Virus record (IMG/VR): IMGVR_UViG_3300028603_000032
Span: 1-64,000 of that record
Strand: one strand, 5' to 3'
From: a virus
Taxonomy: Duplodnaviria > Caudoviricetes
DNA length: 64,000 bases
The translations under genes and the position numbers were made by a program. Below are positions 1 to 64,000 of this stretch, piece by piece. The first letter of the stretch is position 1. Each line of letters begins with the position of its first letter. The notes beneath the pieces are model-generated. The model ran no database searches. It was given only the letters and a program-made list of their open reading frames with translations, and was not told the origin of the DNA.

Positions 1-2772
1 ACGTCGGGCGTCACACTCTCTGCGTCGGCGGACAGCGTGACGGGAGCGAACCGGGTCGCAATCAACACGTCGGCGGACGGCACGTTTTACAGCGCCGGGA
101 GTGATTTCACGGTGATGCTGACGGCCGGCACCGTGGATGGGACCTCGGTTGTCGGCTATGTGGTGGGCCGGTTCACGCTAAGAGAAAGCGCGGCTTATGA
201 TGCTGTGTCGGCGGGTGTTGGACTTGCTGACGGCGCGATTACTGCCGCGAAGATCGCCAGCAATGCCATCACCGACGCCAAGATTTCTTCTGGTGCCCTG
301 ACGGCTCCCAAGTTCGCAGCCGGTGCCTTCGATGCGGTGTGGAGCGTGACAACACGTGTTCTAACGGCCGGCACCAACATCGTGCTTTCCAAAGGCACAG
401 GAGTAACCGGGTTCAACGACCTCGACGCTGCAGGTGTGAGAACCGCAGTCGGTCTTTCATCGGCTAATCTCGATACTCAGTTTGCAGCACGGGATACGGG
501 AGCTGTTGCGACGGCGGTGTGGGGTTCCGCAACGCGCACCGTCACCAACGTTTCCGGGTTCTCCGACACAGGCGTTAATGATCGTCTCGGGCGTATTCTT
601 GCCGACACCGATACCGGCCTCAAAGACGAGATCGCGACCCTGGATACGGGGCTTCGCGCGCTGATCACCGCTTCGGCTGGTGGTGATGCACCTGATACCG
701 GCGCGATCGCTGGTGCCGTGTGGGGCTTCTCAACGCGTGTCCTGACTGCCGGCACGAATATTTCACTGGCCAAGGGAACGGGCGTCACCGGGTTCAATGA
801 TCTCGATGCGGGCGGTATTCGCACTGCGGTCGGTCTTTCGTCGGCAAATCTCGACACGCAACTCGCTGCGCGTGATACCGGCGCTATGGCCGCAGCGGTT
901 TGGGGCTTCAGCACGCGCGTTTTGACTGCTGGCACAAACATCTCCCTAGCAAAGGGATCGGGTGTCACAGGTTTCAACGACCTGAGCCAGGCGGATGTCC
1001 GGACGGCGGTCGGTCTGGTATCAGCCAATCTCGATACGCAACTCGCATCTCGTGACACCGGAGCCGTTGCCTCTGCCGTGTGGGGGTTCAGCTCGCGCGC
1101 CCTGACGGCCTTCAACCACGATACCGGCGTATCCTCGACGGTGTGGAACGCGACGAGCCGGACGGTCACGAACGTGACGGGCTTCAGCGATACCGGCGTG
1201 AATGATCGGCTGTCGAAGATCGGTGGAGATGCCGATACCGGCTTGCGGGATGCGATATCGGATGCGCGCTATGTCGACACCGGGCCTACGGCTGATCTGG
1301 CCGTCCTGCGCGCCGGGGTCAACGTCGCCTCCATCCGCAGCGACACGGGGGCTGCGAGCCGGTTGCAAAAGCTTTCCGGCAATCAGCTCAAAGAGGACGG
1401 AACATTCGACACTGGCACGGGCCAGGCCACGAACACGTTCAACGTTCAGGCGAACGTCACGCTCGATACCGGCACGCCGATCAACGTTCAGGTCGACATC
1501 CCGGCCATCGTCTCCGGTGTGTGGGGCGCTGGTAGTAGGACACTGACCGATATCGATACGGGTGTGATAACCAGCGGGGTATGGTCGGCCAGCGCGCGCA
1601 CGCTGACCAACTATCACGACACCGGCATCGACCAAAGCCTTGCCTTGCTGCAGGCTGGCGTGCATGTCTCATCGTTCACGGATACCGGGGTCTACGACCA
1701 TCTGACGGAGATTGCTGGGAATACCTCATCGAGCGCCGTGGGCAATGCGGTCTGGACCTCGGCAAGCCGCACGCTCACGGATTTCGAGGACACGGGTACG
1801 CTCGATGTTCTCGCCAAGATCCTCGGCGATGCTGACACTGGTTTGCGGGCTGCTATCGCCGCGATCCCCGCAGCAGACACCGGAGCCATTGCTGATGCTG
1901 TGTGGGCGAAGGATACGCGCTCGCTGACTAATTATCACGACACCGGCATCGATCAGGATGTCGCTCGGGTCGCAGCACGCGTAGCGGAAGCCGACACCGG
2001 ATTGCGTTCTGCGATCAACGGCATTCAGGTAGGGGTCGACACAGGCGCTGTTGCGGACGCCGTGTGGAATGCCCAAAAGTCTGCTCATATCGATACCGGA
2101 ACCTTCGGCGAGCACCTTGGCGGTGAGATGGCAGCGTCTTCATCCGTCGACACCGGGGCGATAGCCAATGCGGTTTGGGGTAAGGATGCCCGCACGCTCA
2201 CGGATTACCACGACACAGGGATCAACCAACGCCTCGACGTGATCCGGGGTGATGTGGACACCGGACTGAGGGCAGCGATCTCGGCTGCGACTTACGTGGA
2301 CACCGGCCCGACAGCCGATCTTGCAGTGCTCAGGGCTGGCGTGAACGTGTCGGCATTTTCGGATACAGGGGTCAACAATCGGCTCGCCCGCATTCAGGCG
2401 GAGACGGACACTGGCCTCCGGTCTGCTATACAGGCGGCAGTGTATAGCGACACCGGCCCGACGGCGGATCTTGCTCAGATCATTGCCGACACGACGACAC
2501 TCAAGGCAGGCGTGAACGTCACCAGCTTTGCCGATACTGGTGTCAATAATCGGTTGTCCCGTATCCAGGCCGAGGCCGATACTGGCATCCGCTCGCACAT
2601 CACGGCAGCCGTTCCGAGCGCCAGCATTGCGGCGATCAAGACCCAGACCGACAAGCTGACCTTCGACACGGGCGGCGAGGTGCTGGCGGACATCCGCAAG
2701 GTCAATAACGTCACCGTTGCTGGCACGGGTGATACCGGGCTCGGCGATACCTGGCGGCCGGCAGCAGAATGA
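1..2772 (+). CDS. Repeat-rich virion fibre/spike-like structural protein with ~35 DTG motifs (5' end outside window)
   Basis: Frame is open from base 1. Ala/Thr/Gly/Asp-rich, with three 60-aa repeats (337-516, 718-897, 898-1077) and recurring AVW-x3-R-T-L-T units typical of phage fibre shafts. DTG recurs every ~15-30 aa through most of the protein. Confidence 0.7.
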   Translation, partial: TSGVTLSASADSVTGANRVAINTSADGTFYSAGSDFTVMLTAGTVDGTSVVGYVVGRFTLRESAAYDAVSAGVGLADGAITAAKIASNAITDAKISSGALTAPKFAAGAFDAVWSVTTRVLTAGTNIVLSKGTGVTGFNDLDAAGVRTAVGLSSANLDTQFAARDTGAVATAVWGSATRTVTNVSGFSDTGVNDRLGRILADTDTGLKDEIATLDTGLRALITASAGGDAPDTGAIAGAVWGFSTRVLTAGTNISLAKGTGVTGFNDLDAGGIRTAVGLSSANLDTQLAARDTGAMAAAVWGFSTRVLTAGTNISLAKGSGVTGFNDLSQADVRTAVGLVSANLDTQLASRDTGAVASAVWGFSSRALTAFNHDTGVSSTVWNATSRTVTNVTGFSDTGVNDRLSKIGGDADTGLRDAISDARYVDTGPTADLAVLRAGVNVASIRSDTGAASRLQKLSGNQLKEDGTFDTGTGQATNTFNVQANVTLDTGTPINVQVDIPAIVSGVWGAGSRTLTDIDTGVITSGVWSASARTLTNYHDTGIDQSLALLQAGVHVSSFTDTGVYDHLTEIAGNTSSSAVGNAVWTSASRTLTDFEDTGTLDVLAKILGDADTGLRAAIAAIPAADTGAIADAVWAKDTRSLTNYHDTGIDQDVARVAARVAEADTGLRSAINGIQVGVDTGAVADAVWNAQKSAHIDTGTFGEHLGGEMAASSSVDTGAIANAVWGKDARTLTDYHDTGINQRLDVIRGDVDTGLRAAISAATYVDTGPTADLAVLRAGVNVSAFSDTGVNNRLARIQAETDTGLRSAIQAAVYSDTGPTADLAQIIADTTTLKAGVNVTSFADTGVNNRLSRIQAEADTGIRSHITAAVPSASIAAIKTQTDKLTFDTGGEVLADIRKVNNVTVAGTGDTGLGDTWRPAAE

Positions 2773-2996
2773 CGACGATCACCAAGCGCATCAGCGGGGC
2801 CATTGCTTCGCTGGGCGCTAAAAGAGTCCTAACGCGGGATGCTACGCCAGACATCCCGCCCGTGTTTTCCAACGAGAGTTGGGGCGGTGCGTGGGGCAGG
2901 GCGTGGGGCAGGTCGTGGTTCTTCGCTTCGCCGCTGATCCCCGGCTTGGACCAAAAGCCGTCGGCCAACATCACCAAGCGCGTCGATCTCGACTGA
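2769..2996 (+). CDS. Small hypothetical protein with WGGAWGRAWGRSW repeat
   Basis: ATGA overlap with upstream fibre gene; Trp-Gly repeats. Confidence 0.55.
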   Translation: MTTITKRISGAIASLGAKRVLTRDATPDIPPVFSNESWGGAWGRAWGRSWFFASPLIPGLDQKPSANITKRVDLD

Positions 2997-3042
2997 CGCT
3001 GAGTATCGAGTTTCCATCCATCTCAGAAAGGAACCCTCCCCA

Positions 3043-3348
3043 ATGGCAATCAGCATTGGCCCTGGTGGCTATCTCGACGTGCAGTCCTCAGAGGTCGGCG
3101 CCGAGCGCAACGTCAAGCTGCTCAGCTTCCGTGGCCGCTCCGACACCGGCTTCATTCCGCAGGCGCAGCTTCGCGCTGGCGAGCCTCCCGTTGCCTACGT
3201 GAACGTTAACACTGGCGCTCTGGTGCCGGCGGGCACGTTCGGCGGTGTTGTCACTGGCGGACTTTCTCAGGTTGACACGGGCATCGGCGATCTGTCCGGC
3301 TCCGTGTTCTTCGCCGTCGTCACCGATACCGGCTCACCGGGGCTCTGA
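3043..3348 (+). CDS. Small DTG-bearing putative virion protein (3 DTG in 101 aa)
   Basis: RBS AAAGGAA upstream; Gly/Val-rich; RSDTG, VDTG, TDTG. Confidence 0.65.
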   Translation: MAISIGPGGYLDVQSSEVGAERNVKLLSFRGRSDTGFIPQAQLRAGEPPVAYVNVNTGALVPAGTFGGVVTGGLSQVDTGIGDLSGSVFFAVVTDTGSPGL

Positions 3349-3354
3349 TCCATC

Positions 3355-4023
3355 ATGCTCGACACGATAGAGGGACACGTCGAGGCGGGTGGTGAGGTTG
3401 CGGCTCCGGCAATCGTGCGTAGTCGCTTGCGTGGAATTGCGGTGCTGGGCAGCCATCCCCAGACCAAGCGCCTTGCTCCCTACCATGACGACGGGTTCTT
3501 GATTTACGCCTGCTCCCCGGACAACTCACCCTACGGGTTCAGCCCGGATGCATGCGCGCCGCCGCGTGTGGACCAGTTTTTTGAAATTCACCGGCCCGTG
3601 TTCGATAGGTCCCGCCCCTACGAGTACCTCGACTGGCTGCGCAACATCCCGGTCGTCTGGATGCGCGATCCGGTGGCGATCCGGTTTCGTGCGGAGAATG
3701 GCGAGCCTCTGTTCCCGACCGCCCGTCTTTATCCCGAGAAGGAAATGAAGGCACGGTTCGGAGCGTTCACCTTTACGAGCTCCATCGCCTTCATCATGGC
3801 AAAAGCCATCGTGGACATCGAGAAGATGATGGATGAGGGCCGCATGGGCGGGAGTGAGCCGCCGATGCTGGGCCTGTGGGGCATCCTGCAAAGCTCCAAG
3901 GTCGAGTACGAGAAGCAGCGCCAGGGCACGCAGAACATGATCTGGCAGGCGACGCAAAGCGGGATCAAGGTTCTTGCAGCTCAGGAAAGCCGTCTGTTCG
4001 ATCCGCCGCCCGAGGATTTCTAA
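3355..4023 (+). CDS. Phage protein tentatively GT29/Maf-like (sialyltransferase-type Rossmann fold) glycosyltransferase
   Basis: N-terminal IAVLGSHP..AP..D motif, DQFFEIH, FTSSIAFIMAKAI, LGLWGI..EYEKQR. I recognise these from phage proteins near GT clusters; the fold assignment is inference. Confidence 0.45.
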   Translation: MLDTIEGHVEAGGEVAAPAIVRSRLRGIAVLGSHPQTKRLAPYHDDGFLIYACSPDNSPYGFSPDACAPPRVDQFFEIHRPVFDRSRPYEYLDWLRNIPVVWMRDPVAIRFRAENGEPLFPTARLYPEKEMKARFGAFTFTSSIAFIMAKAIVDIEKMMDEGRMGGSEPPMLGLWGILQSSKVEYEKQRQGTQNMIWQATQSGIKVLAAQESRLFDPPPEDF

Positions 4024-4026
4024 CCA

Positions 4027-4359
4027 ATGACAAAATCTCCATCATGGATGGCGCGTGTAATTCTCGCCGTGTGCCCCGACATTGAGCACGCACGCAGTTA
4101 TCCAGGCTACGTTCAAATAAGGCATGGATTTGCAACGAGTAATTTTCCCAAGAGAGGGCTGGCGAGTTGCCTACGCGAATTGGGGCGAAACCGCCGGTGG
4201 GTTCGCAGGAGGAACCGAATTTATCTCGCTCTTGCATTTCTCGGCGTGCCGATCGAGCGCAGGATGAAAATTGCCAATAACGTCGCCCGTTCCGTGTTGG
4301 GCGATTGTCCGCCGTATCCAGAGAGCCGTGCGGAGTTCCGTGGGGCAGGTGATTTCTGA
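4027..4359 (+). CDS. Hypothetical protein
   Basis: ATG 4 nt after upstream stop fills the gap; no recognisable motif. Confidence 0.3.
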   Translation: MTKSPSWMARVILAVCPDIEHARSYPGYVQIRHGFATSNFPKRGLASCLRELGRNRRWVRRRNRIYLALAFLGVPIERRMKIANNVARSVLGDCPPYPESRAEFRGAGDF

Positions 4360-4427
4360 GTGGACAACGCTGCAATTCAGTATAGCGGGTCGATTCTTGT
4401 CGGGCCGAATTTGGTATATTCGTCATC

Positions 4428-5171
4428 ATGATTACCGTCGCTTCATTCCTCTGGTTCGATGGCGCCCGCCAGCGCTCCTACCAGTTCTCCGCCGATGATA
4501 TCCGCATCTGGAAGAGCATGGTGAGCCGCGACCTCACCGTTCCGCACCGGATCGTCTGTGTGACCCACCGGCCCGATCTGGTGGAAGACTTCATCGAGAC
4601 GATTCCGCTCGACACGGCAAAGCATGTGCCGGGAACCTGCTGCGTGAAGCTCCAGGCCCACAAGCCGGGCGGTGTCGCCAAGGAAGGCGAGCGCGTATTG
4701 CTGATGGACATCGACTGTGTGGTGACGGGGAACCTCGATCCGCTGGTGACGATGGATGAGCCGTATCGGTTCTGGCACAATCCGAATTTCGAGCGCGGCG
4801 GGCGGCGCGGTTTCATCCAAGGCTCGCTGCAACTCTTCACGGTCGGTGCCACGGAATGCTTGTGGCGCGATTTCGACCCGCGCACGACTCCGGGATGGTA
4901 CAATCGCCGCTTCGGAGGCGCCGAGCAGGCTTGGATCTCCGAGCGCCTGAACACCGCCTATCCGGATGCAGGATGGGAATGGAACGTGCCGACGTTCACG
5001 GATGCTGATGGCATCTACGGCGCTGGTCGGCTCGTCAACGGCAAGATGGGCAACGGAGTTCAATCGGAGTTGCCGGAGAATGCGCGGATCGTGTTCTTTC
5101 CGGGAGATCGCGCGGCAACGCAGCCGCAGGTTCAGGCGGTGCATCCGTGGATCGCAAGCCATCTCTACTGA
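4428..5171 (+). CDS. GT-A fold glycosyltransferase (GT8-like, DxD)
   Basis: MVSRDLTVPHRIVCVT, KLQAH, RVLLMDIDCVVTGNLDPL (DxD), C-terminal ARIVFFPG. No TM segment. Confidence 0.8.
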   Translation: MITVASFLWFDGARQRSYQFSADDIRIWKSMVSRDLTVPHRIVCVTHRPDLVEDFIETIPLDTAKHVPGTCCVKLQAHKPGGVAKEGERVLLMDIDCVVTGNLDPLVTMDEPYRFWHNPNFERGGRRGFIQGSLQLFTVGATECLWRDFDPRTTPGWYNRRFGGAEQAWISERLNTAYPDAGWEWNVPTFTDADGIYGAGRLVNGKMGNGVQSELPENARIVFFPGDRAATQPQVQAVHPWIASHLY

Positions 5172-5178
5172 GGGACAA

Positions 5179-5352
5179 ATGACAGAGCCGACTTTCTTCG
5201 ACAGCTTTAGCGATCTCGAGAAACGGTATCTTTGGGATCTCCTTGCAACTGGCCTTTATGGGGAGACACTTGAGGATGTCATGCGGGAGCTAATCCGCGG
5301 AGGTTTGCGGCGGGCTGCTGAGAAGAAACTTGTCTCGCTTAATCGGGAGTGA
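5179..5352 (+). CDS. Small hypothetical protein
   Basis: RBS GAGGGA, ATG at 5179, 57 aa. Confidence 0.45.
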   Translation: MTEPTFFDSFSDLEKRYLWDLLATGLYGETLEDVMRELIRGGLRRAAEKKLVSLNRE

Positions 5353-5356
5353 TCCT

Positions 5357-5953
5357 GTGACCGATTCCATGATGGAATACCTGCCCCCGGCTGGCAGTGG
5401 CCCACTGAAATACACCGGACAGGTTGCCTCCGGTTACGACGCCAAGCGCGAGCAATCGCCCAAGTGGACCTGCGAGCAGCGCATCATCGAGTCATGGATC
5501 GACGACATGCCGGAAGGCTCCGTGATCCTCGATGCTCCCTGTGGGACAGGGCGGTTCTTCTCGGCCTACGAGCGCAACAAGCATCTCGTTCTCGGGCTCG
5601 ACATTTCTCCGGACATGATTGCGCAGGCACGAGTGAAGATCACCCAGCCGAACCTGTTCAAGTTCGGGATCGGAGACGTGCGCTCCGTGCCTTTGGAGAA
5701 CAAGCAGGTCGACGCTACTATAAATGTGAGAATCACTAGGTGGTTATCACCAAGCGATTGCGTCCGAATGATGAAAGAGATGCAACGCGTATCAAAGGAT
5801 AGAATTATAATAACCGCCCGCGTGGCTAACCATCTGCACGCCAGAACAGTAGAGCTCTTTCAGTCCGCCTTGGAAGAAGACTGGTCCATCGTTCGCAATG
5901 AAGTAGGGTACGTCATGGATTATCGCGTGTTGATGTTCCAGAGGAAGAAATGA
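5357..5953 (+). CDS. Class I SAM-dependent methyltransferase (Methyltransf_11/25-like)
   Basis: ILDAPCGTG motif I, GLDIS motif II, GDV; GTG start 5357 with GGGAG RBS. Confidence 0.85.
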   Translation: MTDSMMEYLPPAGSGPLKYTGQVASGYDAKREQSPKWTCEQRIIESWIDDMPEGSVILDAPCGTGRFFSAYERNKHLVLGLDISPDMIAQARVKITQPNLFKFGIGDVRSVPLENKQVDATINVRITRWLSPSDCVRMMKEMQRVSKDRIIITARVANHLHARTVELFQSALEEDWSIVRNEVGYVMDYRVLMFQRKK

Positions 5954-6600
5954 TAGGAACTCGCTTCACTAGGTGGGTAGTCATCGCTGAGGCCGCTAGG
6001 TACGTTGCGCCTAACGGCAGGAAGAACCGCGCTTGGCTATGCAGGTGCGATTGCGGTGTCGAGCGCGTTGTTACGCAAATGAGGCTTCGCAGTGGGGACT
6101 CTAAGAGCTGTGGGTGCTTAAAGGCGGAAAAGCTGGCGTACATCAGGAGAACCCATGGTCACTTTTCTGGCCGCAAAGTGACGCCAACTCTCAATTCGTG
6201 GCGTTCGATGATGCTGAGATGCAACCCATCTTATCGCTTATATAAGGACTATGGCGGGCGCGGTATAAAAATTTGCGAACGGTGGCATAAGTTTGAGAAC
6301 TTTCTAGAGGATATGGGAGAGCGTCCTCCTGGGACGACACTCGAACGGATCGACGTCAATGGATATTACGAACCCGGCAACTGCCGATGGGCTACACGAT
6401 TAGAGCAGGGAAACAACAAGAGGAATAACAGGTTCATCGACTGCTTTGGTAAGCGGGTGACGCTCGCGGAAGCAGAGAGAATCACCGGGGTGCCGCAACA
6501 TACAATTGCCGCGAGGATAAAGCGGGGATGGAGTGTTTGTGATGCTCTGACAAAGCCCCCCCGAGTGTTGCGTCGCGCAAAACGGGCAATTGCCACATGA
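5950..6600 (+). CDS. HNH-type homing endonuclease
   Basis: WLCRCDCG..SKSCGC N-terminus; YGGRGIKICERW..FENFLEDMG.RP..TLERIDVNGYYEPGNCRWAT. Confidence 0.85.
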   Translation: MIGTRFTRWVVIAEAARYVAPNGRKNRAWLCRCDCGVERVVTQMRLRSGDSKSCGCLKAEKLAYIRRTHGHFSGRKVTPTLNSWRSMMLRCNPSYRLYKDYGGRGIKICERWHKFENFLEDMGERPPGTTLERIDVNGYYEPGNCRWATRLEQGNNKRNNRFIDCFGKRVTLAEAERITGVPQHTIAARIKRGWSVCDALTKPPRVLRRAKRAIAT

Positions 6601-6863
6601 GCCTGACCGTCTGCACCTACTTCTGGTTCGATCCCAACAGCAAGCACAACCTGAACTACGTCTCCCCGCCCGACAACGTGCGCATGATGCAGGAAATGCA
6701 GCGCGTTGCGTGCAAGGGGATTATCTGGACGGCACGCGTTTCTGATCATCCGCATGCTAGAACGCGTGAGTTGTTCGAATCCGCCCTCGATGGCTGGAAG
6801 ATCACGCGGGATGAAGCCGGGTATACGATGGCATATCGCATAATGATGGCGGAGCCCGTCTGA
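6597..6863 (+). pseudogene. Chimeric remnant: GT N-terminus fused to methyltransferase C-terminus
   Basis: MSLTVCTYFWFD resembles the GT starts (MTLSVCAYFWHD, MITVASFLWFD). SPPDNVRMMQEMQRV...ARVSDHPHARTRELFESAL..W.I.R.EAGY.M.YR aligns with the C-terminus of 5357-5953. Confidence 0.65.
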
Positions 6864-7348
6864 TGCAGCGCCACATCAAACGCTGGGATGTCCTGCTGGA
6901 GCTCGTTCGCCAGAACGGCTGGCGCAAAGGTGCCGAGATCGGCGTCCTCAACGGGGCGACGTTCTTCCATCTGCTCGACAACGTGCCCGGCCTGGAGATG
7001 ACCGCCGTCGACAAGTGGGCGGCGGACAACCCGATCTACGGGGACATGCGGCCAATCGGTGAAGAGTTCAGGCTTCGGGCCAGAGCCTTCGGGGATCGCG
7101 TTACGATTCTGCAGGGCAATTCGGGCGACATGGCGCATGATGTAAAGGACGGCTCGCTTGATTTCTGTTTCATCGACGCGGATCACTCGACGGAAGCGGC
7201 GCGGGCGGACATCGCGGCCTGGGCGCCGAAGGTTCGTAAGGGCGGCGCGATCCTCGGTCACGACATCGACTTCCCGAGCGTCGAAGCAGCGGTGAAGGAG
7301 TTCGGCAACTACCAAGTTCTTCCGGATGATGTGTGGGTGCTTCTATGA
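6863..7348 (+). CDS. Class I SAM-dependent methyltransferase (Methyltransf_24-like, sugar O-methyltransferase type)
   Basis: GAEIGVLNG, FCFIDADHS, KVRKGGAILGHD. Confidence 0.85.
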   Translation: MQRHIKRWDVLLELVRQNGWRKGAEIGVLNGATFFHLLDNVPGLEMTAVDKWAADNPIYGDMRPIGEEFRLRARAFGDRVTILQGNSGDMAHDVKDGSLDFCFIDADHSTEAARADIAAWAPKVRKGGAILGHDIDFPSVEAAVKEFGNYQVLPDDVWVLL

Positions 7349-8052
7349 CCCTGAGCGTCTGCGCCTACTTCTGGCACGATGACCGGAGCAAGAACAGGTA
7401 CGCGACCGACGACGTTCGCCTGCTGCAAAGGATGGTGAACCGGCATCTGACCGTGCCGCACGAGTTCGTGGTCATCACGGATCGTCCGGAGTTGTTCAGA
7501 GACGATAGCGAGATCCGGGCGGTTCCGATCGATTGGACCACGCATATTCCGGGCCGGTGCTTCGTCAAGCTGATGACGTTCGGCCCGCACATGAAGGCCG
7601 TCGGCGAGCGTGTTCTCGTCATGGACCTCGACGTGATCGTGACCGGCAACATGGACGCCATCGTCGATCGGTACGAGCCGATTGTCCTGTGGCGCAACCC
7701 GACACGAGTTCCATGGGATAACCCGTCGAAGCCGAGCCGCCCATATTACAACACGAGCATCGTTCTTCATCGCACGGGGACATTGACTGACCTGTGGATG
7801 CGTTTCAATCCGAAGCGCCCGATCGTTCGCGATGACCAGTGGTGGGTCTCGGGATTGCTCGGGCCGAACGTGCCCTATTGGGATGCAAGCCACGGGATTT
7901 ACCGGATTGCCCGAGAGGATACACCGGGAAGCGGAGTGCAGGGAACGTTGCCTGAGAATGCACGCATCGTCTTCTTTCCGGGCAGCGAAGGCAAGGCCAC
8001 GGACCCGCGCGTCATTGCGGCCAATCCGTGGATCGAGGGACATTGGAAGTAA
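7345..8052 (+). CDS. GT-A fold glycosyltransferase, paralog of 4428-5171
   Basis: RHLTVPHEFVVITD, VKLMTF, RVLVMDLDVIVTGNMD (DxD), LPENARIVFFPG shared with paralog. Confidence 0.8.
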   Translation: MTLSVCAYFWHDDRSKNRYATDDVRLLQRMVNRHLTVPHEFVVITDRPELFRDDSEIRAVPIDWTTHIPGRCFVKLMTFGPHMKAVGERVLVMDLDVIVTGNMDAIVDRYEPIVLWRNPTRVPWDNPSKPSRPYYNTSIVLHRTGTLTDLWMRFNPKRPIVRDDQWWVSGLLGPNVPYWDASHGIYRIAREDTPGSGVQGTLPENARIVFFPGSEGKATDPRVIAANPWIEGHWK

Positions 8053-8462
8053 TGGCACGCACCAAAACAGACCCGCTGATCTCAGCGCTGATCGCCAAGC
8101 TCCCGCCTTCGGGTGAAGGCTGGCCGGTCGATCGCCAGATCGCATGGCTGAAGATGATGGCCCAAGCCTTTGCGGTCGTCTACGGCGGGAATGCCGTCGC
8201 GCAACTCGATGCGCAGGAAGTGGCGGCACCCAAGGCTGCACCCGCCCCGCCGCCTCCGAAGCCTGAGCCAAAGTATCCGTTCGTCATCGACACGCAAGGC
8301 TACGTTCGCAAGAGCAACGCCAAGGGCAAGCGTGTGCTTCCCGGCGAAATAGACAACGTGGTCCATGATCTCAGCAACGGCGCCGTCGATCTGAGAAGCA
8401 TCATCTGGGCAGATGACTCGACAGGGCTCAATGGGGCTGATCTGACGATTGTGGGGGCGTAG
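8052..8462 (+). CDS. Hypothetical protein
   Basis: TAATG overlap with GT; Pro-rich linker. Confidence 0.55.
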   Translation: MARTKTDPLISALIAKLPPSGEGWPVDRQIAWLKMMAQAFAVVYGGNAVAQLDAQEVAAPKAAPAPPPPKPEPKYPFVIDTQGYVRKSNAKGKRVLPGEIDNVVHDLSNGAVDLRSIIWADDSTGLNGADLTIVGA

Positions 8463-9139
8463 TGCATTTCCTGGACATCGCCGGTTGCCCCGGAAGCGGC
8501 AAGAGCACACTCTGTTATCCGATCTGGGGGGACAGAAGCGTCGGCTGGGACGGCAAGCTCCCACCGGCCTACTGGAAACCCTTTCTCGACGAGATCACCG
8601 AACTGATGATGCTCGTCAGGGATCACGAGTCATTTCAGGCCGTGATCCGCATGAATGACCGCTCCGCCAAGAAGATGGCGACGGTCGAGCGGATGATTGA
8701 CGACCGCGTGTTCATCCAGACCGGGTTGGTACAGCGCATCTTGGGCTTCGGCTGGCGGCTCCATCAGATGGGCCGGGACGTGAACCTGATCCGCAGGGCA
8801 CTGTGGCTGATGCCGGTTAGCGTCGGCGTCGTGTTCCTCGAAGCGGACGTTGAGGTCGTCAAGGAGCGCAACCGCCAGCGCCGGAACAACCCGGCGACGG
8901 CTCACGAAGACCGCTCGTTCCAAATAGAGCCGATGCTTCCCGCAATCGCAGTGGCGAAGGAGGTGCTTCGTGAGCGAGGCGTTCCCGTCCTGGAGCTCGA
9001 CGTGCAGCATCAGTCCATTGACGATGCCAGAGCCGAGCTTGTCGCGTTCTCGAACTGTGGACCTTGTGAGCCCGCGCAGATGGGACTTGGCCATCAAGAA
9101 GCGCTACTTCGCGCACTTCCTCCATGGTGGAGATCGTGA
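8462..9139 (+). CDS. P-loop kinase (NMP/sugar kinase-like)
   Basis: DIAGCPGSGKST Walker A; VVFLEADVEVVKERNRQR lid-like segment. Confidence 0.7.
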   Translation: MHFLDIAGCPGSGKSTLCYPIWGDRSVGWDGKLPPAYWKPFLDEITELMMLVRDHESFQAVIRMNDRSAKKMATVERMIDDRVFIQTGLVQRILGFGWRLHQMGRDVNLIRRALWLMPVSVGVVFLEADVEVVKERNRQRRNNPATAHEDRSFQIEPMLPAIAVAKEVLRERGVPVLELDVQHQSIDDARAELVAFSNCGPCEPAQMGLGHQEALLRALPPWWRS

Positions 9140-9533
9140 CGCCATAAGGCTGTACCGCTGGCATATCGCTCGCAGGTGCGGACCTCGGTTCGACCGTGGC
9201 CTGCCCATGGACATCTGGAAGTGGAGCGTAGACGACTACGTGGAAGCGGCAGAGACCCTGTTTGCCTCGATGGCGCACAACGGGTTCCTGTCCGAGTACG
9301 CTGTTCCGATAGATCCTGACGGAGAGCTTCTAGGCGGAGCGCATAGAGTGGCGTGTGCGCTGGCGCTGGGGATCGGGGAAATACCGGTCGTCCGCAAGCC
9401 ATATAGAGCCTGGGCGCCGCCGTGGGGCCGGGAATGGTTTGTTGCGAACGGGATGGCTAAAGAGGATTTGGATCGCGTTAGCCGGGATTACGTTGATCTG
9501 GCGACGGTTTGCCAGAGGACGGGCGGCACGTAG
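9024..9533 (+). CDS. ParB/sulfiredoxin-like domain protein
   Basis: RRWDLAIK..Y, VPIDPDGELLGGAHRVACALALG (GxHR). Overlaps the kinase 3' end in another frame. Confidence 0.65.
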   Translation: MPEPSLSRSRTVDLVSPRRWDLAIKKRYFAHFLHGGDRDAIRLYRWHIARRCGPRFDRGLPMDIWKWSVDDYVEAAETLFASMAHNGFLSEYAVPIDPDGELLGGAHRVACALALGIGEIPVVRKPYRAWAPPWGREWFVANGMAKEDLDRVSRDYVDLATVCQRTGGT

Positions 9534-9778
9534 GAAACTGCACCATCAGCAGCGAAATTAACCATGCACGAGCCGTATGAGACGATATCGTGATTGATTT
9601 CGTCTAGATAACTCTGAAGGTCTTTACGGAGGCCAAGCCACGGGTTGAGTTCTCCATCAATCCACGTGATCGGCAAAGACTTCACCGGCATCAATGACGA
9701 CGCCCTGACGATAGCCGGCGCGGCCACGAAGCCCACTAGCCCAGTGATCAAGCCTCGCCTTGAAACTGGCAGGGTCAT
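9488..9778 (-). CDS. Small protein with Tat-like signal (SRRGLITGLVGFVAAPAIV)
   Basis: Twin-Arg followed by a hydrophobic stretch; GAGG RBS on minus strand. Confidence 0.5.
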   Translation of the reverse strand: MTLPVSRRGLITGLVGFVAAPAIVRASSLMPVKSLPITWIDGELNPWLGLRKDLQSYLDEINHDIVSYGSCMVNFAADGAVSYVPPVLWQTVARST

Positions 9779-9963
9779 CGGAACCTCTTGATCTGCCCTG
9801 TCAGGCGCACCCAAGCCGCTCGCATCCAGTAGCTATGGTGCATTGACACATAGGGGCGTGCGCCGTCGGCAATCTCGAAGCCGAGAAGCTTAAGCAACCA
9901 GCGTTGTCTGACCGTGATCTCCATGCGCGGAACCTACCACTATTCGCCAATCGAGGGAAGCAC

Positions 9964-10056
9964 ATGCCCGTAGACGCCCCCATGAAAACCTATGTCGGCT
10001 CAAGCAAGAAGCCGAAGCCCAAGCCCAAGCCGACAAAGCCGCGGCCGGGATATTGA
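9964..10056 (+). CDS. 30-aa Lys/Pro-rich micro-ORF (…SSKKPKPKPKPTKPRPGY)
   Basis: RBS GAGGGAAG; not in ORF track (<60 aa); directly precedes terminase. Confidence 0.45.
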   Translation: MPVDAPMKTYVGSSKKPKPKPKPTKPRPGY

Positions 10057-10066
10057 TCAGATCTGC

Positions 10067-11644
10067 ATGTCTACTGCATCTCTTGATGATCTCAAGGCTA
10101 TTGAACGCCTTATCGAGAACCTGTCTCCGGAAAAGCGCAGAGCGCTCGTCGAAATCCCAGCCATCAAGCAGCGCCTTGCAAGGTGGGCACCCAATCCGGG
10201 GCCTCAGACAGATGCCTATCATAGCCAAGCCGATGAGCTTCTGTACGGAGGGCAGGCTGGTGGGGGCAAAACGGATCTTCTGATCGGTCTCGCCCTCAAC
10301 GAGCACAAGCGCGCGCGCATCTTGCGCCGGATCAATCAGGACGTTTCTGAACCGGCCGACAGATTGCTGGAAGTCCTTGGCCACTCCGATGGGTTCACGC
10401 GCAATCCGCCGACGTGGCGCGGGGAAGGAAACAAGCTGATCGAGTTCCGCGGCTGCGAGTTGGAGCGCGACAAACAAAGGTTCAAAGGAAAGGCGCGCGA
10501 CTTCATCGGCTACGACGAACTCGCCGACTTCCTTGAAAGCCAGTACCTATTCATCAATACCTGGAACCGCTCGGTCGATCCGAGCCAGCGCTGCCGCATC
10601 GTTGGTGCCACGAACGGCCCCACGACGGCAGAAGGGCTTTGGATCATCAAACGGTGGGCCGCTTGGCTCGACCCCAACCATCCGAATCCGGCCAAGGATG
10701 GTGAGCTTCGCTGGTATCTGACGATCGATGGGCAAGACGTAGAGGTTGACGGGCCTGGACCGCATGAGATCCGGGGACGCATGGTTCGTGCATCATCACG
10801 CACGTTCATTCGCTCCCGTCTCGAAGATAACCCGGATCTAGCAGAAACGGATTATGGTGATCGCCTAGAAAGCCTGCCGGAAGAATTGCGCCGCGTCTAC
10901 CGCGAAGGTGATTTTACAGTCGGCCTGAAAGATGACGATTGGCAGGTAATCCCCAGCGCATGGATCGACGCTGCCCAACAGCGGTGGACGGATCGCCCGC
11001 CAGAAGGGTTTGCCATGACGGCCATGGCGGTCGACGTGGCTCCAGGCGGTGGGGACAAGCGTGTCATAGCCGCTCGTTATGGCGGATGGTTCGCCCCGCT
11101 CGACGTAGCGCGGGAAGTCGATAGGGACGGGCGCCTCACGGCTTCGGCTGTCGTAAGGCTGCGCCGCGACAACTGCCCCGTGGTCGTGGACCTTGGTGGC
11201 GGCTGGGGCGGCGATGCTGCTGTTGCTCTACGGGACAACGGTATCACGGTCGTGACCTACATGGGCCTCAACCCGTCATCCGCGACGACGCGCGACGGCA
11301 AACTCCGGTTCGTGAACAAACGCGCGGAGACGATATGGAAAGTGCGTGAAGCCCTCGACCCCGGACAGGATGGCGGGTCTCAGATCATTCTTCCGCCGGA
11401 CAATGAAATGAAGGCCGATCTCGCATCGTTCCGATGGGTGCTGAAGCCGAATGGTATCCAGATCGAGTCAAAGGAAGACATCAAGAAGCGCATCGGACGC
11501 TCGCCGGACAGGGGTGAGGCGGTGTGCATGTGTCTTGCGCCGGGCGATCAGGCCGTGACGCGCGCGGTAAGGCGCCATTCGCCACCCAAAGTCATCCTCG
11601 CGTACCAGAACTCCAAACGCAGTTACTCGAAAGGAAGAAGATAG
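10067..11644 (+). CDS. terL: Terminase large subunit
   Basis: YGGQAGGGKT Walker A, FIGYDEL Walker B, AVDVAPGGGD RNase H-like nuclease, SPDRGEA C-terminal motif. Confidence 0.9.
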   Translation: MSTASLDDLKAIERLIENLSPEKRRALVEIPAIKQRLARWAPNPGPQTDAYHSQADELLYGGQAGGGKTDLLIGLALNEHKRARILRRINQDVSEPADRLLEVLGHSDGFTRNPPTWRGEGNKLIEFRGCELERDKQRFKGKARDFIGYDELADFLESQYLFINTWNRSVDPSQRCRIVGATNGPTTAEGLWIIKRWAAWLDPNHPNPAKDGELRWYLTIDGQDVEVDGPGPHEIRGRMVRASSRTFIRSRLEDNPDLAETDYGDRLESLPEELRRVYREGDFTVGLKDDDWQVIPSAWIDAAQQRWTDRPPEGFAMTAMAVDVAPGGGDKRVIAARYGGWFAPLDVAREVDRDGRLTASAVVRLRRDNCPVVVDLGGGWGGDAAVALRDNGITVVTYMGLNPSSATTRDGKLRFVNKRAETIWKVREALDPGQDGGSQIILPPDNEMKADLASFRWVLKPNGIQIESKEDIKKRIGRSPDRGEAVCMCLAPGDQAVTRAVRRHSPPKVILAYQNSKRSYSKGRR

Positions 11645-11863
11645 ATGAGCAGCCTGTTCAAACCGAAGATGCCGAAGGTAGAGATCCCCGAGGAGCAGAA
11701 ACCGCGCCCCGTCCGCATGCCGACCGAGACGGACCCGGACGTGCTTGCTGCCTCCAAGCGCACCCGTCAGGCCGCCATGCAGCGCCGCGGCAGGCTCTCC
11801 ACCATTCTCACAGATCAGACCAGAGCCACTACCGGGTCGAGCGGGACCAAGCTGGGGGCCTGA
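11645..11863 (+). CDS. Small basic virion protein preceding portal (T7 gp7.3-like position)
   Basis: 72 aa, RRGRLSTILT...GTKLGA; paralog at 16804-17040. Confidence 0.7.
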   Translation: MSSLFKPKMPKVEIPEEQKPRPVRMPTETDPDVLAASKRTRQAAMQRRGRLSTILTDQTRATTGSSGTKLGA

Positions 11864-11869
11864 TCTCAG

Positions 11870-13540
11870 ATGGACAGCAGAGCGCGAGAAGTGCTGCGGA
11901 TGGGCGACAAGCTCTTCAGCAGTAGAAGAAACATAGACTCTCTCTGGCAGGAGATCGCGCTCAACTTTTATCCTGAGAAAGCCGATTTCACATACAACAG
12001 GGTAGAGGGCGATGAGTTTGCCGACCACCTGTTCTCGTCCTATCCCGTCATGGCGCGGCGCGAGCTGGGAAACCTGCTCTCCGCAAACCTTCGGCCACGA
12101 TCGCAGAAATGGTTCTCGGTTCACGTCGATGACGAGGAACTTGACGAGCAGGACGCCGAGCGCAAGTTCCTGGAGAGGCTGACGGACATTCAGTGGCGGG
12201 CGACCTACGACCGTCCGGCACAGTTCGTCAGGGCGACGAAGGAGGGCGATCACTTCTTTGCCACCTTCGGCAATGCGGTCATCCAAGTCTCTCTCAACAT
12301 CGCGGGCGACGGCCTCCTGTTCCGCAGCCATCACTTGCGAGATTGTGCCTGGTCGGAGAATGCAGAAGGTAAGATCGACGTTCTCCACCGCAACTGGAAG
12401 CCGACGGCGCGCCAGCTCAAGCACCATTTCCCCGCCACGATCTCGAAAGATGTGAAGGAAGCCTGCGAGAAGAACGCGGAGCAGACCTTCTACTGCCGCC
12501 ATGTCGTGGTGCCGTCGCGGCTCTACGATTACAAGTCCAAGTCCGGCCGGCAATTCCCCTACGTTTCGCTCTATGTGGAGCGGGAAACCGAGACGGTGCT
12601 GGAGGAGGTTGGTCTTAATCACTTCCCCTACGTCGTGCCCCGCTGGGAAACCGTGCCTGGCTCGGCCTACGGCGTGTCCATGGCAACCATGATCCTGCTG
12701 CCCGACAGCCGGACGTTGCAGGTCGTGATGCGGACGCTGAGAGAGGCAGGCGAGAACTACGTCAATCCCCCGCTCATCGCCGTGAACGATGCGATCCGGA
12801 GCGACATCGCGCTCTATCCCGGCGGCATCACCACCGTTGACATGGAATACGACGAGCGGCTGGGCGAGGTTCTAAGGCCGATCACGAAGGACCGCGGCGG
12901 GTTTCCCATAGGCGAAGCCATCGCGGCATCGCTGCGTGAGGACATCAGGGGCGGGTTCTTTCTCGACAAGATCCAGCTTCCAGAGGTCGGCAACCAGATG
13001 ACGGCTTTCGAGGTTCGCCGTCGTCTCGAAGAGCATATCCGGTCGTCGTCTCCGATCTTCGAGCCGGTCATCGAGCAGTACAACGACCCGCTCTGCGATA
13101 CGGTGTTCCAGATACTCTCAGAAGCCGGGGCGTTCCCGCTGCATGAAATGCCGGAGACTTTGGCCGAACGGGAGATCAAGTTCAAGTTCCGCTCACCCCT
13201 GGCAGACCTTGCCGATCAGGCCGAAGCGGAATCGTACATCGAGACGCGCGACCGCATCCTCGTGCCGGCCATGCAGTTCGATCCATCACAGGCTGAGAAC
13301 GCGGACTTCACCCAAGCAACACGTGACGCCATGCGGGCGGCCGGCTGGAAAGCGAAGTGGTTCAAGCCGGAAGAAGCCGTTGCGGAAGCCAAGGCGCAGA
13401 TGCAGGAGCAGGCCGAAGCACAGCAGGTCGTGGACGAGATCGCACAGGCCGGAGCGGTTGCGGAGCAGGGCGGCAAGGGCCTCGATGCGCTGCTCAAGGC
13501 AGGCCAGCAGCCGGCACGTCCTAACGGCGCCGCAAGGTAG
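11870..13540 (+). CDS. Portal / head-tail connector (T7-like)
   Basis: 556 aa; PYVVPRWETVPGSAYG, PPL, MTAFEVRRRLEE motifs; position after terL. Confidence 0.88.
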   Translation: MDSRAREVLRMGDKLFSSRRNIDSLWQEIALNFYPEKADFTYNRVEGDEFADHLFSSYPVMARRELGNLLSANLRPRSQKWFSVHVDDEELDEQDAERKFLERLTDIQWRATYDRPAQFVRATKEGDHFFATFGNAVIQVSLNIAGDGLLFRSHHLRDCAWSENAEGKIDVLHRNWKPTARQLKHHFPATISKDVKEACEKNAEQTFYCRHVVVPSRLYDYKSKSGRQFPYVSLYVERETETVLEEVGLNHFPYVVPRWETVPGSAYGVSMATMILLPDSRTLQVVMRTLREAGENYVNPPLIAVNDAIRSDIALYPGGITTVDMEYDERLGEVLRPITKDRGGFPIGEAIAASLREDIRGGFFLDKIQLPEVGNQMTAFEVRRRLEEHIRSSSPIFEPVIEQYNDPLCDTVFQILSEAGAFPLHEMPETLAEREIKFKFRSPLADLADQAEAESYIETRDRILVPAMQFDPSQAENADFTQATRDAMRAAGWKAKWFKPEEAVAEAKAQMQEQAEAQQVVDEIAQAGAVAEQGGKGLDALLKAGQQPARPNGAAR

Positions 13541-13545
13541 GATCA

Positions 13546-13866
13546 ATGCCAAAACGTGAAGTCTGGCACCCGGCTGATTACGATCAGGCGGACGTGAGAG
13601 CTATTCAGGCGCTCGCCAATTATGCACAGCTCGCCGTTGTCGCCTGGAACGAGCAGGAGATGGGACCGGCGCCGGAAGTGCCGTCTCCGTTCGAGGTGAA
13701 GCGGGCGCTCGACTGGATCATCAACAACGCTGCGCAGACGTACGACACGAGCTTCGTGGCGGACGACGCAAACGGGCGGGTCGGAGCTTTCGTCGAAGGA
13801 CGGCGCTCGGTCGGCATGCAATTGGTGAAGCTGATGAGACTCAAAGCCGATGTGGTGAAGAAGTAG
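13546..13866 (+). CDS. Conserved podovirus protein between portal and scaffold
   Basis: AFVEGRRSVGMQLVKL motif; synteny. Confidence 0.65.
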   Translation: MPKREVWHPADYDQADVRAIQALANYAQLAVVAWNEQEMGPAPEVPSPFEVKRALDWIINNAAQTYDTSFVADDANGRVGAFVEGRRSVGMQLVKLMRLKADVVKK

Positions 13867-13879
13867 GAACGAGGGACCT

Positions 13880-14932
13880 ATGCTTGACGACGAACTCACA
13901 GAAACCCAGGAGACTGGGGAAAGTGGCGATCCGGCACCAAAGGATCAGCAAACACAAAGCTCGGAAGGTGAGCCTAAAGCACCTGCCACCGAAGAGAAAA
14001 CGGAACCCGCAAAGACCGGCAAGACGATAGTTGCCGGAGCCGATGCCGAGGAAGAAGCCAAGGCAAAGGAAGAGCAGGAAGCCAAGGATCACAAGCCCTA
14101 TTGGCCAGACGACTGGCGCGAGAAGATGGCCGAGCACTATGCGGCCGGCGACAAGAAGCTCTATCAGAAGGAGCTGAACCGCCTGAAACGGTTCACCGAC
14201 CCGACCGCAGTCTACGGCATGGGGCGTGAGCTGGAGGGCAAGTTCACGTCAGGCGGTCTCGTCAAGATCCCCGGCAAGGACGCGAAGCCGGAGGAGAAAC
14301 AAGCCTTCTGGAAACAGCTCGGCGTTCCCGAGAACGCGGAAGAGTATTTCGAGAAGATCCAGCTTGAGAACGGCGCTGTCATCGGCGAGGCCGACAAGCC
14401 GCTGGTGAACACGTTCGCGCAGGCCGTTCACAAGGCCGGAGCCACGCCTGAGTTCGTCAGCGCAGCCCTCAACTGGTACTATCAGCAGCAGGAGCAGCAG
14501 GCCGCCGAGCTAGATGAGCAGGACGAGACATTCCGCGTCGAATCCGAGCGCGCGCTGAAGGAAGAATTCGGCCCGGCGTTCAAGCGGCGCACGAATGCCA
14601 TCGGTTCACTATTCTCTACGGCTCCGGGCGGCTCGGACATCAAGAACGAGAACGGCCTGTTTGCCCGCCTCATGGGCGGCAGGACGGCCGATGGCAGGAT
14701 CATCGGCAACGACCCCGACATGGTGCGCTGGCTGTCCGGCCTCGTGAGCGAGGTTAACCCGGCGGCTACCGTTGTCGAGGGCGGCGATCAGTCAGGGCAA
14801 TCCGTCGACGAAGAGATCGCCAAAATCGAAAAGATCATGCGTACAGACCGGCGCGAATACAACCGGACCTACGCAGACCGTTATCGCGAGCTTCTCGGAG
14901 TTCGCGAAAAGCTTCGGGCTCGCGGAGCCTGA
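13880..14932 (+). CDS. Capsid scaffolding protein
   Basis: Acidic disordered N-terminus, PGKDAKPEEKQAFWKQLGVP, helical C-terminus; upstream of MCP. Confidence 0.75.
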   Translation: MLDDELTETQETGESGDPAPKDQQTQSSEGEPKAPATEEKTEPAKTGKTIVAGADAEEEAKAKEEQEAKDHKPYWPDDWREKMAEHYAAGDKKLYQKELNRLKRFTDPTAVYGMGRELEGKFTSGGLVKIPGKDAKPEEKQAFWKQLGVPENAEEYFEKIQLENGAVIGEADKPLVNTFAQAVHKAGATPEFVSAALNWYYQQQEQQAAELDEQDETFRVESERALKEEFGPAFKRRTNAIGSLFSTAPGGSDIKNENGLFARLMGGRTADGRIIGNDPDMVRWLSGLVSEVNPAATVVEGGDQSGQSVDEEIAKIEKIMRTDRREYNRTYADRYRELLGVREKLRARGA

Positions 14933-15137
14933 AAACCCCGGCGGCCAGATCCGGCCAACCCGGAGCAATCCGGCGCTGGATAGGCAGCCACCTTAAACCC
15001 CAAACCGTCTAGCAGGCGCTCTTGGACTTGAGCGCGGCGCTCGATCTTCCCGATCGGGCCAACCCGCAATCACGTCGGAAAGGGCTAACCCGGACGCAAC
15101 GACGGCATCTCAAACCCACCTATTGAGAGGTGCCAAA
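14933..15137 (+). promoter_or_regulatory. Structured 5' leader of major capsid gene
   Basis: Three GGCYAACCCG copies, several hairpins, and a stem (GGCATCTCAA/TTGAGAGGTGCC) covering the RBS. Confidence 0.4.
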
Positions 15138-15971
15138 ATGAGCGACAGTGCGTTTCAAACCCAATACCGCCAGGAGCTTGTGGCGGAGTTCGAGGAAGGT
15201 ATGAGTTGGCTTCGTCAGTGCACCGTCACGGAAGCCGTCATCAAGGGCAACCAGGCGGTGTTCCTGGTGGCCGGTTCCGGCGGCGCTGCTGCCGTAAACC
15301 GCGGTATCAACGGGTTGATCCCGGCTCGCGCCGATAGCAACACGCAGCATACCGCAACGCTGGTTGAGTGGCATGATCTTTGCCGCAAAACCCGCTTCAA
15401 CATCTTTGCATCTCAGGGCGACCAGCGGAACCTTATGCAGCAGACCACGCGCAAGGTTCTGAACCGCCGCGTCGATGCTGACGTTATCGCTCAGCTCGAC
15501 ACTGCGACCAACAACCTTGGCGCTGCCACCACGTTCTCGCTGTCGGTCGCGGCCAAGGCGGTCACGACCCTTGGCGAGAACGAGGTTCCGGTCGAGGAAG
15601 AGGACAAGATGTACGCCGTCGCCACCCCCGCGGTGCGTGGCTACATCATGCAGCTCCCCGAGGCGACGAAGATCGACTACGTGGAGATGAAGTTCCTCGC
15701 AGGTCCGGCCCGCCGCATGATGCGCTGGGCGGGCTTCAACTGGGTCTTCCACCCGAACCTGACCGGCGTCGGGACCAACTCGGAGAAGTGCTACTTCTTC
15801 CATCGCGATGCGATCGGAAGTGCCTTCGATTCCGGTGAGGGCCTGAACACGGCGGTGGGCTACGATGACGAGCAGGACTACTCCTACGCTCGCGCATCGT
15901 CGTTCACGGGCGCGAAGCTCCTGCAGCAGAACGGCATCGTGCAGTTCCTGCATGACGCCTCGGCCATCTGA
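15138..15971 (+). CDS. Major capsid protein
   Basis: AFQTQYRQELVAEFEEG..LRQCTV start, FHRDAIGSA, position after scaffold; GAGAGG RBS. Confidence 0.85.
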   Translation: MSDSAFQTQYRQELVAEFEEGMSWLRQCTVTEAVIKGNQAVFLVAGSGGAAAVNRGINGLIPARADSNTQHTATLVEWHDLCRKTRFNIFASQGDQRNLMQQTTRKVLNRRVDADVIAQLDTATNNLGAATTFSLSVAAKAVTTLGENEVPVEEEDKMYAVATPAVRGYIMQLPEATKIDYVEMKFLAGPARRMMRWAGFNWVFHPNLTGVGTNSEKCYFFHRDAIGSAFDSGEGLNTAVGYDDEQDYSYARASSFTGAKLLQQNGIVQFLHDASAI

Positions 15972-15988
15972 GAAAGGAGGACCTAACC

Positions 15989-16255
15989 ATGGCTTACAAG
16001 TCTGACAAGCTGAACCTCCAGTCTCAGTCGATCGCGGGTGTCCGGCACTGGTCCTATACGGACACGGGCTCGGCACTTGCTGCCGTGTCTGACGCCGGCT
16101 TCTTCTCCGATGGTCGCACCAAGGGGATGAAGGTGGGCGATGTCGTGTTCTTCACGAGCGCCGGCGCCACCCCCACGTCTGACACCTTCGTCGTCACTGA
16201 CGTGCAGGCCGACGATACCGGCGGCCAGTACGCCTCTGTCGGCGATACGGGCTGA
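15989..16255 (+). CDS. Probable capsid decoration/cement protein (3 DTG, ends in DTG)
   Basis: Strong RBS AGGAGG; immediately after MCP and before the terminator; 88 aa. Confidence 0.7.
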   Translation: MAYKSDKLNLQSQSIAGVRHWSYTDTGSALAAVSDAGFFSDGRTKGMKVGDVVFFTSAGATPTSDTFVVTDVQADDTGGQYASVGDTG

Positions 16256-16273
16256 TAGCCTTCACACGAACGG

Positions 16274-16304
16274 GGCCGGCGCGATTGTCGCCGGCCTTTC
16301 TCTT
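16274..16304 (+). terminator. Rho-independent terminator
   Basis: GGCCGGCG-cgattgt-CGCCGGCC followed by TTTCTCTT. Confidence 0.65.
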
Positions 16305-16327
16305 CATCCACAATCTGAGGGAAACTC

Positions 16328-16792
16328 ATGTCGACCGTTGCTGCGGCCGCAAAGCCGGCCCGTGTTGTCAAGTCAGAAGCCGCCGCGCCCGCGAAGCCCG
16401 AGCAGATGCTCCGCCAGGTGCAGCCCCGCAAGTTCTCGCCCTCCACCCTGCAGTCCATGGGCCACGATTACGACTGGCTCGCCGTGACGGTGCCGGGCGA
16501 CTGGACGTTTGCCGACGTGATGAAGCCCATCGCATGGTCGAACGTCTGCACGATGGTCTCGCGCGATGCGCTCAATACCCGCCGCGACAAGATCGGATCG
16601 TTGATCTATGCGCGCTCGCCGAAGTTCCTCGCCATGCTGGAGATCACGGGCGTCACGCTCGACCACCTCGGCAACCCGAACGGGCTCAACGTCGAGTGTA
16701 TCGGGCCGAGCGTGGACATCAAGACGGGCGAGGCACGCCCCTTGAACCGGAAGACCCGCAAGGCTTGGGCAGACGAGCCGGACACCGAATAA
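16328..16792 (+). CDS. Hypothetical virion-module protein
   Basis: RBS GAGGGAA; phage-like codon usage. Confidence 0.65.
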   Translation: MSTVAAAAKPARVVKSEAAAPAKPEQMLRQVQPRKFSPSTLQSMGHDYDWLAVTVPGDWTFADVMKPIAWSNVCTMVSRDALNTRRDKIGSLIYARSPKFLAMLEITGVTLDHLGNPNGLNVECIGPSVDIKTGEARPLNRKTRKAWADEPDTE

Positions 16793-16803
16793 GGAGCGGA
16801 GCG

Positions 16804-17040
16804 ATGGGCGGTCTCTTGCGAGGCAGGAAAATGAGCGTTCCGGCAGAGCGTGAGCCGAGCCGGCCGCGTCCGGTTCGCTTGCCGACAGAGACCGATCCGT
16901 CGGCCCTTGCCGCATCACAGAGGACACGTCAGGCGGCGGCGCAACGGAGAGGGCGGCTTTCCACTATCCTTTCCGATGGTGTGCAGGCCAATCCAGAGAA
17001 GGCCACAACCGGATCGTCCGGCGTGAAGCTGGGAGCATAG
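16804..17040 (+). CDS. Paralog of 11645-11863 small virion protein
   Basis: PRPVRLPTETDP..LAASQRTRQAAAQRRGRLSTILS...TTGSSGVKLGA; RBS AAGGAG/GGAG. Confidence 0.7.
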   Translation: MGGLLRGRKMSVPAEREPSRPRPVRLPTETDPSALAASQRTRQAAAQRRGRLSTILSDGVQANPEKATTGSSGVKLGA

Positions 17041-17043
17041 GAC

Positions 17044-17685
17044 ATGGTTTCCAAGCTGGAGATCTTCAACGCGGCTCTCGACGAGCTAGGCCACGAGATC
17101 CTGAGCGATACCGGCGAAGGCAACAGGGCGGCGCAGGTTCTGGCGAGGCTCTATGACAAGGTGGTCGCGGACTGCCTTGCGGAAGGTTCGTGGAACTTTG
17201 CCATGGAGACCATCAAGGCGGAATCGGACACGGGCGTCGAGCCAGCGTTCGGCTTCAGGCAAGTGTTCGCCAAGCCGTCGGATTGGGTCAGGACGTTCGC
17301 AGTTTCAGAGGACGAGTATTTCACTTATCCGCTCCTGCACTACTACGACGATGCCAACTACTGGTCGGCGGACAATTCCCCGATCTATATCCGGTACGTG
17401 AGCAACGATACCGGGCTTGGATTGGAGATGAGCCGCTGGCCGGCGGCGTTCCGGCGCTTTGTGGAACTGGAGCTCGCCGCCCGCGCCTGCATGCCAATAA
17501 CGCAGAACGCATCCTTGAGAGAGGATGTGGAGGCGGCACGCGACAAGGCACGGAAGAACGCGAAGTCACACGATGCGATGAACGAGCCGCAGCCCCGCTT
17601 CCCGCCTCCATCACCGTGGACGCAGGCGAGGGCCGGCAGGATGGCGCGCGGTGATCGCGGCAGTCGTGGCAGATTGATCGGGTAG
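17044..17685 (+). CDS. Tail tubular protein A (adaptor, T7 gp11-like); 3 DTG
   Basis: MVSKLEIFNAALDELG, WNFA, FVELELAARAC; synteny. Confidence 0.8.
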   Translation: MVSKLEIFNAALDELGHEILSDTGEGNRAAQVLARLYDKVVADCLAEGSWNFAMETIKAESDTGVEPAFGFRQVFAKPSDWVRTFAVSEDEYFTYPLLHYYDDANYWSADNSPIYIRYVSNDTGLGLEMSRWPAAFRRFVELELAARACMPITQNASLREDVEAARDKARKNAKSHDAMNEPQPRFPPPSPWTQARAGRMARGDRGSRGRLIG

Positions 17686-17690
17686 AAACC

Positions 17691-20600
17691 GTGGCAAGAA
17701 CCAATGTCCCGCTACTTGCTCTGAATCGCGGCCTTGTATCCCCCAAGGCTCTCGCACGCGTTGATCTTGACCGCACCCGCCTTTCTGCCGAGGTGCAGAC
17801 CAACTGGCTTTCGAACACCCAAGGCGCACTGTCCCTCCGCCCCGGTACGAAATACATGGGGTCGGTGGCTTGCGATACCGGAGCGGAGCTGATCGAATTC
17901 GTAGCGTCAACAGACGATGTGGCTCTGCTTGAACTCACCCATGATACCGGCTCCGGTCAAGGAAGAATGCGCGTGTGGCTGGGGGATGACGCGCATAACC
18001 TGCAACTCATGAAGCGGCCTCACGTCGATACACATGTGAGCCTGTCGGATACCGGATGGGAGGATGCTAGTCTGGGTGGCTCCATCACCGTAAGTGGTTT
18101 TGATCTAATCCCCACGATGGTCGATCAGACAACTTCTGGGGTTAGCATGACGGCATCATCCACTGTGGATGATGAATCAAGCGCGTGGTCTGCTGGAGAT
18201 GATGATGTCGACTCGTTGTGGGTATCAGATGATGACCCTCCCCAATGGCTGAAAGTCGATCTAGGTAGCGCACAACAGGTTTCGAGGTATTCGATAAGAG
18301 CTGTATCAATCCCCGAAGGCATCGGAGCAACGCCGTCTGCCTGGACCTTTCAGGGGAACCATTCGGATACGGGATCTGCAGGAAGTTGGACCACACTTGA
18401 CACGGTGTCTGGTCAGTCGTCCTGGGCGGTAGGCCAGAAGCGCACGTTTAACATAGGTTCTCCACAGCAGTTCCGTTTCTACCGCTGGAATATAACGGCC
18501 AATGCTGGTGGGTATCCAGTGGTCGCCATTGCTGAGGTCGAGTTGATAGGTCAGGCAAGTGGCTCGTCTGACCAAGGCACGTTCAACCATGGTAATTTGA
18601 TTTTGAATGCAGTGGCTCTTGGGTCGGTTGCTCGGGTCAGGAAACGCGTCATCGTTGACACTGGCGATCTCGGATCAGAACACCAATTGTCGATTGATGT
18701 CTCGCACGGCCCCGTCACATTCAGGATCGGCTCATCTGCCGGTGATGATGATTACGTGTCGGAAGCGATGCTCGCCACAGGGCACCATTACCTCGCCTTC
18801 ACGCCCACAAATGATTTCCATATTACCATTCAGAACGACAAAATTGTTAACCGTATCATTGATGGCATCAGTATAGCCGACAGCGGGGTAACGGCTATAC
18901 CAACACCATGGTCCGCAGATGATCTCGATGACATCCGCTACGACCAGTCTGCCGATGTCGTCTATGTCGATTGCAGAGGTGTCAAGCCGCACAAGATCGA
19001 GCGCCGCGGAGTTGGCAGGTCATGGTCTGTCGTGGAGTATGACCCGAATGATGGTCCATTACTGACCGCACCATCGTCCTCTGCGAAGCTAAAACCCAAC
19101 GGTTATTACGGCAATATCAAGATCCTGTCGGATGTCCCGTTCTTCCAGTCTGGTCATGTCGGAGCTCTCATCCGAATGTTCCATTCCGGCCAAAGTGGAG
19201 TATGGCCGCTCGGAAACCTCGACACGACGACAGATCCGATCGAGGTAACGGGGATCGGCGACACCGGAACGGACAACGATATCGACAACGAGCGCCGCAT
19301 CATTTTCGATGTGTCCGGGAGCTGGTCGGGCGAGATCACCATCGAGAGATCATTCGATGGCCCCGAGTTCGGATTTCGACCGATTGTTCCGAACCTCGGC
19401 ACGCCGATCGATACGGGCACGTTCACGACCACAATAGACGACCCAGATGACAATATCAGTGCATGGTATCGCGCGAAGATTACTTCTTATACCTCGGGCG
19501 TTGCTGTGGTCCGCGTCAGCTACAAGGGCGGCGGTACGACGGGGATTGCTAGGATCACGGGCTACAATTCTAACCAGGAGGTCGATGCCGAGGTTCTCTC
19601 CCGTTTCTCCGATACCGGCCCGACGGACAACTGGCAGGAAGGATGGTGGTCGGATCGCAGGGGTTATCCGACGGCAGTTTCCCTGCATGGCGGCAGACTT
19701 TGGCATGCCGGCGGGGCTACCGTGTTCGGCTCGGTTTCCGACGATTACGAAAGCTTCGACGAGTCGGTCGAAGGTGATGCCGGACCTATCGTCAAGACGC
19801 TCGGCTCAGGTCCCGTCGACAGCGTGCATTACATCGTCTCCTTGCTTCGTCTGATCATCGGCACGGCAGGGGCGGAAATCGCCGTTCGCTCGTCCTCTCT
19901 TGATGAGCCACTGACGCCGACCAACTCCAACGCGATCGCCTTCTCGACGCAAGGCTCCGCCCCGCTCCGCGGCCTCAAGATGGACACCCGGTGCATCATG
20001 GTGCAGCGATCCAGGCAACGCGTGTTCATGCTGGGAGCCGGAGTGCAGGGCGCATCGTTCGGGGACTACGAAGGGCTTGAGCTTACGCTGCTAGTTCCTG
20101 ATCTCCTGAACGCCAGGGTCAAGTCCGTCGCGATCCAGAGACAGCCTGATACCAGAATTCACTTCGCCCTTGAGGACGGCAAGGTTGCAATCCTCACCTA
20201 CGAGCCGACCGAGGAGGTGATCTGCTGGTATCTGTGGGAGACGGACGGAACAGTCGAGCGCGTAGCAGTGCTTCCGGGTATCGAGGAGGACGCGGTATTC
20301 TATCTCATCCGCCGCGAGATCAACGGCCAGACGAAACGCTTCATTGAGAAGTGGGCCAAGGAATCGGAGTGTGTCGGGGATACTGGCCTGACTTGGCTCA
20401 TGGACGCGGCCGTTTCGTACACCGACACCGGCCGCACCAACGTGATCTCAGGGCTGGATCACCTCGTCGGTGAAGAGGTCATCGTCTGGAGCGACGATAC
20501 GGGCAGCATTCCCGGTGTCGACAGATCTCCTGATATCGACGGCTTGCAGCGCACCTATACTGTGGACACGGGCGGTAGCATTACGCTCGACGCAGACGTG

Positions 20601-20969
20601 CATCATGCGGTCGTGGGACTGCCTTACAGTGCCACGTGGAAGAGCACCAAGCTGGCCTACGCGGCCCAAGCCGGGACCGCCCTCAATCAGGCGAAGCGCG
20701 TCCCGCAGATGGGCATGATACTCCACCAGACCCACGCGCGGGCTCTCCAGTACGGCAGCGATACGGGCGGGCCGCTCGACTCATTGCCGAAGATGTATCG
20801 TGGCAAGGCGCTCGATCCGGATCATATCTTCCGCTCCTACGACGAGGTAGCCATCAGCTTTCCGAGCGGATGGGACACGGATGCTCGTGTCGTGATCAAG
20901 GCCAAGGCACCACGTCCCGCCACCATAATGGCCCTCGTGCCGAGTATTCAAACTAATGAAAGGGTGTGA
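17691..20969 (+). CDS. Tail tubular protein B (nozzle, T7 gp12/P22 gp10-like) with inserted F5/8-type C (discoidin) domain; 13 DTG
   Basis: LNRGLVSP..LARVDL, GALSLRPGT N-terminus; GYPTAVSLHGGRLW; discoidin QWLKVDLGS..VSRYSI...WTTLD...FRFYRWNIT...AEVEL (~18200-18550). Confidence 0.82.
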   Translation: MARTNVPLLALNRGLVSPKALARVDLDRTRLSAEVQTNWLSNTQGALSLRPGTKYMGSVACDTGAELIEFVASTDDVALLELTHDTGSGQGRMRVWLGDDAHNLQLMKRPHVDTHVSLSDTGWEDASLGGSITVSGFDLIPTMVDQTTSGVSMTASSTVDDESSAWSAGDDDVDSLWVSDDDPPQWLKVDLGSAQQVSRYSIRAVSIPEGIGATPSAWTFQGNHSDTGSAGSWTTLDTVSGQSSWAVGQKRTFNIGSPQQFRFYRWNITANAGGYPVVAIAEVELIGQASGSSDQGTFNHGNLILNAVALGSVARVRKRVIVDTGDLGSEHQLSIDVSHGPVTFRIGSSAGDDDYVSEAMLATGHHYLAFTPTNDFHITIQNDKIVNRIIDGISIADSGVTAIPTPWSADDLDDIRYDQSADVVYVDCRGVKPHKIERRGVGRSWSVVEYDPNDGPLLTAPSSSAKLKPNGYYGNIKILSDVPFFQSGHVGALIRMFHSGQSGVWPLGNLDTTTDPIEVTGIGDTGTDNDIDNERRIIFDVSGSWSGEITIERSFDGPEFGFRPIVPNLGTPIDTGTFTTTIDDPDDNISAWYRAKITSYTSGVAVVRVSYKGGGTTGIARITGYNSNQEVDAEVLSRFSDTGPTDNWQEGWWSDRRGYPTAVSLHGGRLWHAGGATVFGSVSDDYESFDESVEGDAGPIVKTLGSGPVDSVHYIVSLLRLIIGTAGAEIAVRSSSLDEPLTPTNSNAIAFSTQGSAPLRGLKMDTRCIMVQRSRQRVFMLGAGVQGASFGDYEGLELTLLVPDLLNARVKSVAIQRQPDTRIHFALEDGKVAILTYEPTEEVICWYLWETDGTVERVAVLPGIEEDAVFYLIRREINGQTKRFIEKWAKESECVGDTGLTWLMDAAVSYTDTGRTNVISGLDHLVGEEVIVWSDDTGSIPGVDRSPDIDGLQRTYTVDTGGSITLDADVHHAVVGLPYSATWKSTKLAYAAQAGTALNQAKRVPQMGMILHQTHARALQYGSDTGGPLDSLPKMYRGKALDPDHIFRSYDEVAISFPSGWDTDARVVIKAKAPRPATIMALVPSIQTNERV

Positions 20970-21560
20970 CTAAGTAAGCCAACCCCATATTTTTCGCCTC
21001 TTTATATCTGATACGGTCCTAGGACTAATTCCGAATTGTCCAGCTATGTTTCTAATGGGAACACCTTGCGAGATCATGTACCTGATCATGCATACGTCGT
21101 CCTTGCGCAACTTTGATGATGCGACTCGTTCTCCTCTCAGTATGGTGCCATGTCGGAGCGCATCGGCAGAGTTATCTTTGCTCGTCCCCCAACGTAGGTG
21201 TTTGGGGTTCACGCAAGCAAGATGTCCGTTTCCGCAAGTATGTAGAGCTTCGTGCGTAGGCGACGGTGGCGCGCCGTGCGCGAGTTCGCACATATAACGG
21301 TTTGCTCTGAAATGCTTACGGTCGACCCAAAGATCGCCGTATCCCCAACTGCATTTGGCAAATGGCCACAGCAGGCAATCGTTACCTTTGTAGGTGGCGT
21401 GGGAGATGAGCCAAGCGAGGGGGGCTCCTTTTGGCGTGGCCGTTCGCCCGGCTAGGGGGTCTCCGTATTTGTGCCATTTTGCCCAGTGCGGGTTACAGTA
21501 ACTCTTGGCGTAATGCGGCTTGCCACAGCCTTCTACAGAGCATATGCGTTGGGAAGCCAT
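20970..21560 (-). CDS. HNH homing endonuclease (antisense insertion)
   Basis: CSVEGC..YC..H zinc finger, CLLWP, HTCGNGHLACVNPKHLRWGT, C-terminal HTH. Confidence 0.85.
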   Translation of the reverse strand: MASQRICSVEGCGKPHYAKSYCNPHWAKWHKYGDPLAGRTATPKGAPLAWLISHATYKGNDCLLWPFAKCSWGYGDLWVDRKHFRANRYMCELAHGAPPSPTHEALHTCGNGHLACVNPKHLRWGTSKDNSADALRHGTILRGERVASSKLRKDDVCMIRYMISQGVPIRNIAGQFGISPRTVSDIKRRKIWGWLT

Positions 21561-21656
21561 TCTCGAACCTCGCTCGTTCGGGTTTGGTTAGAACGCGCCC
21601 AGGTCTGACCACCTGCGGCGCGTTCGTCATTATAGGTGAACGAAAAAGAAACATCA

Positions 21657-22025
21657 ATGAAAATGGTCATCATCCGCACCGCCACAAGAGAAGACATCGA
21701 CGCCTTCTCCGACATGGCAAACAAGCCCACTATCCGGGCGCTTGTTGCTGAAATGGATGGGCGGGTTGTCGCCATAGCCGGGGCGGCTCTGGCAAAAGGT
21801 CGGTGGTACGCCTTTGCCGATCTGCCCGAGGAAATCCGTCCCTACAAAATGACGATCATGCGGAACGCGAAGCGCTTCATCGAGGATCTTCGACGGCAGG
21901 GCGTCAGGTTCCTGTACGCGCAACCCGATCTGAATGAGCCGAAGGCAGTCGCGTGGCTATCGAGCCTCGGATTTGAACCAGACCCGCGTTCTGGGGGAAT
22001 GCTTTACCGCTGGAGTGCGAAATAG
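21657..22025 (+). CDS. GNAT-like internal virion protein (T7 gp13-like)
   Basis: VVAIAGA, AVAWLSSLGF; position after tail tube B. Confidence 0.7.
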   Translation: MKMVIIRTATREDIDAFSDMANKPTIRALVAEMDGRVVAIAGAALAKGRWYAFADLPEEIRPYKMTIMRNAKRFIEDLRRQGVRFLYAQPDLNEPKAVAWLSSLGFEPDPRSGGMLYRWSAK

Positions 22026-22028
22026 AAG

Positions 22029-22598
22029 ATGGCAGAACTGGCAACAATAGCGATGATCGTCTCGACGGCCGCCACGGCGGCCGGAACGATTGTCGGCGCT
22101 CAGGGCGCTCTGGCGCAAGGCAAGGCGGCCCAGGCGGCTGCTGAATACAAAGCCGAGCAGCTCGACATCCGCGCCAAAGAGGAACAGGCCGCAGCGCAAC
22201 GTGACGCGCAGGAGCTCCGTCGTCGCAAGGATCTCGCCCTTTCCGAGTTGCAGGCCAAGTCTGCGGCGTCAGGATTCTCTGCCACCGATCCCACATCGCT
22301 TGCCCTTGCCGATGAAATCGCCCGCTACGGGACGATGCAGGAGCAGATGGCGATGTACGGCGGGGCATCACGGCGAAAAGGCTTGGAGAGCGAAGCCTTC
22401 GCCAGTCGTTTCGAGGGAAGGATGGCGCGGCAGGCATCCAAGTACGATGCAGCCTCGACCATACTCGGCGGGGTTTCGACCATAGCAGGGCGGTTCGCGC
22501 CAGCTCCCGGAATGCCAGCCCAATCGAGCTACAGGTACGGCGTCAGTGCTCCGCTGACCGGATGGGAAGCTACAGTCACTCGGTCTAGGTACGGTTGA
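22029..22598 (+). CDS. Internal virion (ejection) protein, gp14-like
   Basis: Ala/Gly/Gln-rich helical protein with hydrophobic N-terminus; synteny. Confidence 0.7.
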   Translation: MAELATIAMIVSTAATAAGTIVGAQGALAQGKAAQAAAEYKAEQLDIRAKEEQAAAQRDAQELRRRKDLALSELQAKSAASGFSATDPTSLALADEIARYGTMQEQMAMYGGASRRKGLESEAFASRFEGRMARQASKYDAASTILGGVSTIAGRFAPAPGMPAQSSYRYGVSAPLTGWEATVTRSRYG

Positions 22599-22602
22599 TA
22601 AG

Positions 22603-25065
22603 ATGGCAAAGCTTCCCTCCCGCGAGTCTCTTGGCGGCATGCCCTCGGCGCGCTCCGGTCGCGCCATCGCCACCATAGACGCCACTGCCCCTGCACGTGC
22701 GATGCAGCGGTTCGGCCGGACCATTGCCGGCGCCGGCCAGGAGATAGGCGATGCCATCCTGAAACTGTCCCAGGACCCGGCCGCCGAATACGAGACCGAA
22801 CGCCGGTTCCAGGAGTTCAAGTTCCAGCAGCAGCAGCAGCTTGAAGAGCGCATGCGCTCGGTCCAGCCTGGGCAGGCCGACGGGTTCGCCGACACGTGGG
22901 CTGACGGGTACGGCGAGCAGGCGCGCGGATTTTTCGAAACGGTCCCGGACCGCCTCAAGCCCAAGTACGACAACAAGCTGTTCGGCGTGGAACGGGATTT
23001 CTACCGCAGCGCGGCGACGTTCTCCCGCAATGAGCAGAAGCGGTTTTCCCTCGCCAACCTCGACGACGATGTCAAACGCCTTGCGCTCACGCCTGATCTT
23101 GACACTGCGCGGGCTGACTTCGATAGTCTTATCAATCTCAATCCCTATCTCACCCCGATCGAAAAGGATGAGGTGCGCCGCAAGGGGCTCGATGTTCTCG
23201 AAGAACAGAATCTCGAATGGCGCATCAGGCGGGGCGATGATCTGGATGAAATTATCCGGGATCTGGAAACGGGCGGGATGCCGGATCGGGATCCGGCTGG
23301 CCGTGTCAGCGAGAACGGTCTCGATTTCATCCGCAAACAGGAAGGCTTTACGCCTGTCGCGAAGTGGGACTTCAAGCAGCATTCGGTCGGCTACGGAACA
23401 CGAGGAAAGCCCGGCGAGAGGATCACCGTCGAGGAAGCCGAGCGCCGGCTCCACGTGGAGGCAGGTGCCGTTTCCGACTGGATAGAGAAGAAGGTCAAGG
23501 TGCCTCTATCGCAGGAGCAGCACGACGCGTTGGTGTCGTTCGGCTTCAACCTTGGCACAGGCAATCTGGAGAAGCTGCTTCCCGATCTGAACGAAGGCAA
23601 CTTCGAGCGTGTCGCCGAGCGCATGCTGTCGTTCAACAAGGCAGGCGGCAGGACGCAGGATGGGTTGCGGCGTCGCCGTCAGGAAGAGGCAATGCTGTTC
23701 CTGAGCAGCAGTGAGCCCATGCAGGTCGCACAGGCCCCAACGGCGGGCGATGGAGCGCGCCTCCCCTCTCTCGGCAAGTATCCTAACCTTTCTCCACAAC
23801 GCCGCTCGGCCCTGATCAACAAGGCCCGTGTTGCCCGCTCTGCCATTACCCAGCAGGAACTCAGGGACGACGAGGAGCGCATTCGCAGGACGGGTGAGCC
23901 TCTGGTCGGACCCGATGGCAAAACGTCACTCGACCGGGCGAAGACGTTCCTGACCAAGAACCAGGTGGACCAGGCGCGTATATCTTGGGACGAAGCGCGG
24001 ATGGAGTACGAGGCGATATCGCCGTTGCGGTCGCTATCGGAGCTTGAGGACGAGGACGGAATGAGTGATGTGGACCGCCACATTGCGGCGCTGTCCCCGG
24101 ATGAAAAGGCGCCAGAAGAATCGTATGCCTCACGGGCAAGGGTGCTCGACAAGACACTGGCAGCCTGGAAGAAGATCCAGGAGGAGCGGCGCAAAGACCC
24201 GGCCAAGGCCGTCAACGACCAGCCTGAGGTTCGCGATGCCTTCGAGGTGGTGCAGGCCCGTGTCCCGGAAGCCACGATCGTCCAGCATGATGACGGTGAG
24301 CTTGATGTCGAGGTCGCGGAAGGCCAGCCCGCCGTCAGCGCGTTGAAGGCGCAGGAGATGGTGATGGAGGCTCGCCTTCAGGCTCAGGCGCGGCTCGGCA
24401 TCCCGGAGGTCTATCGTTCTCCTATCACACGCAAGCAGGCGAAAAAGCTGCTCGACATGCCTGATCCTGCTCTGCTGAACGACAAGGAGTTCTATGACAA
24501 GCTCCGGGCGGCGGCTGATGCTTCGGAGGAAACCTACGGTCCCCGCTTCGGCCGGCAAGCCTTCGAGTCGGCAGTTCGCTTCAAGCTGCGTGAGAAGGAG
24601 CACAAGGATACGGCTGCCGGCGTGATCCGACAAGTCGTTTGGGGTGAGCCTGTCACCCAACGCGACATCAACCGTCTCCGTATGATGAATGAAATCGATT
24701 TATCCGACGCAATGTTCTCTGACCCGTTTGCATTCACTGGACCGCGTTCAACACGCGGTGGAGTGCGGCAGATCGAGGATCTGGACGCGATAGGGCGAGG
24801 TCCAGAAAACCAATTCCTTCCAGCGTTCGCGATGGAGGAGACGGAACGGCCGTTCATCTCGCCTGAGTTCGCGCGGGATACGATGCCTGCAATTCAGGAG
24901 TATCAGGCGAGACAGGCAGCAAAACGTCCGACCCCAGCGCAGATCGAATGGGTCAGACAGGACCCGAAAAGCCGCCAGCCTATTTTCGATATGGAGTTCG
25001 GTCGTGGGGCGTGGGCGCGCTTTGCGAACGAGCCTGCCGATACCAGCCGAGAACCTTCTCGATAA
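22603..25065 (+). CDS. Internal virion protein with GH24 lysozyme domain
   Basis: GLDFIRKQEGF...SVGYG...LSQEQHDALVSFGFNLG...FNKAGG..DGLRRRRQEEAMLF (~23310-23700). Confidence 0.82.
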   Translation: MAKLPSRESLGGMPSARSGRAIATIDATAPARAMQRFGRTIAGAGQEIGDAILKLSQDPAAEYETERRFQEFKFQQQQQLEERMRSVQPGQADGFADTWADGYGEQARGFFETVPDRLKPKYDNKLFGVERDFYRSAATFSRNEQKRFSLANLDDDVKRLALTPDLDTARADFDSLINLNPYLTPIEKDEVRRKGLDVLEEQNLEWRIRRGDDLDEIIRDLETGGMPDRDPAGRVSENGLDFIRKQEGFTPVAKWDFKQHSVGYGTRGKPGERITVEEAERRLHVEAGAVSDWIEKKVKVPLSQEQHDALVSFGFNLGTGNLEKLLPDLNEGNFERVAERMLSFNKAGGRTQDGLRRRRQEEAMLFLSSSEPMQVAQAPTAGDGARLPSLGKYPNLSPQRRSALINKARVARSAITQQELRDDEERIRRTGEPLVGPDGKTSLDRAKTFLTKNQVDQARISWDEARMEYEAISPLRSLSELEDEDGMSDVDRHIAALSPDEKAPEESYASRARVLDKTLAAWKKIQEERRKDPAKAVNDQPEVRDAFEVVQARVPEATIVQHDDGELDVEVAEGQPAVSALKAQEMVMEARLQAQARLGIPEVYRSPITRKQAKKLLDMPDPALLNDKEFYDKLRAAADASEETYGPRFGRQAFESAVRFKLREKEHKDTAAGVIRQVVWGEPVTQRDINRLRMMNEIDLSDAMFSDPFAFTGPRSTRGGVRQIEDLDAIGRGPENQFLPAFAMEETERPFISPEFARDTMPAIQEYQARQAAKRPTPAQIEWVRQDPKSRQPIFDMEFGRGAWARFANEPADTSREPSR

Positions 25066-25210
25066 CGAGCAGGTTGGCGACCATCACCGGAACGGTGAAC
25101 CAGCCCGCCGCCCACTCGCTGAATCCTAGAGCCTGAAAGCCCTGAAGGGCCAGCACTGACGGTGTGATCATCAGCACCGCCAGCATGATGTGTTTCACCG
25201 AAATTTTCAT
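24980..25210 (-). CDS. Possible small membrane protein (antisense moron)
   Basis: MKISVKHIMLAVLMITPSVLAL..WFTVPVMVANLLVI: two hydrophobic stretches; overlaps the upstream gene end. Confidence 0.3.
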   Translation of the reverse strand: MKISVKHIMLAVLMITPSVLALQGFQALGFSEWAAGWFTVPVMVANLLVIEKVLGWYRQARSQSAPTPHDRTPYRK

Positions 25211-25225
25211 CAGAGCCTGCCACGC

Positions 25226-28200
25226 ATGGATGACCAACTCCTGAACGATCTGCGCTCCCTCGGGGAAGAACCGGAAGCTGTCGATCCTGGTCTTACCGGA
25301 CTTCTCCCGCAACAGGAAGAGCCGGTCGGCACGAGCAACACCGCGCGAGAGGTTGCGCCACTGATCGACCGCCTTGCCGAGCAGCGCCGACGCGAGCGCG
25401 AACGGGAGGAGCAGGAGGCGGAGCTTAGGTCCCGCGACGGTGCGCTTGATGCGTTGATGGACCCTCAGCAGTACGTCGAGGGCGTCAAGGGCATCATCCC
25501 CGGCGCCATTCGTTCGGGCGGTCTTGTGCTTCAGGCTCCCGATGTATTCGCCTCACGCGCACAGCACAACGCTGCCCGCTTCGGTCGCCAGCAGATCGAA
25601 TTGATGGATCGCATTGATCGCGGCGAGGATGTCTCCGAGGTCGATGACGCCATGGGCTACCGGCAAATGTCGCCGGCCCAACGATTGCAGGCCCGTGAAC
25701 AGCTCACCAAGGCGCAGAGATCCTTCGCCCCGACGCCCATTCAAGAGCGTTCGCTGTTCCGCGCGGGCGAGGATGTCCAGGAGTTTGCCAAGGGCGTTGC
25801 ACCGGCTGCACCCGGCTACGAAGAGTCCGTAGGCCGCCAGCTTGGCGAAGGTCTCGGCTCCATGGCGGTCGGCCTGCCGGCATCGTTCATTGGACCGATG
25901 CCTGCCGCTGTCGTCTTTGGTGCGATGGGTGTCGGCGAGGCTGCGGATCGCGCGGTCCAATGGGATCGCAAGGAGCGGGAAGCGGGTCGCCCCGGTCTGA
26001 CGCAGGATCAAATTGCGCTTGCCGGTATTCTCGGCACGGCACCTGGCGCGACAGATATGCTGCCATTGGAGGTTATGGTCGGGCGCCTGCCGATCCCCAT
26101 GCCGAAGTGGATGCGTGGCGCGGTCGCGCGCGGGATTGGCCGGATCGGCGGACAGGCGTTCATCGAAGGCGTTCAGGAAGGCGGGCAAGCGTTCCTGCAG
26201 AACCTGATCGCCCGCGAGGTCTACGATTCGAACCAGCCGCTGGTTGACGGTCTGGGCAGCGAGGCGGCCATCGGCGGCGGCGTCGGCGCAATTGCGCAAA
26301 CCGCCAAGGAGCTTGGTTCCTGGATCATCCGCTCCGCAGCCGGACGCCGCACTCGGTCGACGGAACCTAGCCGTCGCGATGAGCCCACCCCCGAGACACC
26401 CCGCGATTCCGTCGTCGACCTCGACCAGTTTGCAGATCCCATCGAAGAGGAAGGTGAACGCCCCGTAGACGAAGCACCTCTAGGCCCTCTTGCTCCCGAT
26501 GTCAGAGGGCAGCAGGGAGAGGAAGGCGAGCTTGCAGCGTCGATGGTGCAGGACCGCCTCTCGGATGAGGCGCGCGATTATCTGAACGAAGCGTATTCTA
26601 CCATCGGGCTTGAGCCCGAGACGGACCTTTCGACCGTTCCTGCTTCCGAGCTTCGTCAGATCGCGAGCTACCTGAGAGAGGTGCAGCAGGACATCCGCAC
26701 GGAAAGCGGACGATACACCCCAGGTCGCGACGAGCTCAATCCGCCCGACCCTGCCATCACGGAACTGCTTCGCGGCATCAATGCGGAACTGAGGCGGGAT
26801 GCAGCAGCCCAGCGTCGCCAGCCGCAGTTGCCGTTGGACGAGACCGCCGCCGAAGCTGCGCCGACGGAGCAGGCCGCGCCGCAAAGCGTGCCTCAGACCC
26901 AATCTCGTGGCAGGCTCGGCACCCGTCTGGAAGACCTCGCGCAGCGCGACTTCAGAGCAGCGGAAGCCGTAGACAGCGTTCGTGGTGCGGGAGCGCGCCC
27001 CGACGTGTCGTCTGAGGGATTTTCATCCCCTACCTTTGACCAGATCTCCTCCGTTCTCCCCCCAGATGCCAATGGCGATCCCGACTTCGGACGCCTCAAT
27101 GCGCGAATGCAGGCCGAGTTCGGCAAGACCGGCTGGAACAATCTCACCCCGGACGAGAAGGTTCAGCTTTACCGCACGTTCGGTGGCGAGCCTGCACCTG
27201 CAACACAGGAAGCCCCTGAGAGCGTCACAGAGGCCGGCGTCTCACCGGAGGTCGTACCCCCCGCAAAAACTGCCGAAGCCGCTCCTGAGCCGACTGTGGG
27301 GCAGGAATCGGCCATTTCTGATGATACCCGCCAAGCCTTCCGCGAAATACTCGCAGGCAAGGCGCCGCGCCGTCAGTGGGCAGAACAGCTAGGCGTCGAC
27401 GAGGGACAACTGCAATCCCTGATCGACGAAGCGGCATCGGAAGGGCTGGTGCGCGTCGATCGCAACGGCGTAGTGAGGCGCACGGCGCGCGCGAAGGTGG
27501 CGGCAACTGCCGCTCAGCCGACACCGCGTCCGACACAGGCTCCGCGTCCGGCGGCTCCGGCTCAGGCCCGGCCTTCCCTCACCATCCCGTCTGACATCCG
27601 CCTCCGCAACTCAATCGACGCCCGCGAGCGCATCACCGGCAAGCCACTCAATGCCATCGTGCTCGACTATGCCGGCCGCATCGAGGAAGCGCGGGGCACT
27701 GATGCGTTCGACGGCATCATGGCCGAGATCAGGGCAGACCGTCTATTCCTGAAAGCGGATGCCCATGATCTTGCAGCACTGGCAGGATATCCCGTCACCA
27801 AGTCAGCAACGAAGAAAGCTGCACTGGAGACGGTAGAGAAACGGCATCGTGATCTGGCGGAGGGGCTCAATCAGAAATTGTTGCCGGATCTTGCGGCTCT
27901 GTCGATGTCGCAGGCGCCGCCGCAGGTCTCTCGCACGTTTTGGGGTGGGTTCCCGTCTGTCGAAACACTTCTTCCCCGCCATGCGCTGCGTAACCACAAC
28001 CCGGAACTCTACGACAAGGCCAAGGCTGGGGATCATGCTGCTGCGGCCCAACTCGTCGATGAGGTTGTGAGAGACGAGGCGATAGAGCGCTTGCGCGCGA
28101 CTATCGGCGACCGGCAGCCGGTCATAGTTGCGGTCATGGCAGAGGAAGCCTCGGGCCGCAATGCAATCCCAAGGACGTTTGCGAAAATCATTGGCCGCCA

Positions 28201-31200
28201 TCTTGGGTTGCCGGTCGATAGCTCCATCGTGCAGACAGTGCGCGCCCAGCACACGGGCGCCGACGCATTCGCCAGACTGGCACGTCAGCCTGTGTTCTCC
28301 GGTCCTGTCGTCGCGGGCCAGGATTACGTCATCGTCGATGATACCGTCACTATGGGCGGTACATTGGCAAATCTCCGAGGCTATATTGAAAGCCAAGGCG
28401 GTCGTGTTATATTAGCGTCCACACTGACAGGTGGACCGCAGCAGAATATCGTCCCATCGGCAGCTCAGCTCGATGCGGTCCGTAAGAAGCACCCAGATCT
28501 TGACGAATGGTGGCAAAATGAATTCGGCTTCCCGCTCGAAACGCTCACGGCCAGCGAGCTTGGTCACCTCAGAAAAGCCGTATCACTTGACGCCATCAGA
28601 GATCGAATCTCTGCGGCAAGAGGGTCCGAAGATAGACAAGGCGGTGGACGAGTATTACCGCAAGAAGGAGGCGGCGAGGTAGCGCCGTCTACCAGCACTG
28701 GTGACACAGAACCGCCTTCGGGCGGTTTTTCTTTGGCCTCACTGACCGGCCTACCGCGTCTTCCAACGGAACCATCGGCGCCAATCGATGCGCTTATCAT
28801 CACCGCGATAGAGCGCAAGATCGATGCCATGCTCCCGGCTGATGTCGCCACGCGGATCAAGGACAGAATTACCCACCCATCCGGTGCTGTCCTTAACGCC
28901 CAATTCCTCATCGGCAAGCGAATGGTCGAGTTGGGCCTCGTGAATAGCCCGCTCAAGATCTTTCATCTCGGCAAACATGAGGTGATCCATGCTCTGCGGA
29001 TGTCCGGGCTTTTTACGCAGGATGAATGGCAACGGCTCGTCTCCCACGCCAAGAAGATCAACATCGATGAACAGATAACGGCGAAAGATGCCAACGGCAA
29101 GCAGGTACCCGCCATTCCTGGCTACCGGAACCTGTATCGCACGTCCTTTTCTGGAATAGGGCTGAGAGGGAAAGAACTCAACGAAGTCATCGAGGAGCTT
29201 ATCGACCAAGAGCGTGTTGCCAAGATGGCGGAGCAATGGGTCGCTCGCGAGGCCAAATTCGGGCGCGCCATAGACCAGATCCTTGATCGCATCAGTCGAT
29301 TCATAGAAGCAGCCGCCCGCGCTCTGAACAATCTCGGCATCAGGTCTTTAGATGACTACGTGGAACTGGCGAATGAGCGCGACGTGCAGCGCATCGCCGA
29401 AAGGGTGCTGTCTGGTGAAGTGGGCGGCCGTGCGCGCCCGGATGATCTCGGCCTGCCGATCGGCGTGCAGCAACTGATTGGAGCCGTGCCTCGTAGCGAT
29501 GTTGGTCAGATCGTTCCTGCTGCCTCACAGGAAGGCAGAGCAGTGCTGGATGCACTGCTTGCAATCCGCGCGTTTCATGGCAGCCCGCATGACTTCGACC
29601 GCTTTTCAATGGAGAAGATCGGCACGGGTGAGGGTGCTCAGGCGTTCGGCCACGGACTTTACTTTGCCGAGGCAGAGAATGTTGCGAAAGACTACCAGAG
29701 TAAACTTGCGCCTCCTCAAGTCAATACAGGCTATCGCAACATCGATACAGAGCTTTCGAATGTTCATGGGGGTGACTGGGAAGCATTCAAGGCGGCCCAC
29801 CCGAACCCGAGCCCAGGATTGAAAGAGGCAATCGAGGACATCGAGTCGCGCGGCGCGACCGGATCTCAGCAGAAGGGCCGCTTCTACGAAGTCCGCATCA
29901 ATGCAGAGCCCGAAGACTTCCTCGATTGGGACGTGCCGATCGCAGAGCAGAGCGAGAAAGTCAGAGCAGCGCTGAGATCCATCGGCCATCCCGATAACAT
30001 AAAAACCGAGGAGGATCTGGCGCAACTCTGGCAGCGCAATGTGCGGCTGGCAAACGGTAGAATTCTCGCGTGGTACTTCAGCCCGCCCCTATCGTCCCCA
30101 CGTTTTGGATCCGAGGCGCGAGTCTACGAGTCCGGCGGGAAGTGGACAGCGAGCCTTGACATGCCCGGCGGCGGCCTCCGCGACTTTGCGACGGAGGCAG
30201 AGGCCAAACAGTGGGCCGATGGTATATTACGCCGTAACTTCGGGAGCGGGGATCTCGGCTCTGACGTTGCGCGCCAGCTCACCGCCCGCGTTTGGCTGTG
30301 GAACAGAAAGATCACGGACCCGCGAAAGATCAGCCGGGCGCTGCGGAAAGCCGGGATCAAGGGGATACGCTATCTTGACGGGTTCTCGCGGCACAAGGGT
30401 GAGGGCCATCACAACTATGTCGTCTTCGACGACTCCCTCATCGAGATCACCGCCAAGGACGGCAAGCCTGTATCCAGTCAGGAAAAGCAGGACTTCGTTG
30501 CTGCCTCTCTCGCCAGCGTCCCTTCTCAGCCTCAACCCCGTTCCTTCAACATCGAAGGTTTCAGTGGAACCGTCTCGACTTCAGAGGATGAGAATGGAAA
30601 CAGGGTAAGGACGTATCGGGTCAGTGAGGAAGATGTTGGTTCATTCGAGCGTCGAGAGCCCGCTGACGCTGGTTCGGTCAACGTTCCGTCTTCCGTGGGA
30701 TTCGCTGTCCTCAAGGAACAGGACGACGGCACATGGTCCGCGTCCATGGTCCGCATCGAGCCGGGCCATCGCAGGCAGGGTGTTCCCTCACGCCTTCTCC
30801 GTGCCATCGAGGAAGACCTTGGCCAGCGTCTCGCTCCACAAGGCTGGCTCACCGCAGAGCAGTACGCAGAGCTTGCCGAAAGCAACCCGGATGCCGTCCG
30901 GTTCCATCAGCCTGCCGGTCCCGCATTCGACGATATGTGGGTCTCTCCAAAGCAGATGGAGTTCGGCGCGGAGATCCTGAAGGAGTTCGCCTCACAAGCA
31001 CCAGATGCAGCATCGGCAAGGGAAGCACTGGATCAGGCACGCCAGCTTGAAGCCATGCGGGCCTTAGTGCCGGCAGAGGCGTTCGAGCAGGAGCAGGCCA
31101 TGTTCGCGCTCCGTGGCCTGCCCCATCCCATCAACCTCGGAACTCCATCACGGTCAGGAACCGAAGCCCCAGAGAAAAGCCTGTCCGATCTCGTCTCCGA

Positions 31201-34200
31201 TCTGACGGATGCACTAGGTCTCACAGTACGGCACGGCCGACTCAGCCCCGGCCTGAAGGCAGCCGCCGGGCGGCTTGGCATGAGCGTTGCCGGCCAGTTC
31301 TCCCGCGCCACGGGCGTCACCCGCATCGCAATTCCGAATGATCTCGCCACCTTGGCCCACGAAGGCGGCCATGCGCTGGAAACCCGCAACTCGACACGCG
31401 ATGACGTGCGCCAGCTTCAGGACGATCACATCGAGGAGTTGATCACCGCACCGTCCCGCAATTTCTCCCCGCCTCAGATGCCGGCCAGCGGTTTCTCAGG
31501 GGTAGAGCTCGACGACGATACCCAGCGCGTCCTGATCGATGCGGTTCAGGCCGACGTGAACCTGCGCGCACAGACATTGCAGGCCGGCCAGGCTAAGTCC
31601 GGCGTCCGCTTCATGCGCGGCAAGATTGACGACGCGGCCTATAAGCAGGCTCAGCGTGAGGCGGGAATGCTCCGGGCCGTGCTGATCCGCCGTCTCGGGC
31701 AGCGTGTGGCAGATGCCGTTCTCGATGACGTGAAGAAAGCGGCCCCCCGTGACCTGCAGCAGTACATCGCGCAACGGTTCTCAGCCACGGGAACACCGAA
31801 GCCGCGCCCTGCTCCCCCGCAAGCCTCGCGCACGGAGCTGTCCGAAGGCTGGGCCGAGTTCTTCCGGCAGTATGTCACCAATCCCCGTGAGGCCCGCATT
31901 CAGGCTCCTAGGCTCTACGAAGCCTTTGAGGACATGCTGGACGGGGCAGAGCCGGATATGCTGGAGCAGTTGCAAGAGATCCAGAAGGGCTTCACCGAAC
32001 TTAAGAACGCCTCTCCTGCCGGTGCGGTGATGAGCCGTGTCCAGTCCTCCGTCAAGCCATCGATGTTCGCGCAGTTCCGCAAGGACCTGGCAGAGAAGGG
32101 ACCACGGGCGACGATCTCCGACAAGCTCTACGGCTTCTATCATGCGGCCGTCGACGGTAGGCATCCCATGAAGCGCGCCGTCAAGTTCCTGATGGAGCTC
32201 GGTGCCGACAATCTCGGTGTGCAGCTCGGCGACAACGAGCGCATGGTGCTCAAGGCGGCCGACGATCCTTACAAGGTCTGGCGTCTTGCCGAGCACTCCA
32301 AGGTCTGGGCCACGGCCACACTGCAGAACGGTGTGCGTCTCAAGGGCGAGGCGGAGCCGTCCGGGCCATCCTTTCACGAGGCTTTGTCGGAAGCCTTCGG
32401 CGGCACCGCCAAGGGCCAGTGGAATGACGAGAAAGCGCAGACGTTCGGTTCCTATCTGGTCGCCCGGCGCATGCTTGCGGAATGGAAGCGTTACGAGAAC
32501 GGGGAACTGGAGAACCCGCCGGACAGCCTGATCGAAAAGCGCGTCTGGCAGAAGGCGCGTCAGGACATCGAGAAGGCGCATCCCGAGTTCGCCAAGGCCG
32601 CCCAACTCCTCTACGGCTTCAACAAGCGCCACCTGCAGAACAAGTTCCTCAACGGCTTCCTTACCGAGGATCTGTTCCTTGAGCTGAACGCGCGCGAGGA
32701 CTACGTGCCTCTCAACCGCATGATGGACGATGACGGCCCATCAGCCTTGACGAAGCCGCGCGGCCAGAACAAGCGCAAGCTGATCTATCGGTTCAAGGGC
32801 TCGACGCGGGATTTCATCAACCCGCTCGAAAGCATCGCGCAGGACGTTTATGCAACGCAGGCACGGTTCGCGCTGAACGACGTGATCGGCGCCATGGACC
32901 GGCTGTCCCGCGCAGTTGGGCCGGGTGGCGGCGTGATTGCCGAGCGTATCCCGCCCAACGACATGCGCGGCACGCGGGTGGACATCCGTGAGGCCATGCG
33001 CCAGGCGGCGCGTGATCTCGACCCGAACGACGCGCAAGGTCTGATCGAGATGATCGACGACCTGTTCGATCAGGATGCGGCAGCGACGATCTTCCGTGCG
33101 GTTCCAACCGAAGAGAAGGGCGAGCCAATCGTCTACCTGTGGGAGGAGGGCAAGCGGGTTCCGATCCGTCTCGGAGATAATCGCATCGCGCGGGACATCT
33201 TCGAGACCATGGTGGCGCTGGGGCGTGATAACTCGGACATCGTTACTGATATCTTCTCCTATGGCGCTCAGGCGTTCCGCTTCGGCGTCACGAAGGCAAC
33301 ATCGTATATCGCGGTCAACTTCATTCGGGATCAGGTTGCCACCTGGATTCTATCGCGCGACTACGTGCCGCTTGTGTCTGGTGCGAAGGGTTTATGGGGC
33401 ATAAACAGGGGTGGCACGATAGGTGCTGTGACAGGAGCGGCGCTCGGCACCGGGGTCGGCGTAGCGACCGGCGGCATCGGGTTCGCCGCCATTCCCATTG
33501 GCACCATCTTCGGAATGAGTCTGGGCTCCCGCCTCATCGGAAAACATGCGAAGGATCTTGCACGGTACAACGCCTTCGCTGGGCTAGCCGGTGTCGAGTC
33601 CGGGCTGATCGATTCGCCTTCCACTGACAGGGATATACTGGCGCTCAGGCGAACTGGCTTTCTAGGTGTTCCGTCCAGAGGACGCTTCATCGGCACTTGG
33701 CAGCGCATTCTGCGTGCGGCTGAGGTGACTGAGGCGGCAAGCAGGCTAGGGCATTTCAAGGCAGCCTACGATCGCGCTCTCAAGGACGGGTTCACGCCGG
33801 AGGAGGCGGCAATCGAAGCTGCCTATGCCGCCCACGACGTTCTTGATTTTAGCCGGAAGGGCGCGAAGATGGGTCAAGTTGCGCGCATCATGGCGTTCAC
33901 CAACTCTGCGCTTCAAGGTCTCGATGCCGCGTTCAGAACAGCAACAGGCGAGCGGAATATATATCGAAACTACCGCGAAGCTTTGACGCCATTCATCAAG
34001 TCGGCCAATGGCTCCCCGTTGTCAATCGCAGAGAAGGAGGCTCTGCCCAATTCAGTCCGCATGTGGATCAAGATGGTCGCTATCGGCCTTATGGGAGTGG
34101 CGCTGTTTGCACTTGATGACGATGACGAGACTAATGATTACATGCGGGCAACGCATTGGTTCTTCAATCTGTTCGGGATACGGGTCAGAATACCTAAGCC

Positions 34201-35365
34201 GTTCGAGCTTGGTATCTTCTCCAACATTTTTGAGTCTGCGTTCGCCTATTGGTGGCGGCAGGATGAGCGCGCACATATCCGCTTCCTGGAGAGTTTGAGG
34301 CACACTGTCGTGCCGCCTGCAGAGATCCAGGCACTCTATTCGCTAGGTCATATCGCAGCTATCCCCTCGGTGATATGGGAACATCTGGTCGCGCAGGACC
34401 CATTCAAGAAGCCATTCGACAGTGACATACCTCAGCACTTGAGGGCACTACCCCCGGAACTCCAGTTTAATGCCTACACGTCGGAGTTCAGCAAGTTGCT
34501 CGGGAACGTGATGGGGTGGAGCCCGGCGCAGATTGACAACTTCATCGCTAACACATTTGCCACTCTCGGAAGAGAGTTCTTGACCGGATCGGACTATGCT
34601 CTTCCCCGCATCAATCAACTGGTCGGCGGACGGTTACCAGGGGTTTCGGTTTCACCAAGAGCAGAGAAGCCGATAGAGGACTATTGGTTCATCTCCCGCT
34701 TCACGCGCCGTCAGTCCCGTGGTGCCCTTTCCACCCAATACTTCTGGCAACAGATGTCCATGGACGGCGGCAAGTACGTGCAGGCGGCCAACGGATATCG
34801 TGAGCTGCTGCGGGCCGGGAACGAGGTCGGGGCCAAGGATCTCCTCGACGGGCTCGACCAGGAGCGCCGGGCCTATGCCTTGCTCGAAGGCCACTTCAAG
34901 GAGAAGGATCAGGACATCCACCCGATGAACCGGGCGCGTCAGGTGATCGGCGCCATGTCCGGCATCCGCCGCGAAATGGTTCTCGACCGGCTCGTCAAGC
35001 AGTCCACCGCCAACAAGAAGCACACCGAGCCGGAGAAGATCGCGCTCGAACCGTCGAAGCAGAAGATCGTCAACGAGATCCTGGAAGACATCGCCATGCG
35101 CGAGGCAAGGAACGCCCTCGTCGTGGTGCAGCATCCGGGCTGGAAGAACAAGTCCATCCTGCCGACGGACGGCCTTCTGGCAGAGTTGAGAGCCGCGGTT
35201 CCCGAAGTCGCAGATGAATTGGACTACCGGCTGAACAAGGGCCGGTACAAGGTCTACCCGTTCGAAGGCGTTCGCCGGGCCTGGCCCAAGGCGCGTGATG
35301 TCCTGCTGAAGGAAGGCCAAGACGCCATCCTTGCAGAGTTCAGGACCGAAGCCAGGTTCCCCTGA
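25226..35365 (+). CDS. Giant polyvalent internal/ejected virion protein (PRTase-like, zincin-like, ART-like, GNAT, LPD38-like C-terminus)
   Basis: VIVDDTVTMGGTL (~28330), HEVIHAL (~28976), AFHGSPHDFDRF..GHGLYFAE..HNYVVFD (~29570-30440), RIEPGHRRQG (~30750), LAHEGGHALE (~31350), RIPKPFELG (~34180). Confidence 0.8.
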   Translation: MDDQLLNDLRSLGEEPEAVDPGLTGLLPQQEEPVGTSNTAREVAPLIDRLAEQRRREREREEQEAELRSRDGALDALMDPQQYVEGVKGIIPGAIRSGGLVLQAPDVFASRAQHNAARFGRQQIELMDRIDRGEDVSEVDDAMGYRQMSPAQRLQAREQLTKAQRSFAPTPIQERSLFRAGEDVQEFAKGVAPAAPGYEESVGRQLGEGLGSMAVGLPASFIGPMPAAVVFGAMGVGEAADRAVQWDRKEREAGRPGLTQDQIALAGILGTAPGATDMLPLEVMVGRLPIPMPKWMRGAVARGIGRIGGQAFIEGVQEGGQAFLQNLIAREVYDSNQPLVDGLGSEAAIGGGVGAIAQTAKELGSWIIRSAAGRRTRSTEPSRRDEPTPETPRDSVVDLDQFADPIEEEGERPVDEAPLGPLAPDVRGQQGEEGELAASMVQDRLSDEARDYLNEAYSTIGLEPETDLSTVPASELRQIASYLREVQQDIRTESGRYTPGRDELNPPDPAITELLRGINAELRRDAAAQRRQPQLPLDETAAEAAPTEQAAPQSVPQTQSRGRLGTRLEDLAQRDFRAAEAVDSVRGAGARPDVSSEGFSSPTFDQISSVLPPDANGDPDFGRLNARMQAEFGKTGWNNLTPDEKVQLYRTFGGEPAPATQEAPESVTEAGVSPEVVPPAKTAEAAPEPTVGQESAISDDTRQAFREILAGKAPRRQWAEQLGVDEGQLQSLIDEAASEGLVRVDRNGVVRRTARAKVAATAAQPTPRPTQAPRPAAPAQARPSLTIPSDIRLRNSIDARERITGKPLNAIVLDYAGRIEEARGTDAFDGIMAEIRADRLFLKADAHDLAALAGYPVTKSATKKAALETVEKRHRDLAEGLNQKLLPDLAALSMSQAPPQVSRTFWGGFPSVETLLPRHALRNHNPELYDKAKAGDHAAAAQLVDEVVRDEAIERLRATIGDRQPVIVAVMAEEASGRNAIPRTFAKIIGRHLGLPVDSSIVQTVRAQHTGADAFARLARQPVFSGPVVAGQDYVIVDDTVTMGGTLANLRGYIESQGGRVILASTLTGGPQQNIVPSAAQLDAVRKKHPDLDEWWQNEFGFPLETLTASELGHLRKAVSLDAIRDRISAARGSEDRQGGGRVLPQEGGGEVAPSTSTGDTEPPSGGFSLASLTGLPRLPTEPSAPIDALIITAIERKIDAMLPADVATRIKDRITHPSGAVLNAQFLIGKRMVELGLVNSPLKIFHLGKHEVIHALRMSGLFTQDEWQRLVSHAKKINIDEQITAKDANGKQVPAIPGYRNLYRTSFSGIGLRGKELNEVIEELIDQERVAKMAEQWVAREAKFGRAIDQILDRISRFIEAAARALNNLGIRSLDDYVELANERDVQRIAERVLSGEVGGRARPDDLGLPIGVQQLIGAVPRSDVGQIVPAASQEGRAVLDALLAIRAFHGSPHDFDRFSMEKIGTGEGAQAFGHGLYFAEAENVAKDYQSKLAPPQVNTGYRNIDTELSNVHGGDWEAFKAAHPNPSPGLKEAIEDIESRGATGSQQKGRFYEVRINAEPEDFLDWDVPIAEQSEKVRAALRSIGHPDNIKTEEDLAQLWQRNVRLANGRILAWYFSPPLSSPRFGSEARVYESGGKWTASLDMPGGGLRDFATEAEAKQWADGILRRNFGSGDLGSDVARQLTARVWLWNRKITDPRKISRALRKAGIKGIRYLDGFSRHKGEGHHNYVVFDDSLIEITAKDGKPVSSQEKQDFVAASLASVPSQPQPRSFNIEGFSGTVSTSEDENGNRVRTYRVSEEDVGSFERREPADAGSVNVPSSVGFAVLKEQDDGTWSASMVRIEPGHRRQGVPSRLLRAIEEDLGQRLAPQGWLTAEQYAELAESNPDAVRFHQPAGPAFDDMWVSPKQMEFGAEILKEFASQAPDAASAREALDQARQLEAMRALVPAEAFEQEQAMFALRGLPHPINLGTPSRSGTEAPEKSLSDLVSDLTDALGLTVRHGRLSPGLKAAAGRLGMSVAGQFSRATGVTRIAIPNDLATLAHEGGHALETRNSTRDDVRQLQDDHIEELITAPSRNFSPPQMPASGFSGVELDDDTQRVLIDAVQADVNLRAQTLQAGQAKSGVRFMRGKIDDAAYKQAQREAGMLRAVLIRRLGQRVADAVLDDVKKAAPRDLQQYIAQRFSATGTPKPRPAPPQASRTELSEGWAEFFRQYVTNPREARIQAPRLYEAFEDMLDGAEPDMLEQLQEIQKGFTELKNASPAGAVMSRVQSSVKPSMFAQFRKDLAEKGPRATISDKLYGFYHAAVDGRHPMKRAVKFLMELGADNLGVQLGDNERMVLKAADDPYKVWRLAEHSKVWATATLQNGVRLKGEAEPSGPSFHEALSEAFGGTAKGQWNDEKAQTFGSYLVARRMLAEWKRYENGELENPPDSLIEKRVWQKARQDIEKAHPEFAKAAQLLYGFNKRHLQNKFLNGFLTEDLFLELNAREDYVPLNRMMDDDGPSALTKPRGQNKRKLIYRFKGSTRDFINPLESIAQDVYATQARFALNDVIGAMDRLSRAVGPGGGVIAERIPPNDMRGTRVDIREAMRQAARDLDPNDAQGLIEMIDDLFDQDAAATIFRAVPTEEKGEPIVYLWEEGKRVPIRLGDNRIARDIFETMVALGRDNSDIVTDIFSYGAQAFRFGVTKATSYIAVNFIRDQVATWILSRDYVPLVSGAKGLWGINRGGTIGAVTGAALGTGVGVATGGIGFAAIPIGTIFGMSLGSRLIGKHAKDLARYNAFAGLAGVESGLIDSPSTDRDILALRRTGFLGVPSRGRFIGTWQRILRAAEVTEAASRLGHFKAAYDRALKDGFTPEEAAIEAAYAAHDVLDFSRKGAKMGQVARIMAFTNSALQGLDAAFRTATGERNIYRNYREALTPFIKSANGSPLSIAEKEALPNSVRMWIKMVAIGLMGVALFALDDDDETNDYMRATHWFFNLFGIRVRIPKPFELGIFSNIFESAFAYWWRQDERAHIRFLESLRHTVVPPAEIQALYSLGHIAAIPSVIWEHLVAQDPFKKPFDSDIPQHLRALPPELQFNAYTSEFSKLLGNVMGWSPAQIDNFIANTFATLGREFLTGSDYALPRINQLVGGRLPGVSVSPRAEKPIEDYWFISRFTRRQSRGALSTQYFWQQMSMDGGKYVQAANGYRELLRAGNEVGAKDLLDGLDQERRAYALLEGHFKEKDQDIHPMNRARQVIGAMSGIRREMVLDRLVKQSTANKKHTEPEKIALEPSKQKIVNEILEDIAMREARNALVVVQHPGWKNKSILPTDGLLAELRAAVPEVADELDYRLNKGRYKVYPFEGVRRAWPKARDVLLKEGQDAILAEFRTEARFP
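28709..28735 (+). terminator. Intrinsic terminator-like hairpin inside the giant ORF
   Basis: AACCGCC-TTCG-GGCGGTT followed by TTTCTTT. Confidence 0.55.
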
Positions 35366-35389
35366 TTTAATTTCCGAGGGATATTTCTG

Positions 35390-36721
35390 ATGACGTTCGC
35401 CCCACGGCGCTCCGATCTGGAGCGCTTTCTGGGGCCGAATGCGTTGCCTGAATGGGTAGACGCATTCGGCCGCCTGTCGCCAGAACTTTGCGAGCACTAC
35501 GGCTTCAACCGGCTGCGGTGGGTTCACTTCATGGGCCAGATCGCAGCGGAAACCAGCGGGCTTTCGCTGAAGCGCATGGAAGAGAACATGCGCTACACGT
35601 CGGCCGCACGCATCCAGCAGATATTCTCGTATCGGCTTGGGCTTGCGCTGAAAACACCGGAATACAGCCGGTTCAAGACGAAGGCGGCGCTGGCGCAATT
35701 CCTCGTCAACAAGCCTGACGACTTGGCGAAGGTCGTATATTCGAACCGCGAAGGCACCCCACCCGGCAAGGGAAATTTATACAAAGGCAGGGGACCTCTC
35801 CAGACAACCCACCTCAACAACTACCGTGCGGCCGGCAACGAGGTCGCCAAGCAGCCCGGCGGCGAGAAGTTCGACCTCGTAGCTAACCCGGAACTCCTCT
35901 CAACCGATTGCGAGCTTGGCGTCCGGGTCGCCTTCGCCGAATGGAAGCTGAAGGGCCTCAATCTTTGGGCCGACCGGGACGATTGCGATACGGTCTCCGA
36001 TGTCCTCAACACGGGCAACCCAAACGATAACGTCAAGCCCCATGGCCTGAACGAGCGCCGTAGATGGACCGCCAAGGCCAAGGTGATCTGGCCGCATGAT
36101 GGGTCGCGCGCTCCTGAAATGCCCGTCAGCGAGGCTCCTGTGGCTTCTGACGACGTATTGCGAAGGGGAGCGGAAGGCGAGCGTGTTCTGGCCCTGCAGA
36201 AGAAGCTCCATGATCTTGGCTACTTCTCAGGTCTGCAGGACGGCATCTATGGGCTTCTGACAGAGCGGGCGGTCAAGCTGTTCCAGTCGGAGCACGGGCT
36301 CGACGTGGACGGCATCGCCGGGCCGAAGACGCTCGAAGCGATGGAGAACAGCGCCCCGGCCGACCTTGGCGAGCGTGAGACCGTAACCGCCAATGACATG
36401 AAGAAGCGCGGGTCCCGCATCGTGACGCTGGGCCAGCGCATCCGTGCGTTCTGCCGCTGGCTCTACACGGCGATGTTCGGGACCGCATTGGCGGAATCGA
36501 CGGGGCTCGGGGTCATCGACAAGGCTACGTCCACGGCTCACCGCATCAACGGGTTCGTCGACCAGCTCGGGCTTCCGACCGGCGTCACATCGCCGAAGGT
36601 GTGGGTGATCCTCGGTATCACTGGCGTGGGGCTCATGGCCTTCCTCGTGGGCAAGTGGAGCAAGGGGATCGTCGAGGCTCGCGTGGAAGACGCGCAATCC
36701 GGCGCTCATCTCGGGAAATAG
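35390..36721 (+). CDS. Endolysin: GH19 + peptidoglycan-binding domain + C-terminal TM segments
   Basis: HFMGQIAAETSG, YKGRGPLQTT, LRRGAEGERVLALQKKLHDLGY..DGIYG..AVKLFQSEHGLDVDGIAGPKT. Confidence 0.88.
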   Translation: MTFAPRRSDLERFLGPNALPEWVDAFGRLSPELCEHYGFNRLRWVHFMGQIAAETSGLSLKRMEENMRYTSAARIQQIFSYRLGLALKTPEYSRFKTKAALAQFLVNKPDDLAKVVYSNREGTPPGKGNLYKGRGPLQTTHLNNYRAAGNEVAKQPGGEKFDLVANPELLSTDCELGVRVAFAEWKLKGLNLWADRDDCDTVSDVLNTGNPNDNVKPHGLNERRRWTAKAKVIWPHDGSRAPEMPVSEAPVASDDVLRRGAEGERVLALQKKLHDLGYFSGLQDGIYGLLTERAVKLFQSEHGLDVDGIAGPKTLEAMENSAPADLGERETVTANDMKKRGSRIVTLGQRIRAFCRWLYTAMFGTALAESTGLGVIDKATSTAHRINGFVDQLGLPTGVTSPKVWVILGITGVGLMAFLVGKWSKGIVEARVEDAQSGAHLGK

Positions 36722-36725
36722 ACCC

Positions 36726-37154
36726 ATGGACATAGCAGACGTTCTTGAGCGCGGTAGAGCGCTGTTTCTGCGTGTCTGGACGCATCCCGTCGTGGTGGCT
36801 GTCTCTGTGGGCGTCGTGCAGATCTGCACGGCGGTCTCGACACTAGTAATCGGTTCATTCAAGGGGGCTAACAAGATGCCCATTTGGCTCATCGTCGGCG
36901 TGCTTACTGCTGTCGTCACGTTCTTCGGTGTGTGGACCTTCATCGACAACATCAAGGATGAGGTGAGGGCAGAGGAGCAAAGGGCCTGCACGCTCCGCAT
37001 TGGTGAGATCGAGAAGAAGATCAACGCCGATGCCGATGCGAAGATCAAAGCCGCTCTGGAGGCTGCCGAGGCAACCTCACCAACTCCAGAAGTGCCGGAA
37101 GAAATTGCCGCCCTATGCGCTAAGGACGCCGCTTGCAGGGATCGCACGCCATGA
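36726..37154 (+). CDS. Inner-membrane spanin/holin-like protein
   Basis: N-terminal TM segments followed by coiled coil; lysis cassette position. Confidence 0.6.
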   Translation: MDIADVLERGRALFLRVWTHPVVVAVSVGVVQICTAVSTLVIGSFKGANKMPIWLIVGVLTAVVTFFGVWTFIDNIKDEVRAEEQRACTLRIGEIEKKINADADAKIKAALEAAEATSPTPEVPEEIAALCAKDAACRDRTP

Positions 37155-37345
37155 AGAAACTCAGCCTTATCCTACCCTTGTTCGCCGCTGCTTGTGCGAT
37201 GGACCAGCCGGTCAACGTGAGCGTAAAGGGAGACGTATCCTGCAAAGCTTTCAACTATCTGTCGTGGTCGAAGAAGGATACCCCGAAGACCATTGACGGG
37301 GTAAGGCGGCATAACGCGGCTTACTACAGGATATGCAAGTCGTAG
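37151..37345 (+). CDS. Outer-membrane lipoprotein (o-spanin-like)
   Basis: MKKLSLILPLFAAAC lipobox; overlaps upstream spanin end. Confidence 0.65.
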   Translation: MKKLSLILPLFAAACAMDQPVNVSVKGDVSCKAFNYLSWSKKDTPKTIDGVRRHNAAYYRICKS

Positions 37346-37351
37346 ATTGGT

Positions 37352-37903
37352 TCATGCACCCGTTGAATCTGTGCTGGCGTCGGTGCGGTCAACGCTATGT
37401 TGCAGGGTGGGCAAAGGTACGAGTTCTGCCACGGCCCGCGAACTCCAGATGCAGCCGGATGCACAGTCCCACGGGTAATACCAGCGAACAGTCTGATCCA
37501 GCCGGAGAGACCAGACGTACGGCGCAATGATGATGCCACTGTAGCGTTCCGCAACTGCAGCCCAGCGTACAGCATTGCCATCGAACAACCCACTATCGCC
37601 CATCTTATCGGCGAAGTGAGGGCGGCAACCGTATTCTTGGTGGAAGTTCCTAATTTCCGATTCATCGCGTAGCCGGAGGACATTCGCGTTATCGCGCAAC
37701 ACAACTTCTGTCGGGTGGGTGAGTTTTCCGAGCTGGAATTGCTCAGCCCTGCACCATGACGGCCAATCATCATCGCCTTCAACGGAGACCCACAGCCCGA
37801 ACGGCTTCATGGCGCAGTCTCCCCGCATACCATCACGATCGCGGTCCTGACCTGCGTCGCGAATTTCCGTCAGGTAGTGGTCGCTGTGGTGAACCAGCCG
37901 CAT
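37352..37903 (-). CDS. Conserved phage hypothetical (KPxGLWxS family)
   Basis: MRLVHHS..KPFGLWVS..WPSWC...YSGIIIAPY...WDCASGCIW. Confidence 0.65.
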   Translation of the reverse strand: MRLVHHSDHYLTEIRDAGQDRDRDGMRGDCAMKPFGLWVSVEGDDDWPSWCRAEQFQLGKLTHPTEVVLRDNANVLRLRDESEIRNFHQEYGCRPHFADKMGDSGLFDGNAVRWAAVAERYSGIIIAPYVWSLRLDQTVRWYYPWDCASGCIWSSRAVAELVPLPTLQHSVDRTDASTDSTGA

Positions 37904-38117
37904 CCTGCACTCCAGTTGGTTGACCGCACCGCCCGTTAGCGGGCACTCGACGTTAGCTTGAACCAATATAGGAATTCAGCCGGCATCCCGTCCCTACCCG
38001 CTGGCTGAATGAGCCCCCTCCGGTCTTGGTGTCCCTCCCAGGCCGGAGGGGGTGTTCTAGTCCTCACCCGCGTTCAACCCAACCTCAAAGCTCCGGCTCG
38101 ATCAGGTGAACAAATGA

Positions 38118-38399
38118 ATGCGCCGCCCCGCCCCCAGACACGTCAATGGTACTCGCACACCATTTACGCCCCTGACCCCGGATTCGATAATGTTCCATCT
38201 TGGGAGACTGGAGGAGCGGACAGACCTCCTCGTTACCCGTATTACGGACCTGGAGCGCACAGCCAAGCGCAAGCGCCTGCCTTCTTTCCCCTGGCGGGAG
38301 ATCATGCCATGGGCCTGGGGCATCATCATGTTCATCATGGCCCTCGTGTCCCCACAAACAGTGGATCGGGTAGGCAAACTGATGGCCCTCGTGAGGTAG
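38118..38399 (+). CDS. Small coiled-coil + TM protein (holin/XhlA-like)
   Basis: LGRLEERTDLLVTRITDLE followed by WAWGIIMFIMALV; start uncertain. Confidence 0.4.
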   Translation: MRRPAPRHVNGTRTPFTPLTPDSIMFHLGRLEERTDLLVTRITDLERTAKRKRLPSFPWREIMPWAWGIIMFIMALVSPQTVDRVGKLMALVR

Positions 38400-38502
38400 T
38401 AAAAACTACGGGGATCATATTCGCCATTATCATGACTGGTATAGCCGCGGCTGCTCTTACGGTCGCGGTTATAGATCACCTGCAAATCGGGCTATCCGGA
38501 TT

Positions 38503-39921
38503 TTAGCGTGTAACTCGACGCTCGATAAACTTTCTCGTTGGTGTGGAATCTGCTTCGCGTTGCATGCGTGCGTACTCGTCGTCTTCGGCATGGCAGACCT
38601 CCCACTCGATGTGGTGGAACACGTAATGACAGTTGCCGCAGCCAGGATCGAGACCTTCCAGAACCTTGACGTGGCCATGCTCGTCGGGCGGGCAGGTGAT
38701 GACTGGCGCGCGGAAACTGCCTTCGGGGTACTCCCCCTTGCAGTACGGGCATTGGCGCAGCTTGCCAGACTCCATCAACAGCACCTTGGCGCGGATGGTG
38801 CCGAACGAGTAGCCGCGGCCGGCACGGTTGGCGATCTTGGTCAGCCCGTTGACGGCCTCGGTATAGGCATTCGTCACCGGGTAATCGAAGAATGCGAATA
38901 TCTCGCTGCGCCAGTTCTCGACCATGTTGGCGACAGGCCGGAACTCGGTCTCGATGCGTTCGTCGATCTTCCTTGCCCAAGCGTCGAAGCGCTTCTCAGC
39001 CACGGCACGGCTCTTGGCGGCGAAGATGTCGTAAAACCGCTCTTTGGCGTGCCAAGCAGCATCGAGCAGTGGGTTATTGCCGATTAGCCCGTCGAGCATC
39101 ATGCGGCGCATCGGAGAGAGGCGGTGGCGGCTGGTTTGCAGCAGGAGCTTACCTTGCCTAGGGTTACGCCGAGGGGTCTTGCTGGCCTTCCTGGCGCGAT
39201 TGCGCACCCTATCCAACGCGAAGTTCGCCTTGCTCAGGACGTGCCACTTGTCGATCACGATCTGGGCACCGGGTAGCAAGGCGCGGGCGGCATTCTTGTA
39301 TGGCCCCCACATATCGATCGCGACGATCTTAATGCTCTCGCGCTTGGGCAGATGCAGCAGCCAGCGCTCAACGCGGCGCCGGTCCATGCTGTCGATGATG
39401 TCAAGCGGGCGGCGGGCGCCAATGTCAACGAAGATGGTGCGCTTGCGGCCCAGAAGCGTCAACTCGTCGATACCGAGCATCAATGGCGCCTCGATCTTGC
39501 GCTCGGCAATACGCCGTTCCATGGCCTCGTTGCAGATGTTGCGGATCGTCTTCTCGTTGCAGCCGATGTGACGGGAGAGTGCCGCATAGGTCTGCGGGAC
39601 GCCCTGTTCTTCAATGTACCGCACGCACCGCTTGGTCATCTGGCGCCGCGAATCCATGTCAGGCAGCGGCTGCATGGACGTGGCGTTGCACTCTCGACAT
39701 CTGTAGCGCTGCACCTCGGCGATAATGACCACCTGCTTGCCGAATGCTGGGGCGTCCCGGTACTCGATGGTCTTGGTGCCGTGTCGGTACAGGCGCCCGA
39801 CGCAGCCGCACTTGGGGCAAGTGTCAAGCAATCTTTGACAGTTCGCTTTCGCCTCGCGAACATCGCCGACGATGCGCATTTCGCGCACGTCCCATCCGTC
39901 CAGCCAGAGACCGTTGGTCAT
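38503..39921 (-). mobile_element. ISL3-family transposase (no IS ends recognised)
   Basis: CPKCG zinc ribbon, LGIDE, VAIDMWGPY, IDKWHV, TNAYTEAVNGLTK..R...GY.F; extra C-terminal CPYC..CGNCH. Confidence 0.82.
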
Positions 39922-39981
39922 GACCGCAGCCAGCGCTTGATTTTCGACTTCACTTCCGTCGCGTCCGGTCGTCTGTCAAAC

Positions 39982-40185
39982 TCATCGTGCCACTGGATCA
40001 GTTCGTCTATTTCCTGCATCAGGGCGGCCATGCGCGGATTCCAGTTCTTCCGTCTCGTCGTCGAGGTCGTCGGGCTCGTAGCCGAAGCAGTGCGCGCAGG
40101 CATAGGTTTCGATCCCGTATTGATCGCAGCGAGAGATGCTGACGTTGGTCCTGCCGCAGCAGTCACATGATCCGAAAGCCATCAT
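39982..40185 (-). CDS. Small Cys-rich hypothetical protein
   Basis: CDCC…CAHC; RBS GAGGAAG. Confidence 0.5.
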   Translation of the reverse strand: MMAFGSCDCCGRTNVSISRCDQYGIETYACAHCFGYEPDDLDDETEELESAHGRPDAGNRRTDPVAR

Positions 40186-40430
40186 TCTTCCTCATCGCAA
40201 AGCTCTAGCCCCGCGTCGATCCGCGCACCCGGCCACGTCTTCTCCGCCTTAGCGACGGCCTCATCCTCGGTGCAGCCGCGCTTCATTGTGAAGAAGCCAT
40301 CCGGAACGGCGCCATTGCTCCAGTCGTGGTCGTCCCAATCACGCGCATCAACGTACAGATCGCCTTGCCAAAACCCCTTCTCGTGGAAGGACACCACGAC
40401 GACATCGGCTGCATGATCCTTAGGTGTCAT
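40182..40430 (-). CDS. Hypothetical protein
   Basis: RBS AAGGAG; acidic; overlaps the next gene. Confidence 0.6.
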   Translation of the reverse strand: MTPKDHAADVVVVSFHEKGFWQGDLYVDARDWDDHDWSNGAVPDGFFTMKRGCTEDEAVAKAEKTWPGARIDAGLELCDEEE

Positions 40431-40980
40431 AAGTGACTCCTTATCCCGGTTTGCGCGTCATATTTGACGACTAAACTATTCAGCAGGATGCGGGTCAGCG
40501 CCCACCAGTCGGCTCCACTATTCCACATCAAGTTCCGAAATTAATACAGGTGCCAGCGGACCCCATGTCAACACCTAAATCCGGAAAGCCGCAAATCGTT
40601 GCTGGGTGATGGCAGGCGTGGTGCTGGTGGTCTAGCTCAGAAGAGGCAACTCTTCAGAGCCCCCATTTGATCAGAACGTCGAGGAAGCGTGCGATCAATC
40701 GCTCGATCATAGGCCGGGCCAGGAATCCAAGCGTAAACGCGACGACGAGAAATGGCCACTCCATGATGGGTCTACCTCCCTCAACCACTCGTCCGCTGTG
40801 CGTCGAGCCTGCGTTGTGCATCGCGCTGAAACGGACGCATATACCGGCGGCAATCCCTGCAGGCTACGGCGTAGCCGGCGAATGCGCCAACAACGAACGT
40901 CCAAGCTGTAAATTCCATCGTCTCTTTCCTCTACCCCCCACGCCTGCTGTCTTCGCTAGTTCATCGTATTTGTCCATGCT

Positions 40981-41244
40981 CTAGCCCCTTGCCCGCAAGT
41001 CTGCGGATATCCCCACCATCGCCTCATTGGACGACAGACCGCCGGTACGCCACAGTTCTTCGGCTAGCTTTGCTTTAGCCAGTGCAGCACGTAGGCGCCT
41101 GATCTCTGCGGCGGCATTCTGTGCAGCAGTCTCGGCGCGACGGTCAAATCCGCATTTACAGACGTGATATCGCGCATCGCAGCCGCGTTCGTGGTCGCCA
41201 GCATAAACCTCCCGCAGCCTCTCCACTATGTCTGTTGGTTCCAT
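40981..41244 (-). CDS. Hypothetical protein (DIVERLR family)
   Basis: TDIVERLR…AAAEIRRLR pattern common in phage early genes. Confidence 0.55.
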   Translation of the reverse strand: MEPTDIVERLREVYAGDHERGCDARYHVCKCGFDRRAETAAQNAAAEIRRLRAALAKAKLAEELWRTGGLSSNEAMVGISADLRARG

Positions 41245-41266
41245 CGGGCGGCCTCGGCCTTTCGTG

Positions 41267-41488
41267 TCATTCGGGCAGTTGGTCAAAACACCCGTCACAT
41301 AAGAAGTGCATGCTCGGCTTGAATAGATCGTAGACCTTGCGCTTCCTGTGCTGTCCGTGAGGCAGCGTGTTCCCGCACCGTGCGCAACAGGTCAGTTGCT
41401 GGACTGATCCAAAAAAGCCTGGCTTGCGACACGCCCATCGTGCGGTGCTTTCGCCATCAGCAGTCTGCTCGTGGGCGGTGTCTGCCAT
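41267..41488 (-). CDS. Small Zn-ribbon protein
   Basis: CARC…CDGC; preceded by a repeat element with RBS. Confidence 0.55.
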   Translation of the reverse strand: MADTAHEQTADGESTARWACRKPGFFGSVQQLTCCARCGNTLPHGQHRKRKVYDLFKPSMHFLCDGCFDQLPE

Positions 41489-41526
41489 CCCCATCTCCCT
41501 ATGCTGTGCCGGTACTCTCCCGGATG

Positions 41527-41895
41527 TCACGGCTGGGCTTCGGCCAGCTTGGCCTTTCTGATCGCTCTCCGCAGCATCATGACATTCGCCCGATTGAGCT
41601 GCTTCGGGCGGAACTCATCTGGCAGCTCCTTAGCCATTGCCAGCAATTTAGGGCGTCTCATGTCGGTCAGCCCCATGCGATCGAAGTCCATCATCTCGCG
41701 GGCATCTTCCACCACGTCGAGAAGACCGCACCACTCTGGCGTGGTTCGATCGTCCGGCACCTTCCTTCCCATCTTGTCTTCCGTGCAGCGGCCACCACTA
41801 AGAAAACCGCAGTAAATCGTGCGAGTTGAGCATTTGACAACGGGCTCGCCTGACTCGCGATCAAAATACACTGAGGGTCCATGCGACCTTTGCAT
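41527..41895 (-). CDS. Hypothetical protein
   Basis: Flanked by repeat elements; GGAGA RBS. Confidence 0.55.
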   Translation of the reverse strand: MQRSHGPSVYFDRESGEPVVKCSTRTIYCGFLSGGRCTEDKMGRKVPDDRTTPEWCGLLDVVEDAREMMDFDRMGLTDMRRPKLLAMAKELPDEFRPKQLNRANVMMLRRAIRKAKLAEAQP

Positions 41896-41951
41896 TGAGT
41901 TCCGTCTCTCCATAGTTGGTGGTGCCGGTGCTCTCCCGGATGACACTGCAG

Positions 41952-42179
41952 TCAGATAACCTCGATCTTGAAGCGGCCACCGCAGTGCATGCCGCACGAA
42001 ATGAAGCCCTCGCCCTTCTGAAGATCCACTTCGACGTCGTAATCACGCGAGCGGAGATGAGGGCGAGCATACTTGTGGATCTCGGCAGCAAGCTCGTCAG
42101 CATCGGCTGCCTCGACGCCGAGACTCGCGACGTTGCGGTTGCGGCCGATCCTCTCAAAAGTGACATCGTAGCAAATCAT
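41952..42179 (-). CDS. Hypothetical protein
   Basis: Preceded by repeat with AGGAGAG RBS. Confidence 0.6.
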   Translation of the reverse strand: MICYDVTFERIGRNRNVASLGVEAADADELAAEIHKYARPHLRSRDYDVEVDLQKGEGFISCGMHCGGRFKIEVI

Positions 42180-42217
42180 CGGGCGGGTCTCTCCTCTATC
42201 CTCAGCCTCGGGGGCTT

Positions 42218-42535
42218 TCAGAGATCATCCACTATCTGGTTGATGGAGGCGCTTAGTGCCTCGCGAAGTTCCTTCTTCATGTCGCGCTTCAAAGCGCGCT
42301 TGATAAGCTCCGGCCGAGTTGGCTTGGCGGCGCGGACCGGAGGGCCGATGCTTTGCCTCTCGTCGAGCAGCCGATACAGTTCATTCCAGACAGCATCGCA
42401 CGCCTCGCCGTGCTCATCTATCGCCGCCTCCATGTTAGTCTTCCACGCAGGCGAGACGCGCGCTGCTCTTTCTCGTGCAACAAGCGAAAGCAGAAACGAC
42501 AGGTCGTCGTCGCCTAGTGCCGTGGCTGTTTCCAC
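42218..42535 (-). CDS. Hypothetical protein
   Basis: GTG start, helical; stop abuts a repeat element. Confidence 0.5.
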   Translation of the reverse strand: METATALGDDDLSFLLSLVARERAARVSPAWKTNMEAAIDEHGEACDAVWNELYRLLDERQSIGPPVRAAKPTRPELIKRALKRDMKKELREALSASINQIVDDL

Positions 42536-42546
42536 TTCCCGGCCCT

Positions 42547-42723
42547 TTATTGCTTGACGTTGGCACCGTTCAGCACGGCCGCTATCTTCTCCTGAACCAG
42601 CGGGTTCGCAAACTCGCGCTGCAGACGCTTGCACGCGAGCTTGGTCTGCTCTCGCCGCTGCTCTGGCGTCATCTCGCCGATTTTCATGTTCCGCCCGTCT
42701 GGGTGCTTCGGCCAGTTGCTCAT
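42547..42723 (-). CDS. 58-aa hypothetical (MSNWPKHPDGRNMKIGEMTPEQRR…)
   Basis: Below ORF-track cutoff; preceded by a repeat containing RBS. Confidence 0.55.
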   Translation of the reverse strand: MSNWPKHPDGRNMKIGEMTPEQRREQTKLACKRLQREFANPLVQEKIAAVLNGANVKQ

Positions 42724-42759
42724 CGCCGTCTCTCCCTCTCTATCCTCAGCCTCGGGCCT

Positions 42760-42987
42760 TCATTGTACGTTGCTCTGTGAGTACGGCTTAAGGGCTTCCG
42801 TAGCCTTCTGGCGTAACTCGGCGGCGGCTTCCTCCAGCGCTGCGGCGGCATTCTTGAGTTCCCCTGTCCCGACGACGCGCCGCTTATGGTCTGCCAACGC
42901 ACGCAACACTTTGGCTCCAGCCTCCAAGCCAGATGCTTTGCCTATGTCAGCAGTCGCAGAGGCGACTATTGCATGCGCGTTACCCAT
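42760..42987 (-). CDS. Hypothetical protein
   Basis: RBS GAAAGGG; Ala-rich helix. Confidence 0.5.
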   Translation of the reverse strand: MGNAHAIVASATADIGKASGLEAGAKVLRALADHKRRVVGTGELKNAAAALEEAAAELRQKATEALKPYSQSNVQ

Positions 42988-43001
42988 GGTTCCGGCCCTT
43001 T

Positions 43002-43256
43002 CTATGCGGCGTTGCGCTTCGCTTTGTGGGCGGCGCGGATTTCCTCGCAACGCCTGAACACTTCCTGCGCAATCACATCCGGTCCGACCACATCGCGGAC
43101 CACGTACAGCTTCTCGTTGCCGCCGCGCCACTTGTTCTTAATGAATGCGCCAGGGCCGTACAGCTCGGCCAAAACGCCAGCATCCTCAACGTCCTTGCAA
43201 GCCGCCTTGTACTCGCCGGCCGCGTTGTGGACCTTCCACTCTGGTGTCGCCGCCAT
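43002..43256 (-). CDS. Hypothetical protein
   Basis: PEWKVHNAAGEYKAACK; preceded by the full repeat. Confidence 0.6.
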   Translation of the reverse strand: MAATPEWKVHNAAGEYKAACKDVEDAGVLAELYGPGAFIKNKWRGGNEKLYVVRDVVGPDVIAQEVFRRCEEIRAAHKAKRNAA

Positions 43257-43313
43257 CCCCGTCTCTCCTCATATCCTCAGCTACCATAGCTGTGCCGGTA
43301 CTCTCCCGGATGA

Positions 43314-43766
43314 TTACGACTGTGATGGCGGTGGCAGCAGCTTCGCCTCCTGAACGCGCTCGATCAGAGGGCGACCATCGCTGGTCAAAATGTACGGCAT
43401 AAATACCGCCTCGAATGATAGGATGCCGCACTCGACGGCCGTCACCTGCCCCTTTACCCAATCCCGCAGAATTGAGTTCACGGCGATCAGACCCTGCTGC
43501 AAAGCGCGCTGCTCGTGCTGCTGACAGGTGACGCGCATGCTAGTGCTCCACGGTTTGGCCTTAAGGTACATCTGAGCCCAGCCCTTGGCGGAGGCTTTGA
43601 GCTGTATCTGTCGGCCTCGGTGGGTGAACGCGAGCAGCACCGAATGGTCGCCAAAATCGTCCATGAAGCCGACGCTTTCGCAGCCGAACCGGCGAAGTAT
43701 CTTCACAACTTCGTCGCGGGCAGCGGCTCCGCTTGTCGCGCTCTCGTATGGGACCTGAGTTGCCAC
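43314..43766 (-). CDS. Conserved phage hypothetical protein
   Basis: PYESATSG…ILRRFGC…ILRDWVKGQVTAVECG..SFEAVFMP. Confidence 0.7.
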   Translation of the reverse strand: MATQVPYESATSGAAARDEVVKILRRFGCESVGFMDDFGDHSVLLAFTHRGRQIQLKASAKGWAQMYLKAKPWSTSMRVTCQQHEQRALQQGLIAVNSILRDWVKGQVTAVECGILSFEAVFMPYILTSDGRPLIERVQEAKLLPPPSQS

Positions 43767-43772
43767 AGACCT

Positions 43773-44042
43773 CTACTCCACAGGCTTCAATCTAGGCGTC
43801 CCGTCAGTCACTTCGCGAACGCGCGCTGCAATCGCCGCATGGCGATCGTCGTGGCAGCTTCCGATAGGATCGTCACCTAGTATAGCGCGTATGGCTTCAG
43901 GATCATCGCGTTGCGTCATCTCGTATACGCGATCATTAGGGGCGCGCTCGTCCACGACGAAAAGACGAAACCGCTCGTCTCCGCAGATCAGGTAGTCCGC
44001 AGAGCCGTCTTCCTTAATGTGGACTACCGCAACAGCTTCCAT
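43773..44042 (-). CDS. Hypothetical protein
   Basis: Preceded by the full repeat. Confidence 0.6.
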   Translation of the reverse strand: MEAVAVVHIKEDGSADYLICGDERFRLFVVDERAPNDRVYEMTQRDDPEAIRAILGDDPIGSCHDDRHAAIAARVREVTDGTPRLKPVE

Positions 44043-44098
44043 GCTTGGCCTCCTCTATCCTCAGCTACCATAGCTGTGCCGGTCTCTCCCGGATGTCA

Positions 44099-44323
44099 TC
44101 AGGCGAGCTTACCGCTGCACTGCCGAACGTCGATCTCGTTCCAGACCACGAACGTAGCTCCGCAGTGGTCGCAGATGACTGCGGTTCGTTCACCAGTTGA
44201 AGGGTGGTGCTGACCGTTATCTTTCAGACAGTGAGGGCAGCAATAGCCGCAATCTTCCGCATTGGAGTGATCACGTGAAGCGTCCCATACGGCGTCTTCA
44301 TCATAGAGATCAGCGAGTTTCAT
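44099..44323 (-). CDS. Small Zn-ribbon protein
   Basis: CPHC…CDHC. Confidence 0.6.
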   Translation of the reverse strand: MKLADLYDEDAVWDASRDHSNAEDCGYCCPHCLKDNGQHHPSTGERTAVICDHCGATFVVWNEIDVRQCSGKLA

Positions 44324-44350
44324 TGGCAGTTGCCCTCTCTATCCTCAGCT

Positions 44351-44394
44351 AACATAGCATTCCCATTGACGACAAGCAAGACTTGTCATACACT
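44351..44394. promoter_or_regulatory. Overlapping divergent sigma70-like promoters with palindromic operator
   Basis: + strand TTGACG-17-TACACT (44366-44394); - strand TTGCTT-17-TATGTT (44379-44351); GACAAG-N5-CTTGTC at 44371-44387. Confidence 0.55.
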
Positions 44395-44421
44395 GCCAAC
44401 ATGGAAATTTGCAGTGGTGAC

Positions 44422-44598
44422 ATGGTACGACCCCCGGTAACGGTGCGACTTGACCCGCGTCTACTAGAGCGGGTGGAGCGCTTTATGGCGAAGCAGAAAG
44501 TGCGGGTGAGCCGGACGGCCGTCTTCGAAGCTGCCCTGACGAAATTCCTCGACGAGCAAGAACCCGCCGACCAGAAGCCCAAGAGGAAGGGGAAGTGA
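44422..44598 (+). CDS. Ribbon-helix-helix (CopG/Arc-like) regulator
   Basis: PVTVRLDPRLLERVERFM…SRTAVFEAALTKFL. Confidence 0.75.
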   Translation: MVRPPVTVRLDPRLLERVERFMAKQKVRVSRTAVFEAALTKFLDEQEPADQKPKRKGK

Positions 44599-44780
44599 TG
44601 CCGAAGACATCACCAAGCGAAGATGACCTTCGACATGAACCAATAGGCCCGGTTCTTGATTTGTGGGAGGCTCTTGCGAAGGCGGGAGGCATGCCGCCGT
44701 TGGGGCCAGATCACGTCCGTGCCATCGTCGTGGCCTTCTGGCGCGTGAAGCAGGAAGAGCGCCGGCAGCGGAATGACTGA
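44595..44780 (+). CDS. Hypothetical protein
   Basis: GTGA overlap with the RHH gene. Confidence 0.45.
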   Translation: MMPKTSPSEDDLRHEPIGPVLDLWEALAKAGGMPPLGPDHVRAIVVAFWRVKQEERRQRND

Positions 44781-44789
44781 GGAGGCAGC

Positions 44790-44999
44790 ATGCGCAGGAC
44801 GATGGGCGATACTTGGTGGTCTGAGTTGCGGTGGCGTGTAGCGCTTCAGTTTCTGCTGTGGGGGACGAAGATCGCCCCTGCCGGAGACGCCCGCGGTTAT
44901 CTGATTGATCTCCATTTGCGGTGGATCGAGGAGTGCAAAAAGCAGTGGCGGATGCGCTACCCCCAATCCGATAGCCGCCAGCGGAAGCAACAGGAGTGA
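44790..44999 (+). CDS. Hypothetical protein
   Basis: RBS GAGGAGG. Confidence 0.5.
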   Translation: MRRTMGDTWWSELRWRVALQFLLWGTKIAPAGDARGYLIDLHLRWIEECKKQWRMRYPQSDSRQRKQQE

Positions 45000-45499
45000 G
45001 GAGGAAGGAGATGCGCGAGTGGGCCGTGATTTGTCTAAATGGAACGTCAACGACGGAGTTGATTGTCACTGTGTTCGCGTGCTCGTCCGGTAGCGCGTTC
45101 TGGAAATGCAGGCGCGCGGGGTTCCAGCCACTGGGACTGATCCCTGGCCCGGCGATATTCATCTAAGGAGGCATGTGGCGGGGGCTGTGACACGGTGACA
45201 AATCTGCCTGCCGTAGCACGTGGAAATCCACGGAGCGCTTTGCGGGGTTCAAGGCAGGCCCCGCCAGCCCCCTCCAGATGCTTCAGGAAAGGAGCCACCA
45301 GTGGACCCAATTGTTGTCCCGATCCCGATCCGTCCTGATCTGGTCGTGAAGGTGCAGATGCCCATTGACATCTCGCGCCAAGAAGCAGAGCGCGTTGCGC
45401 GTGTCGTGGCGGCGTTGGCCGGGGTCAAGAGATAGGAACGAGGGATGAACTTTCACGAGTTCCGCCACGAGATGAAGAACCCTAACACCTGATTCATAC

Positions 45500-45895
45500 A
45501 TGGAGCGCAAGATGGGCGATGGACGGGGCATCTACATAGCAAGCAAAACTAAACACGCAGACCGCTGGCGATTTCTTCGCGATAAGGTGGGAGAGCCGAT
45601 TATCTCCACCTGGATTGACGAGGCAGGGCCGGGTGAGAGCGCGGACCTAGATGATCTCTGGAGCCGCTGCATCTCTGAGGCGTCATCGTGCCAAGTGCTG
45701 ATCGTCTACCGGGAGCGCGATGAGATCCTGAAGGGTGCGTGGGTTGAGGTTGGCGCGGCGCTCGCATCCGGCATTCCTGTTTATGCCATTGGGCTGGACG
45801 AGTTCTCGCTCGCGAAGCACAAGCGACTGACCCACTTCAGGGACATGGCCGAGGCGATCGGGGCCGCGCGGTCATTGCGAAAAGCTGCGGCGTGA
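45500..45895 (+). CDS. Nucleoside 2-deoxyribosyltransferase-like protein
   Basis: IYIAS…STWID…C.SEASSCQVLIVY..GAWVEVGAALASGIPVY. Confidence 0.65.
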   Translation: MERKMGDGRGIYIASKTKHADRWRFLRDKVGEPIISTWIDEAGPGESADLDDLWSRCISEASSCQVLIVYRERDEILKGAWVEVGAALASGIPVYAIGLDEFSLAKHKRLTHFRDMAEAIGAARSLRKAAA

Positions 45896-45990
45896 GTCTC
45901 AGGAATGGAGCGAGGGATGCACGACGTGATGCGATACGCACGGCGCCTCCGGGATGAGGCCCGCGCCGCCCTGAGCCAGGAGGAGAAGCC

Positions 45991-46176
45991 GTGATCGATG
46001 TCATCATTCGTTTACTCGGTTTAGCGGTATCGTTGGCCGGGAGCGTGATAGTCCTCGCGATGTCCATTGGCGGCTACGAGCCGGACATGAGAATAGTCGC
46101 GTACATGGCAGCCGTTGCCATGATCCTGGGTGGCGGCGCACGGGCGCGTGTCAGGAGCCAGGAGGAGAAGCCGTGA
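45991..46176 (+). CDS. Small two-TM membrane protein flanked by 22-bp direct repeats
   Basis: Two hydrophobic helices; GAGCCAGGAGGAGAAGCCGTGA at 45973 and 46155. Confidence 0.55.
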   Translation: MIDVIIRLLGLAVSLAGSVIVLAMSIGGYEPDMRIVAYMAAVAMILGGGARARVRSQEEKP

Positions 46177-46508
46177 GTGATGATAAAATGACACAGCAGG
46201 ATCTCGCGTCGATATTCGGGGAAGAAATCCCCATGGAGGCGGTGCAACTCCTTTTCAGTGCGCCGGATCACATGCCAGTTCCGGTTCTGAGGGAAAAGCT
46301 CAATGATCTTGCCCGCAAGTACAAGAGGGCACCAAACGAGATCGAGGTCGTCTACGGCTACTTGCTGAATCGCTACATCAAGGCAGTTCGGGATGGCGAC
46401 AAGGAACTCTCAGAGGAGATATTCGCTGCCACTCGCACCTACCAGAAAATCTGGCCAGAGGATACGGCGCGGTGGGAAGCGCGGATGGACGCGAAAAAGG
46501 GGCAGTAG
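46173..46508 (+). CDS. Hypothetical protein
   Basis: GTGA overlap, RBS GGAGGAG. Confidence 0.55.
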   Translation: MSDDKMTQQDLASIFGEEIPMEAVQLLFSAPDHMPVPVLREKLNDLARKYKRAPNEIEVVYGYLLNRYIKAVRDGDKELSEEIFAATRTYQKIWPEDTARWEARMDAKKGQ

Positions 46509-46657
46509 CAGAGGCAAGGCGGGTGAGCCCACAGATTACCGGGTGAAGGTACCAGCAAGGGGGTTTAAGCGGCACGACCATGGACCCAAGATCGCCCAGC
46601 AAGGATCTAGCCAGCCGTGGTTCCGAGCCCCCACACACAGATAGAGGGAGAGAAGAC

Positions 46658-46876
46658 GTGAGCCAGTTGCTGACGACACCGTGTCCGTACTGCGGACGCC
46701 AGCCTGACGTAGACAAATGCGAGCCGTGGCCGAAGGATGCGGGGCCTCAGCCTTGGTATGCCCACTGCTACGTGAGCGGCAGCCGAGAGCACTTCATTGG
46801 CGTGAATGGCGACACCCGAGCTGACGCATTGAAGAATTGGGAGATCGAGGTGCGTGACCATAGGGCGGTTCGATAA
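46658..46876 (+). CDS. Lar-like Zn-ribbon protein
   Basis: LTTPCPYCG…WYAHC…ADALKNW. Confidence 0.45.
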   Translation: MSQLLTTPCPYCGRQPDVDKCEPWPKDAGPQPWYAHCYVSGSREHFIGVNGDTRADALKNWEIEVRDHRAVR

Positions 46877-47240
46877 AAGGAGCGAGACCACTGACTGACG
46901 AGAAGGGCAGCGGCGTGGAAGGACACGCGGGCGGTCTGGGAAGGGAATCGCCTCTAGCCAAGGCTATCCTACCGCGCCTGGGCGAGCCAACAGCTCGGTG
47001 GCCCCGTGAGGCGAAGTCAAGCCGGTATCAAGCCCGGCCTGCCCTTCTGGTCAGTCACTACCGCCCAGGTCTGAGGCTATCTCAGGCGATGCAACGGGGG
47101 ATATGGGTTGCACTCAGTCGCGGCCGGCGGCCCCCAACTTCGTCAGAAGCAGGATCACCTCGGCCTCGCTGCTAAACGCTCCCTATAGCTACACCAGGTG
47201 GCAGGGGCGTAAGTAAAGGCAGGAACTAAGGACCAGAGCT

Positions 47241-47693
47241 ATGCACGCCATCTGTCTCAAGGAAAGCAAATCGGTCCCCGTGAAGTACCTGCGCGCCCGT
47301 TGCGGTGTACGCTATTGGGAGGACGGCACCGTGAACGGCGAGGAGGACGCGGATGGATCACGCATCCCGTGCCGTGAGGGAACGGCCGCCGATAATGACC
47401 ATTTCGGCGGCGGCAACTGGCGCCCCGTGATCGATCTTGACACTGGTAAGATCGAAGGATGGCCGGAGGGCACGATCGCCAGCATCCACTATAAGGTTTG
47501 CGATGATGGCGACTACGAGTTGCTGGACGAGGAGCGCAATGTCGTGAAGGCGATTGATGGGTATGTGCCGTCAATCATGTGCCCCGAGGGTCAAGGGCAT
47601 GGTGATTACGTGATCATGGAGATCGCGGCAGACGGCACGATCGCCAACTGGCGCGCCGATCTGTCAGATTTTGAGGAATACACATGCACCTGA
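47241..47693 (+). CDS. Conserved phage hypothetical protein
   Basis: [11 protein letters not shown]…IPC…[16 protein letters not shown]…[13 protein letters not shown]. Confidence 0.7.
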
Positions 47694-47932
47694 CCTGCGG
47701 CACCCGCCTCTCCTCCGACCGCGCCTGCAAGATGATAGCGAACTGGTGCGGGGTAGAGGGGGACATTCCTCAGTCTGAGGCCATTGCTGCTGTTCGTCGT
47801 GTCCCGAGCGACTTCGAGGCGGCCAAGGCGGGTGGGTTCGTGACCGAGGGTTGCGACGAGCGCGACTTCCGGGTTGCGCTTGCATTCCTTCGCAAGACCG
47901 CCTTCGATCCAGGTGGGATCAGGAGCGCCTAG
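47684..47932 (+). CDS. Hypothetical protein
   Basis: Overlap with upstream gene. Confidence 0.4.
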
Positions 47933-48197
47933 AGCGGCAAGCCTCGTAGACCTCCCGCACCCGATCCGCAGCTTGCTGCTTCGTCGCCTCCCGCCCGTAG
48001 GTTGTCACATCGAGACCCCAACCGATTCTGCCGTACATGCTCCACTGCCACTCACCCGCTGCAGGGCCGTGTTCGACCCTTGTAATCCTTCCGACAGGTG
48101 TATCACCATCCTTTGCGCAGTAGTCGTAAGGGGCAGTCTCGCCTCCGATGACGGTGTGGGCCCAGGTGATGGTGTGACGATCTCTCGTGTTGCTCAT
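47919..48197 (-). CDS. Hypothetical protein
   Basis: [14 protein letters not shown]…WQWSM; adjacent to att region. Confidence 0.55.
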
Positions 48198-48223
48198 GGA
48201 ACGTCAACAGGCATCATGAACAT

Positions 48224-48486
48224 GTCCCGAACGCGCTCCGGGACCATTCCGGGACAACCTTGCCCGTGGTGTCCGTTTGTTCTCCCAATGTCCATTTGCA
48301 AAGCACGTTGGAACTGCTAAAAAGCCCATGGTTTCCGGCCTTCGCGGGCGTAGTTCAGTGGTAGAACGTCAGCTTCCCAAGCTGTCAGCTACGAAAGCGA
48401 CCTGACTACGCAACCATCTGAAATTACTCTATAATATCCTGATTTCGCGGTATCAAAAAACCTGCGCTCCGGGATCATTCCGGGAC
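48224..48486. other. attP region: arm-type repeats flanking a tRNA-derived core
   Basis: GCGCTCCGGGAYCATTCCGGGAC at 48233-48255 and 48464-48486, with tRNA fragment between; next to the integrase 3' end. Confidence 0.75.
48344..48384 (+). pseudogene. 5' half of tRNA-Gly(CCC) (probable att core)
   Basis: GCGGGCG TA GTTC AGTGGTA GAAC G TCAGC TTCCCAA GCTG; no T-arm or 3' acceptor follows. Confidence 0.85.
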
Positions 48487-48490
48487 TCCG

Positions 48491-49729
48491 TTACCCGACC
48501 TTCTTGCTCGGTAGCCTGCTAACATTCGGTGGAAGCGTTTTCGTGACCTGGACGTTGGCGCGCATCTGGGTCGTTTCGCTCTGCAACACGTGGGCGTAGC
48601 GGAGTGTCGATTTCAGGTCGGAGTGATCCATCGCATGCATGAGGCGTTTCAGGTTGCCATCGGCCCTCAGTGCGCGTGACCCGAACGTGTGGCGGAAGTC
48701 GTGCAGGCGGAAGTCCTTGATGCCCGCCTCGATGATCGCCCGCTTCACGTTGTCGTAGAGCATCTGCTTCGTGATCGGGATGCGCTTGCCCTTGTCGCTG
48801 GGACGCTGCGAGCGGGCCGTGAACAGGTACGGGCAGTCAGGCGCTTCATCCCATGCCGCGTTGACGATCTCCAGTTCGCGCTCCGTCAGCGTCACCCAAT
48901 GCCACTCCTCGCGCCGCTTCTTGAGCTTGCGCATGTAGACCCGGCCGCCAACGCGGTCGATCCTCTCCTTCGGCAGGTGGAGCCAGAGCGACTGGCGCTT
49001 GCCCGAGATGATGTACATCTCGGAGATAAGATGATAGTCCTCGGGCAGCTTCTGCCAGAACCGCAGCTCCTCCTCGATCGACAGCTCCCGGATGCGCTCG
49101 GCCGGCTCTTCCAACTTGATGCCGTCGCGGCCGCCCCACTGGAACTGCTCCAGATCCACCGGGATGCCCCAATGCTTGCGGGCTCGCCGCATGACGCGGC
49201 GCAATGGCTCTACAACTTGCCTGTTGACGGTTGCGGGTGATGGAAGCCTTCCAGTCGGGATCGGCAACACCTCGCCGTTGATCTTGCGCCACTGGACCGT
49301 CTCGGTCGAGGCGCGCCGGCTCACGGCCTTAGCTACGTCATCGGGTGAGATGGATACGATCGGCGTCTCTTCGCCGTAGTAGGTCAGGAGCTCCATCATG
49401 CAGTGCTCCTGCTGGCGTCGGGCGTGGCGCTTGGCGGCGATCTCGGGGGAATCTACGGTATCGGCTACTTTCGGCGGAACCTTTGGCGCAACCTCGTCGA
49501 TATACCGCTGGGTGGCTTGCGCCAGCGTCATCAGCGTTCCTAGCTTGCCGAGCGCGGCTAGCTCGCGAAGCCTTGCCTCAACGCGGCGAGCTGCCTTTTC
49601 CGTTGTCTGGCCCGTGCTACCAAAGAACCGCTCTGATTTTGACTTGCCCGCAGGCTTGAGACGGAAGTCGAAGTGGTAGAACGCCGTCTTTGGTTTACCG
49701 TCTTTCCCCTTGGGTTGATAGACTGACAT
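48491..49729 (-). CDS. int: Tyrosine integrase
   Basis: SGKR box I, HDFRHTFGS (HxxR), MDHSDLKSTLRY (H,Y). Confidence 0.9.
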   Translation of the reverse strand: MSVYQPKGKDGKPKTAFYHFDFRLKPAGKSKSERFFGSTGQTTEKAARRVEARLRELAALGKLGTLMTLAQATQRYIDEVAPKVPPKVADTVDSPEIAAKRHARRQQEHCMMELLTYYGEETPIVSISPDDVAKAVSRRASTETVQWRKINGEVLPIPTGRLPSPATVNRQVVEPLRRVMRRARKHWGIPVDLEQFQWGGRDGIKLEEPAERIRELSIEEELRFWQKLPEDYHLISEMYIISGKRQSLWLHLPKERIDRVGGRVYMRKLKKRREEWHWVTLTERELEIVNAAWDEAPDCPYLFTARSQRPSDKGKRIPITKQMLYDNVKRAIIEAGIKDFRLHDFRHTFGSRALRADGNLKRLMHAMDHSDLKSTLRYAHVLQSETTQMRANVQVTKTLPPNVSRLPSKKVG

Positions 49730-49962
49730 TGGTAGACCTCACGCAGGTAGTCTTCGACGTGCTCGCGCGCGAACAGACGGTGCCGGGTTTTCTTGAGCCG
49801 ACAGATGATCTTTCCATCGTTGGCGAGACGCTGCAAGGTTTTGGCCGAGATGGCGAGCGCGGCGGCAACCTTCGACGTGGGTTGCAGTGGCCCATCCGCG
49901 AACACCTTATCGAGCTCGCGGAGGACGCTTTCTGGAATGGAACCGGCCAGGTTCTCACCCAT
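49558..49962 (-). CDS. Excisionase-like HTH protein (overlaps int start)
   Basis: TSKVAAALAISAKTLQRLANDGKI…HRLFAREHVEDYL. Confidence 0.65.
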   Translation of the reverse strand: MGENLAGSIPESVLRELDKVFADGPLQPTSKVAAALAISAKTLQRLANDGKIICRLKKTRHRLFAREHVEDYLREVYQCQSINPRGKTVNQRRRSTTSTSVSSLRASQNQSGSLVARARQRKRQLAALRQGFAS

Positions 49963-49988
49963 CTTTCCCCTCCACATACCTGATGGCC

Positions 49989-50225
49989 CTATCTCAATGC
50001 GTATGCGAGGCCGCCCCAAAGGAGTCCCAGATAGGCAGCCAACCCAACCTGATCAGGAGGTATTCCGTAGCCAAAAAGGTACATTCCAAGTACGAATGCA
50101 GATACCATGCTGGCGGAAAGCGCTACCAATCGGATAAGTCCATCAACGAAGCGATCCATCTTCTCTCTCCAAGATTCCCACAGTCCGGGTAGCTCCTGCA
50201 GTGATCTGCCATGTGCGATCGACAA
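49989..50225 (-). CDS. Small membrane protein
   Basis: Two hydrophobic segments. Confidence 0.45.
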   Translation of the reverse strand: MSIAHGRSLQELPGLWESWREKMDRFVDGLIRLVALSASMVSAFVLGMYLFGYGIPPDQVGLAAYLGLLWGGLAYALR

Positions 50226-50231
50226 AGGCGG

Positions 50232-50603
50232 TCATTTGTTTGCAAGCTCCAGAAGAACGTCGGCGTGGCACGACTCATCAAGCCCACACCAGCAGGCCAC
50301 GTCCTTTCCGCGCAGTTCTTTCTGGGCCGCCTCGATGAGATCGGGTTGATCCTTGATCCATGCCTTGTAGAGAGACATCGCCTCGCGGTTATCCTTGACC
50401 GGCGTGAATGGCCCTTCGATCTCGGCTCTTCCTGGCTCGGCCCAGCCATAAATCTCGCCGACGATGAATGGGTTTCCCCATTTCGTTGTGCGATCGACGC
50501 ATACGGCCCCGGCCGGCATCCGCCAGCCTTTCGTCCGTTTCCTCTGAATCCGCTTCGGTGTGGTGCGCTCTAGTACACGGAGGGCGGTGGTGCTATCGCT
50601 CAT
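50232..50603 (-). CDS. DUF4326-family protein
   Basis: PKRIQRKRTKGWRMP…TKWGNPF…ELRGKDVACWC…CHADVLLELAN. Confidence 0.8.
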   Translation of the reverse strand: MSDSTTALRVLERTTPKRIQRKRTKGWRMPAGAVCVDRTTKWGNPFIVGEIYGWAEPGRAEIEGPFTPVKDNREAMSLYKAWIKDQPDLIEAAQKELRGKDVACWCGLDESCHADVLLELANK

Positions 50604-51417
50604 TGGGGGCCTCCTGCACGAGTATCAATTGCTCTGGCTTTGTCTCAGGTGGGGAGACGAAGAAATCAGGCTGCCGGTATGCTTCCTCGATCCTTCGACA
50701 CGCAATGTCGAAGTAGCGTTCTTCGATCTCGATCCCTATGAACCGGCGGCCGAGCTTGACGCAGGCAACGCCAGTGGTGCCGGAGCCCATGAAGGGATCG
50801 AGGATGGTTTCGGCGTCAGCGACACTCTCGATAGCGGCCAGAGGCAAACTGACCGGAAACGGGGCCGGATGGCCGGTTCGATTAAACTCAGGCGGAAACC
50901 GCCACACATCGCCGCGACCAGAAGAGGAATGATCGCACAGCGCGAACTCCGGCTTCGCAAACAGCATCACCCATTCTTGCCGCGTACAGAACGCCCGCAG
51001 ATTCACGTCGATACCGGTTCCGCGATCCCAAATGATGATTTGGCGTAGCGGTATTCCATAGTCGAACGACAGTGGGACGCGTATCTTCCCGTGTTCCACG
51101 CGAGGCCGATGGTTGTAGAAAACCGCAAGACGCGAAAACTTATACATCAGGCGCAGGCAATCCCGCTGCCATGCGTCGTATTCTTCTTGCGGCAACGCGT
51201 CGGAGTGGATGCCGTATCCATCGCGAAAGCGACCACCCTTGTTCCTTGCGCCAGGGCGATACATACCCCGCCCATTGCCGCCCGGCACCAATCCCATGTT
51301 GTACGGGGGGCTTGTAAAGGTAACGTCCACATCACTCAGCAGCGGCAGGATTTTCATGCAATCCCCTAACCACAGCTCGCAGTTTCCTATGACTTCCTTA
51401 CGGAAGCTCTCACTCAT
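50593..51417 (-). CDS. DNA N4/N6 methyltransferase (beta class)
   Basis: TSPPY catalytic motif precedes HPAPFP and LDPFMGSGTTG. Confidence 0.88.
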   Translation of the reverse strand: MSESFRKEVIGNCELWLGDCMKILPLLSDVDVTFTSPPYNMGLVPGGNGRGMYRPGARNKGGRFRDGYGIHSDALPQEEYDAWQRDCLRLMYKFSRLAVFYNHRPRVEHGKIRVPLSFDYGIPLRQIIIWDRGTGIDVNLRAFCTRQEWVMLFAKPEFALCDHSSSGRGDVWRFPPEFNRTGHPAPFPVSLPLAAIESVADAETILDPFMGSGTTGVACVKLGRRFIGIEIEERYFDIACRRIEEAYRQPDFFVSPPETKPEQLILVQEAPNER

Positions 51418-51622
51418 TGGGGGCCTCCGTAGTGTGGAAATACACACCTATTGCCTGATAGAGATTGGCACCGTTTTCTTGCAGTTCATCGAGAGCTTCG
51501 AGAAGATCCTTGTGAGCCGCAATAGCCGGGTGATCGACCAACAGCTCTTCGATCATGACGTTGATCGTGTGAGCGCGATCCAGCGCTTCGTGGTAATGAC
51601 CGATGTTGGGTGTCTCACTCAT
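51410..51622 (-). CDS. Hypothetical protein
   Basis: HYHEALDRAH..MIEELLVDHP; overlap-coupled. Confidence 0.6.
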   Translation of the reverse strand: MSETPNIGHYHEALDRAHTINVMIEELLVDHPAIAAHKDLLEALDELQENGANLYQAIGVYFHTTEAPNE

Positions 51623-52106
51623 TGGGGGCCTCAGTAGGAATTTCCGGCAGATGCTCTGTCCAGCGCCATTTAGGCTGCTCGTAGATGTCCCGCTCTTCAC
51701 GCTCTCGGCTGGGGCGGTCCCATTGCTGTGGCTCGACTTCTGCTGATGGCTCATGAATACCGGCGCCCCGAAGACTGGCACCGCTCTCGCGCTTGAGGGT
51801 GTAGGTGTGCAGCGTCGTGCCACCCATCTGCTGCCAAATGCGGCGACAGCGGGCATAGAGCTTGGATGCGGCACCCTTCGGCGCCGCCGGCGACGTGCAC
51901 AGCCGCAGCACCTCTGCAGCGCCTGGCACCTGCAGGAGACGCGCCACCGGACGCCCGACGATCGCCACTCCGACGAGCTGGCCGTTGTGTTCCATGCCAA
52001 TCGCGAATTTACCTCCGTCATTCGACGTGCGAGACGAGTGACGGTGCCACTGCTCGACAAAATCATTCGCCTCTCGGAGTGTTAGTGGCACGATCCGCTT
52101 ACTCAT
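51615..52106 (-). CDS. XF1762/Mom-like GNAT-fold protein
   Basis: PLTLREANDFVEQWHRHS…GVAIVGRPVAR…EVLRLC…TYTL..ESGASLRGAG. Confidence 0.7.
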   Translation of the reverse strand: MSKRIVPLTLREANDFVEQWHRHSSRTSNDGGKFAIGMEHNGQLVGVAIVGRPVARLLQVPGAAEVLRLCTSPAAPKGAASKLYARCRRIWQQMGGTTLHTYTLKRESGASLRGAGIHEPSAEVEPQQWDRPSREREERDIYEQPKWRWTEHLPEIPTEAPNE

Positions 52107-52803
52107 CGCGTCCCTCCGTAGGAGCGGCGGGAAGGGGCTGCCATTTGGTTGGCTCCTTCTCTCTTGCCCATATCTTGCCCTGCCAAGCGGCGTCTGTTCC
52201 GTCCCAATACGGACGTGGGTTCTTGGTGTATTTGTCCTCATTCCATCGGCCGATGGCGACTCTGCCGTTGCGTAGAATAAGGATTTCAGTTCCGTCTTTT
52301 GGTGCTGTCGAAATGTCCTGCCATCCATTAGGAGTGGCGGGAGCAGCAAGTTGCCTGATATGTCCGACGCGGATGCGGAACGATGGAGAACCCGAGCTTT
52401 CGTTAATTCGGCCAAGTACGTAATCGTCTGGAAGCGTTTCTCCGAGATCTTGCTCACATGCCTCAAGAGCGCACATGGCGGCCTTGATCCACAATGGGGC
52501 CATTTGCACAGGAGCGGCGGGAGCAGCGGAGATCATGACGCGGTAGATGTCTGTTTCAGTTGCGGCGAACACTAAGCCGCTACCGCAATCGCTTACTGTG
52601 CTCTGCGCACCGCTTCCGGCTCGCACCATTTCTGGGGTCGGCTCTTTCGGCACCGTAACCCACCCTTCAGGTGCAGGAGCGGGCGGGGTGGCGCCGAGCA
52701 CGTAAGAAAGGATTGCGCGGGCCTGCTCGTCGCTTATCGCGAGACCGTGGCATTCGCCATCGATTGCGTCTTTCAGATCTGCAATTTGCTTTGCGTTGAT
52801 CAT
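52099..52803 (-). CDS. Ead/Ea22-like protein with C-terminal DUF551-like domain
   Basis: GWVTVPKEPTPEM; WQDISTAPKDGT…PTKWQPLPAAP. Confidence 0.6.
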   Translation of the reverse strand: MINAKQIADLKDAIDGECHGLAISDEQARAILSYVLGATPPAPAPEGWVTVPKEPTPEMVRAGSGAQSTVSDCGSGLVFAATETDIYRVMISAAPAAPVQMAPLWIKAAMCALEACEQDLGETLPDDYVLGRINESSGSPSFRIRVGHIRQLAAPATPNGWQDISTAPKDGTEILILRNGRVAIGRWNEDKYTKNPRPYWDGTDAAWQGKIWAREKEPTKWQPLPAAPTEGRDE

Positions 52804-53231
52804 TTCAACCCCCTGTGCGCCATTAGGACGGCGATCATCCGTGGCAGGTCTCCGGTGTTCGCCCAAAGTGCAGCGGCGAGTTCGTGAGGATCTTCGATGC
52901 CGTGCTCTCTGAACCATGCGAGTTCATTGCGTGAGCCGATGCGCTCGATCTCGTCATGCACTGATCTGCAGACAGGCACTGCCCAGCGATCCGTCGAGCG
53001 AAGCCCCATGCCTCGTTCGCCGGTTCCGGCCTTCAAGTGATGCGCCTCACCGGCCGGCACCCGTAACGTCACGCAGCAGGGCATTTTTCTGATGAGGGAA
53101 AGGTGCGCCTCGCTCATGCCGGGGCGCTTGTCGGCGGCGCGTTCTTTCTTCTTCATCCGCTCGCGGCGAGGCGGCTTGAAATTGCCGTAAACCCTCTCTT
53201 TGCGAAGCTCCTGCGGCCAGTCGCTAGACAT
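52800..53231 (-). CDS. DUF968-like putative nuclease
   Basis: PCCVT…EAHHL…GMG..STDRWAVPVCR..HDE. Confidence 0.65.
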   Translation of the reverse strand: MSSDWPQELRKERVYGNFKPPRRERMKKKERAADKRPGMSEAHLSLIRKMPCCVTLRVPAGEAHHLKAGTGERGMGLRSTDRWAVPVCRSVHDEIERIGSRNELAWFREHGIEDPHELAAALWANTGDLPRMIAVLMAHRGLK

Positions 53232-53234
53232 CTC

Positions 53235-53891
53235 TCACCTTTGGAAGTCTCGGTGCTTGATCTTGGTGATGATCCGGTGGCCTGATCTGGTCTTTATCTC
53301 GATAGCCGGGCGCGCAACGATGCCTTCGGCGATGAATGGCCCCCAGGTTGAATTGAAGCCCGCCTTGGCCATTTCGACCATTTCTGTTAGTGTCCCGCGC
53401 CCGATAATAGGGACAACATCAAGACCCAGCTTTGCTGCGACGTCCTCGACATTGGGACGTTCTAGCCACCAGTCTCCCACCTTCACGTCGAACAGAACAA
53501 AGTCCTGATCAGCTCGGTAGTGGCCGCCGCCTTTCTGGATTCTGGCACCGTATCCTTCTCCGTAGAGACAGGCCCCATCGGGGAACATCTCGGCGAGCTT
53601 TGCGCGCTGGTCGTCTGTGTGAAACCGCGCCTGCAGTCGCTCCACAAGGAACGCCGGTATCTGGGCAGCATCCGTCTTGCCACCGAACACGACCTCGTAT
53701 GCTTTGCCCTCCTCCTGATACGGGGAGATCATCACCCGAATGTTCGTGCCGTCCACCTTCTCGGTGAACACCCACTCGTTGTTCGCGAGATAGGCGAAAG
53801 TGTCGTTCGCATAGTCGCCTTCGATGAGTGCCTTGTGGTTGGTCGCAGGGTCGCGCTTAAAAACCGTGTCGATCTTGTGATATTCTTTCAT
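53235..53891 (-). CDS. ATP-dependent RNA ligase (Rnl2-like nucleotidyltransferase)
   Basis: TEKVDGTN (KxDG), GEGYG, FVLFDV, EGIV, KIK. Confidence 0.8.
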   Translation of the reverse strand: MKEYHKIDTVFKRDPATNHKALIEGDYANDTFAYLANNEWVFTEKVDGTNIRVMISPYQEEGKAYEVVFGGKTDAAQIPAFLVERLQARFHTDDQRAKLAEMFPDGACLYGEGYGARIQKGGGHYRADQDFVLFDVKVGDWWLERPNVEDVAAKLGLDVVPIIGRGTLTEMVEMAKAGFNSTWGPFIAEGIVARPAIEIKTRSGHRIITKIKHRDFQR

Positions 53892-53933
53892 GTCGTTCCT
53901 ATATCGCCTCTCTCTGTACAGGGCGGCGGCGGG

Positions 53934-54125
53934 TCATTGCACGCTCATTTTCTCAAGCCCATTCGCATCGAGGAACCTATCGAGCGCCGCTTTTGCATCC
54001 TCCATCGTCTCGAATGACGGCTCGTTTTGAATTAGGACTGTTCCATCATCCAATTCGAGCTCGATGTGCCATCCGTCCTCTTCGTGGACGAGAACAGCAG
54101 TGGTTCCGACGTGCGGGAAGGTCAT
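53934..54125 (-). CDS. Hypothetical protein
   Basis: Acidic 63 aa; RBS GAAGGAAG. Confidence 0.55.
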   Translation of the reverse strand: MTFPHVGTTAVLVHEEDGWHIELELDDGTVLIQNEPSFETMEDAKAALDRFLDANGLEKMSVQ

Positions 54126-54550
54126 GCCGCTTCCTTCACTTCCCGCACCGGACCCTTCCCAATCCTCTCCAGATTGGCCAGGAAGGCCCTTCTCTGGCTT
54201 TGTGGGATTGCCCCAAGGATCAGGTCGTTTGCCCGTGCTGCGGCTTCTGTGGCCCCTAGGAGGGCTTGCCGTCCTTCATCCGTTAGGAACGACTGCACCG
54301 ATCTGGTGTCCTTTTGAGAGCGCCTGCGTTTGATCATCCCAATCTTTGCCAGCCGCCTCAGAACATCGGCCATTGTCGAGCGGTCTATTCCGGTGGATTG
54401 GACGAGGGTGATTTGGTTTACGCCGTCACCGATATCCCGGATTGCCTTCAGGACTAGATACTGCGTGGGTGACAGTTCCGAATCGAATGCGGTCTTTGCC
54501 GCTTGGTGGGCAAGGTGCAGGGAGTGGAATGCAAAAGCGTCGGTTTTCAT
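54122..54550 (-). CDS. MarR-family transcriptional regulator
   Basis: LSPTQYLVL…LVQSTGIDRSTMADVLRRL..G.IKR..S.KDTR…LTDEG. Confidence 0.85.
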   Translation of the reverse strand: MKTDAFAFHSLHLAHQAAKTAFDSELSPTQYLVLKAIRDIGDGVNQITLVQSTGIDRSTMADVLRRLAKIGMIKRRRSQKDTRSVQSFLTDEGRQALLGATEAAARANDLILGAIPQSQRRAFLANLERIGKGPVREVKEAA

Positions 54551-54912
54551 CTGGTCAGCCTCGCTTCATGTCTTGCGGTCGCTTCGATGCTCTGAGTTTC
54601 GGAGAACTTCATCTCGCACCACTTCATCTTGACGCGAGCCAGGTTTGCGGCTGTGCGTGCCTCGACCATCTGCTTGATGAAGTCGTGCCATTCCTCGCTG
54701 GCTTTCACTTCGCGCTCGGCATGTGCTGCGGGCATGTCGCCGAGCGACTTCATCTTCTGGGCTAGAACCGCCGTCTTTGTCTCTTCAAGCATCCGAGCTG
54801 CGCCGTCGAGGGATACCCACTCATTGGCCGAAAGCCGGTATCGCTCCGACCAGCTTTGTTCATTTGTCGGAATCTCTCGGATTAGGGCAGTTGCTCTCTC
54901 GGAAGTGCGCAT
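54547..54912 (-). CDS. Coiled-coil phage protein (recombination-module)
   Basis: AHAEREVKASEEW; synteny with recombinase. Confidence 0.6.
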   Translation of the reverse strand: MRTSERATALIREIPTNEQSWSERYRLSANEWVSLDGAARMLEETKTAVLAQKMKSLGDMPAAHAEREVKASEEWHDFIKQMVEARTAANLARVKMKWCEMKFSETQSIEATARHEARLTR

Positions 54913-54914
54913 GG

Positions 54915-55253
54915 CTACTCTGCCGCCTCCATTCTCTTCGACCTCAACATGCCTTTGGCTCTGAGCCTGTGCCCACCTTCGATGGGCTCGACGTTATTTC
55001 CATCCAGATCGTGCCGGTTGTTTCCGTAAAGCATTCGCTTCAGGTAGATCGGATGCGTTGTCCATCGGTGCAGGAAACTCGCCAGTGCGTCTCTGTCCGC
55101 ATGGGGGTATTTTGCCTTCAGATCCTCGGCAATTCCGCGCTTGAGGATCATGGGGCACCATAGGGCGAATGGCTTTGGAAGATCCTCGACTGAGCACCCC
55201 AGTGTCGCGGCAAGCTCCTGACGGAGCTTGAGCATGCCGTCTCTTTTGCTCAT
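54915..55253 (-). CDS. ProQ/FinO-domain RNA-binding protein
   Basis: PMILKRGIAEDL…LHRWTTHPIYL…RHDLDGN. Confidence 0.65.
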   Translation of the reverse strand: MSKRDGMLKLRQELAATLGCSVEDLPKPFALWCPMILKRGIAEDLKAKYPHADRDALASFLHRWTTHPIYLKRMLYGNNRHDLDGNNVEPIEGGHRLRAKGMLRSKRMEAAE

Positions 55254-56587
55254 TCAGCCGCCTCTGCTCTCATGCTGGCCTTTGCCGTCGTAATACGGGT
55301 CGCAGCCTTTCCGATCGCGACAAGGATTTTGCCCTGTCGTTCTTCATCTAGTGCTTCGATTGTAGACTTGTGTTCCTTCTTCAGCTTGTTGAGTTGGGCA
55401 GGCGCCCGCACTTCATCGAAGGCACGGATGATATTTGCGGCAACATCGTCGCGCACGTCGCGCTCTGTCTCGGGATCATCTAGGTACGGTATTTCATCGA
55501 CCGGTTCGTCTGGGTTAGGTGCATCTTCGACGCCGTAGCGGCTAGCCTTGCCTTCCAACTCGCGGTGTAGCGCGTCGTAGTAGCATTGCAGGTCGTGAAG
55601 CGGCATGAGCTTGGATATTTCTGTCCAACTCGTCGTCCTGAAATGCTTCTTGATAAGAGCCGCTTTTGCCTGCTTGTCAGCCGCGCTGGTTGACGGGTAG
55701 TGGTTAACGAGCAGCGCCTCTATCTCATCAAGAACGATGTTGCGGCGGATGCTCTTGATATCCGACAGAGGGGTGTCATCGTCGGGCATGATGTCATGAC
55801 TTGTACGCGAGACATCGGCAGACTCGTGCTTGCCGCCAAGTGCCATGAACTCGATGTGAGGCAGAAACGTCCCGAATGTGGGATCTGGGAATTGCTTGCC
55901 GTCCAGACGCCTAGAGCGGTCCTTGAGAACCGTTGCCGTGCGCGCGATGGCCTTGGTGTGCAGATCCATGTTGCGCTCCATCCAGACGAGAATGTTCGGC
56001 TCGTAGCCGAGTCCCTTCTCGGCCTGCATCTTCGCGCCTGACTTCTCGATCTGCTTCTTCCCGCGCTCGTCCTCAACGTTCTCGTATTCCCAGCCGAGGC
56101 GACCACACAGGATGCAGTGCAGGTTGCTGGTAACGAACGCGTCAGAGAACTTGCGCCACTGACCCTTGATGAAGTTCCAATCCTGAAACTCCAGCCGCGT
56201 CATGGTTCTGCCGCGCCTCTCTGAGAGGGTAGCGAGGTAGGAGTTCTGCAGCTCTTCCCAGAAATGGGTGATGCTGTCTATGAACAGCACCGAGGCATTC
56301 TGTTCTGCTTCGCGCACGGCCGGCACGAGATCCTTGAACGCCCGCGTCTTCGCGACCAGCAGAGGAATGCCGGCCTCGTCGAACATGGGCTTGATCCACG
56401 AACTGCCGTTCTCCGTATCGAGCATGAAGGCTGGCTTGCCAGATCCGGCAATGCCCTTGCTCTTCAGGTACTGGACGAGGCCGATAGCAACGAGTGTTGC
56501 CGTGTGCGTCTTGCCGGAACCTGCCTCGCCCATGAACCCTGCCTTGAGATAAGCCATCGTGTTCTCTGCAGGCTTGAAAAGTGCCAT
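55250..56587 (-). CDS. AAA_24/Sak4-like phage recombinase ATPase
   Basis: GEAGSGKT Walker A, LDTENGS, FIDSITHFWE. Confidence 0.78.
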   Translation of the reverse strand: MALFKPAENTMAYLKAGFMGEAGSGKTHTATLVAIGLVQYLKSKGIAGSGKPAFMLDTENGSSWIKPMFDEAGIPLLVAKTRAFKDLVPAVREAEQNASVLFIDSITHFWEELQNSYLATLSERRGRTMTRLEFQDWNFIKGQWRKFSDAFVTSNLHCILCGRLGWEYENVEDERGKKQIEKSGAKMQAEKGLGYEPNILVWMERNMDLHTKAIARTATVLKDRSRRLDGKQFPDPTFGTFLPHIEFMALGGKHESADVSRTSHDIMPDDDTPLSDIKSIRRNIVLDEIEALLVNHYPSTSAADKQAKAALIKKHFRTTSWTEISKLMPLHDLQCYYDALHRELEGKASRYGVEDAPNPDEPVDEIPYLDDPETERDVRDDVAANIIRAFDEVRAPAQLNKLKKEHKSTIEALDEERQGKILVAIGKAATRITTAKASMRAEAAE

Positions 56588-56870
56588 TGTCAGTTTACTC
56601 CCATTACAATTGCCGCCCCGATCCCGAGGCCCACAGCCATTATCGAAAGAAGGATGGCGCTGATTGCCACCTTGATCCCGTAGTGTATTTCCAATTCTGT
56701 CCCGTGCATTTGTTCATGGTCCTTGTTCTACACACGCGACTGACTTAGTTTTGGGCCGACCCATTCGACAGCAGCGCTTCGCCAGGGCTGGCTACTAGGT
56801 GCGGGGTCTAGGAGGCAAACCCCCTGCCGGCATGGGCGCTAAGTCCCTCATTCGCGCCCCGGCCCAAAAC

Positions 56871-57134
56871 TCAGTAGCTCCTGCTTTCAACGTAGATCCG
56901 AAGGCGCTCCAAGGACTCCAGAACGAATTCCTTCCCGCCCAATGGATGGCCCATCTGTCGATCACACCAGAGCTGAGCATCGGCGAATTTGTTTCCGCGC
57001 CACGTGTCAGCGCAGAACTGATTGGTCATCGCCTGCACTTTGGCCTTCGATGCTTCGCGGTCTCTCCTGATACGATCCACCAGAGATGAATACGGGCGGG
57101 GTGCGACGGGCAGGGGAATTACGTTGTCGTTCAT
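56871..57134 (-). CDS. Hypothetical protein
   Basis: RBS GAGGA; NVIPLP start. Confidence 0.5.
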   Translation of the reverse strand: MNDNVIPLPVAPRPYSSLVDRIRRDREASKAKVQAMTNQFCADTWRGNKFADAQLWCDRQMGHPLGGKEFVLESLERLRIYVESRSY

Positions 57135-57745
57135 GACCAGTGCTCCATCCTCCTTTGCTGATAGCGACACTGGTCCTCACACCAGCATCCCTGCCAATCA
57201 GCACGCCTGCCGTACTTGCGCTTTAGGCGCGTCATCTCTGTGAGGTTGTCTGAGCAGATGGTGTCCCAAATGTCGTGCCAGACAGCGCCGTAATGAACGC
57301 CTTTCGGCGGCTTGTAGTCGAAGGCATCGCACTCGATGATATCGACACGATCGCTTGAGTAATGCGGTCCAACCAAGTCGATCACATCCGGGTCTATCTC
57401 GACCACAGTGATATGTTCGACTTCGGTCTTCTTTAGGATCGCGGCGAGAACCATGCCGATCCCGAGGCCGTTTATGAGGACGTGCCCGTGTGACTTTTGG
57501 ACGGCAAGCCTGTGGTCTCTGCGCTCATCTGGCGTATCGCTCATGACAACGCCGCGCTTGGCATGGATTAGTTGCGTATATGTTCCGGGCGGAATATACC
57601 CGCGCCCTCCGCCGACGATCGCCCTCATCTTACTCATGTTGCTATCGCTCTGGTCGACCTGAAAACGCTCCACGCGCCAATGACCCTTCGTTCCTTCCGG
57701 GATGCTTACTGACTCGATCATCCTATCGGCCTCCGTTTCGGCCAT
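57131..57745 (-). CDS. Class I SAM methyltransferase (spermidine-synthase-like)
   Basis: VLINGLGIG, VVEIDPDVI, ECDAF, WHDIW. Confidence 0.75.
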   Translation of the reverse strand: MAETEADRMIESVSIPEGTKGHWRVERFQVDQSDSNMSKMRAIVGGGRGYIPPGTYTQLIHAKRGVVMSDTPDERRDHRLAVQKSHGHVLINGLGIGMVLAAILKKTEVEHITVVEIDPDVIDLVGPHYSSDRVDIIECDAFDYKPPKGVHYGAVWHDIWDTICSDNLTEMTRLKRKYGRRADWQGCWCEDQCRYQQRRMEHWS

Positions 57746-57746
57746 T

Positions 57747-57947
57747 TCATGCGGACTTCCTTCCCTCGATGATCACCAGGGCAGACACCTCTTGTTTCAG
57801 GCGGCCTGCGAGCCACTTGATCCGGTCTTGGCGCGCCCTGTTATCAGGACTGGTCGAGAACGACCCGCCGTTCTTCAACTCTGCCGTAATGGCATTCTCC
57901 ATCTTGTGGAGCTGTATGCGGGCAGAGCGGATGGCTTCGATTGTCAT
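57747..57947 (-). CDS. Hypothetical protein
   Basis: Overlap-coupled. Confidence 0.5.
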   Translation of the reverse strand: MTIEAIRSARIQLHKMENAITAELKNGGSFSTSPDNRARQDRIKWLAGRLKQEVSALVIIEGRKSA

Positions 57948-58204
57948 GGCTTCTCACCGCGGACTTTGGCGCGCTCGGCAATCATCCTGTCCGCAATCTC
58001 GTATGCTTGAACGGCAATCAGCCGTGGGCTGTCGCCGTGCCACACGTTCTGCCCCGTCAACATCCCAGCCAAAGCCTGCCCGGCGAACCAGTCCCTGAGC
58101 GACATGCCGGGCTCGAAACTCTGGTTCCAAGTCCCGTCCGGGCAATGTCCCTGTTCGGTCGGAAACGCAGGCCCACCATCATCAATCTTTTTAGTTCCGC
58201 TCAT
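57944..58204 (-). CDS. Conserved phage protein (DGGPAFP…GMSLRDWFA family)
   Basis: DGGPAFP, GMSLRDWFAGQAL, AY.IADRMIAER. Confidence 0.75.
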   Translation of the reverse strand: MSGTKKIDDGGPAFPTEQGHCPDGTWNQSFEPGMSLRDWFAGQALAGMLTGQNVWHGDSPRLIAVQAYEIADRMIAERAKVRGEKP

Positions 58205-58521
58205 TTCGCCCTCAATTCCGGTTTGAATGAATACGTCCGCGTATATGGAACTACCGGCTTTGTCCGCATGATCGCCCTTGCCAAGCGCCTGATATGGTTG
58301 TATTTCAGACTTGCTGCGGGGTATTTCGATTGCTCGACCATGTGCAGGAGCTCCGCCGCTGAGGCGCAGATTTCAGATAGTACGTCGTCGTGCTTCATCT
58401 CTTCCCTCATTTTCTCAGCGACGCGTTTCGCAAGCCATCCGCCGATGATGAGCAGCGATCCTCCGAAATAGGAGGCTGCCTCGATCGGCATCATTGCTTC
58501 GCTCTCAGCGCCTTTGCCCAC
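58201..58521 (-). CDS. Hypothetical protein
   Basis: Overlap-coupled; start uncertain. Confidence 0.45.
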   Translation of the reverse strand: MGKGAESEAMMPIEAASYFGGSLLIIGGWLAKRVAEKMREEMKHDDVLSEICASAAELLHMVEQSKYPAASLKYNHIRRLARAIMRTKPVVPYTRTYSFKPELRAK

Positions 58522-58609
58522 GCAATCAGGGCGACAAAGAAGGCCCCAAAAATCGCCAGCATCAGAAACACGTCGGACCAGTTCTTAACTGCGAACCACA
58601 GGTCAGCCA

Positions 58610-58975
58610 TCACAGCACCTGCGCGCGGTAGTAGGCGAGGTCGCGCTCGTTCTCGTAGGGATCGTCAGCCGGGATCGATGCGAGCCAATCTCCGAACTGG
58701 ATTTTTATGGCGTCCTTGATGTTTCCCTCCAGCCCATCGAAGAGCTGGCGCTGCAGGCTGTTGGCGGGCTGCGTGCTGTCAAGGCGGACGCCAATGTCGA
58801 TCCAATCGACGTTGAAATCCTCGTCCACCCGGACCTTGCCGGCGAACATGCTCTCGGTAGAAATCCACTCGCCATTTACCGCGTCGTAGACCTTGAGAGG
58901 GATTTCCTCGAATTCGAACTCCGCATATTCAAGATCGCGATTGACGAGGTAATGGGTGGTGTCCAACTCACACAT
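58610..58975 (-). CDS. Acidic hypothetical protein
   Basis: RBS GGAGG. Confidence 0.55.
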   Translation of the reverse strand: MCELDTTHYLVNRDLEYAEFEFEEIPLKVYDAVNGEWISTESMFAGKVRVDEDFNVDWIDIGVRLDSTQPANSLQRQLFDGLEGNIKDAIKIQFGDWLASIPADDPYENERDLAYYRAQVL

Positions 58976-58977
58976 GA

Positions 58978-59160
58978 CTAGTGCCTCCGTTGAGTGGCGA
59001 GCTTGATGTTTGCGAGGGCCTTCTGGATGCGCCGGTTGCGAGCTGTCGCAAGGCCCATCTCGTAGCCTTCGATGTATTCAGGGGTTGAATAGAGATCAGG
59101 TGGCAAACCGCGTTCGCCGTGCTGCCAGCCCCGGAATATTTCTCGGTCCTCGCGGGTCAT
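58978..59160 (-). CDS. Hypothetical protein
   Basis: GWQHGERG…YIEGYEMG. Confidence 0.5.
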   Translation of the reverse strand: MTREDREIFRGWQHGERGLPPDLYSTPEYIEGYEMGLATARNRRIQKALANIKLATQRRH

Positions 59161-59447
59161 GGCTGCTCTCCATTAGCCTTGGCGAGAGCTGCGCGAGCGC
59201 CGTTGAGAGTGGCAAGTCCGGGAACATTCAGTCCACCAGAGCGCTCTAGCGGTTCGAGGTGACGCACCAAGTGGCTGAGCTGACGCACCAGATCGTCGTG
59301 TGCATTGACAGCGCGGACGATGAGGCTGGCGTGCAATTCGCTTAGATGATCGGCCACAGCGTGCCCGTTACCGTCATAGACGATGGCGCTGTAGCCCTCG
59401 GAGAGCTGGTGAACCTCGTAGGTCCATTGAGTTGCTGAGGTATCCAT
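59157..59447 (-). CDS. Hypothetical protein, first gene of left early operon
   Basis: RBS GGAGG; IVRAVNAHDDLV..L pattern. Confidence 0.6.
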   Translation of the reverse strand: MDTSATQWTYEVHQLSEGYSAIVYDGNGHAVADHLSELHASLIVRAVNAHDDLVRQLSHLVRHLEPLERSGGLNVPGLATLNGARAALAKANGEQP

Positions 59448-59643
59448 CTGCGCGCGCCTCCTCCGGTTGAAAGGGGAGGGCGGCGTCCACGCTGGATGAG
59501 CGATCGGGGTCAGCTCATCACTTCCACCGCCCTGCCGCTGGCGGCCTCTCGCTCCGGGGAGAGTGAGGGAGACCGCCAGCGGGCCGGACAGGGCGCTTTG
59601 CACGATCTGCTCGGGGTTGATCTGCGTCCTGCCTGACACGAAC

Positions 59644-59694
59644 ACAATACGGAAAATCGGAATAATCGGTCAAGCAGAAAATGCGGAAAATCCG
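59644..59694 (-). promoter_or_regulatory. PL-like promoter with operator repeats
   Basis: TTGACC-18-TATTGT on minus strand; CGG-AAAAT-CCG at 59684-59694 and imperfect copies at 59650 and 59658. Confidence 0.6.
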
Positions 59695-59767
59695 AAATCA
59701 ATACGCAGAAATGAAAACGCCGCGTTGCGTGACGGCAACACGGCGCGGGCGATGATTCGGAGAAACC

Positions 59768-60469
59768 TCAGATTTGGTAGGCGGTGTACACCCCTACCAC
59801 CAGCCCCTCCATGATGACCTTCTCAAGATCGTCTTCGGAAGGGTATGCCACGACCGGCCTGGGTGACTGCCGGCTGATGGTGATGCAGTGCAGCTCGGTG
59901 CGTCCGTCCTGGATCACCACCCGGCGGATCGTGTGCTCTTTCTGTCCGCCGCGGTCCCGGATGACGTGAACCTCGTCCCCTTGGAGAGGGCTCTGCCTTA
60001 TCTTGAAGTAAGGTACGCAAATTGCGAATCGGTTAGGATCTTCCTCGTAAGCTACCCAGTATTGGTCCAATCCGACTAATTTCGGGCTTGGGTCTGCTGG
60101 GACGCGTCTTGCTGCGTCCATTGAATGCCCCCCTTCCCGCCACACGCCTGGCGCGATAATAGCTCGTCCAAATATCAGCTTCTGTACGTCGCCTCCCCTC
60201 GGAGGCTCTAACGGCCTCACTGTTGACATATTACCGGCACCGTTTTGGTCTGGTCTACTCACAATTTCAGGGGGAGGATCGACGCCGAGATACCTGGCGA
60301 TGATCGGGACCTCGTGCGCAGAGAAGCGCCGTCTGCCGGACTTGAGGTCGGTGATCGCGCTCGGCGGGACTTTCAGTAACCTAGCTAACTCCTTCTGACT
60401 CTTGCCCGAACGGCGTGGCAACGCACTCAGTGCGTCTCTGAACCACTTTGCCAGCGCCTCCTGTTCCAT
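59768..60469 (-). CDS. CI-like repressor (XRE HTH + C-terminal domain)
   Basis: SQKELARLLKVPPSAITDLKSGRR; divergent from cro-like gene. Confidence 0.8.
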   Translation of the reverse strand: MEQEALAKWFRDALSALPRRSGKSQKELARLLKVPPSAITDLKSGRRRFSAHEVPIIARYLGVDPPPEIVSRPDQNGAGNMSTVRPLEPPRGGDVQKLIFGRAIIAPGVWREGGHSMDAARRVPADPSPKLVGLDQYWVAYEEDPNRFAICVPYFKIRQSPLQGDEVHVIRDRGGQKEHTIRRVVIQDGRTELHCITISRQSPRPVVAYPSEDDLEKVIMEGLVVGVYTAYQI

Positions 60470-60542
60470 GGGCGCTATTCGCCCCTCAACAGGTTAAAAA
60501 TCAATCCATCGCGGCTTAGTATTTTCAGAACACATGAATTGT

Positions 60543-60588
60543 GGATAAACCGAACGGTCTTGACTGAGGCTTCGGAATAACCGAATAT
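60543..60588 (+). promoter_or_regulatory. PR-like promoter with palindromic operator
   Basis: TTGACT (60560)-17-GAATAT; TTCGG-AATAA-CCGAA at 60571-60585. Confidence 0.6.
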
Positions 60589-60594
60589 GCGAGC

Positions 60595-60837
60595 ATGAAG
60601 CCTCGTAGAGACACCATCTATCTTGAGCCGGCCGCTCGCGTCATCCGAACCTTCGGGGGACGAAGCGTAGTTGCTGAGGTATGTGGAGTGACTGCGCATC
60701 GCGTTCATTCGTGGATGCGGCCGAGCGAGGTCGGGGGAACCGACGGTCGCATCCCGACCAAGCACCTGTCGAAACTACTGCAGTACGCTGAGCAGAACAA
60801 GCTTCCGCTCAAGCCTCGTGACTTCATATCCGCGTAA
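60595..60837 (+). CDS. Cro-like HTH regulator
   Basis: FGGRSVVAEVCGVTAHRVHSW…GRIP. Confidence 0.75.
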   Translation: MKPRRDTIYLEPAARVIRTFGGRSVVAEVCGVTAHRVHSWMRPSEVGGTDGRIPTKHLSKLLQYAEQNKLPLKPRDFISA

Positions 60838-60859
60838 CTGTCTGAGTTGCATAGCGTTC

Positions 60860-61063
60860 CTCGATAGCGTTGGCGTCACGGTCACAAGATCCCCGAGAGC
60901 CGGTGCGCCGCTAGTGGCGTGGCAATAAGCCGGAATAAGGGGTCGGTCCACTTTGGCGGGTCGCTACCGGCTCTCGGATCGTGACGCCAACCGTATCGAG
61001 TGGGGCACTGCCAGTGAGCGTAGGCAGCGGCGTAGAGCAGGCGCTCTGGGGAACGCCGCTGTC
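60860..61063 (+). ncRNA. Candidate structured RNA downstream of cro
   Basis: Nested stems 60860-66/60994-61000, 60869-82/60978-91, 60893-904/60966-77; second hairpin 61023-33/61053-63. Confidence 0.45.
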
Positions 61064-61351
61064 ATTTGAGATGCCGTAGCGAACGGCTGGACTTCGATGC
61101 TCCATGACAGAGCCGGGGCATCGGGGGGTGAAGGCCAAGTAGGCTCGCCACCGGGCGCACGGTGGCTGCAACGTCTGAGTTAATGGACGTGACTTAGCCG
61201 AGTGGAGAGGAACTCGGCACCTAAAGTTTCCCGTATCGCGTGTGCGTCGAGAGATCGAAATGACCAAAAGCCGTTTCTCGCCAACGGCTGCAGCGTGAGG
61301 CGAGGATGCTCCGGAAGAGCGCTCTACCGACGAGGTTATCCGGAAAAGAGA

Positions 61352-61422
61352 TTCTCGGTAGCGGACTGGCAGACGAAACGGGTGAGTACTGTGAGGCGGT
61401 GGTTCGAATCCACCCCTGCGAA
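61352..61422 (+). pseudogene. Degenerate tRNA-like element (Leu-like D-arm, GAG anticodon)
   Basis: TAGCGGACTGGCAGACG D-arm-like; perfect T-arm GGTGG-TTCGAAT-CCACC; acceptor stem pairs poorly. Confidence 0.3.
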
Positions 61423-61690
61423 AGCGGGAAGCTCAATGGAGGAGCGCGCGAGAAAGCCCGGCCATCCACGTATCGCGTTCGATTACTTAGGAGGGACCGA
61501 TGCGATACGATGCCCACATTGAGCTGCGAAAAATCCTGCTTCGGCAGAGAGGCACAACAGCACGAGATTTCGTCGGTTCTTTGACCGGCGATCCGAGGCC
61601 CTTGGGTCAGTCCCCTATGGGCGTTTCCTCCCTAAACTCAGGCCGTCCTCAACCGGGGGCGGCCCCTCTTTCTGCTGGGGAGGGGCGGGG

Positions 61691-62248
61691 ATGAGATTCG
61701 ACTTCTGGACGAACGACAAAATCGAGCATCTCAAGAAGCTGCATTTCGCCGGGCTTTCGGCCAGCAAGATAGCATCGCGCATCGGGACAACGCGAAGCGC
61801 TGTCATAGGAAAGATCCACCGCCTGGGAATTCAGCGCGGAACATGGGCCACGAAAGCGGCAGCAAGAGAACGCGTGCGCCGCCAATCCAAGCCAAGACAG
61901 AAAAGACGGGAGGTGAAAATGAAGCCGAATCCACTGATCGAGCTATTGGCGCTCCCGCTACCCGAGGAGCCGAAGGACGAGATCGCCCGCACCACCATCG
62001 TGGATCGCGAGAAGGACCAATGCGCCTGGATCATCGGGCCGTCGAACGAGATGAAGTGCTGCGGAGCCCCGATTGTCCCCGGCCTCTCGTCTCCGTACTG
62101 CATCGACCACGCTAGGCGGGCCTATTCGCTGCCGGCGGTCGAGCGGAAAGAGCTCATTCTGCAAGACATGCAGCAGGCCATTGCCAGGAAGCAGGCCCGT
62201 GAGGCCGGTGAGTTGCAGGACGCAGAGAAAGAAAAGGAAGCCGCGTAA
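61691..62248 (+). CDS. gcrA: GcrA-like cell-cycle regulator
   Basis: WTNDKIEHLKKL…GLSASKIASRIGTTRSAVIGKIHRLG; CAWIIG…CCGAP…PYCIDHARRAY. Confidence 0.8.
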   Translation: MRFDFWTNDKIEHLKKLHFAGLSASKIASRIGTTRSAVIGKIHRLGIQRGTWATKAAARERVRRQSKPRQKRREVKMKPNPLIELLALPLPEEPKDEIARTTIVDREKDQCAWIIGPSNEMKCCGAPIVPGLSSPYCIDHARRAYSLPAVERKELILQDMQQAIARKQAREAGELQDAEKEKEAA

Positions 62249-62251
62249 GAG

Positions 62252-62695
62252 ATGTCCGCATCCGCGTGGAGTCGAGTCAAAAACTGGTTCGTAGCTCCTT
62301 TCAACCCGCGCGTAGAGCAACGCGTTACCGGGCTGAGCCCGCGCGTGCGTGAGAAAAGCACCTGCGTAGAAGTCCCAGCGTCAACGCAGGCCAGCGCGTT
62401 CCTCGAATGGTTACGGGAAGACCCCAGACGTACAGGGGACCAGCCACCGCGTTACCTGATGGTCTGTTACCGCGTGTTCTGCGACCGCATGAACTGGCGT
62501 GTTTTGACGTGGCAACGCGTGGGCCACGAGCTGGCGTTGATAATTGGAGAGGGGTCGAAAGTGGTTTCGTGCGACGGGAGAAAGCAACGCATGTGGCACA
62601 TTCCGAGACACGCACCGCCACGCGTAACTACTGCCGCGGCGGCCTCTCATCAACGCGTTCTAGGGCACATGGCAACGAGGGCGGAGGCGGCATGA
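62252..62695 (+). CDS. Hypothetical protein
   Basis: Operon-coupled. Confidence 0.5.
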   Translation: MSASAWSRVKNWFVAPFNPRVEQRVTGLSPRVREKSTCVEVPASTQASAFLEWLREDPRRTGDQPPRYLMVCYRVFCDRMNWRVLTWQRVGHELALIIGEGSKVVSCDGRKQRMWHIPRHAPPRVTTAAAASHQRVLGHMATRAEAA

Positions 62696-63071
62696 GCCAG
62701 GAGCAACGATCAAAATGGCAATGCCTTCTATGGTCCTTCCAGCTCATTCCGCTGCGTGCGAGCGAGGACCAGATCATTCAAGTCGCGGAGTGGTTGCGTA
62801 GCTCGAAATGAGTTGAGCCCCGGTTTGCCGGCCGGGGCTCTGGGAAACGAGTGCCTGAGTAGGTGGGGGTTGTGTCGAGTCTGACTGGTATCTCTGCCGG
62901 GAGATCCAGCCGCCGATCAAACGCTGACTGACGCGACTAACAAAGAGGTTTCACGCTCATGCTTGTACCCGAAACCGAGACCGCGCGCAAGAAAGATTTG
63001 CACGCTCCCTCAACTGATAATCCACAAGGAGTTCATCGCATTGGTGATCACGCCATCATTTTGGGGAGGGC

Positions 63072-63476
63072 GTGATGGGACTACTCGACGATACGATATC
63101 CAGAAATTTTTCCGCGATGGAAATGGTAAGCCTGCTCCGTGATGTCCAGGGCAACAACCCGGATAGGCACCCGCTGGGCTTCGTGTGTTCGTTCGTGCCA
63201 CCGGAAAGGCCGCCGCTGGACGAGGAGCAGGATGCACCCAACGGGAAGGATGTTGCGTGGGCAGTCTGGCAGAAGACCTACGGGTCGTGCTCCTACTGTG
63301 GTGAGCCTACCAATCCATTCAACAGAACGGCCGCGAATGGATTTCAAATCGACCACATGATCCCACGCGCTCATGGCGGGTCAGATGACATCGACAATCT
63401 CGTGCCGTCTTGCAGGCGATGCAACAATTCTAAGCTAGCCCGAACGCCTGATCAGTGGGGGGGACGCCATGTCTAA
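63072..63476 (+). CDS. HNH endonuclease
   Basis: CSYCG…IDHMIPRAHGGSDDIDNLVPSCRRCNNSK. Confidence 0.88.
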   Translation: MMGLLDDTISRNFSAMEMVSLLRDVQGNNPDRHPLGFVCSFVPPERPPLDEEQDAPNGKDVAWAVWQKTYGSCSYCGEPTNPFNRTAANGFQIDHMIPRAHGGSDDIDNLVPSCRRCNNSKLARTPDQWGGRHV

Positions 63477-64000
63477 CACGGCTCCTATCGGGCATAACGG
63501 CGGGCCTGAATTAGACGAGGAAGTCACCTTCCCAGATCGAGAAGGCTTCATCGCCGTTGCCCGCAGCATGCGCGATCACTGGCTGGTCGGGTTCGGGTCT
63601 GAGGGCCGCTTCTCGAAGGCCGAAGCCTGGCAGGACCTCATCATGGAATGCCGGTACGAGCCCGGCAAGATCATGAACGGCGGCAAGCCAATGCTTCTGA
63701 AGCCTGGGCAGCTCGTAGGGGCCGTTTCCTATCTGGCCAGCCGCTGGAACTGGACGCCAAAGGCCGTTCGGATCTTCCTCGATAAGCTCGAAGCAGAATG
63801 TATGATCACCCTCGATTACGGAACTTATGTTGATCCTGAGCACACTCCAAAACAGGGCACCAACTCGGGCAAACACAAGGGCAAACAGGCCAAGGTACTA
63901 ACAGTCTGTAAATACGACATTTATCAGCTTGGGTGGAGGGCGCAAGGGCAAATAAAAGGGCAATCAGAAGGGCAAATGAACGGCAAACAAGGGGCAAATG
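63469..64000 (+). CDS. Replication initiator (lambda O-like), 3' truncated
   Basis: GFIAVARSMRDHW…AWQDLIM…LKPGQLV…LASRWNWT..VRIFLDKLE; contains iterons. Confidence 0.72.
   Translation, partial: MSNTAPIGHNGGPELDEEVTFPDREGFIAVARSMRDHWLVGFGSEGRFSKAEAWQDLIMECRYEPGKIMNGGKPMLLKPGQLVGAVSYLASRWNWTPKAVRIFLDKLEAECMITLDYGTYVDPEHTPKQGTNSGKHKGKQAKVLTVCKYDIYQLGWRAQGQIKGQSEGQMNGKQGAN
63853..64000 (+). repeat. Iteron-like repeats (probable replication origin)
   Basis: ~8 GGGCAA(A)-type copies at ~12-bp spacing inside the initiator gene. Confidence 0.7.

Follow-up and report, generated by a model that had tools for sequence, protein, structure and literature searches.

The window analysed here is a stretch of 64,000 nucleotides (positions 1 to 64,000 of IMG/VR record IMGVR_UViG_3300028603_000032) from the genome of an uncultured phage of about 79,657 bp, circular by a 127-bp end overlap. 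The 80-kb phage is temperate, with integrase and repressor-like HTH genes, has a GC content of 59% and carries an ordinary N6/N4 DNA methylase elsewhere in its genome. It also encodes a GcrA homologue, which hints at alphaproteobacterial hosts; judging by this gene and the GC content, the host is probably not a member of the Bacteroidota. Relatives were taken from IMG/VR; those with capsid identity of at least 70% form a clade rich in the tripeptide Asp-Thr-Gly (DTG), next to which stands a DTG-poor sister clade. Whole contigs were also compared, three of them (G001-G003) bearing the enzyme cassette described below and two (G004-G005) without it. The terL genes of the compared genomes are of two types, and the remainder of these genomes has nothing in common. 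All genes of the window that we describe lie on the + strand.

Six proteins carry DTG. A fibre-like ORF (1..2772) has 35 copies; the full ORF of 968 aa begins at genome position 79523, spanning the circular junction. DTG is absent from the first ~165 residues of the part inside the window, and part of the count is due to repeats, a 180-bp unit (60 aa) being present 2.3 times at 693-1110. Searches of Pfam, PHROG and PDB gave no match for this ORF, and in the equivalent place relatives have unrelated fibre-like ORFs with 10-41 DTG each. A 101-aa protein with no assigned function (3043..3348; 3 DTG) lies directly upstream of the enzyme cassette; the relative L113 has a homologue (72% identity by blastp) and, at 4493-4798, a 101-aa ORF with 3 DTG. 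Right after the major capsid gene is an 88-aa protein (15989..16255; phrog_18004), possibly a head decoration protein, with 3 DTG, the last of which forms its extreme C-terminus; all three positions are kept in the rich clade, where the sister clade has, for example, TDA or ADG (alignment A7). Tail tubular protein A (17044..17685; phrog_394, E 3.6e-41) has 3 DTG, each of which keeps its alignment column across 17-23 relatives, the sister-clade residues there being variable, and tail tubular protein B, the nozzle (17691..20969; phrog_376, E 6.3e-135), has 13. The sixth target, a 105-aa ORF with 4 DTG, lies outside the window (genome 77612-77929). The first-pass annotation had counted 35, 3, 3, 3 and 13 in five ORFs by hand, which our counts match exactly, and had called the five families unrelated, with which we agree.

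Other virion genes lie among and beyond these. There is no DTG in terL (9992-11644), the portal (11870-13540), the scaffold-like protein (13880-14932) or the major capsid protein (MCP; 15123-15971), nor in the internal or ejected proteins of 129, 189, 820, 3391 and 443 aa (21636..36721), among which the 820-aa protein carries a lysozyme domain, the 3391-aa giant is a polyvalent protein and the 443-aa protein is a peptidoglycan hydrolase. The earlier claim that DTG is missing from terminase, portal, scaffold, MCP and the internal or ejected proteins was thus borne out, and 19 non-target proteins contain none in 8,729 tripeptide positions.

The enzyme cassette sits between terS and terL and comprises a sialyltransferase-fold protein, one to three GT-A-like proteins with a DxD motif, a SAM methyltransferase, a P-loop kinase and a ~140-aa protein; the earlier description of a GT/MTase/kinase cluster is borne out in so far as glycosyltransferase-like enzymes, methyltransferases and a P-loop kinase are present. 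Its first conserved enzyme, c222 (3355..4023; 0 DTG), has a predicted sialyltransferase/MptE-like fold. The AF2 model (pLDDT 90.6) gave the GT42 enzymes CstII/Cst-I as top Foldseek matches (E 2e-4, TM 0.45), and in VIA these superposed with Z 9.1 over ~160 aligned residues, a moderate match and a near tie with pyrophosphokinases (Z 8.5-8.7). The model also superposes on GT29 enzymes, and identity to sialyltransferase-fold enzymes is only 12-16%. The Atlas lead was PF01973 (score 0.83); a search against Pfam HMMs gave no match, PF01973 included. At least 365 metagenomic homologues of c222 exist, and a scan against one genome per prokaryote species returned a single weak match. Two paralogues, c247 (4428..5171; phrog_1962 glycosyltransferase, E 7.8e-10) and c239 (7333..8052; phrog_1962, E 4.5e-9), are GT-A-like glycosyltransferases 1 and 2; they align with each other and have a common DxD motif, invariant as D94-x-D96 of c247 in alignment A2. 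The GT-A assignment is based on PHROG matches of E ~1e-9 over the N-terminal 80-100 residues together with this motif, Pfam and NCBIfam giving no match. The DxD region of c247 has a weak PDB match to Skp1 alpha-galactosyltransferase (E 0.67), and among the 2,466 representatives of its family are fusions to glycan-tailoring domains, namely Nucleotid_trans, Methyltransf_24 or TupA ATP-grasp.

The class I SAM methyltransferase c207 (5330..5953; Methyltransf_25, E 7.8e-15; also Methyltransf_11) is conserved in all cassette-bearing relatives and matches only small-molecule or O-methyltransferase-type NCBIfam models, all below cut-offs. It is followed by a mobile insertion, an HNH homing endonuclease (5950..6600; phrog_374, E 2.9e-59) that is absent from G002, and downstream of this has been left an 88-aa duplicate of the methyltransferase C-terminus (6597..6863), 60% identical to methyltransferase residues 138-202 and 53% identical to the C-terminus of the intact G003 enzyme. 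The P-loop kinase-like protein c225K (8462..9139; weak AAA_18/AAA_33 matches) is the best conserved cassette protein, with a mean column identity of 71% across phages of 43-64% GC and an invariant Walker A motif, G-P-P-G-C-G-K-S-T; in the Atlas its neighbours, both by feature and by structure, are AAA_33/AAA_18 kinases, and a PDB search found no specific relative. Last before terL is c187 (8970..9533, the true start probably near 9136), a conserved ~140-aa protein with no assigned function and no match in Pfam or PDB, whose homologues of 136-143 aa have invariant G-x-H-R and W-A-P-x-W motifs (alignment A4). Three genes are accessory: a 110-aa ORF with no assigned function (4027..4359), not found in relatives; a second methyltransferase (6863..7348; Methyltransf_24, PF13578, E 4.7e-18) with no homologue in the five genomes G001-G005; and a partly conserved 144-aa ORF with no assigned function (8028..8462), absent between the second glycosyltransferase and the kinase in L105. 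An FAD oxidoreductase and a short-chain dehydrogenase also occur in relatives. No transmembrane segments were found in the cassette enzymes, as would suit enzymes whose substrates are virion proteins in the cytoplasm.

In the six target proteins no other tripeptide comes near DTG in over-representation: 61 are observed against 2.28 expected from composition, a 27-fold excess (Poisson P 1.3e-63), so that the enrichment check proposed with the first-pass annotation came out in its favour. The excess persists when the fibre is excluded (26 against 1.04 expected, P 2.5e-27), and in tail tube B alone 13 are found against 0.76 expected and a maximum of 7 in 20,000 shuffles. Every codon for D, T and G is used at these sites, and the corresponding nucleotide pattern, GAYACNGG, has 72 matches on the + strand but 12 on the - strand, where we estimate ~13 per strand by chance. 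Since all synonymous codons are used and enrichment is confined to one strand, selection acts on the peptide, as had been argued. The tag persists in relatives of 43 to 68% GC; L107, at 43% GC, has 24 DTG in 566 aa. Among 81 DTG-rich ORFs of the clade there are 618 DTG, 44 DSG, 7 ETG, 3 NTG and 6 DTA, with no strong flank preference. The view that Ser almost never replaces Thr therefore needs correction: DSG accounts for ~7% of sites across the clade, at homologous positions, and is the only recurrent substitute where conserved DTG columns vary, which would follow if what matters functionally is the hydroxyl.

The clades differ sharply in these proteins. Tail tube B has 12-22 DTG per sequence in the rich clade and 0-2 in the sister clade, amounting to 243 against 13.4 expected in 22 sequences of the former and 11 against 17.9 expected in 38 of the latter. 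Tail tube A has 63 and 1 respectively, and the post-capsid protein 70 and 0, so that homologues from relatives without the cassette lack the tag, as had been predicted. Conservation reaches 83% at DTG sites and 53% at other residues, and many of the sites fall where comparison with the sister clade shows an insertion or a variable column. Tail tube B sites in the clade fall into 13 core, 5 intermediate and 15 lineage-specific groups; non-core sites have been gained in sublineages to a mean of 4.5 per protein (0.86 expected), and new sites keep arising. Conversely, DTG is avoided in the non-target proteins of the rich clade: the 34,201 aa of its MCP, portal, terL, scaffold and two small proteins contain none, where 9.6 would be expected. 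The figure for the sister clade is 27 in 58,070 aa, and a capsid column that is DTG in the sister clade is NLG in its DTG-rich counterpart. Such depletion suggests that something in the cell reads DTG.

The cassette is present in all eight DTG-rich loci with DNA upstream of terL, c187 likewise in 8/8, and in 0/17 sister-clade loci; its genes occur in contigs G001-G003 and are absent from G004-G005. Its linkage to the structural module outlasts changes of terL type, replication module and GC content, and DTG-rich fibre genes directly adjoin it. Tag and cassette are strictly co-inherited. The association is nonetheless a single evolutionary event in one clade, and could be a coincidence of descent. 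A control siphovirus, S20, has a related cluster of glycosyltransferase, 'sialyltransferase' and methyltransferase genes, yet no tripeptide tag, its best tripeptide reaching only P ~4e-6. In the confident AF2 model of tail tube B (pLDDT 84.9), 11 of the 13 DTG threonines are predicted to lie in coil, against 46% coil overall (P 0.005), in line with the loop location anticipated for them; this refers to the secondary structure of the tail tube B model. DTG often begins directly after the end of a beta-strand in this model, and the surrounding loops range from 2 to 21 residues.

The occurrence of DTG on the clade's exterior proteins, together with a conserved cassette, points to it as most likely an attachment signal for a phage-made sugar coat. 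With confidence slightly better than even, we consider DTG, with DSG as its minor form, to be a recognition tag for cytoplasmic O-glycosylation of its threonine by the cassette. One transferase, either a DxD GT-A enzyme or the sialyltransferase-fold c222, would recognise DTG on surface loops of tail tubes A and B, the post-capsid 88-aa protein, the fibre and the two small proteins, and add the first sugar to the Thr hydroxyl. The remaining transferases, which differ in number from 1 to 3 between relatives, would extend the glycan; the methyltransferases, and in relatives the FAD oxidoreductase and short-chain dehydrogenase, would tailor it; and the P-loop kinase may phosphorylate it or make a precursor. 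These soluble enzymes would act in the host cytoplasm, so that tail, fibres and head decoration would bear a coat of glycans specified by the phage. We infer that the tag is modified at all and that the modification is a sugar, and the same applies to the starting enzyme and to the purpose of the coat; which sugar, which initiating enzyme and which purpose (shield or receptor) are matters of guesswork. The absence of DTG from the MCP, the largest exposed surface, is odd for a shield. The earlier reading, in which the cluster decorates DTG, is partly supported: it came favourably through every computational test proposed for it, but its account of Ser substitution and its Bacteroidetes sequon had to be corrected.

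The most serious competitor, which we judge unlikely, holds that DTG stays unmodified and has a structural or binding role in the exterior proteins of the clade, for instance as a turn, as a metal or ligand site or in fibre docking, and that the cassette and the DTG-rich structural genes merely share ancestry. The cassette's target could then be the host envelope, for example by altering LPS or receptors for superinfection exclusion, or phage DNA; phage sets of glycosyltransferases, kinases and methyltransferases are reported to hypermodify DNA (PMC13326640, 10.1101/2023.12.21.572611). An association one clade deep would suit this explanation, as would the temperate nature of the phage, and the position after beta-strands could mark a favoured turn. 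However, sister-clade loops at equivalent places are diverse in sequence, so that their structure demands no one tripeptide, and the spread of loop lengths argues that DTG is not one structural motif. The tag is found in six unrelated folds and even at a C-terminus, is depleted in non-target proteins, and remains accompanied by a cassette that keeps its link to the structural module. Nor was any hydroxymethylase, TET-type or DNA-base-modifying domain found among the ORFs scanned, bar the N6/N4 methylase, and the cassette methyltransferases are of small-molecule or O-methyltransferase type.

Somewhat less probable still is that the cassette modifies DTG with something other than a sugar, for instance through phosphorylation of Thr by the P-loop kinase; phospho-Thr might then be either the final state or a phospho-linked handle, and the transferases would build on the phosphate or have other targets. 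The strong conservation of c225K fits an enzyme reading an invariant peptide, an acidic residue at -1 and a small one at +1 would be plausible kinase determinants, and an exchange of T for S is as compatible with phosphorylation as with glycosylation. But the nearest neighbours of c225K are small-molecule or nucleotide kinases, not known protein kinases, and pure phosphorylation would not need the ever-present GT-like, sialyltransferase-fold and methyltransferase genes. We regard as very improbable a host enzyme, such as a flagellin- or adhesin-type cytoplasmic glycosyltransferase, that reads DTG while the cassette only supplies or tailors the donor. It would accord with the resemblance of c222 to CMP-sugar-dependent transferases and with the GcrA homologue, many alphaproteobacteria glycosylating their flagellins; moreover, no nucleotide-sugar synthesis genes were recognisable among the phage ORFs scanned, so the host must at least supply nucleotide sugars. 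Yet the tag is identical in phages of 43 to 68% GC, whose hosts are thus probably quite different, its constant partner is the phage cassette, and c222 is scarcely matched in the scan of one genome per prokaryote species.

A literature search found no paper describing a DTG tag, and its probable role as the attachment signal of a phage sugar coat is, on that search, undescribed. Mycobacteriophage virions are reportedly glycosylated by phage-encoded glycosyltransferases, and Freeman et al. (Cell Host Microbe, 2023) are said to have placed the glycans near the C-termini of capsid and tail-tube subunits, in regions rich in Ser and Thr for which no short sequon is defined. Those phages likewise have glycosyltransferases near structural genes and O-linked glycans on capsid and tail proteins made in the cytoplasm; here, by contrast, six unrelated proteins carry a strict tripeptide at scattered loop positions, the MCP is untagged, the enzymes are different and the hosts are probably Gram-negative. 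The general O-glycosylation sequon of Bacteroidetes, D-(S/T)-(A/I/L/V/M/T), also opens with Asp then Ser/Thr, but its third residue must carry a methyl group, which Gly does not; its glycan is assembled on a lipid and passed in the periplasm to proteins that have been exported, whereas the targets here are cytoplasmic virion proteins and the enzymes soluble. DTG is accordingly not an instance of that sequon. Maf enzymes work in the cytoplasm, where they attach O-linked glycans to Ser/Thr of a surface filament protein; flagellin glycosylation by nonulosonic-acid transferases is not known to follow a strict sequon. The c222 model superposes best on the Campylobacter members of this Maf/GT42/GT29 sialyltransferase-fold group; low identity, the lack of a PF01973 HMM match and the almost equal scores of same-fold pyrophosphokinases set it apart. 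The capsid of Chlorovirus PBCV-1 is glycosylated by virus-encoded enzymes (reviewed in PMC9614988 and PMC7019647). This virus too brings its own cytoplasmic machinery to decorate its own virion protein, and the sites are non-canonical; PBCV-1, however, is a giant virus of eukaryotes, its glycans are N-linked and sit on the major capsid protein, its enzymes are unrelated and it has no DTG. A further likeness is to the cytoplasmic, sequon-directed glycosylation of adhesins by HMW1C/NGT. There a soluble enzyme of the cytoplasm recognises a sequon of three residues, present at many positions of a surface protein, ahead of that protein's export or assembly; that system, however, is bacterial, employs a GT41 enzyme and is N-linked at the Asn of N-X-S/T.

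The tripeptide Asp-Thr-Gly (DTG) is by a huge margin the most over-represented tripeptide of this phage, with 61 occurrences against 2.28 expected (P = 1.3e-63), and 26 against 1.04 expected (P = 2.5e-27) when the fibre is left out. Recounting reproduced exactly the hand counts of the first-pass annotation: 35 copies in the fibre-like ORF (1-2772), three in the 101-aa protein (3043-3348), three in the 88-aa protein encoded after the capsid gene (15989-16255), three in tail tube A (17044-17685) and 13 in tail tube B (17691-20969), where 20,000 shuffles yielded a maximum of seven. The reported lack of DTG in terL, portal, scaffold, major capsid and the 820-, 3391- and 443-aa proteins also held. 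The full fibre ORF encodes 968 aa and spans the contig junction, and a sixth DTG protein, of 105 aa and with four copies, is encoded directly past terS (genome positions 77612-77929). In the control phage, Tetraselmis viridis virus S20, the best tripeptide reaches only P ~4e-6.

A DNA-level motif or a compositional artefact is ruled out by full synonymous codon use, by strand and by persistence of the tag at 43% GC. All Asp, Thr and Gly codons are in use at DTG sites, consistent with the codon variety noted at the outset, and the DNA pattern encoding DTG occurs 72 times on the coding strand and 12 times on the opposite strand, being enriched on the former only. Inflation by repeats can be rejected in part: a 60-aa tandem repeat lies within the fibre and explains few of the DTG sites there, and the sites of tail tube B lie in non-repetitive contexts. 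The aspartic-protease signature D-T/S-G is likewise ruled out, given 35 copies in the fibre, loop sites in the tail proteins and no protease fold; the fibre has no match among PDB profiles. Placement in loops is supported by the modelled secondary structure of tail tube B (AlphaFold2, mean pLDDT 84.9), in which 11 of the 13 DTG threonines are predicted to lie in coil, against 46% of residues overall (P = 0.005). The DTG-bearing loops of this model range from 2 to 21 residues in length, with DTG frequently starting straight after a strand.

A capsid-based scan of IMG/VR returned 79 loci, comprising a DTG-rich clade (capsid identity of at least 70%) and a DTG-poor sister clade (43-59%). The split anticipated between phages with and without the glycosyltransferase (GT) gene cluster between terS and terL, hereafter the cassette, proved to be clean: proteins of the cassette-bearing rich clade are rich in DTG and their sister-clade homologues poor. 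Tail tube B has 12-22 DTG per protein in the rich clade and 0-2 in the sister clade (pooled, 243 with 13.4 expected and 11 with 17.9 expected, respectively); tail tube A has 2-3 as opposed to none, save a single sequence with one (63 and 1 pooled), and the post-capsid protein has 2-4 as opposed to none (70 and 0 pooled). Three sites in tail tube A and 13 in tail tube B are fixed alignment columns in the rich clade, where sister-clade sequences are either gapped or variable and rich in G/S/N/D, and DTG residues of rich-clade tail tube B are 83% conserved, compared with 53% elsewhere in the protein. Tail tube B has in addition five intermediate and 15 lineage-specific site groups, and the mean number of non-core DTG per rich-clade protein is 4.5, where 0.86 are expected, so that the gain of sites is continuing. 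The recurrent substitute at core sites that are not DTG is the serine form, DSG; pooling 81 DTG-rich ORFs gave 618 DTG, 44 DSG, seven ETG, three NTG and six DTA. No extended motif surrounds the tripeptide, the flanks being only mildly biased (Lys is missing at -1, Arg and Lys nearly so at +3), and the tag is kept from 43% GC (locus L107, with 24 copies in 566 aa and six in 133 aa) to 68% GC. One short contig (L014, IMGVR_UViG_3300037482_000014, 7.6 kb) has a capsid 82% identical and a post-capsid protein with three DTG, but neither its tail tube A (44% identity) nor its partial tail tube B has any; it looks mosaic, as if its tail module came from the DTG-poor clade, and it is too short to cover the cassette region.

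Outside the tagged proteins the rich clade appears to shun the motif. Its non-target proteins (capsid, portal, terL, scaffold and two small proteins) are free of DTG over 34,201 aa, where 9.6 would be expected, as compared with 27 occurrences in 58,070 aa of sister-clade non-targets, and at one capsid column the sister clade conserves DTG where the rich clade has NLG. The sequences are related and the comparison carries no formal test, so that avoidance is suggested by these counts at most. DSG occupies one alignment column in 13 of 22 rich-clade capsids, and the window capsid (15123-15971) has one DSG, which may be the sole tagged site of the capsid shell.

Gene order runs from terS (genome 76950-77615) through the 105-aa DTG protein, a 234-aa ORF, the fibre, p75, the 101-aa DTG protein and the enzymes to terL, and the two GT-A-like genes and the sialyltransferase-fold gene thus lie between the fibre genes and terL. 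The putative sialyltransferase-fold protein, c222 (3355-4023; model pLDDT 90.6), finds its best match in the GT42 sialyltransferases CstII and Cst-I (Foldseek E 2e-4, probability 1.00, TM 0.45; VIA Z 9.1, with 159-162 residues aligned at rmsd 3.8-3.9), compared with Z of 6.5-7.6 for GT29 enzymes and 8.5-8.7 for thiamine and HPPK pyrophosphokinases of the same fold. An Atlas lead connects c222 to PF01973 at 0.83, that family being found on 16% of cluster members; the PF01973 (Maf/MptE-like) HMM itself does not match c222. The GT-A-like paralogues c247 and c239 (4428-5171 and 7333-8052) share an invariant DxD (D94-x-D96 in seven aligned sequences), match phrog_1962, 'glycosyltransferase', at E 7.8e-10 and 4.5e-9, and align around the DxD with a solved GT at E 0.67. 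Among curated GT models they match none in Pfam, even at E 5, and none in NCBIfam; their family has 2,466 representatives without a Pfam model, is fused elsewhere to Nucleotid_trans, Methyltransf_24, TupA ATP-grasp and cupin domains, and numbers one to three copies across the relatives. The remaining core genes encode a class I SAM methyltransferase (5330-5953), a highly conserved P-loop kinase, c225K (8462-9139), with an invariant Walker A, an AAA_18 match at E 3.7e-4 that falls under the cut-off and AAA_33 clusters as Atlas structure neighbours (TM 0.74-0.77), and c187, a conserved protein of about 140 aa (within 8970-9533). Searches of PDB profiles with c222, c187 and c225K returned nothing specific. 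The cassette proteins have no transmembrane-like segments, and Pfam, PHROG and NCBIfam scans found no lipid-carrier transferase or flippase domain. Accessory genes comprise a Methyltransf_24 gene and an HNH homing endonuclease in the window, and an FAD oxidoreductase, a short-chain dehydrogenase and a Methyltransf_21 gene in relatives; metagenomic homologues of cassette proteins number in the hundreds. Within 5330-6863, the HNH gene (5950-6600) sits between the methyltransferase gene and an 88-aa ORF that is a 60%-identical copy of the last 65 residues of the methyltransferase, and this duplicated tail is apparently the footprint of endonuclease invasion. Several HNH copies lie inside the cassette of contig G003.

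Cassette genes occur in 8 of 8 rich-clade and 0 of 17 sister-clade loci that include DNA upstream of terL; the core enzymes are kept in G001-G003, L105, L107, L108 and L113-L122, and are missing from the sister-clade contigs G004 and G005. The non-structural genome halves share nothing within the rich clade. Its terL proteins fall into two types, sharing 76-90% or 44-52% identity with that of the window (comparing L008, L009, L013, L018 and L023 with L002, L006 and L027), and because cassette and structural genes are kept together across both, recombination breakpoints flank the terminase gene. The only cultured phages found with cassette homologues are S20/SI1, EBPR siphovirus 3 (a GT of ~30% identity) and Microcystis phage Mvi-Yong1342-1. 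There is no DTG excess in S20 or the Microcystis phage, nor any other tripeptide tag in S20. The head-tail module of the siphovirus-type S20 (L109, NC_020840.1) contains, at 26950-32533, two genes annotated as 'alpha-2,3-sialyltransferase', two GTs, one of them sharing 30% identity with c247, and a methyltransferase. A c222-like gene (24% identity) lies just before terS in Mvi-Yong1342-1, and L064, a sister-clade locus with a capsid 49% identical, is the sole DTG-poor locus with a weak c222-like match (29%) upstream of terL; the sialyltransferase-fold gene may predate the DTG system at this position.

The enrichment of DTG is confirmed by counts, shuffles and relatives. Several features jointly indicate that DTG serves as a signal in the peptide that a phage enzyme reads, since it is a strict tripeptide with T/S interchange, located in loops and still gaining sites, since it occurs in six unrelated exterior proteins and is absent from interior and non-virion proteins, and since it is inherited together with a cassette of soluble transferase, methyltransferase and kinase genes in genomes that otherwise differ greatly. 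This last point bears also on a host enzyme as the reader of the tag, which we consider very improbable. The proposal of the first-pass annotation, that the cassette glycosylates the DTG threonines, is upheld in part, by the tag, its loops and the co-inheritance of the cassette, and putative O-glycosylation seems to us, by a narrow measure, probable. It would be the most economical chemistry because the cassette offers one to three GT-A-like genes, a sialyltransferase-fold gene and accessories of a sugar-tailoring type. Another cassette-dependent modification of DTG, such as phosphorylation, would share the tag and the co-inheritance, and a kinase stands among the core genes; set beside the predicted transferases it appears improbable.

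The main weaknesses of the glycosylation reading are the limitation of the association to a single clade, the modest confidence in the GT assignments, the failure to find donor-synthesis genes among the scanned ORFs and the untagged major capsid protein. DTG might instead be an unmodified motif and the cassette act elsewhere, which we regard as unlikely, if a little less so than phosphorylation. Among 30 further Pfam-scanned and 30 PHROG-scanned ORFs there were no DNA hypermodification enzymes (dNMP hydroxymethylase, TET/5mYOX dioxygenase or other base-activating enzymes), the sole DNA-modifying gene being an ordinary N6/N4 DNA methylase (50593-51447). A more complete form of the glycosylation reading, held tentatively and at just under an even chance, is that a self-contained soluble phage cassette reads a strict D-T-G code and O-glycosylates exterior virion proteins, in which case the first or a later sugar might be of nonulosonic-acid or Kdo type, placed by the sialyltransferase-fold enzyme and then methylated or phosphorylated.

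Such a system would be a readily testable variant of virus-encoded virion glycosylation, for which the evidence gives partial support. It differs from the Bacteroidetes system, with its D-(S/T)-(A/I/L/V/M/T) sequon, in third residue (Gly at 618 sites, DTA at just six), probably in host, and in cellular compartment, the targets here being phage tail, fibre and head-associated proteins as opposed to exported proteins receiving a lipid-linked glycan. With mycobacteriophage virion glycosylation it shares predicted phage GT genes adjoining structural genes, and differs in its defined sequon, targets and enzymes; with Maf/flagellin and HMW1C systems it shares a cytoplasmic setting and surface proteins as targets. 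Full-text searches of the literature turned up neither a DTG tag nor phage virion glycosylation defined by a sequon. If correct, the system would be the first known in bacteriophages to direct virion glycosylation by a sequon: phages, probably of Gram-negative hosts, would cover their tails and fibres with glycans of their own making at positions set in the genome. It would bear on receptor binding, stability in the environment, resistance to proteases and to host defences, and immune recognition of therapeutic phages. Were DTG a true sequon, the clade would be an unusually clean system, with a three-residue signal, a writer cassette of ~6 kb and natural substrates down to 88 aa with three sites, and would give glycoengineers a short cytoplasmic O-glycosylation tag in a compact, portable 'tag plus writer' pair for site-specific protein modification. 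The apparent avoidance of DTG would be a rare case of proteome-wide counter-selection by a virus's own modifying enzyme.

The window covers the first 64 kb of a virus contig that is 79,784 bp long and whose ends share a 127-bp overlap, which makes it a circle of ~79.66 kb. The phage is of podovirus type, with a major head protein (phrog_3437) and tail tubular proteins A (phrog_394) and B (phrog_376), and has no near relatives among GenBank phages, the best tail tube B match being 28% identical. Its internal virion proteins include a lysozyme-bearing 820-aa protein and a 3391-aa polyvalent ejected protein (25190-35365, + strand) with LPD38, ART-PolyVal, GNAT-like and phosphoribosyltransferase-like regions and no DTG, whose counterparts in relatives reach 4325-4977 aa. 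An HNH_3 and HTH ORF immediately after tail tube B (20970-21560, - strand) is probably a further homing endonuclease, and an ISL3-family transposase gene (38503-39921, - strand; DDE_Tnp_ISL3, E 8e-49) lies just past the lysis and ejection genes. An integrase (48491-49729) and a repressor-like HTH gene make it probable that the phage is temperate. Scanning one genome per prokaryote species with c222 gave a single weak match and so pointed to no host or cultured lysogen, and none of the sequencing runs listed as containing the phage sequence is an RNA dataset. Its DNA is present in landfill, bioreactor and wastewater metagenomes, landfill being the probable source habitat. A homologue of the cell-cycle regulator GcrA (61691-62248, + strand; E 4e-27), with another at 1-315 in the relative L105, hints at alphaproteobacterial hosts.
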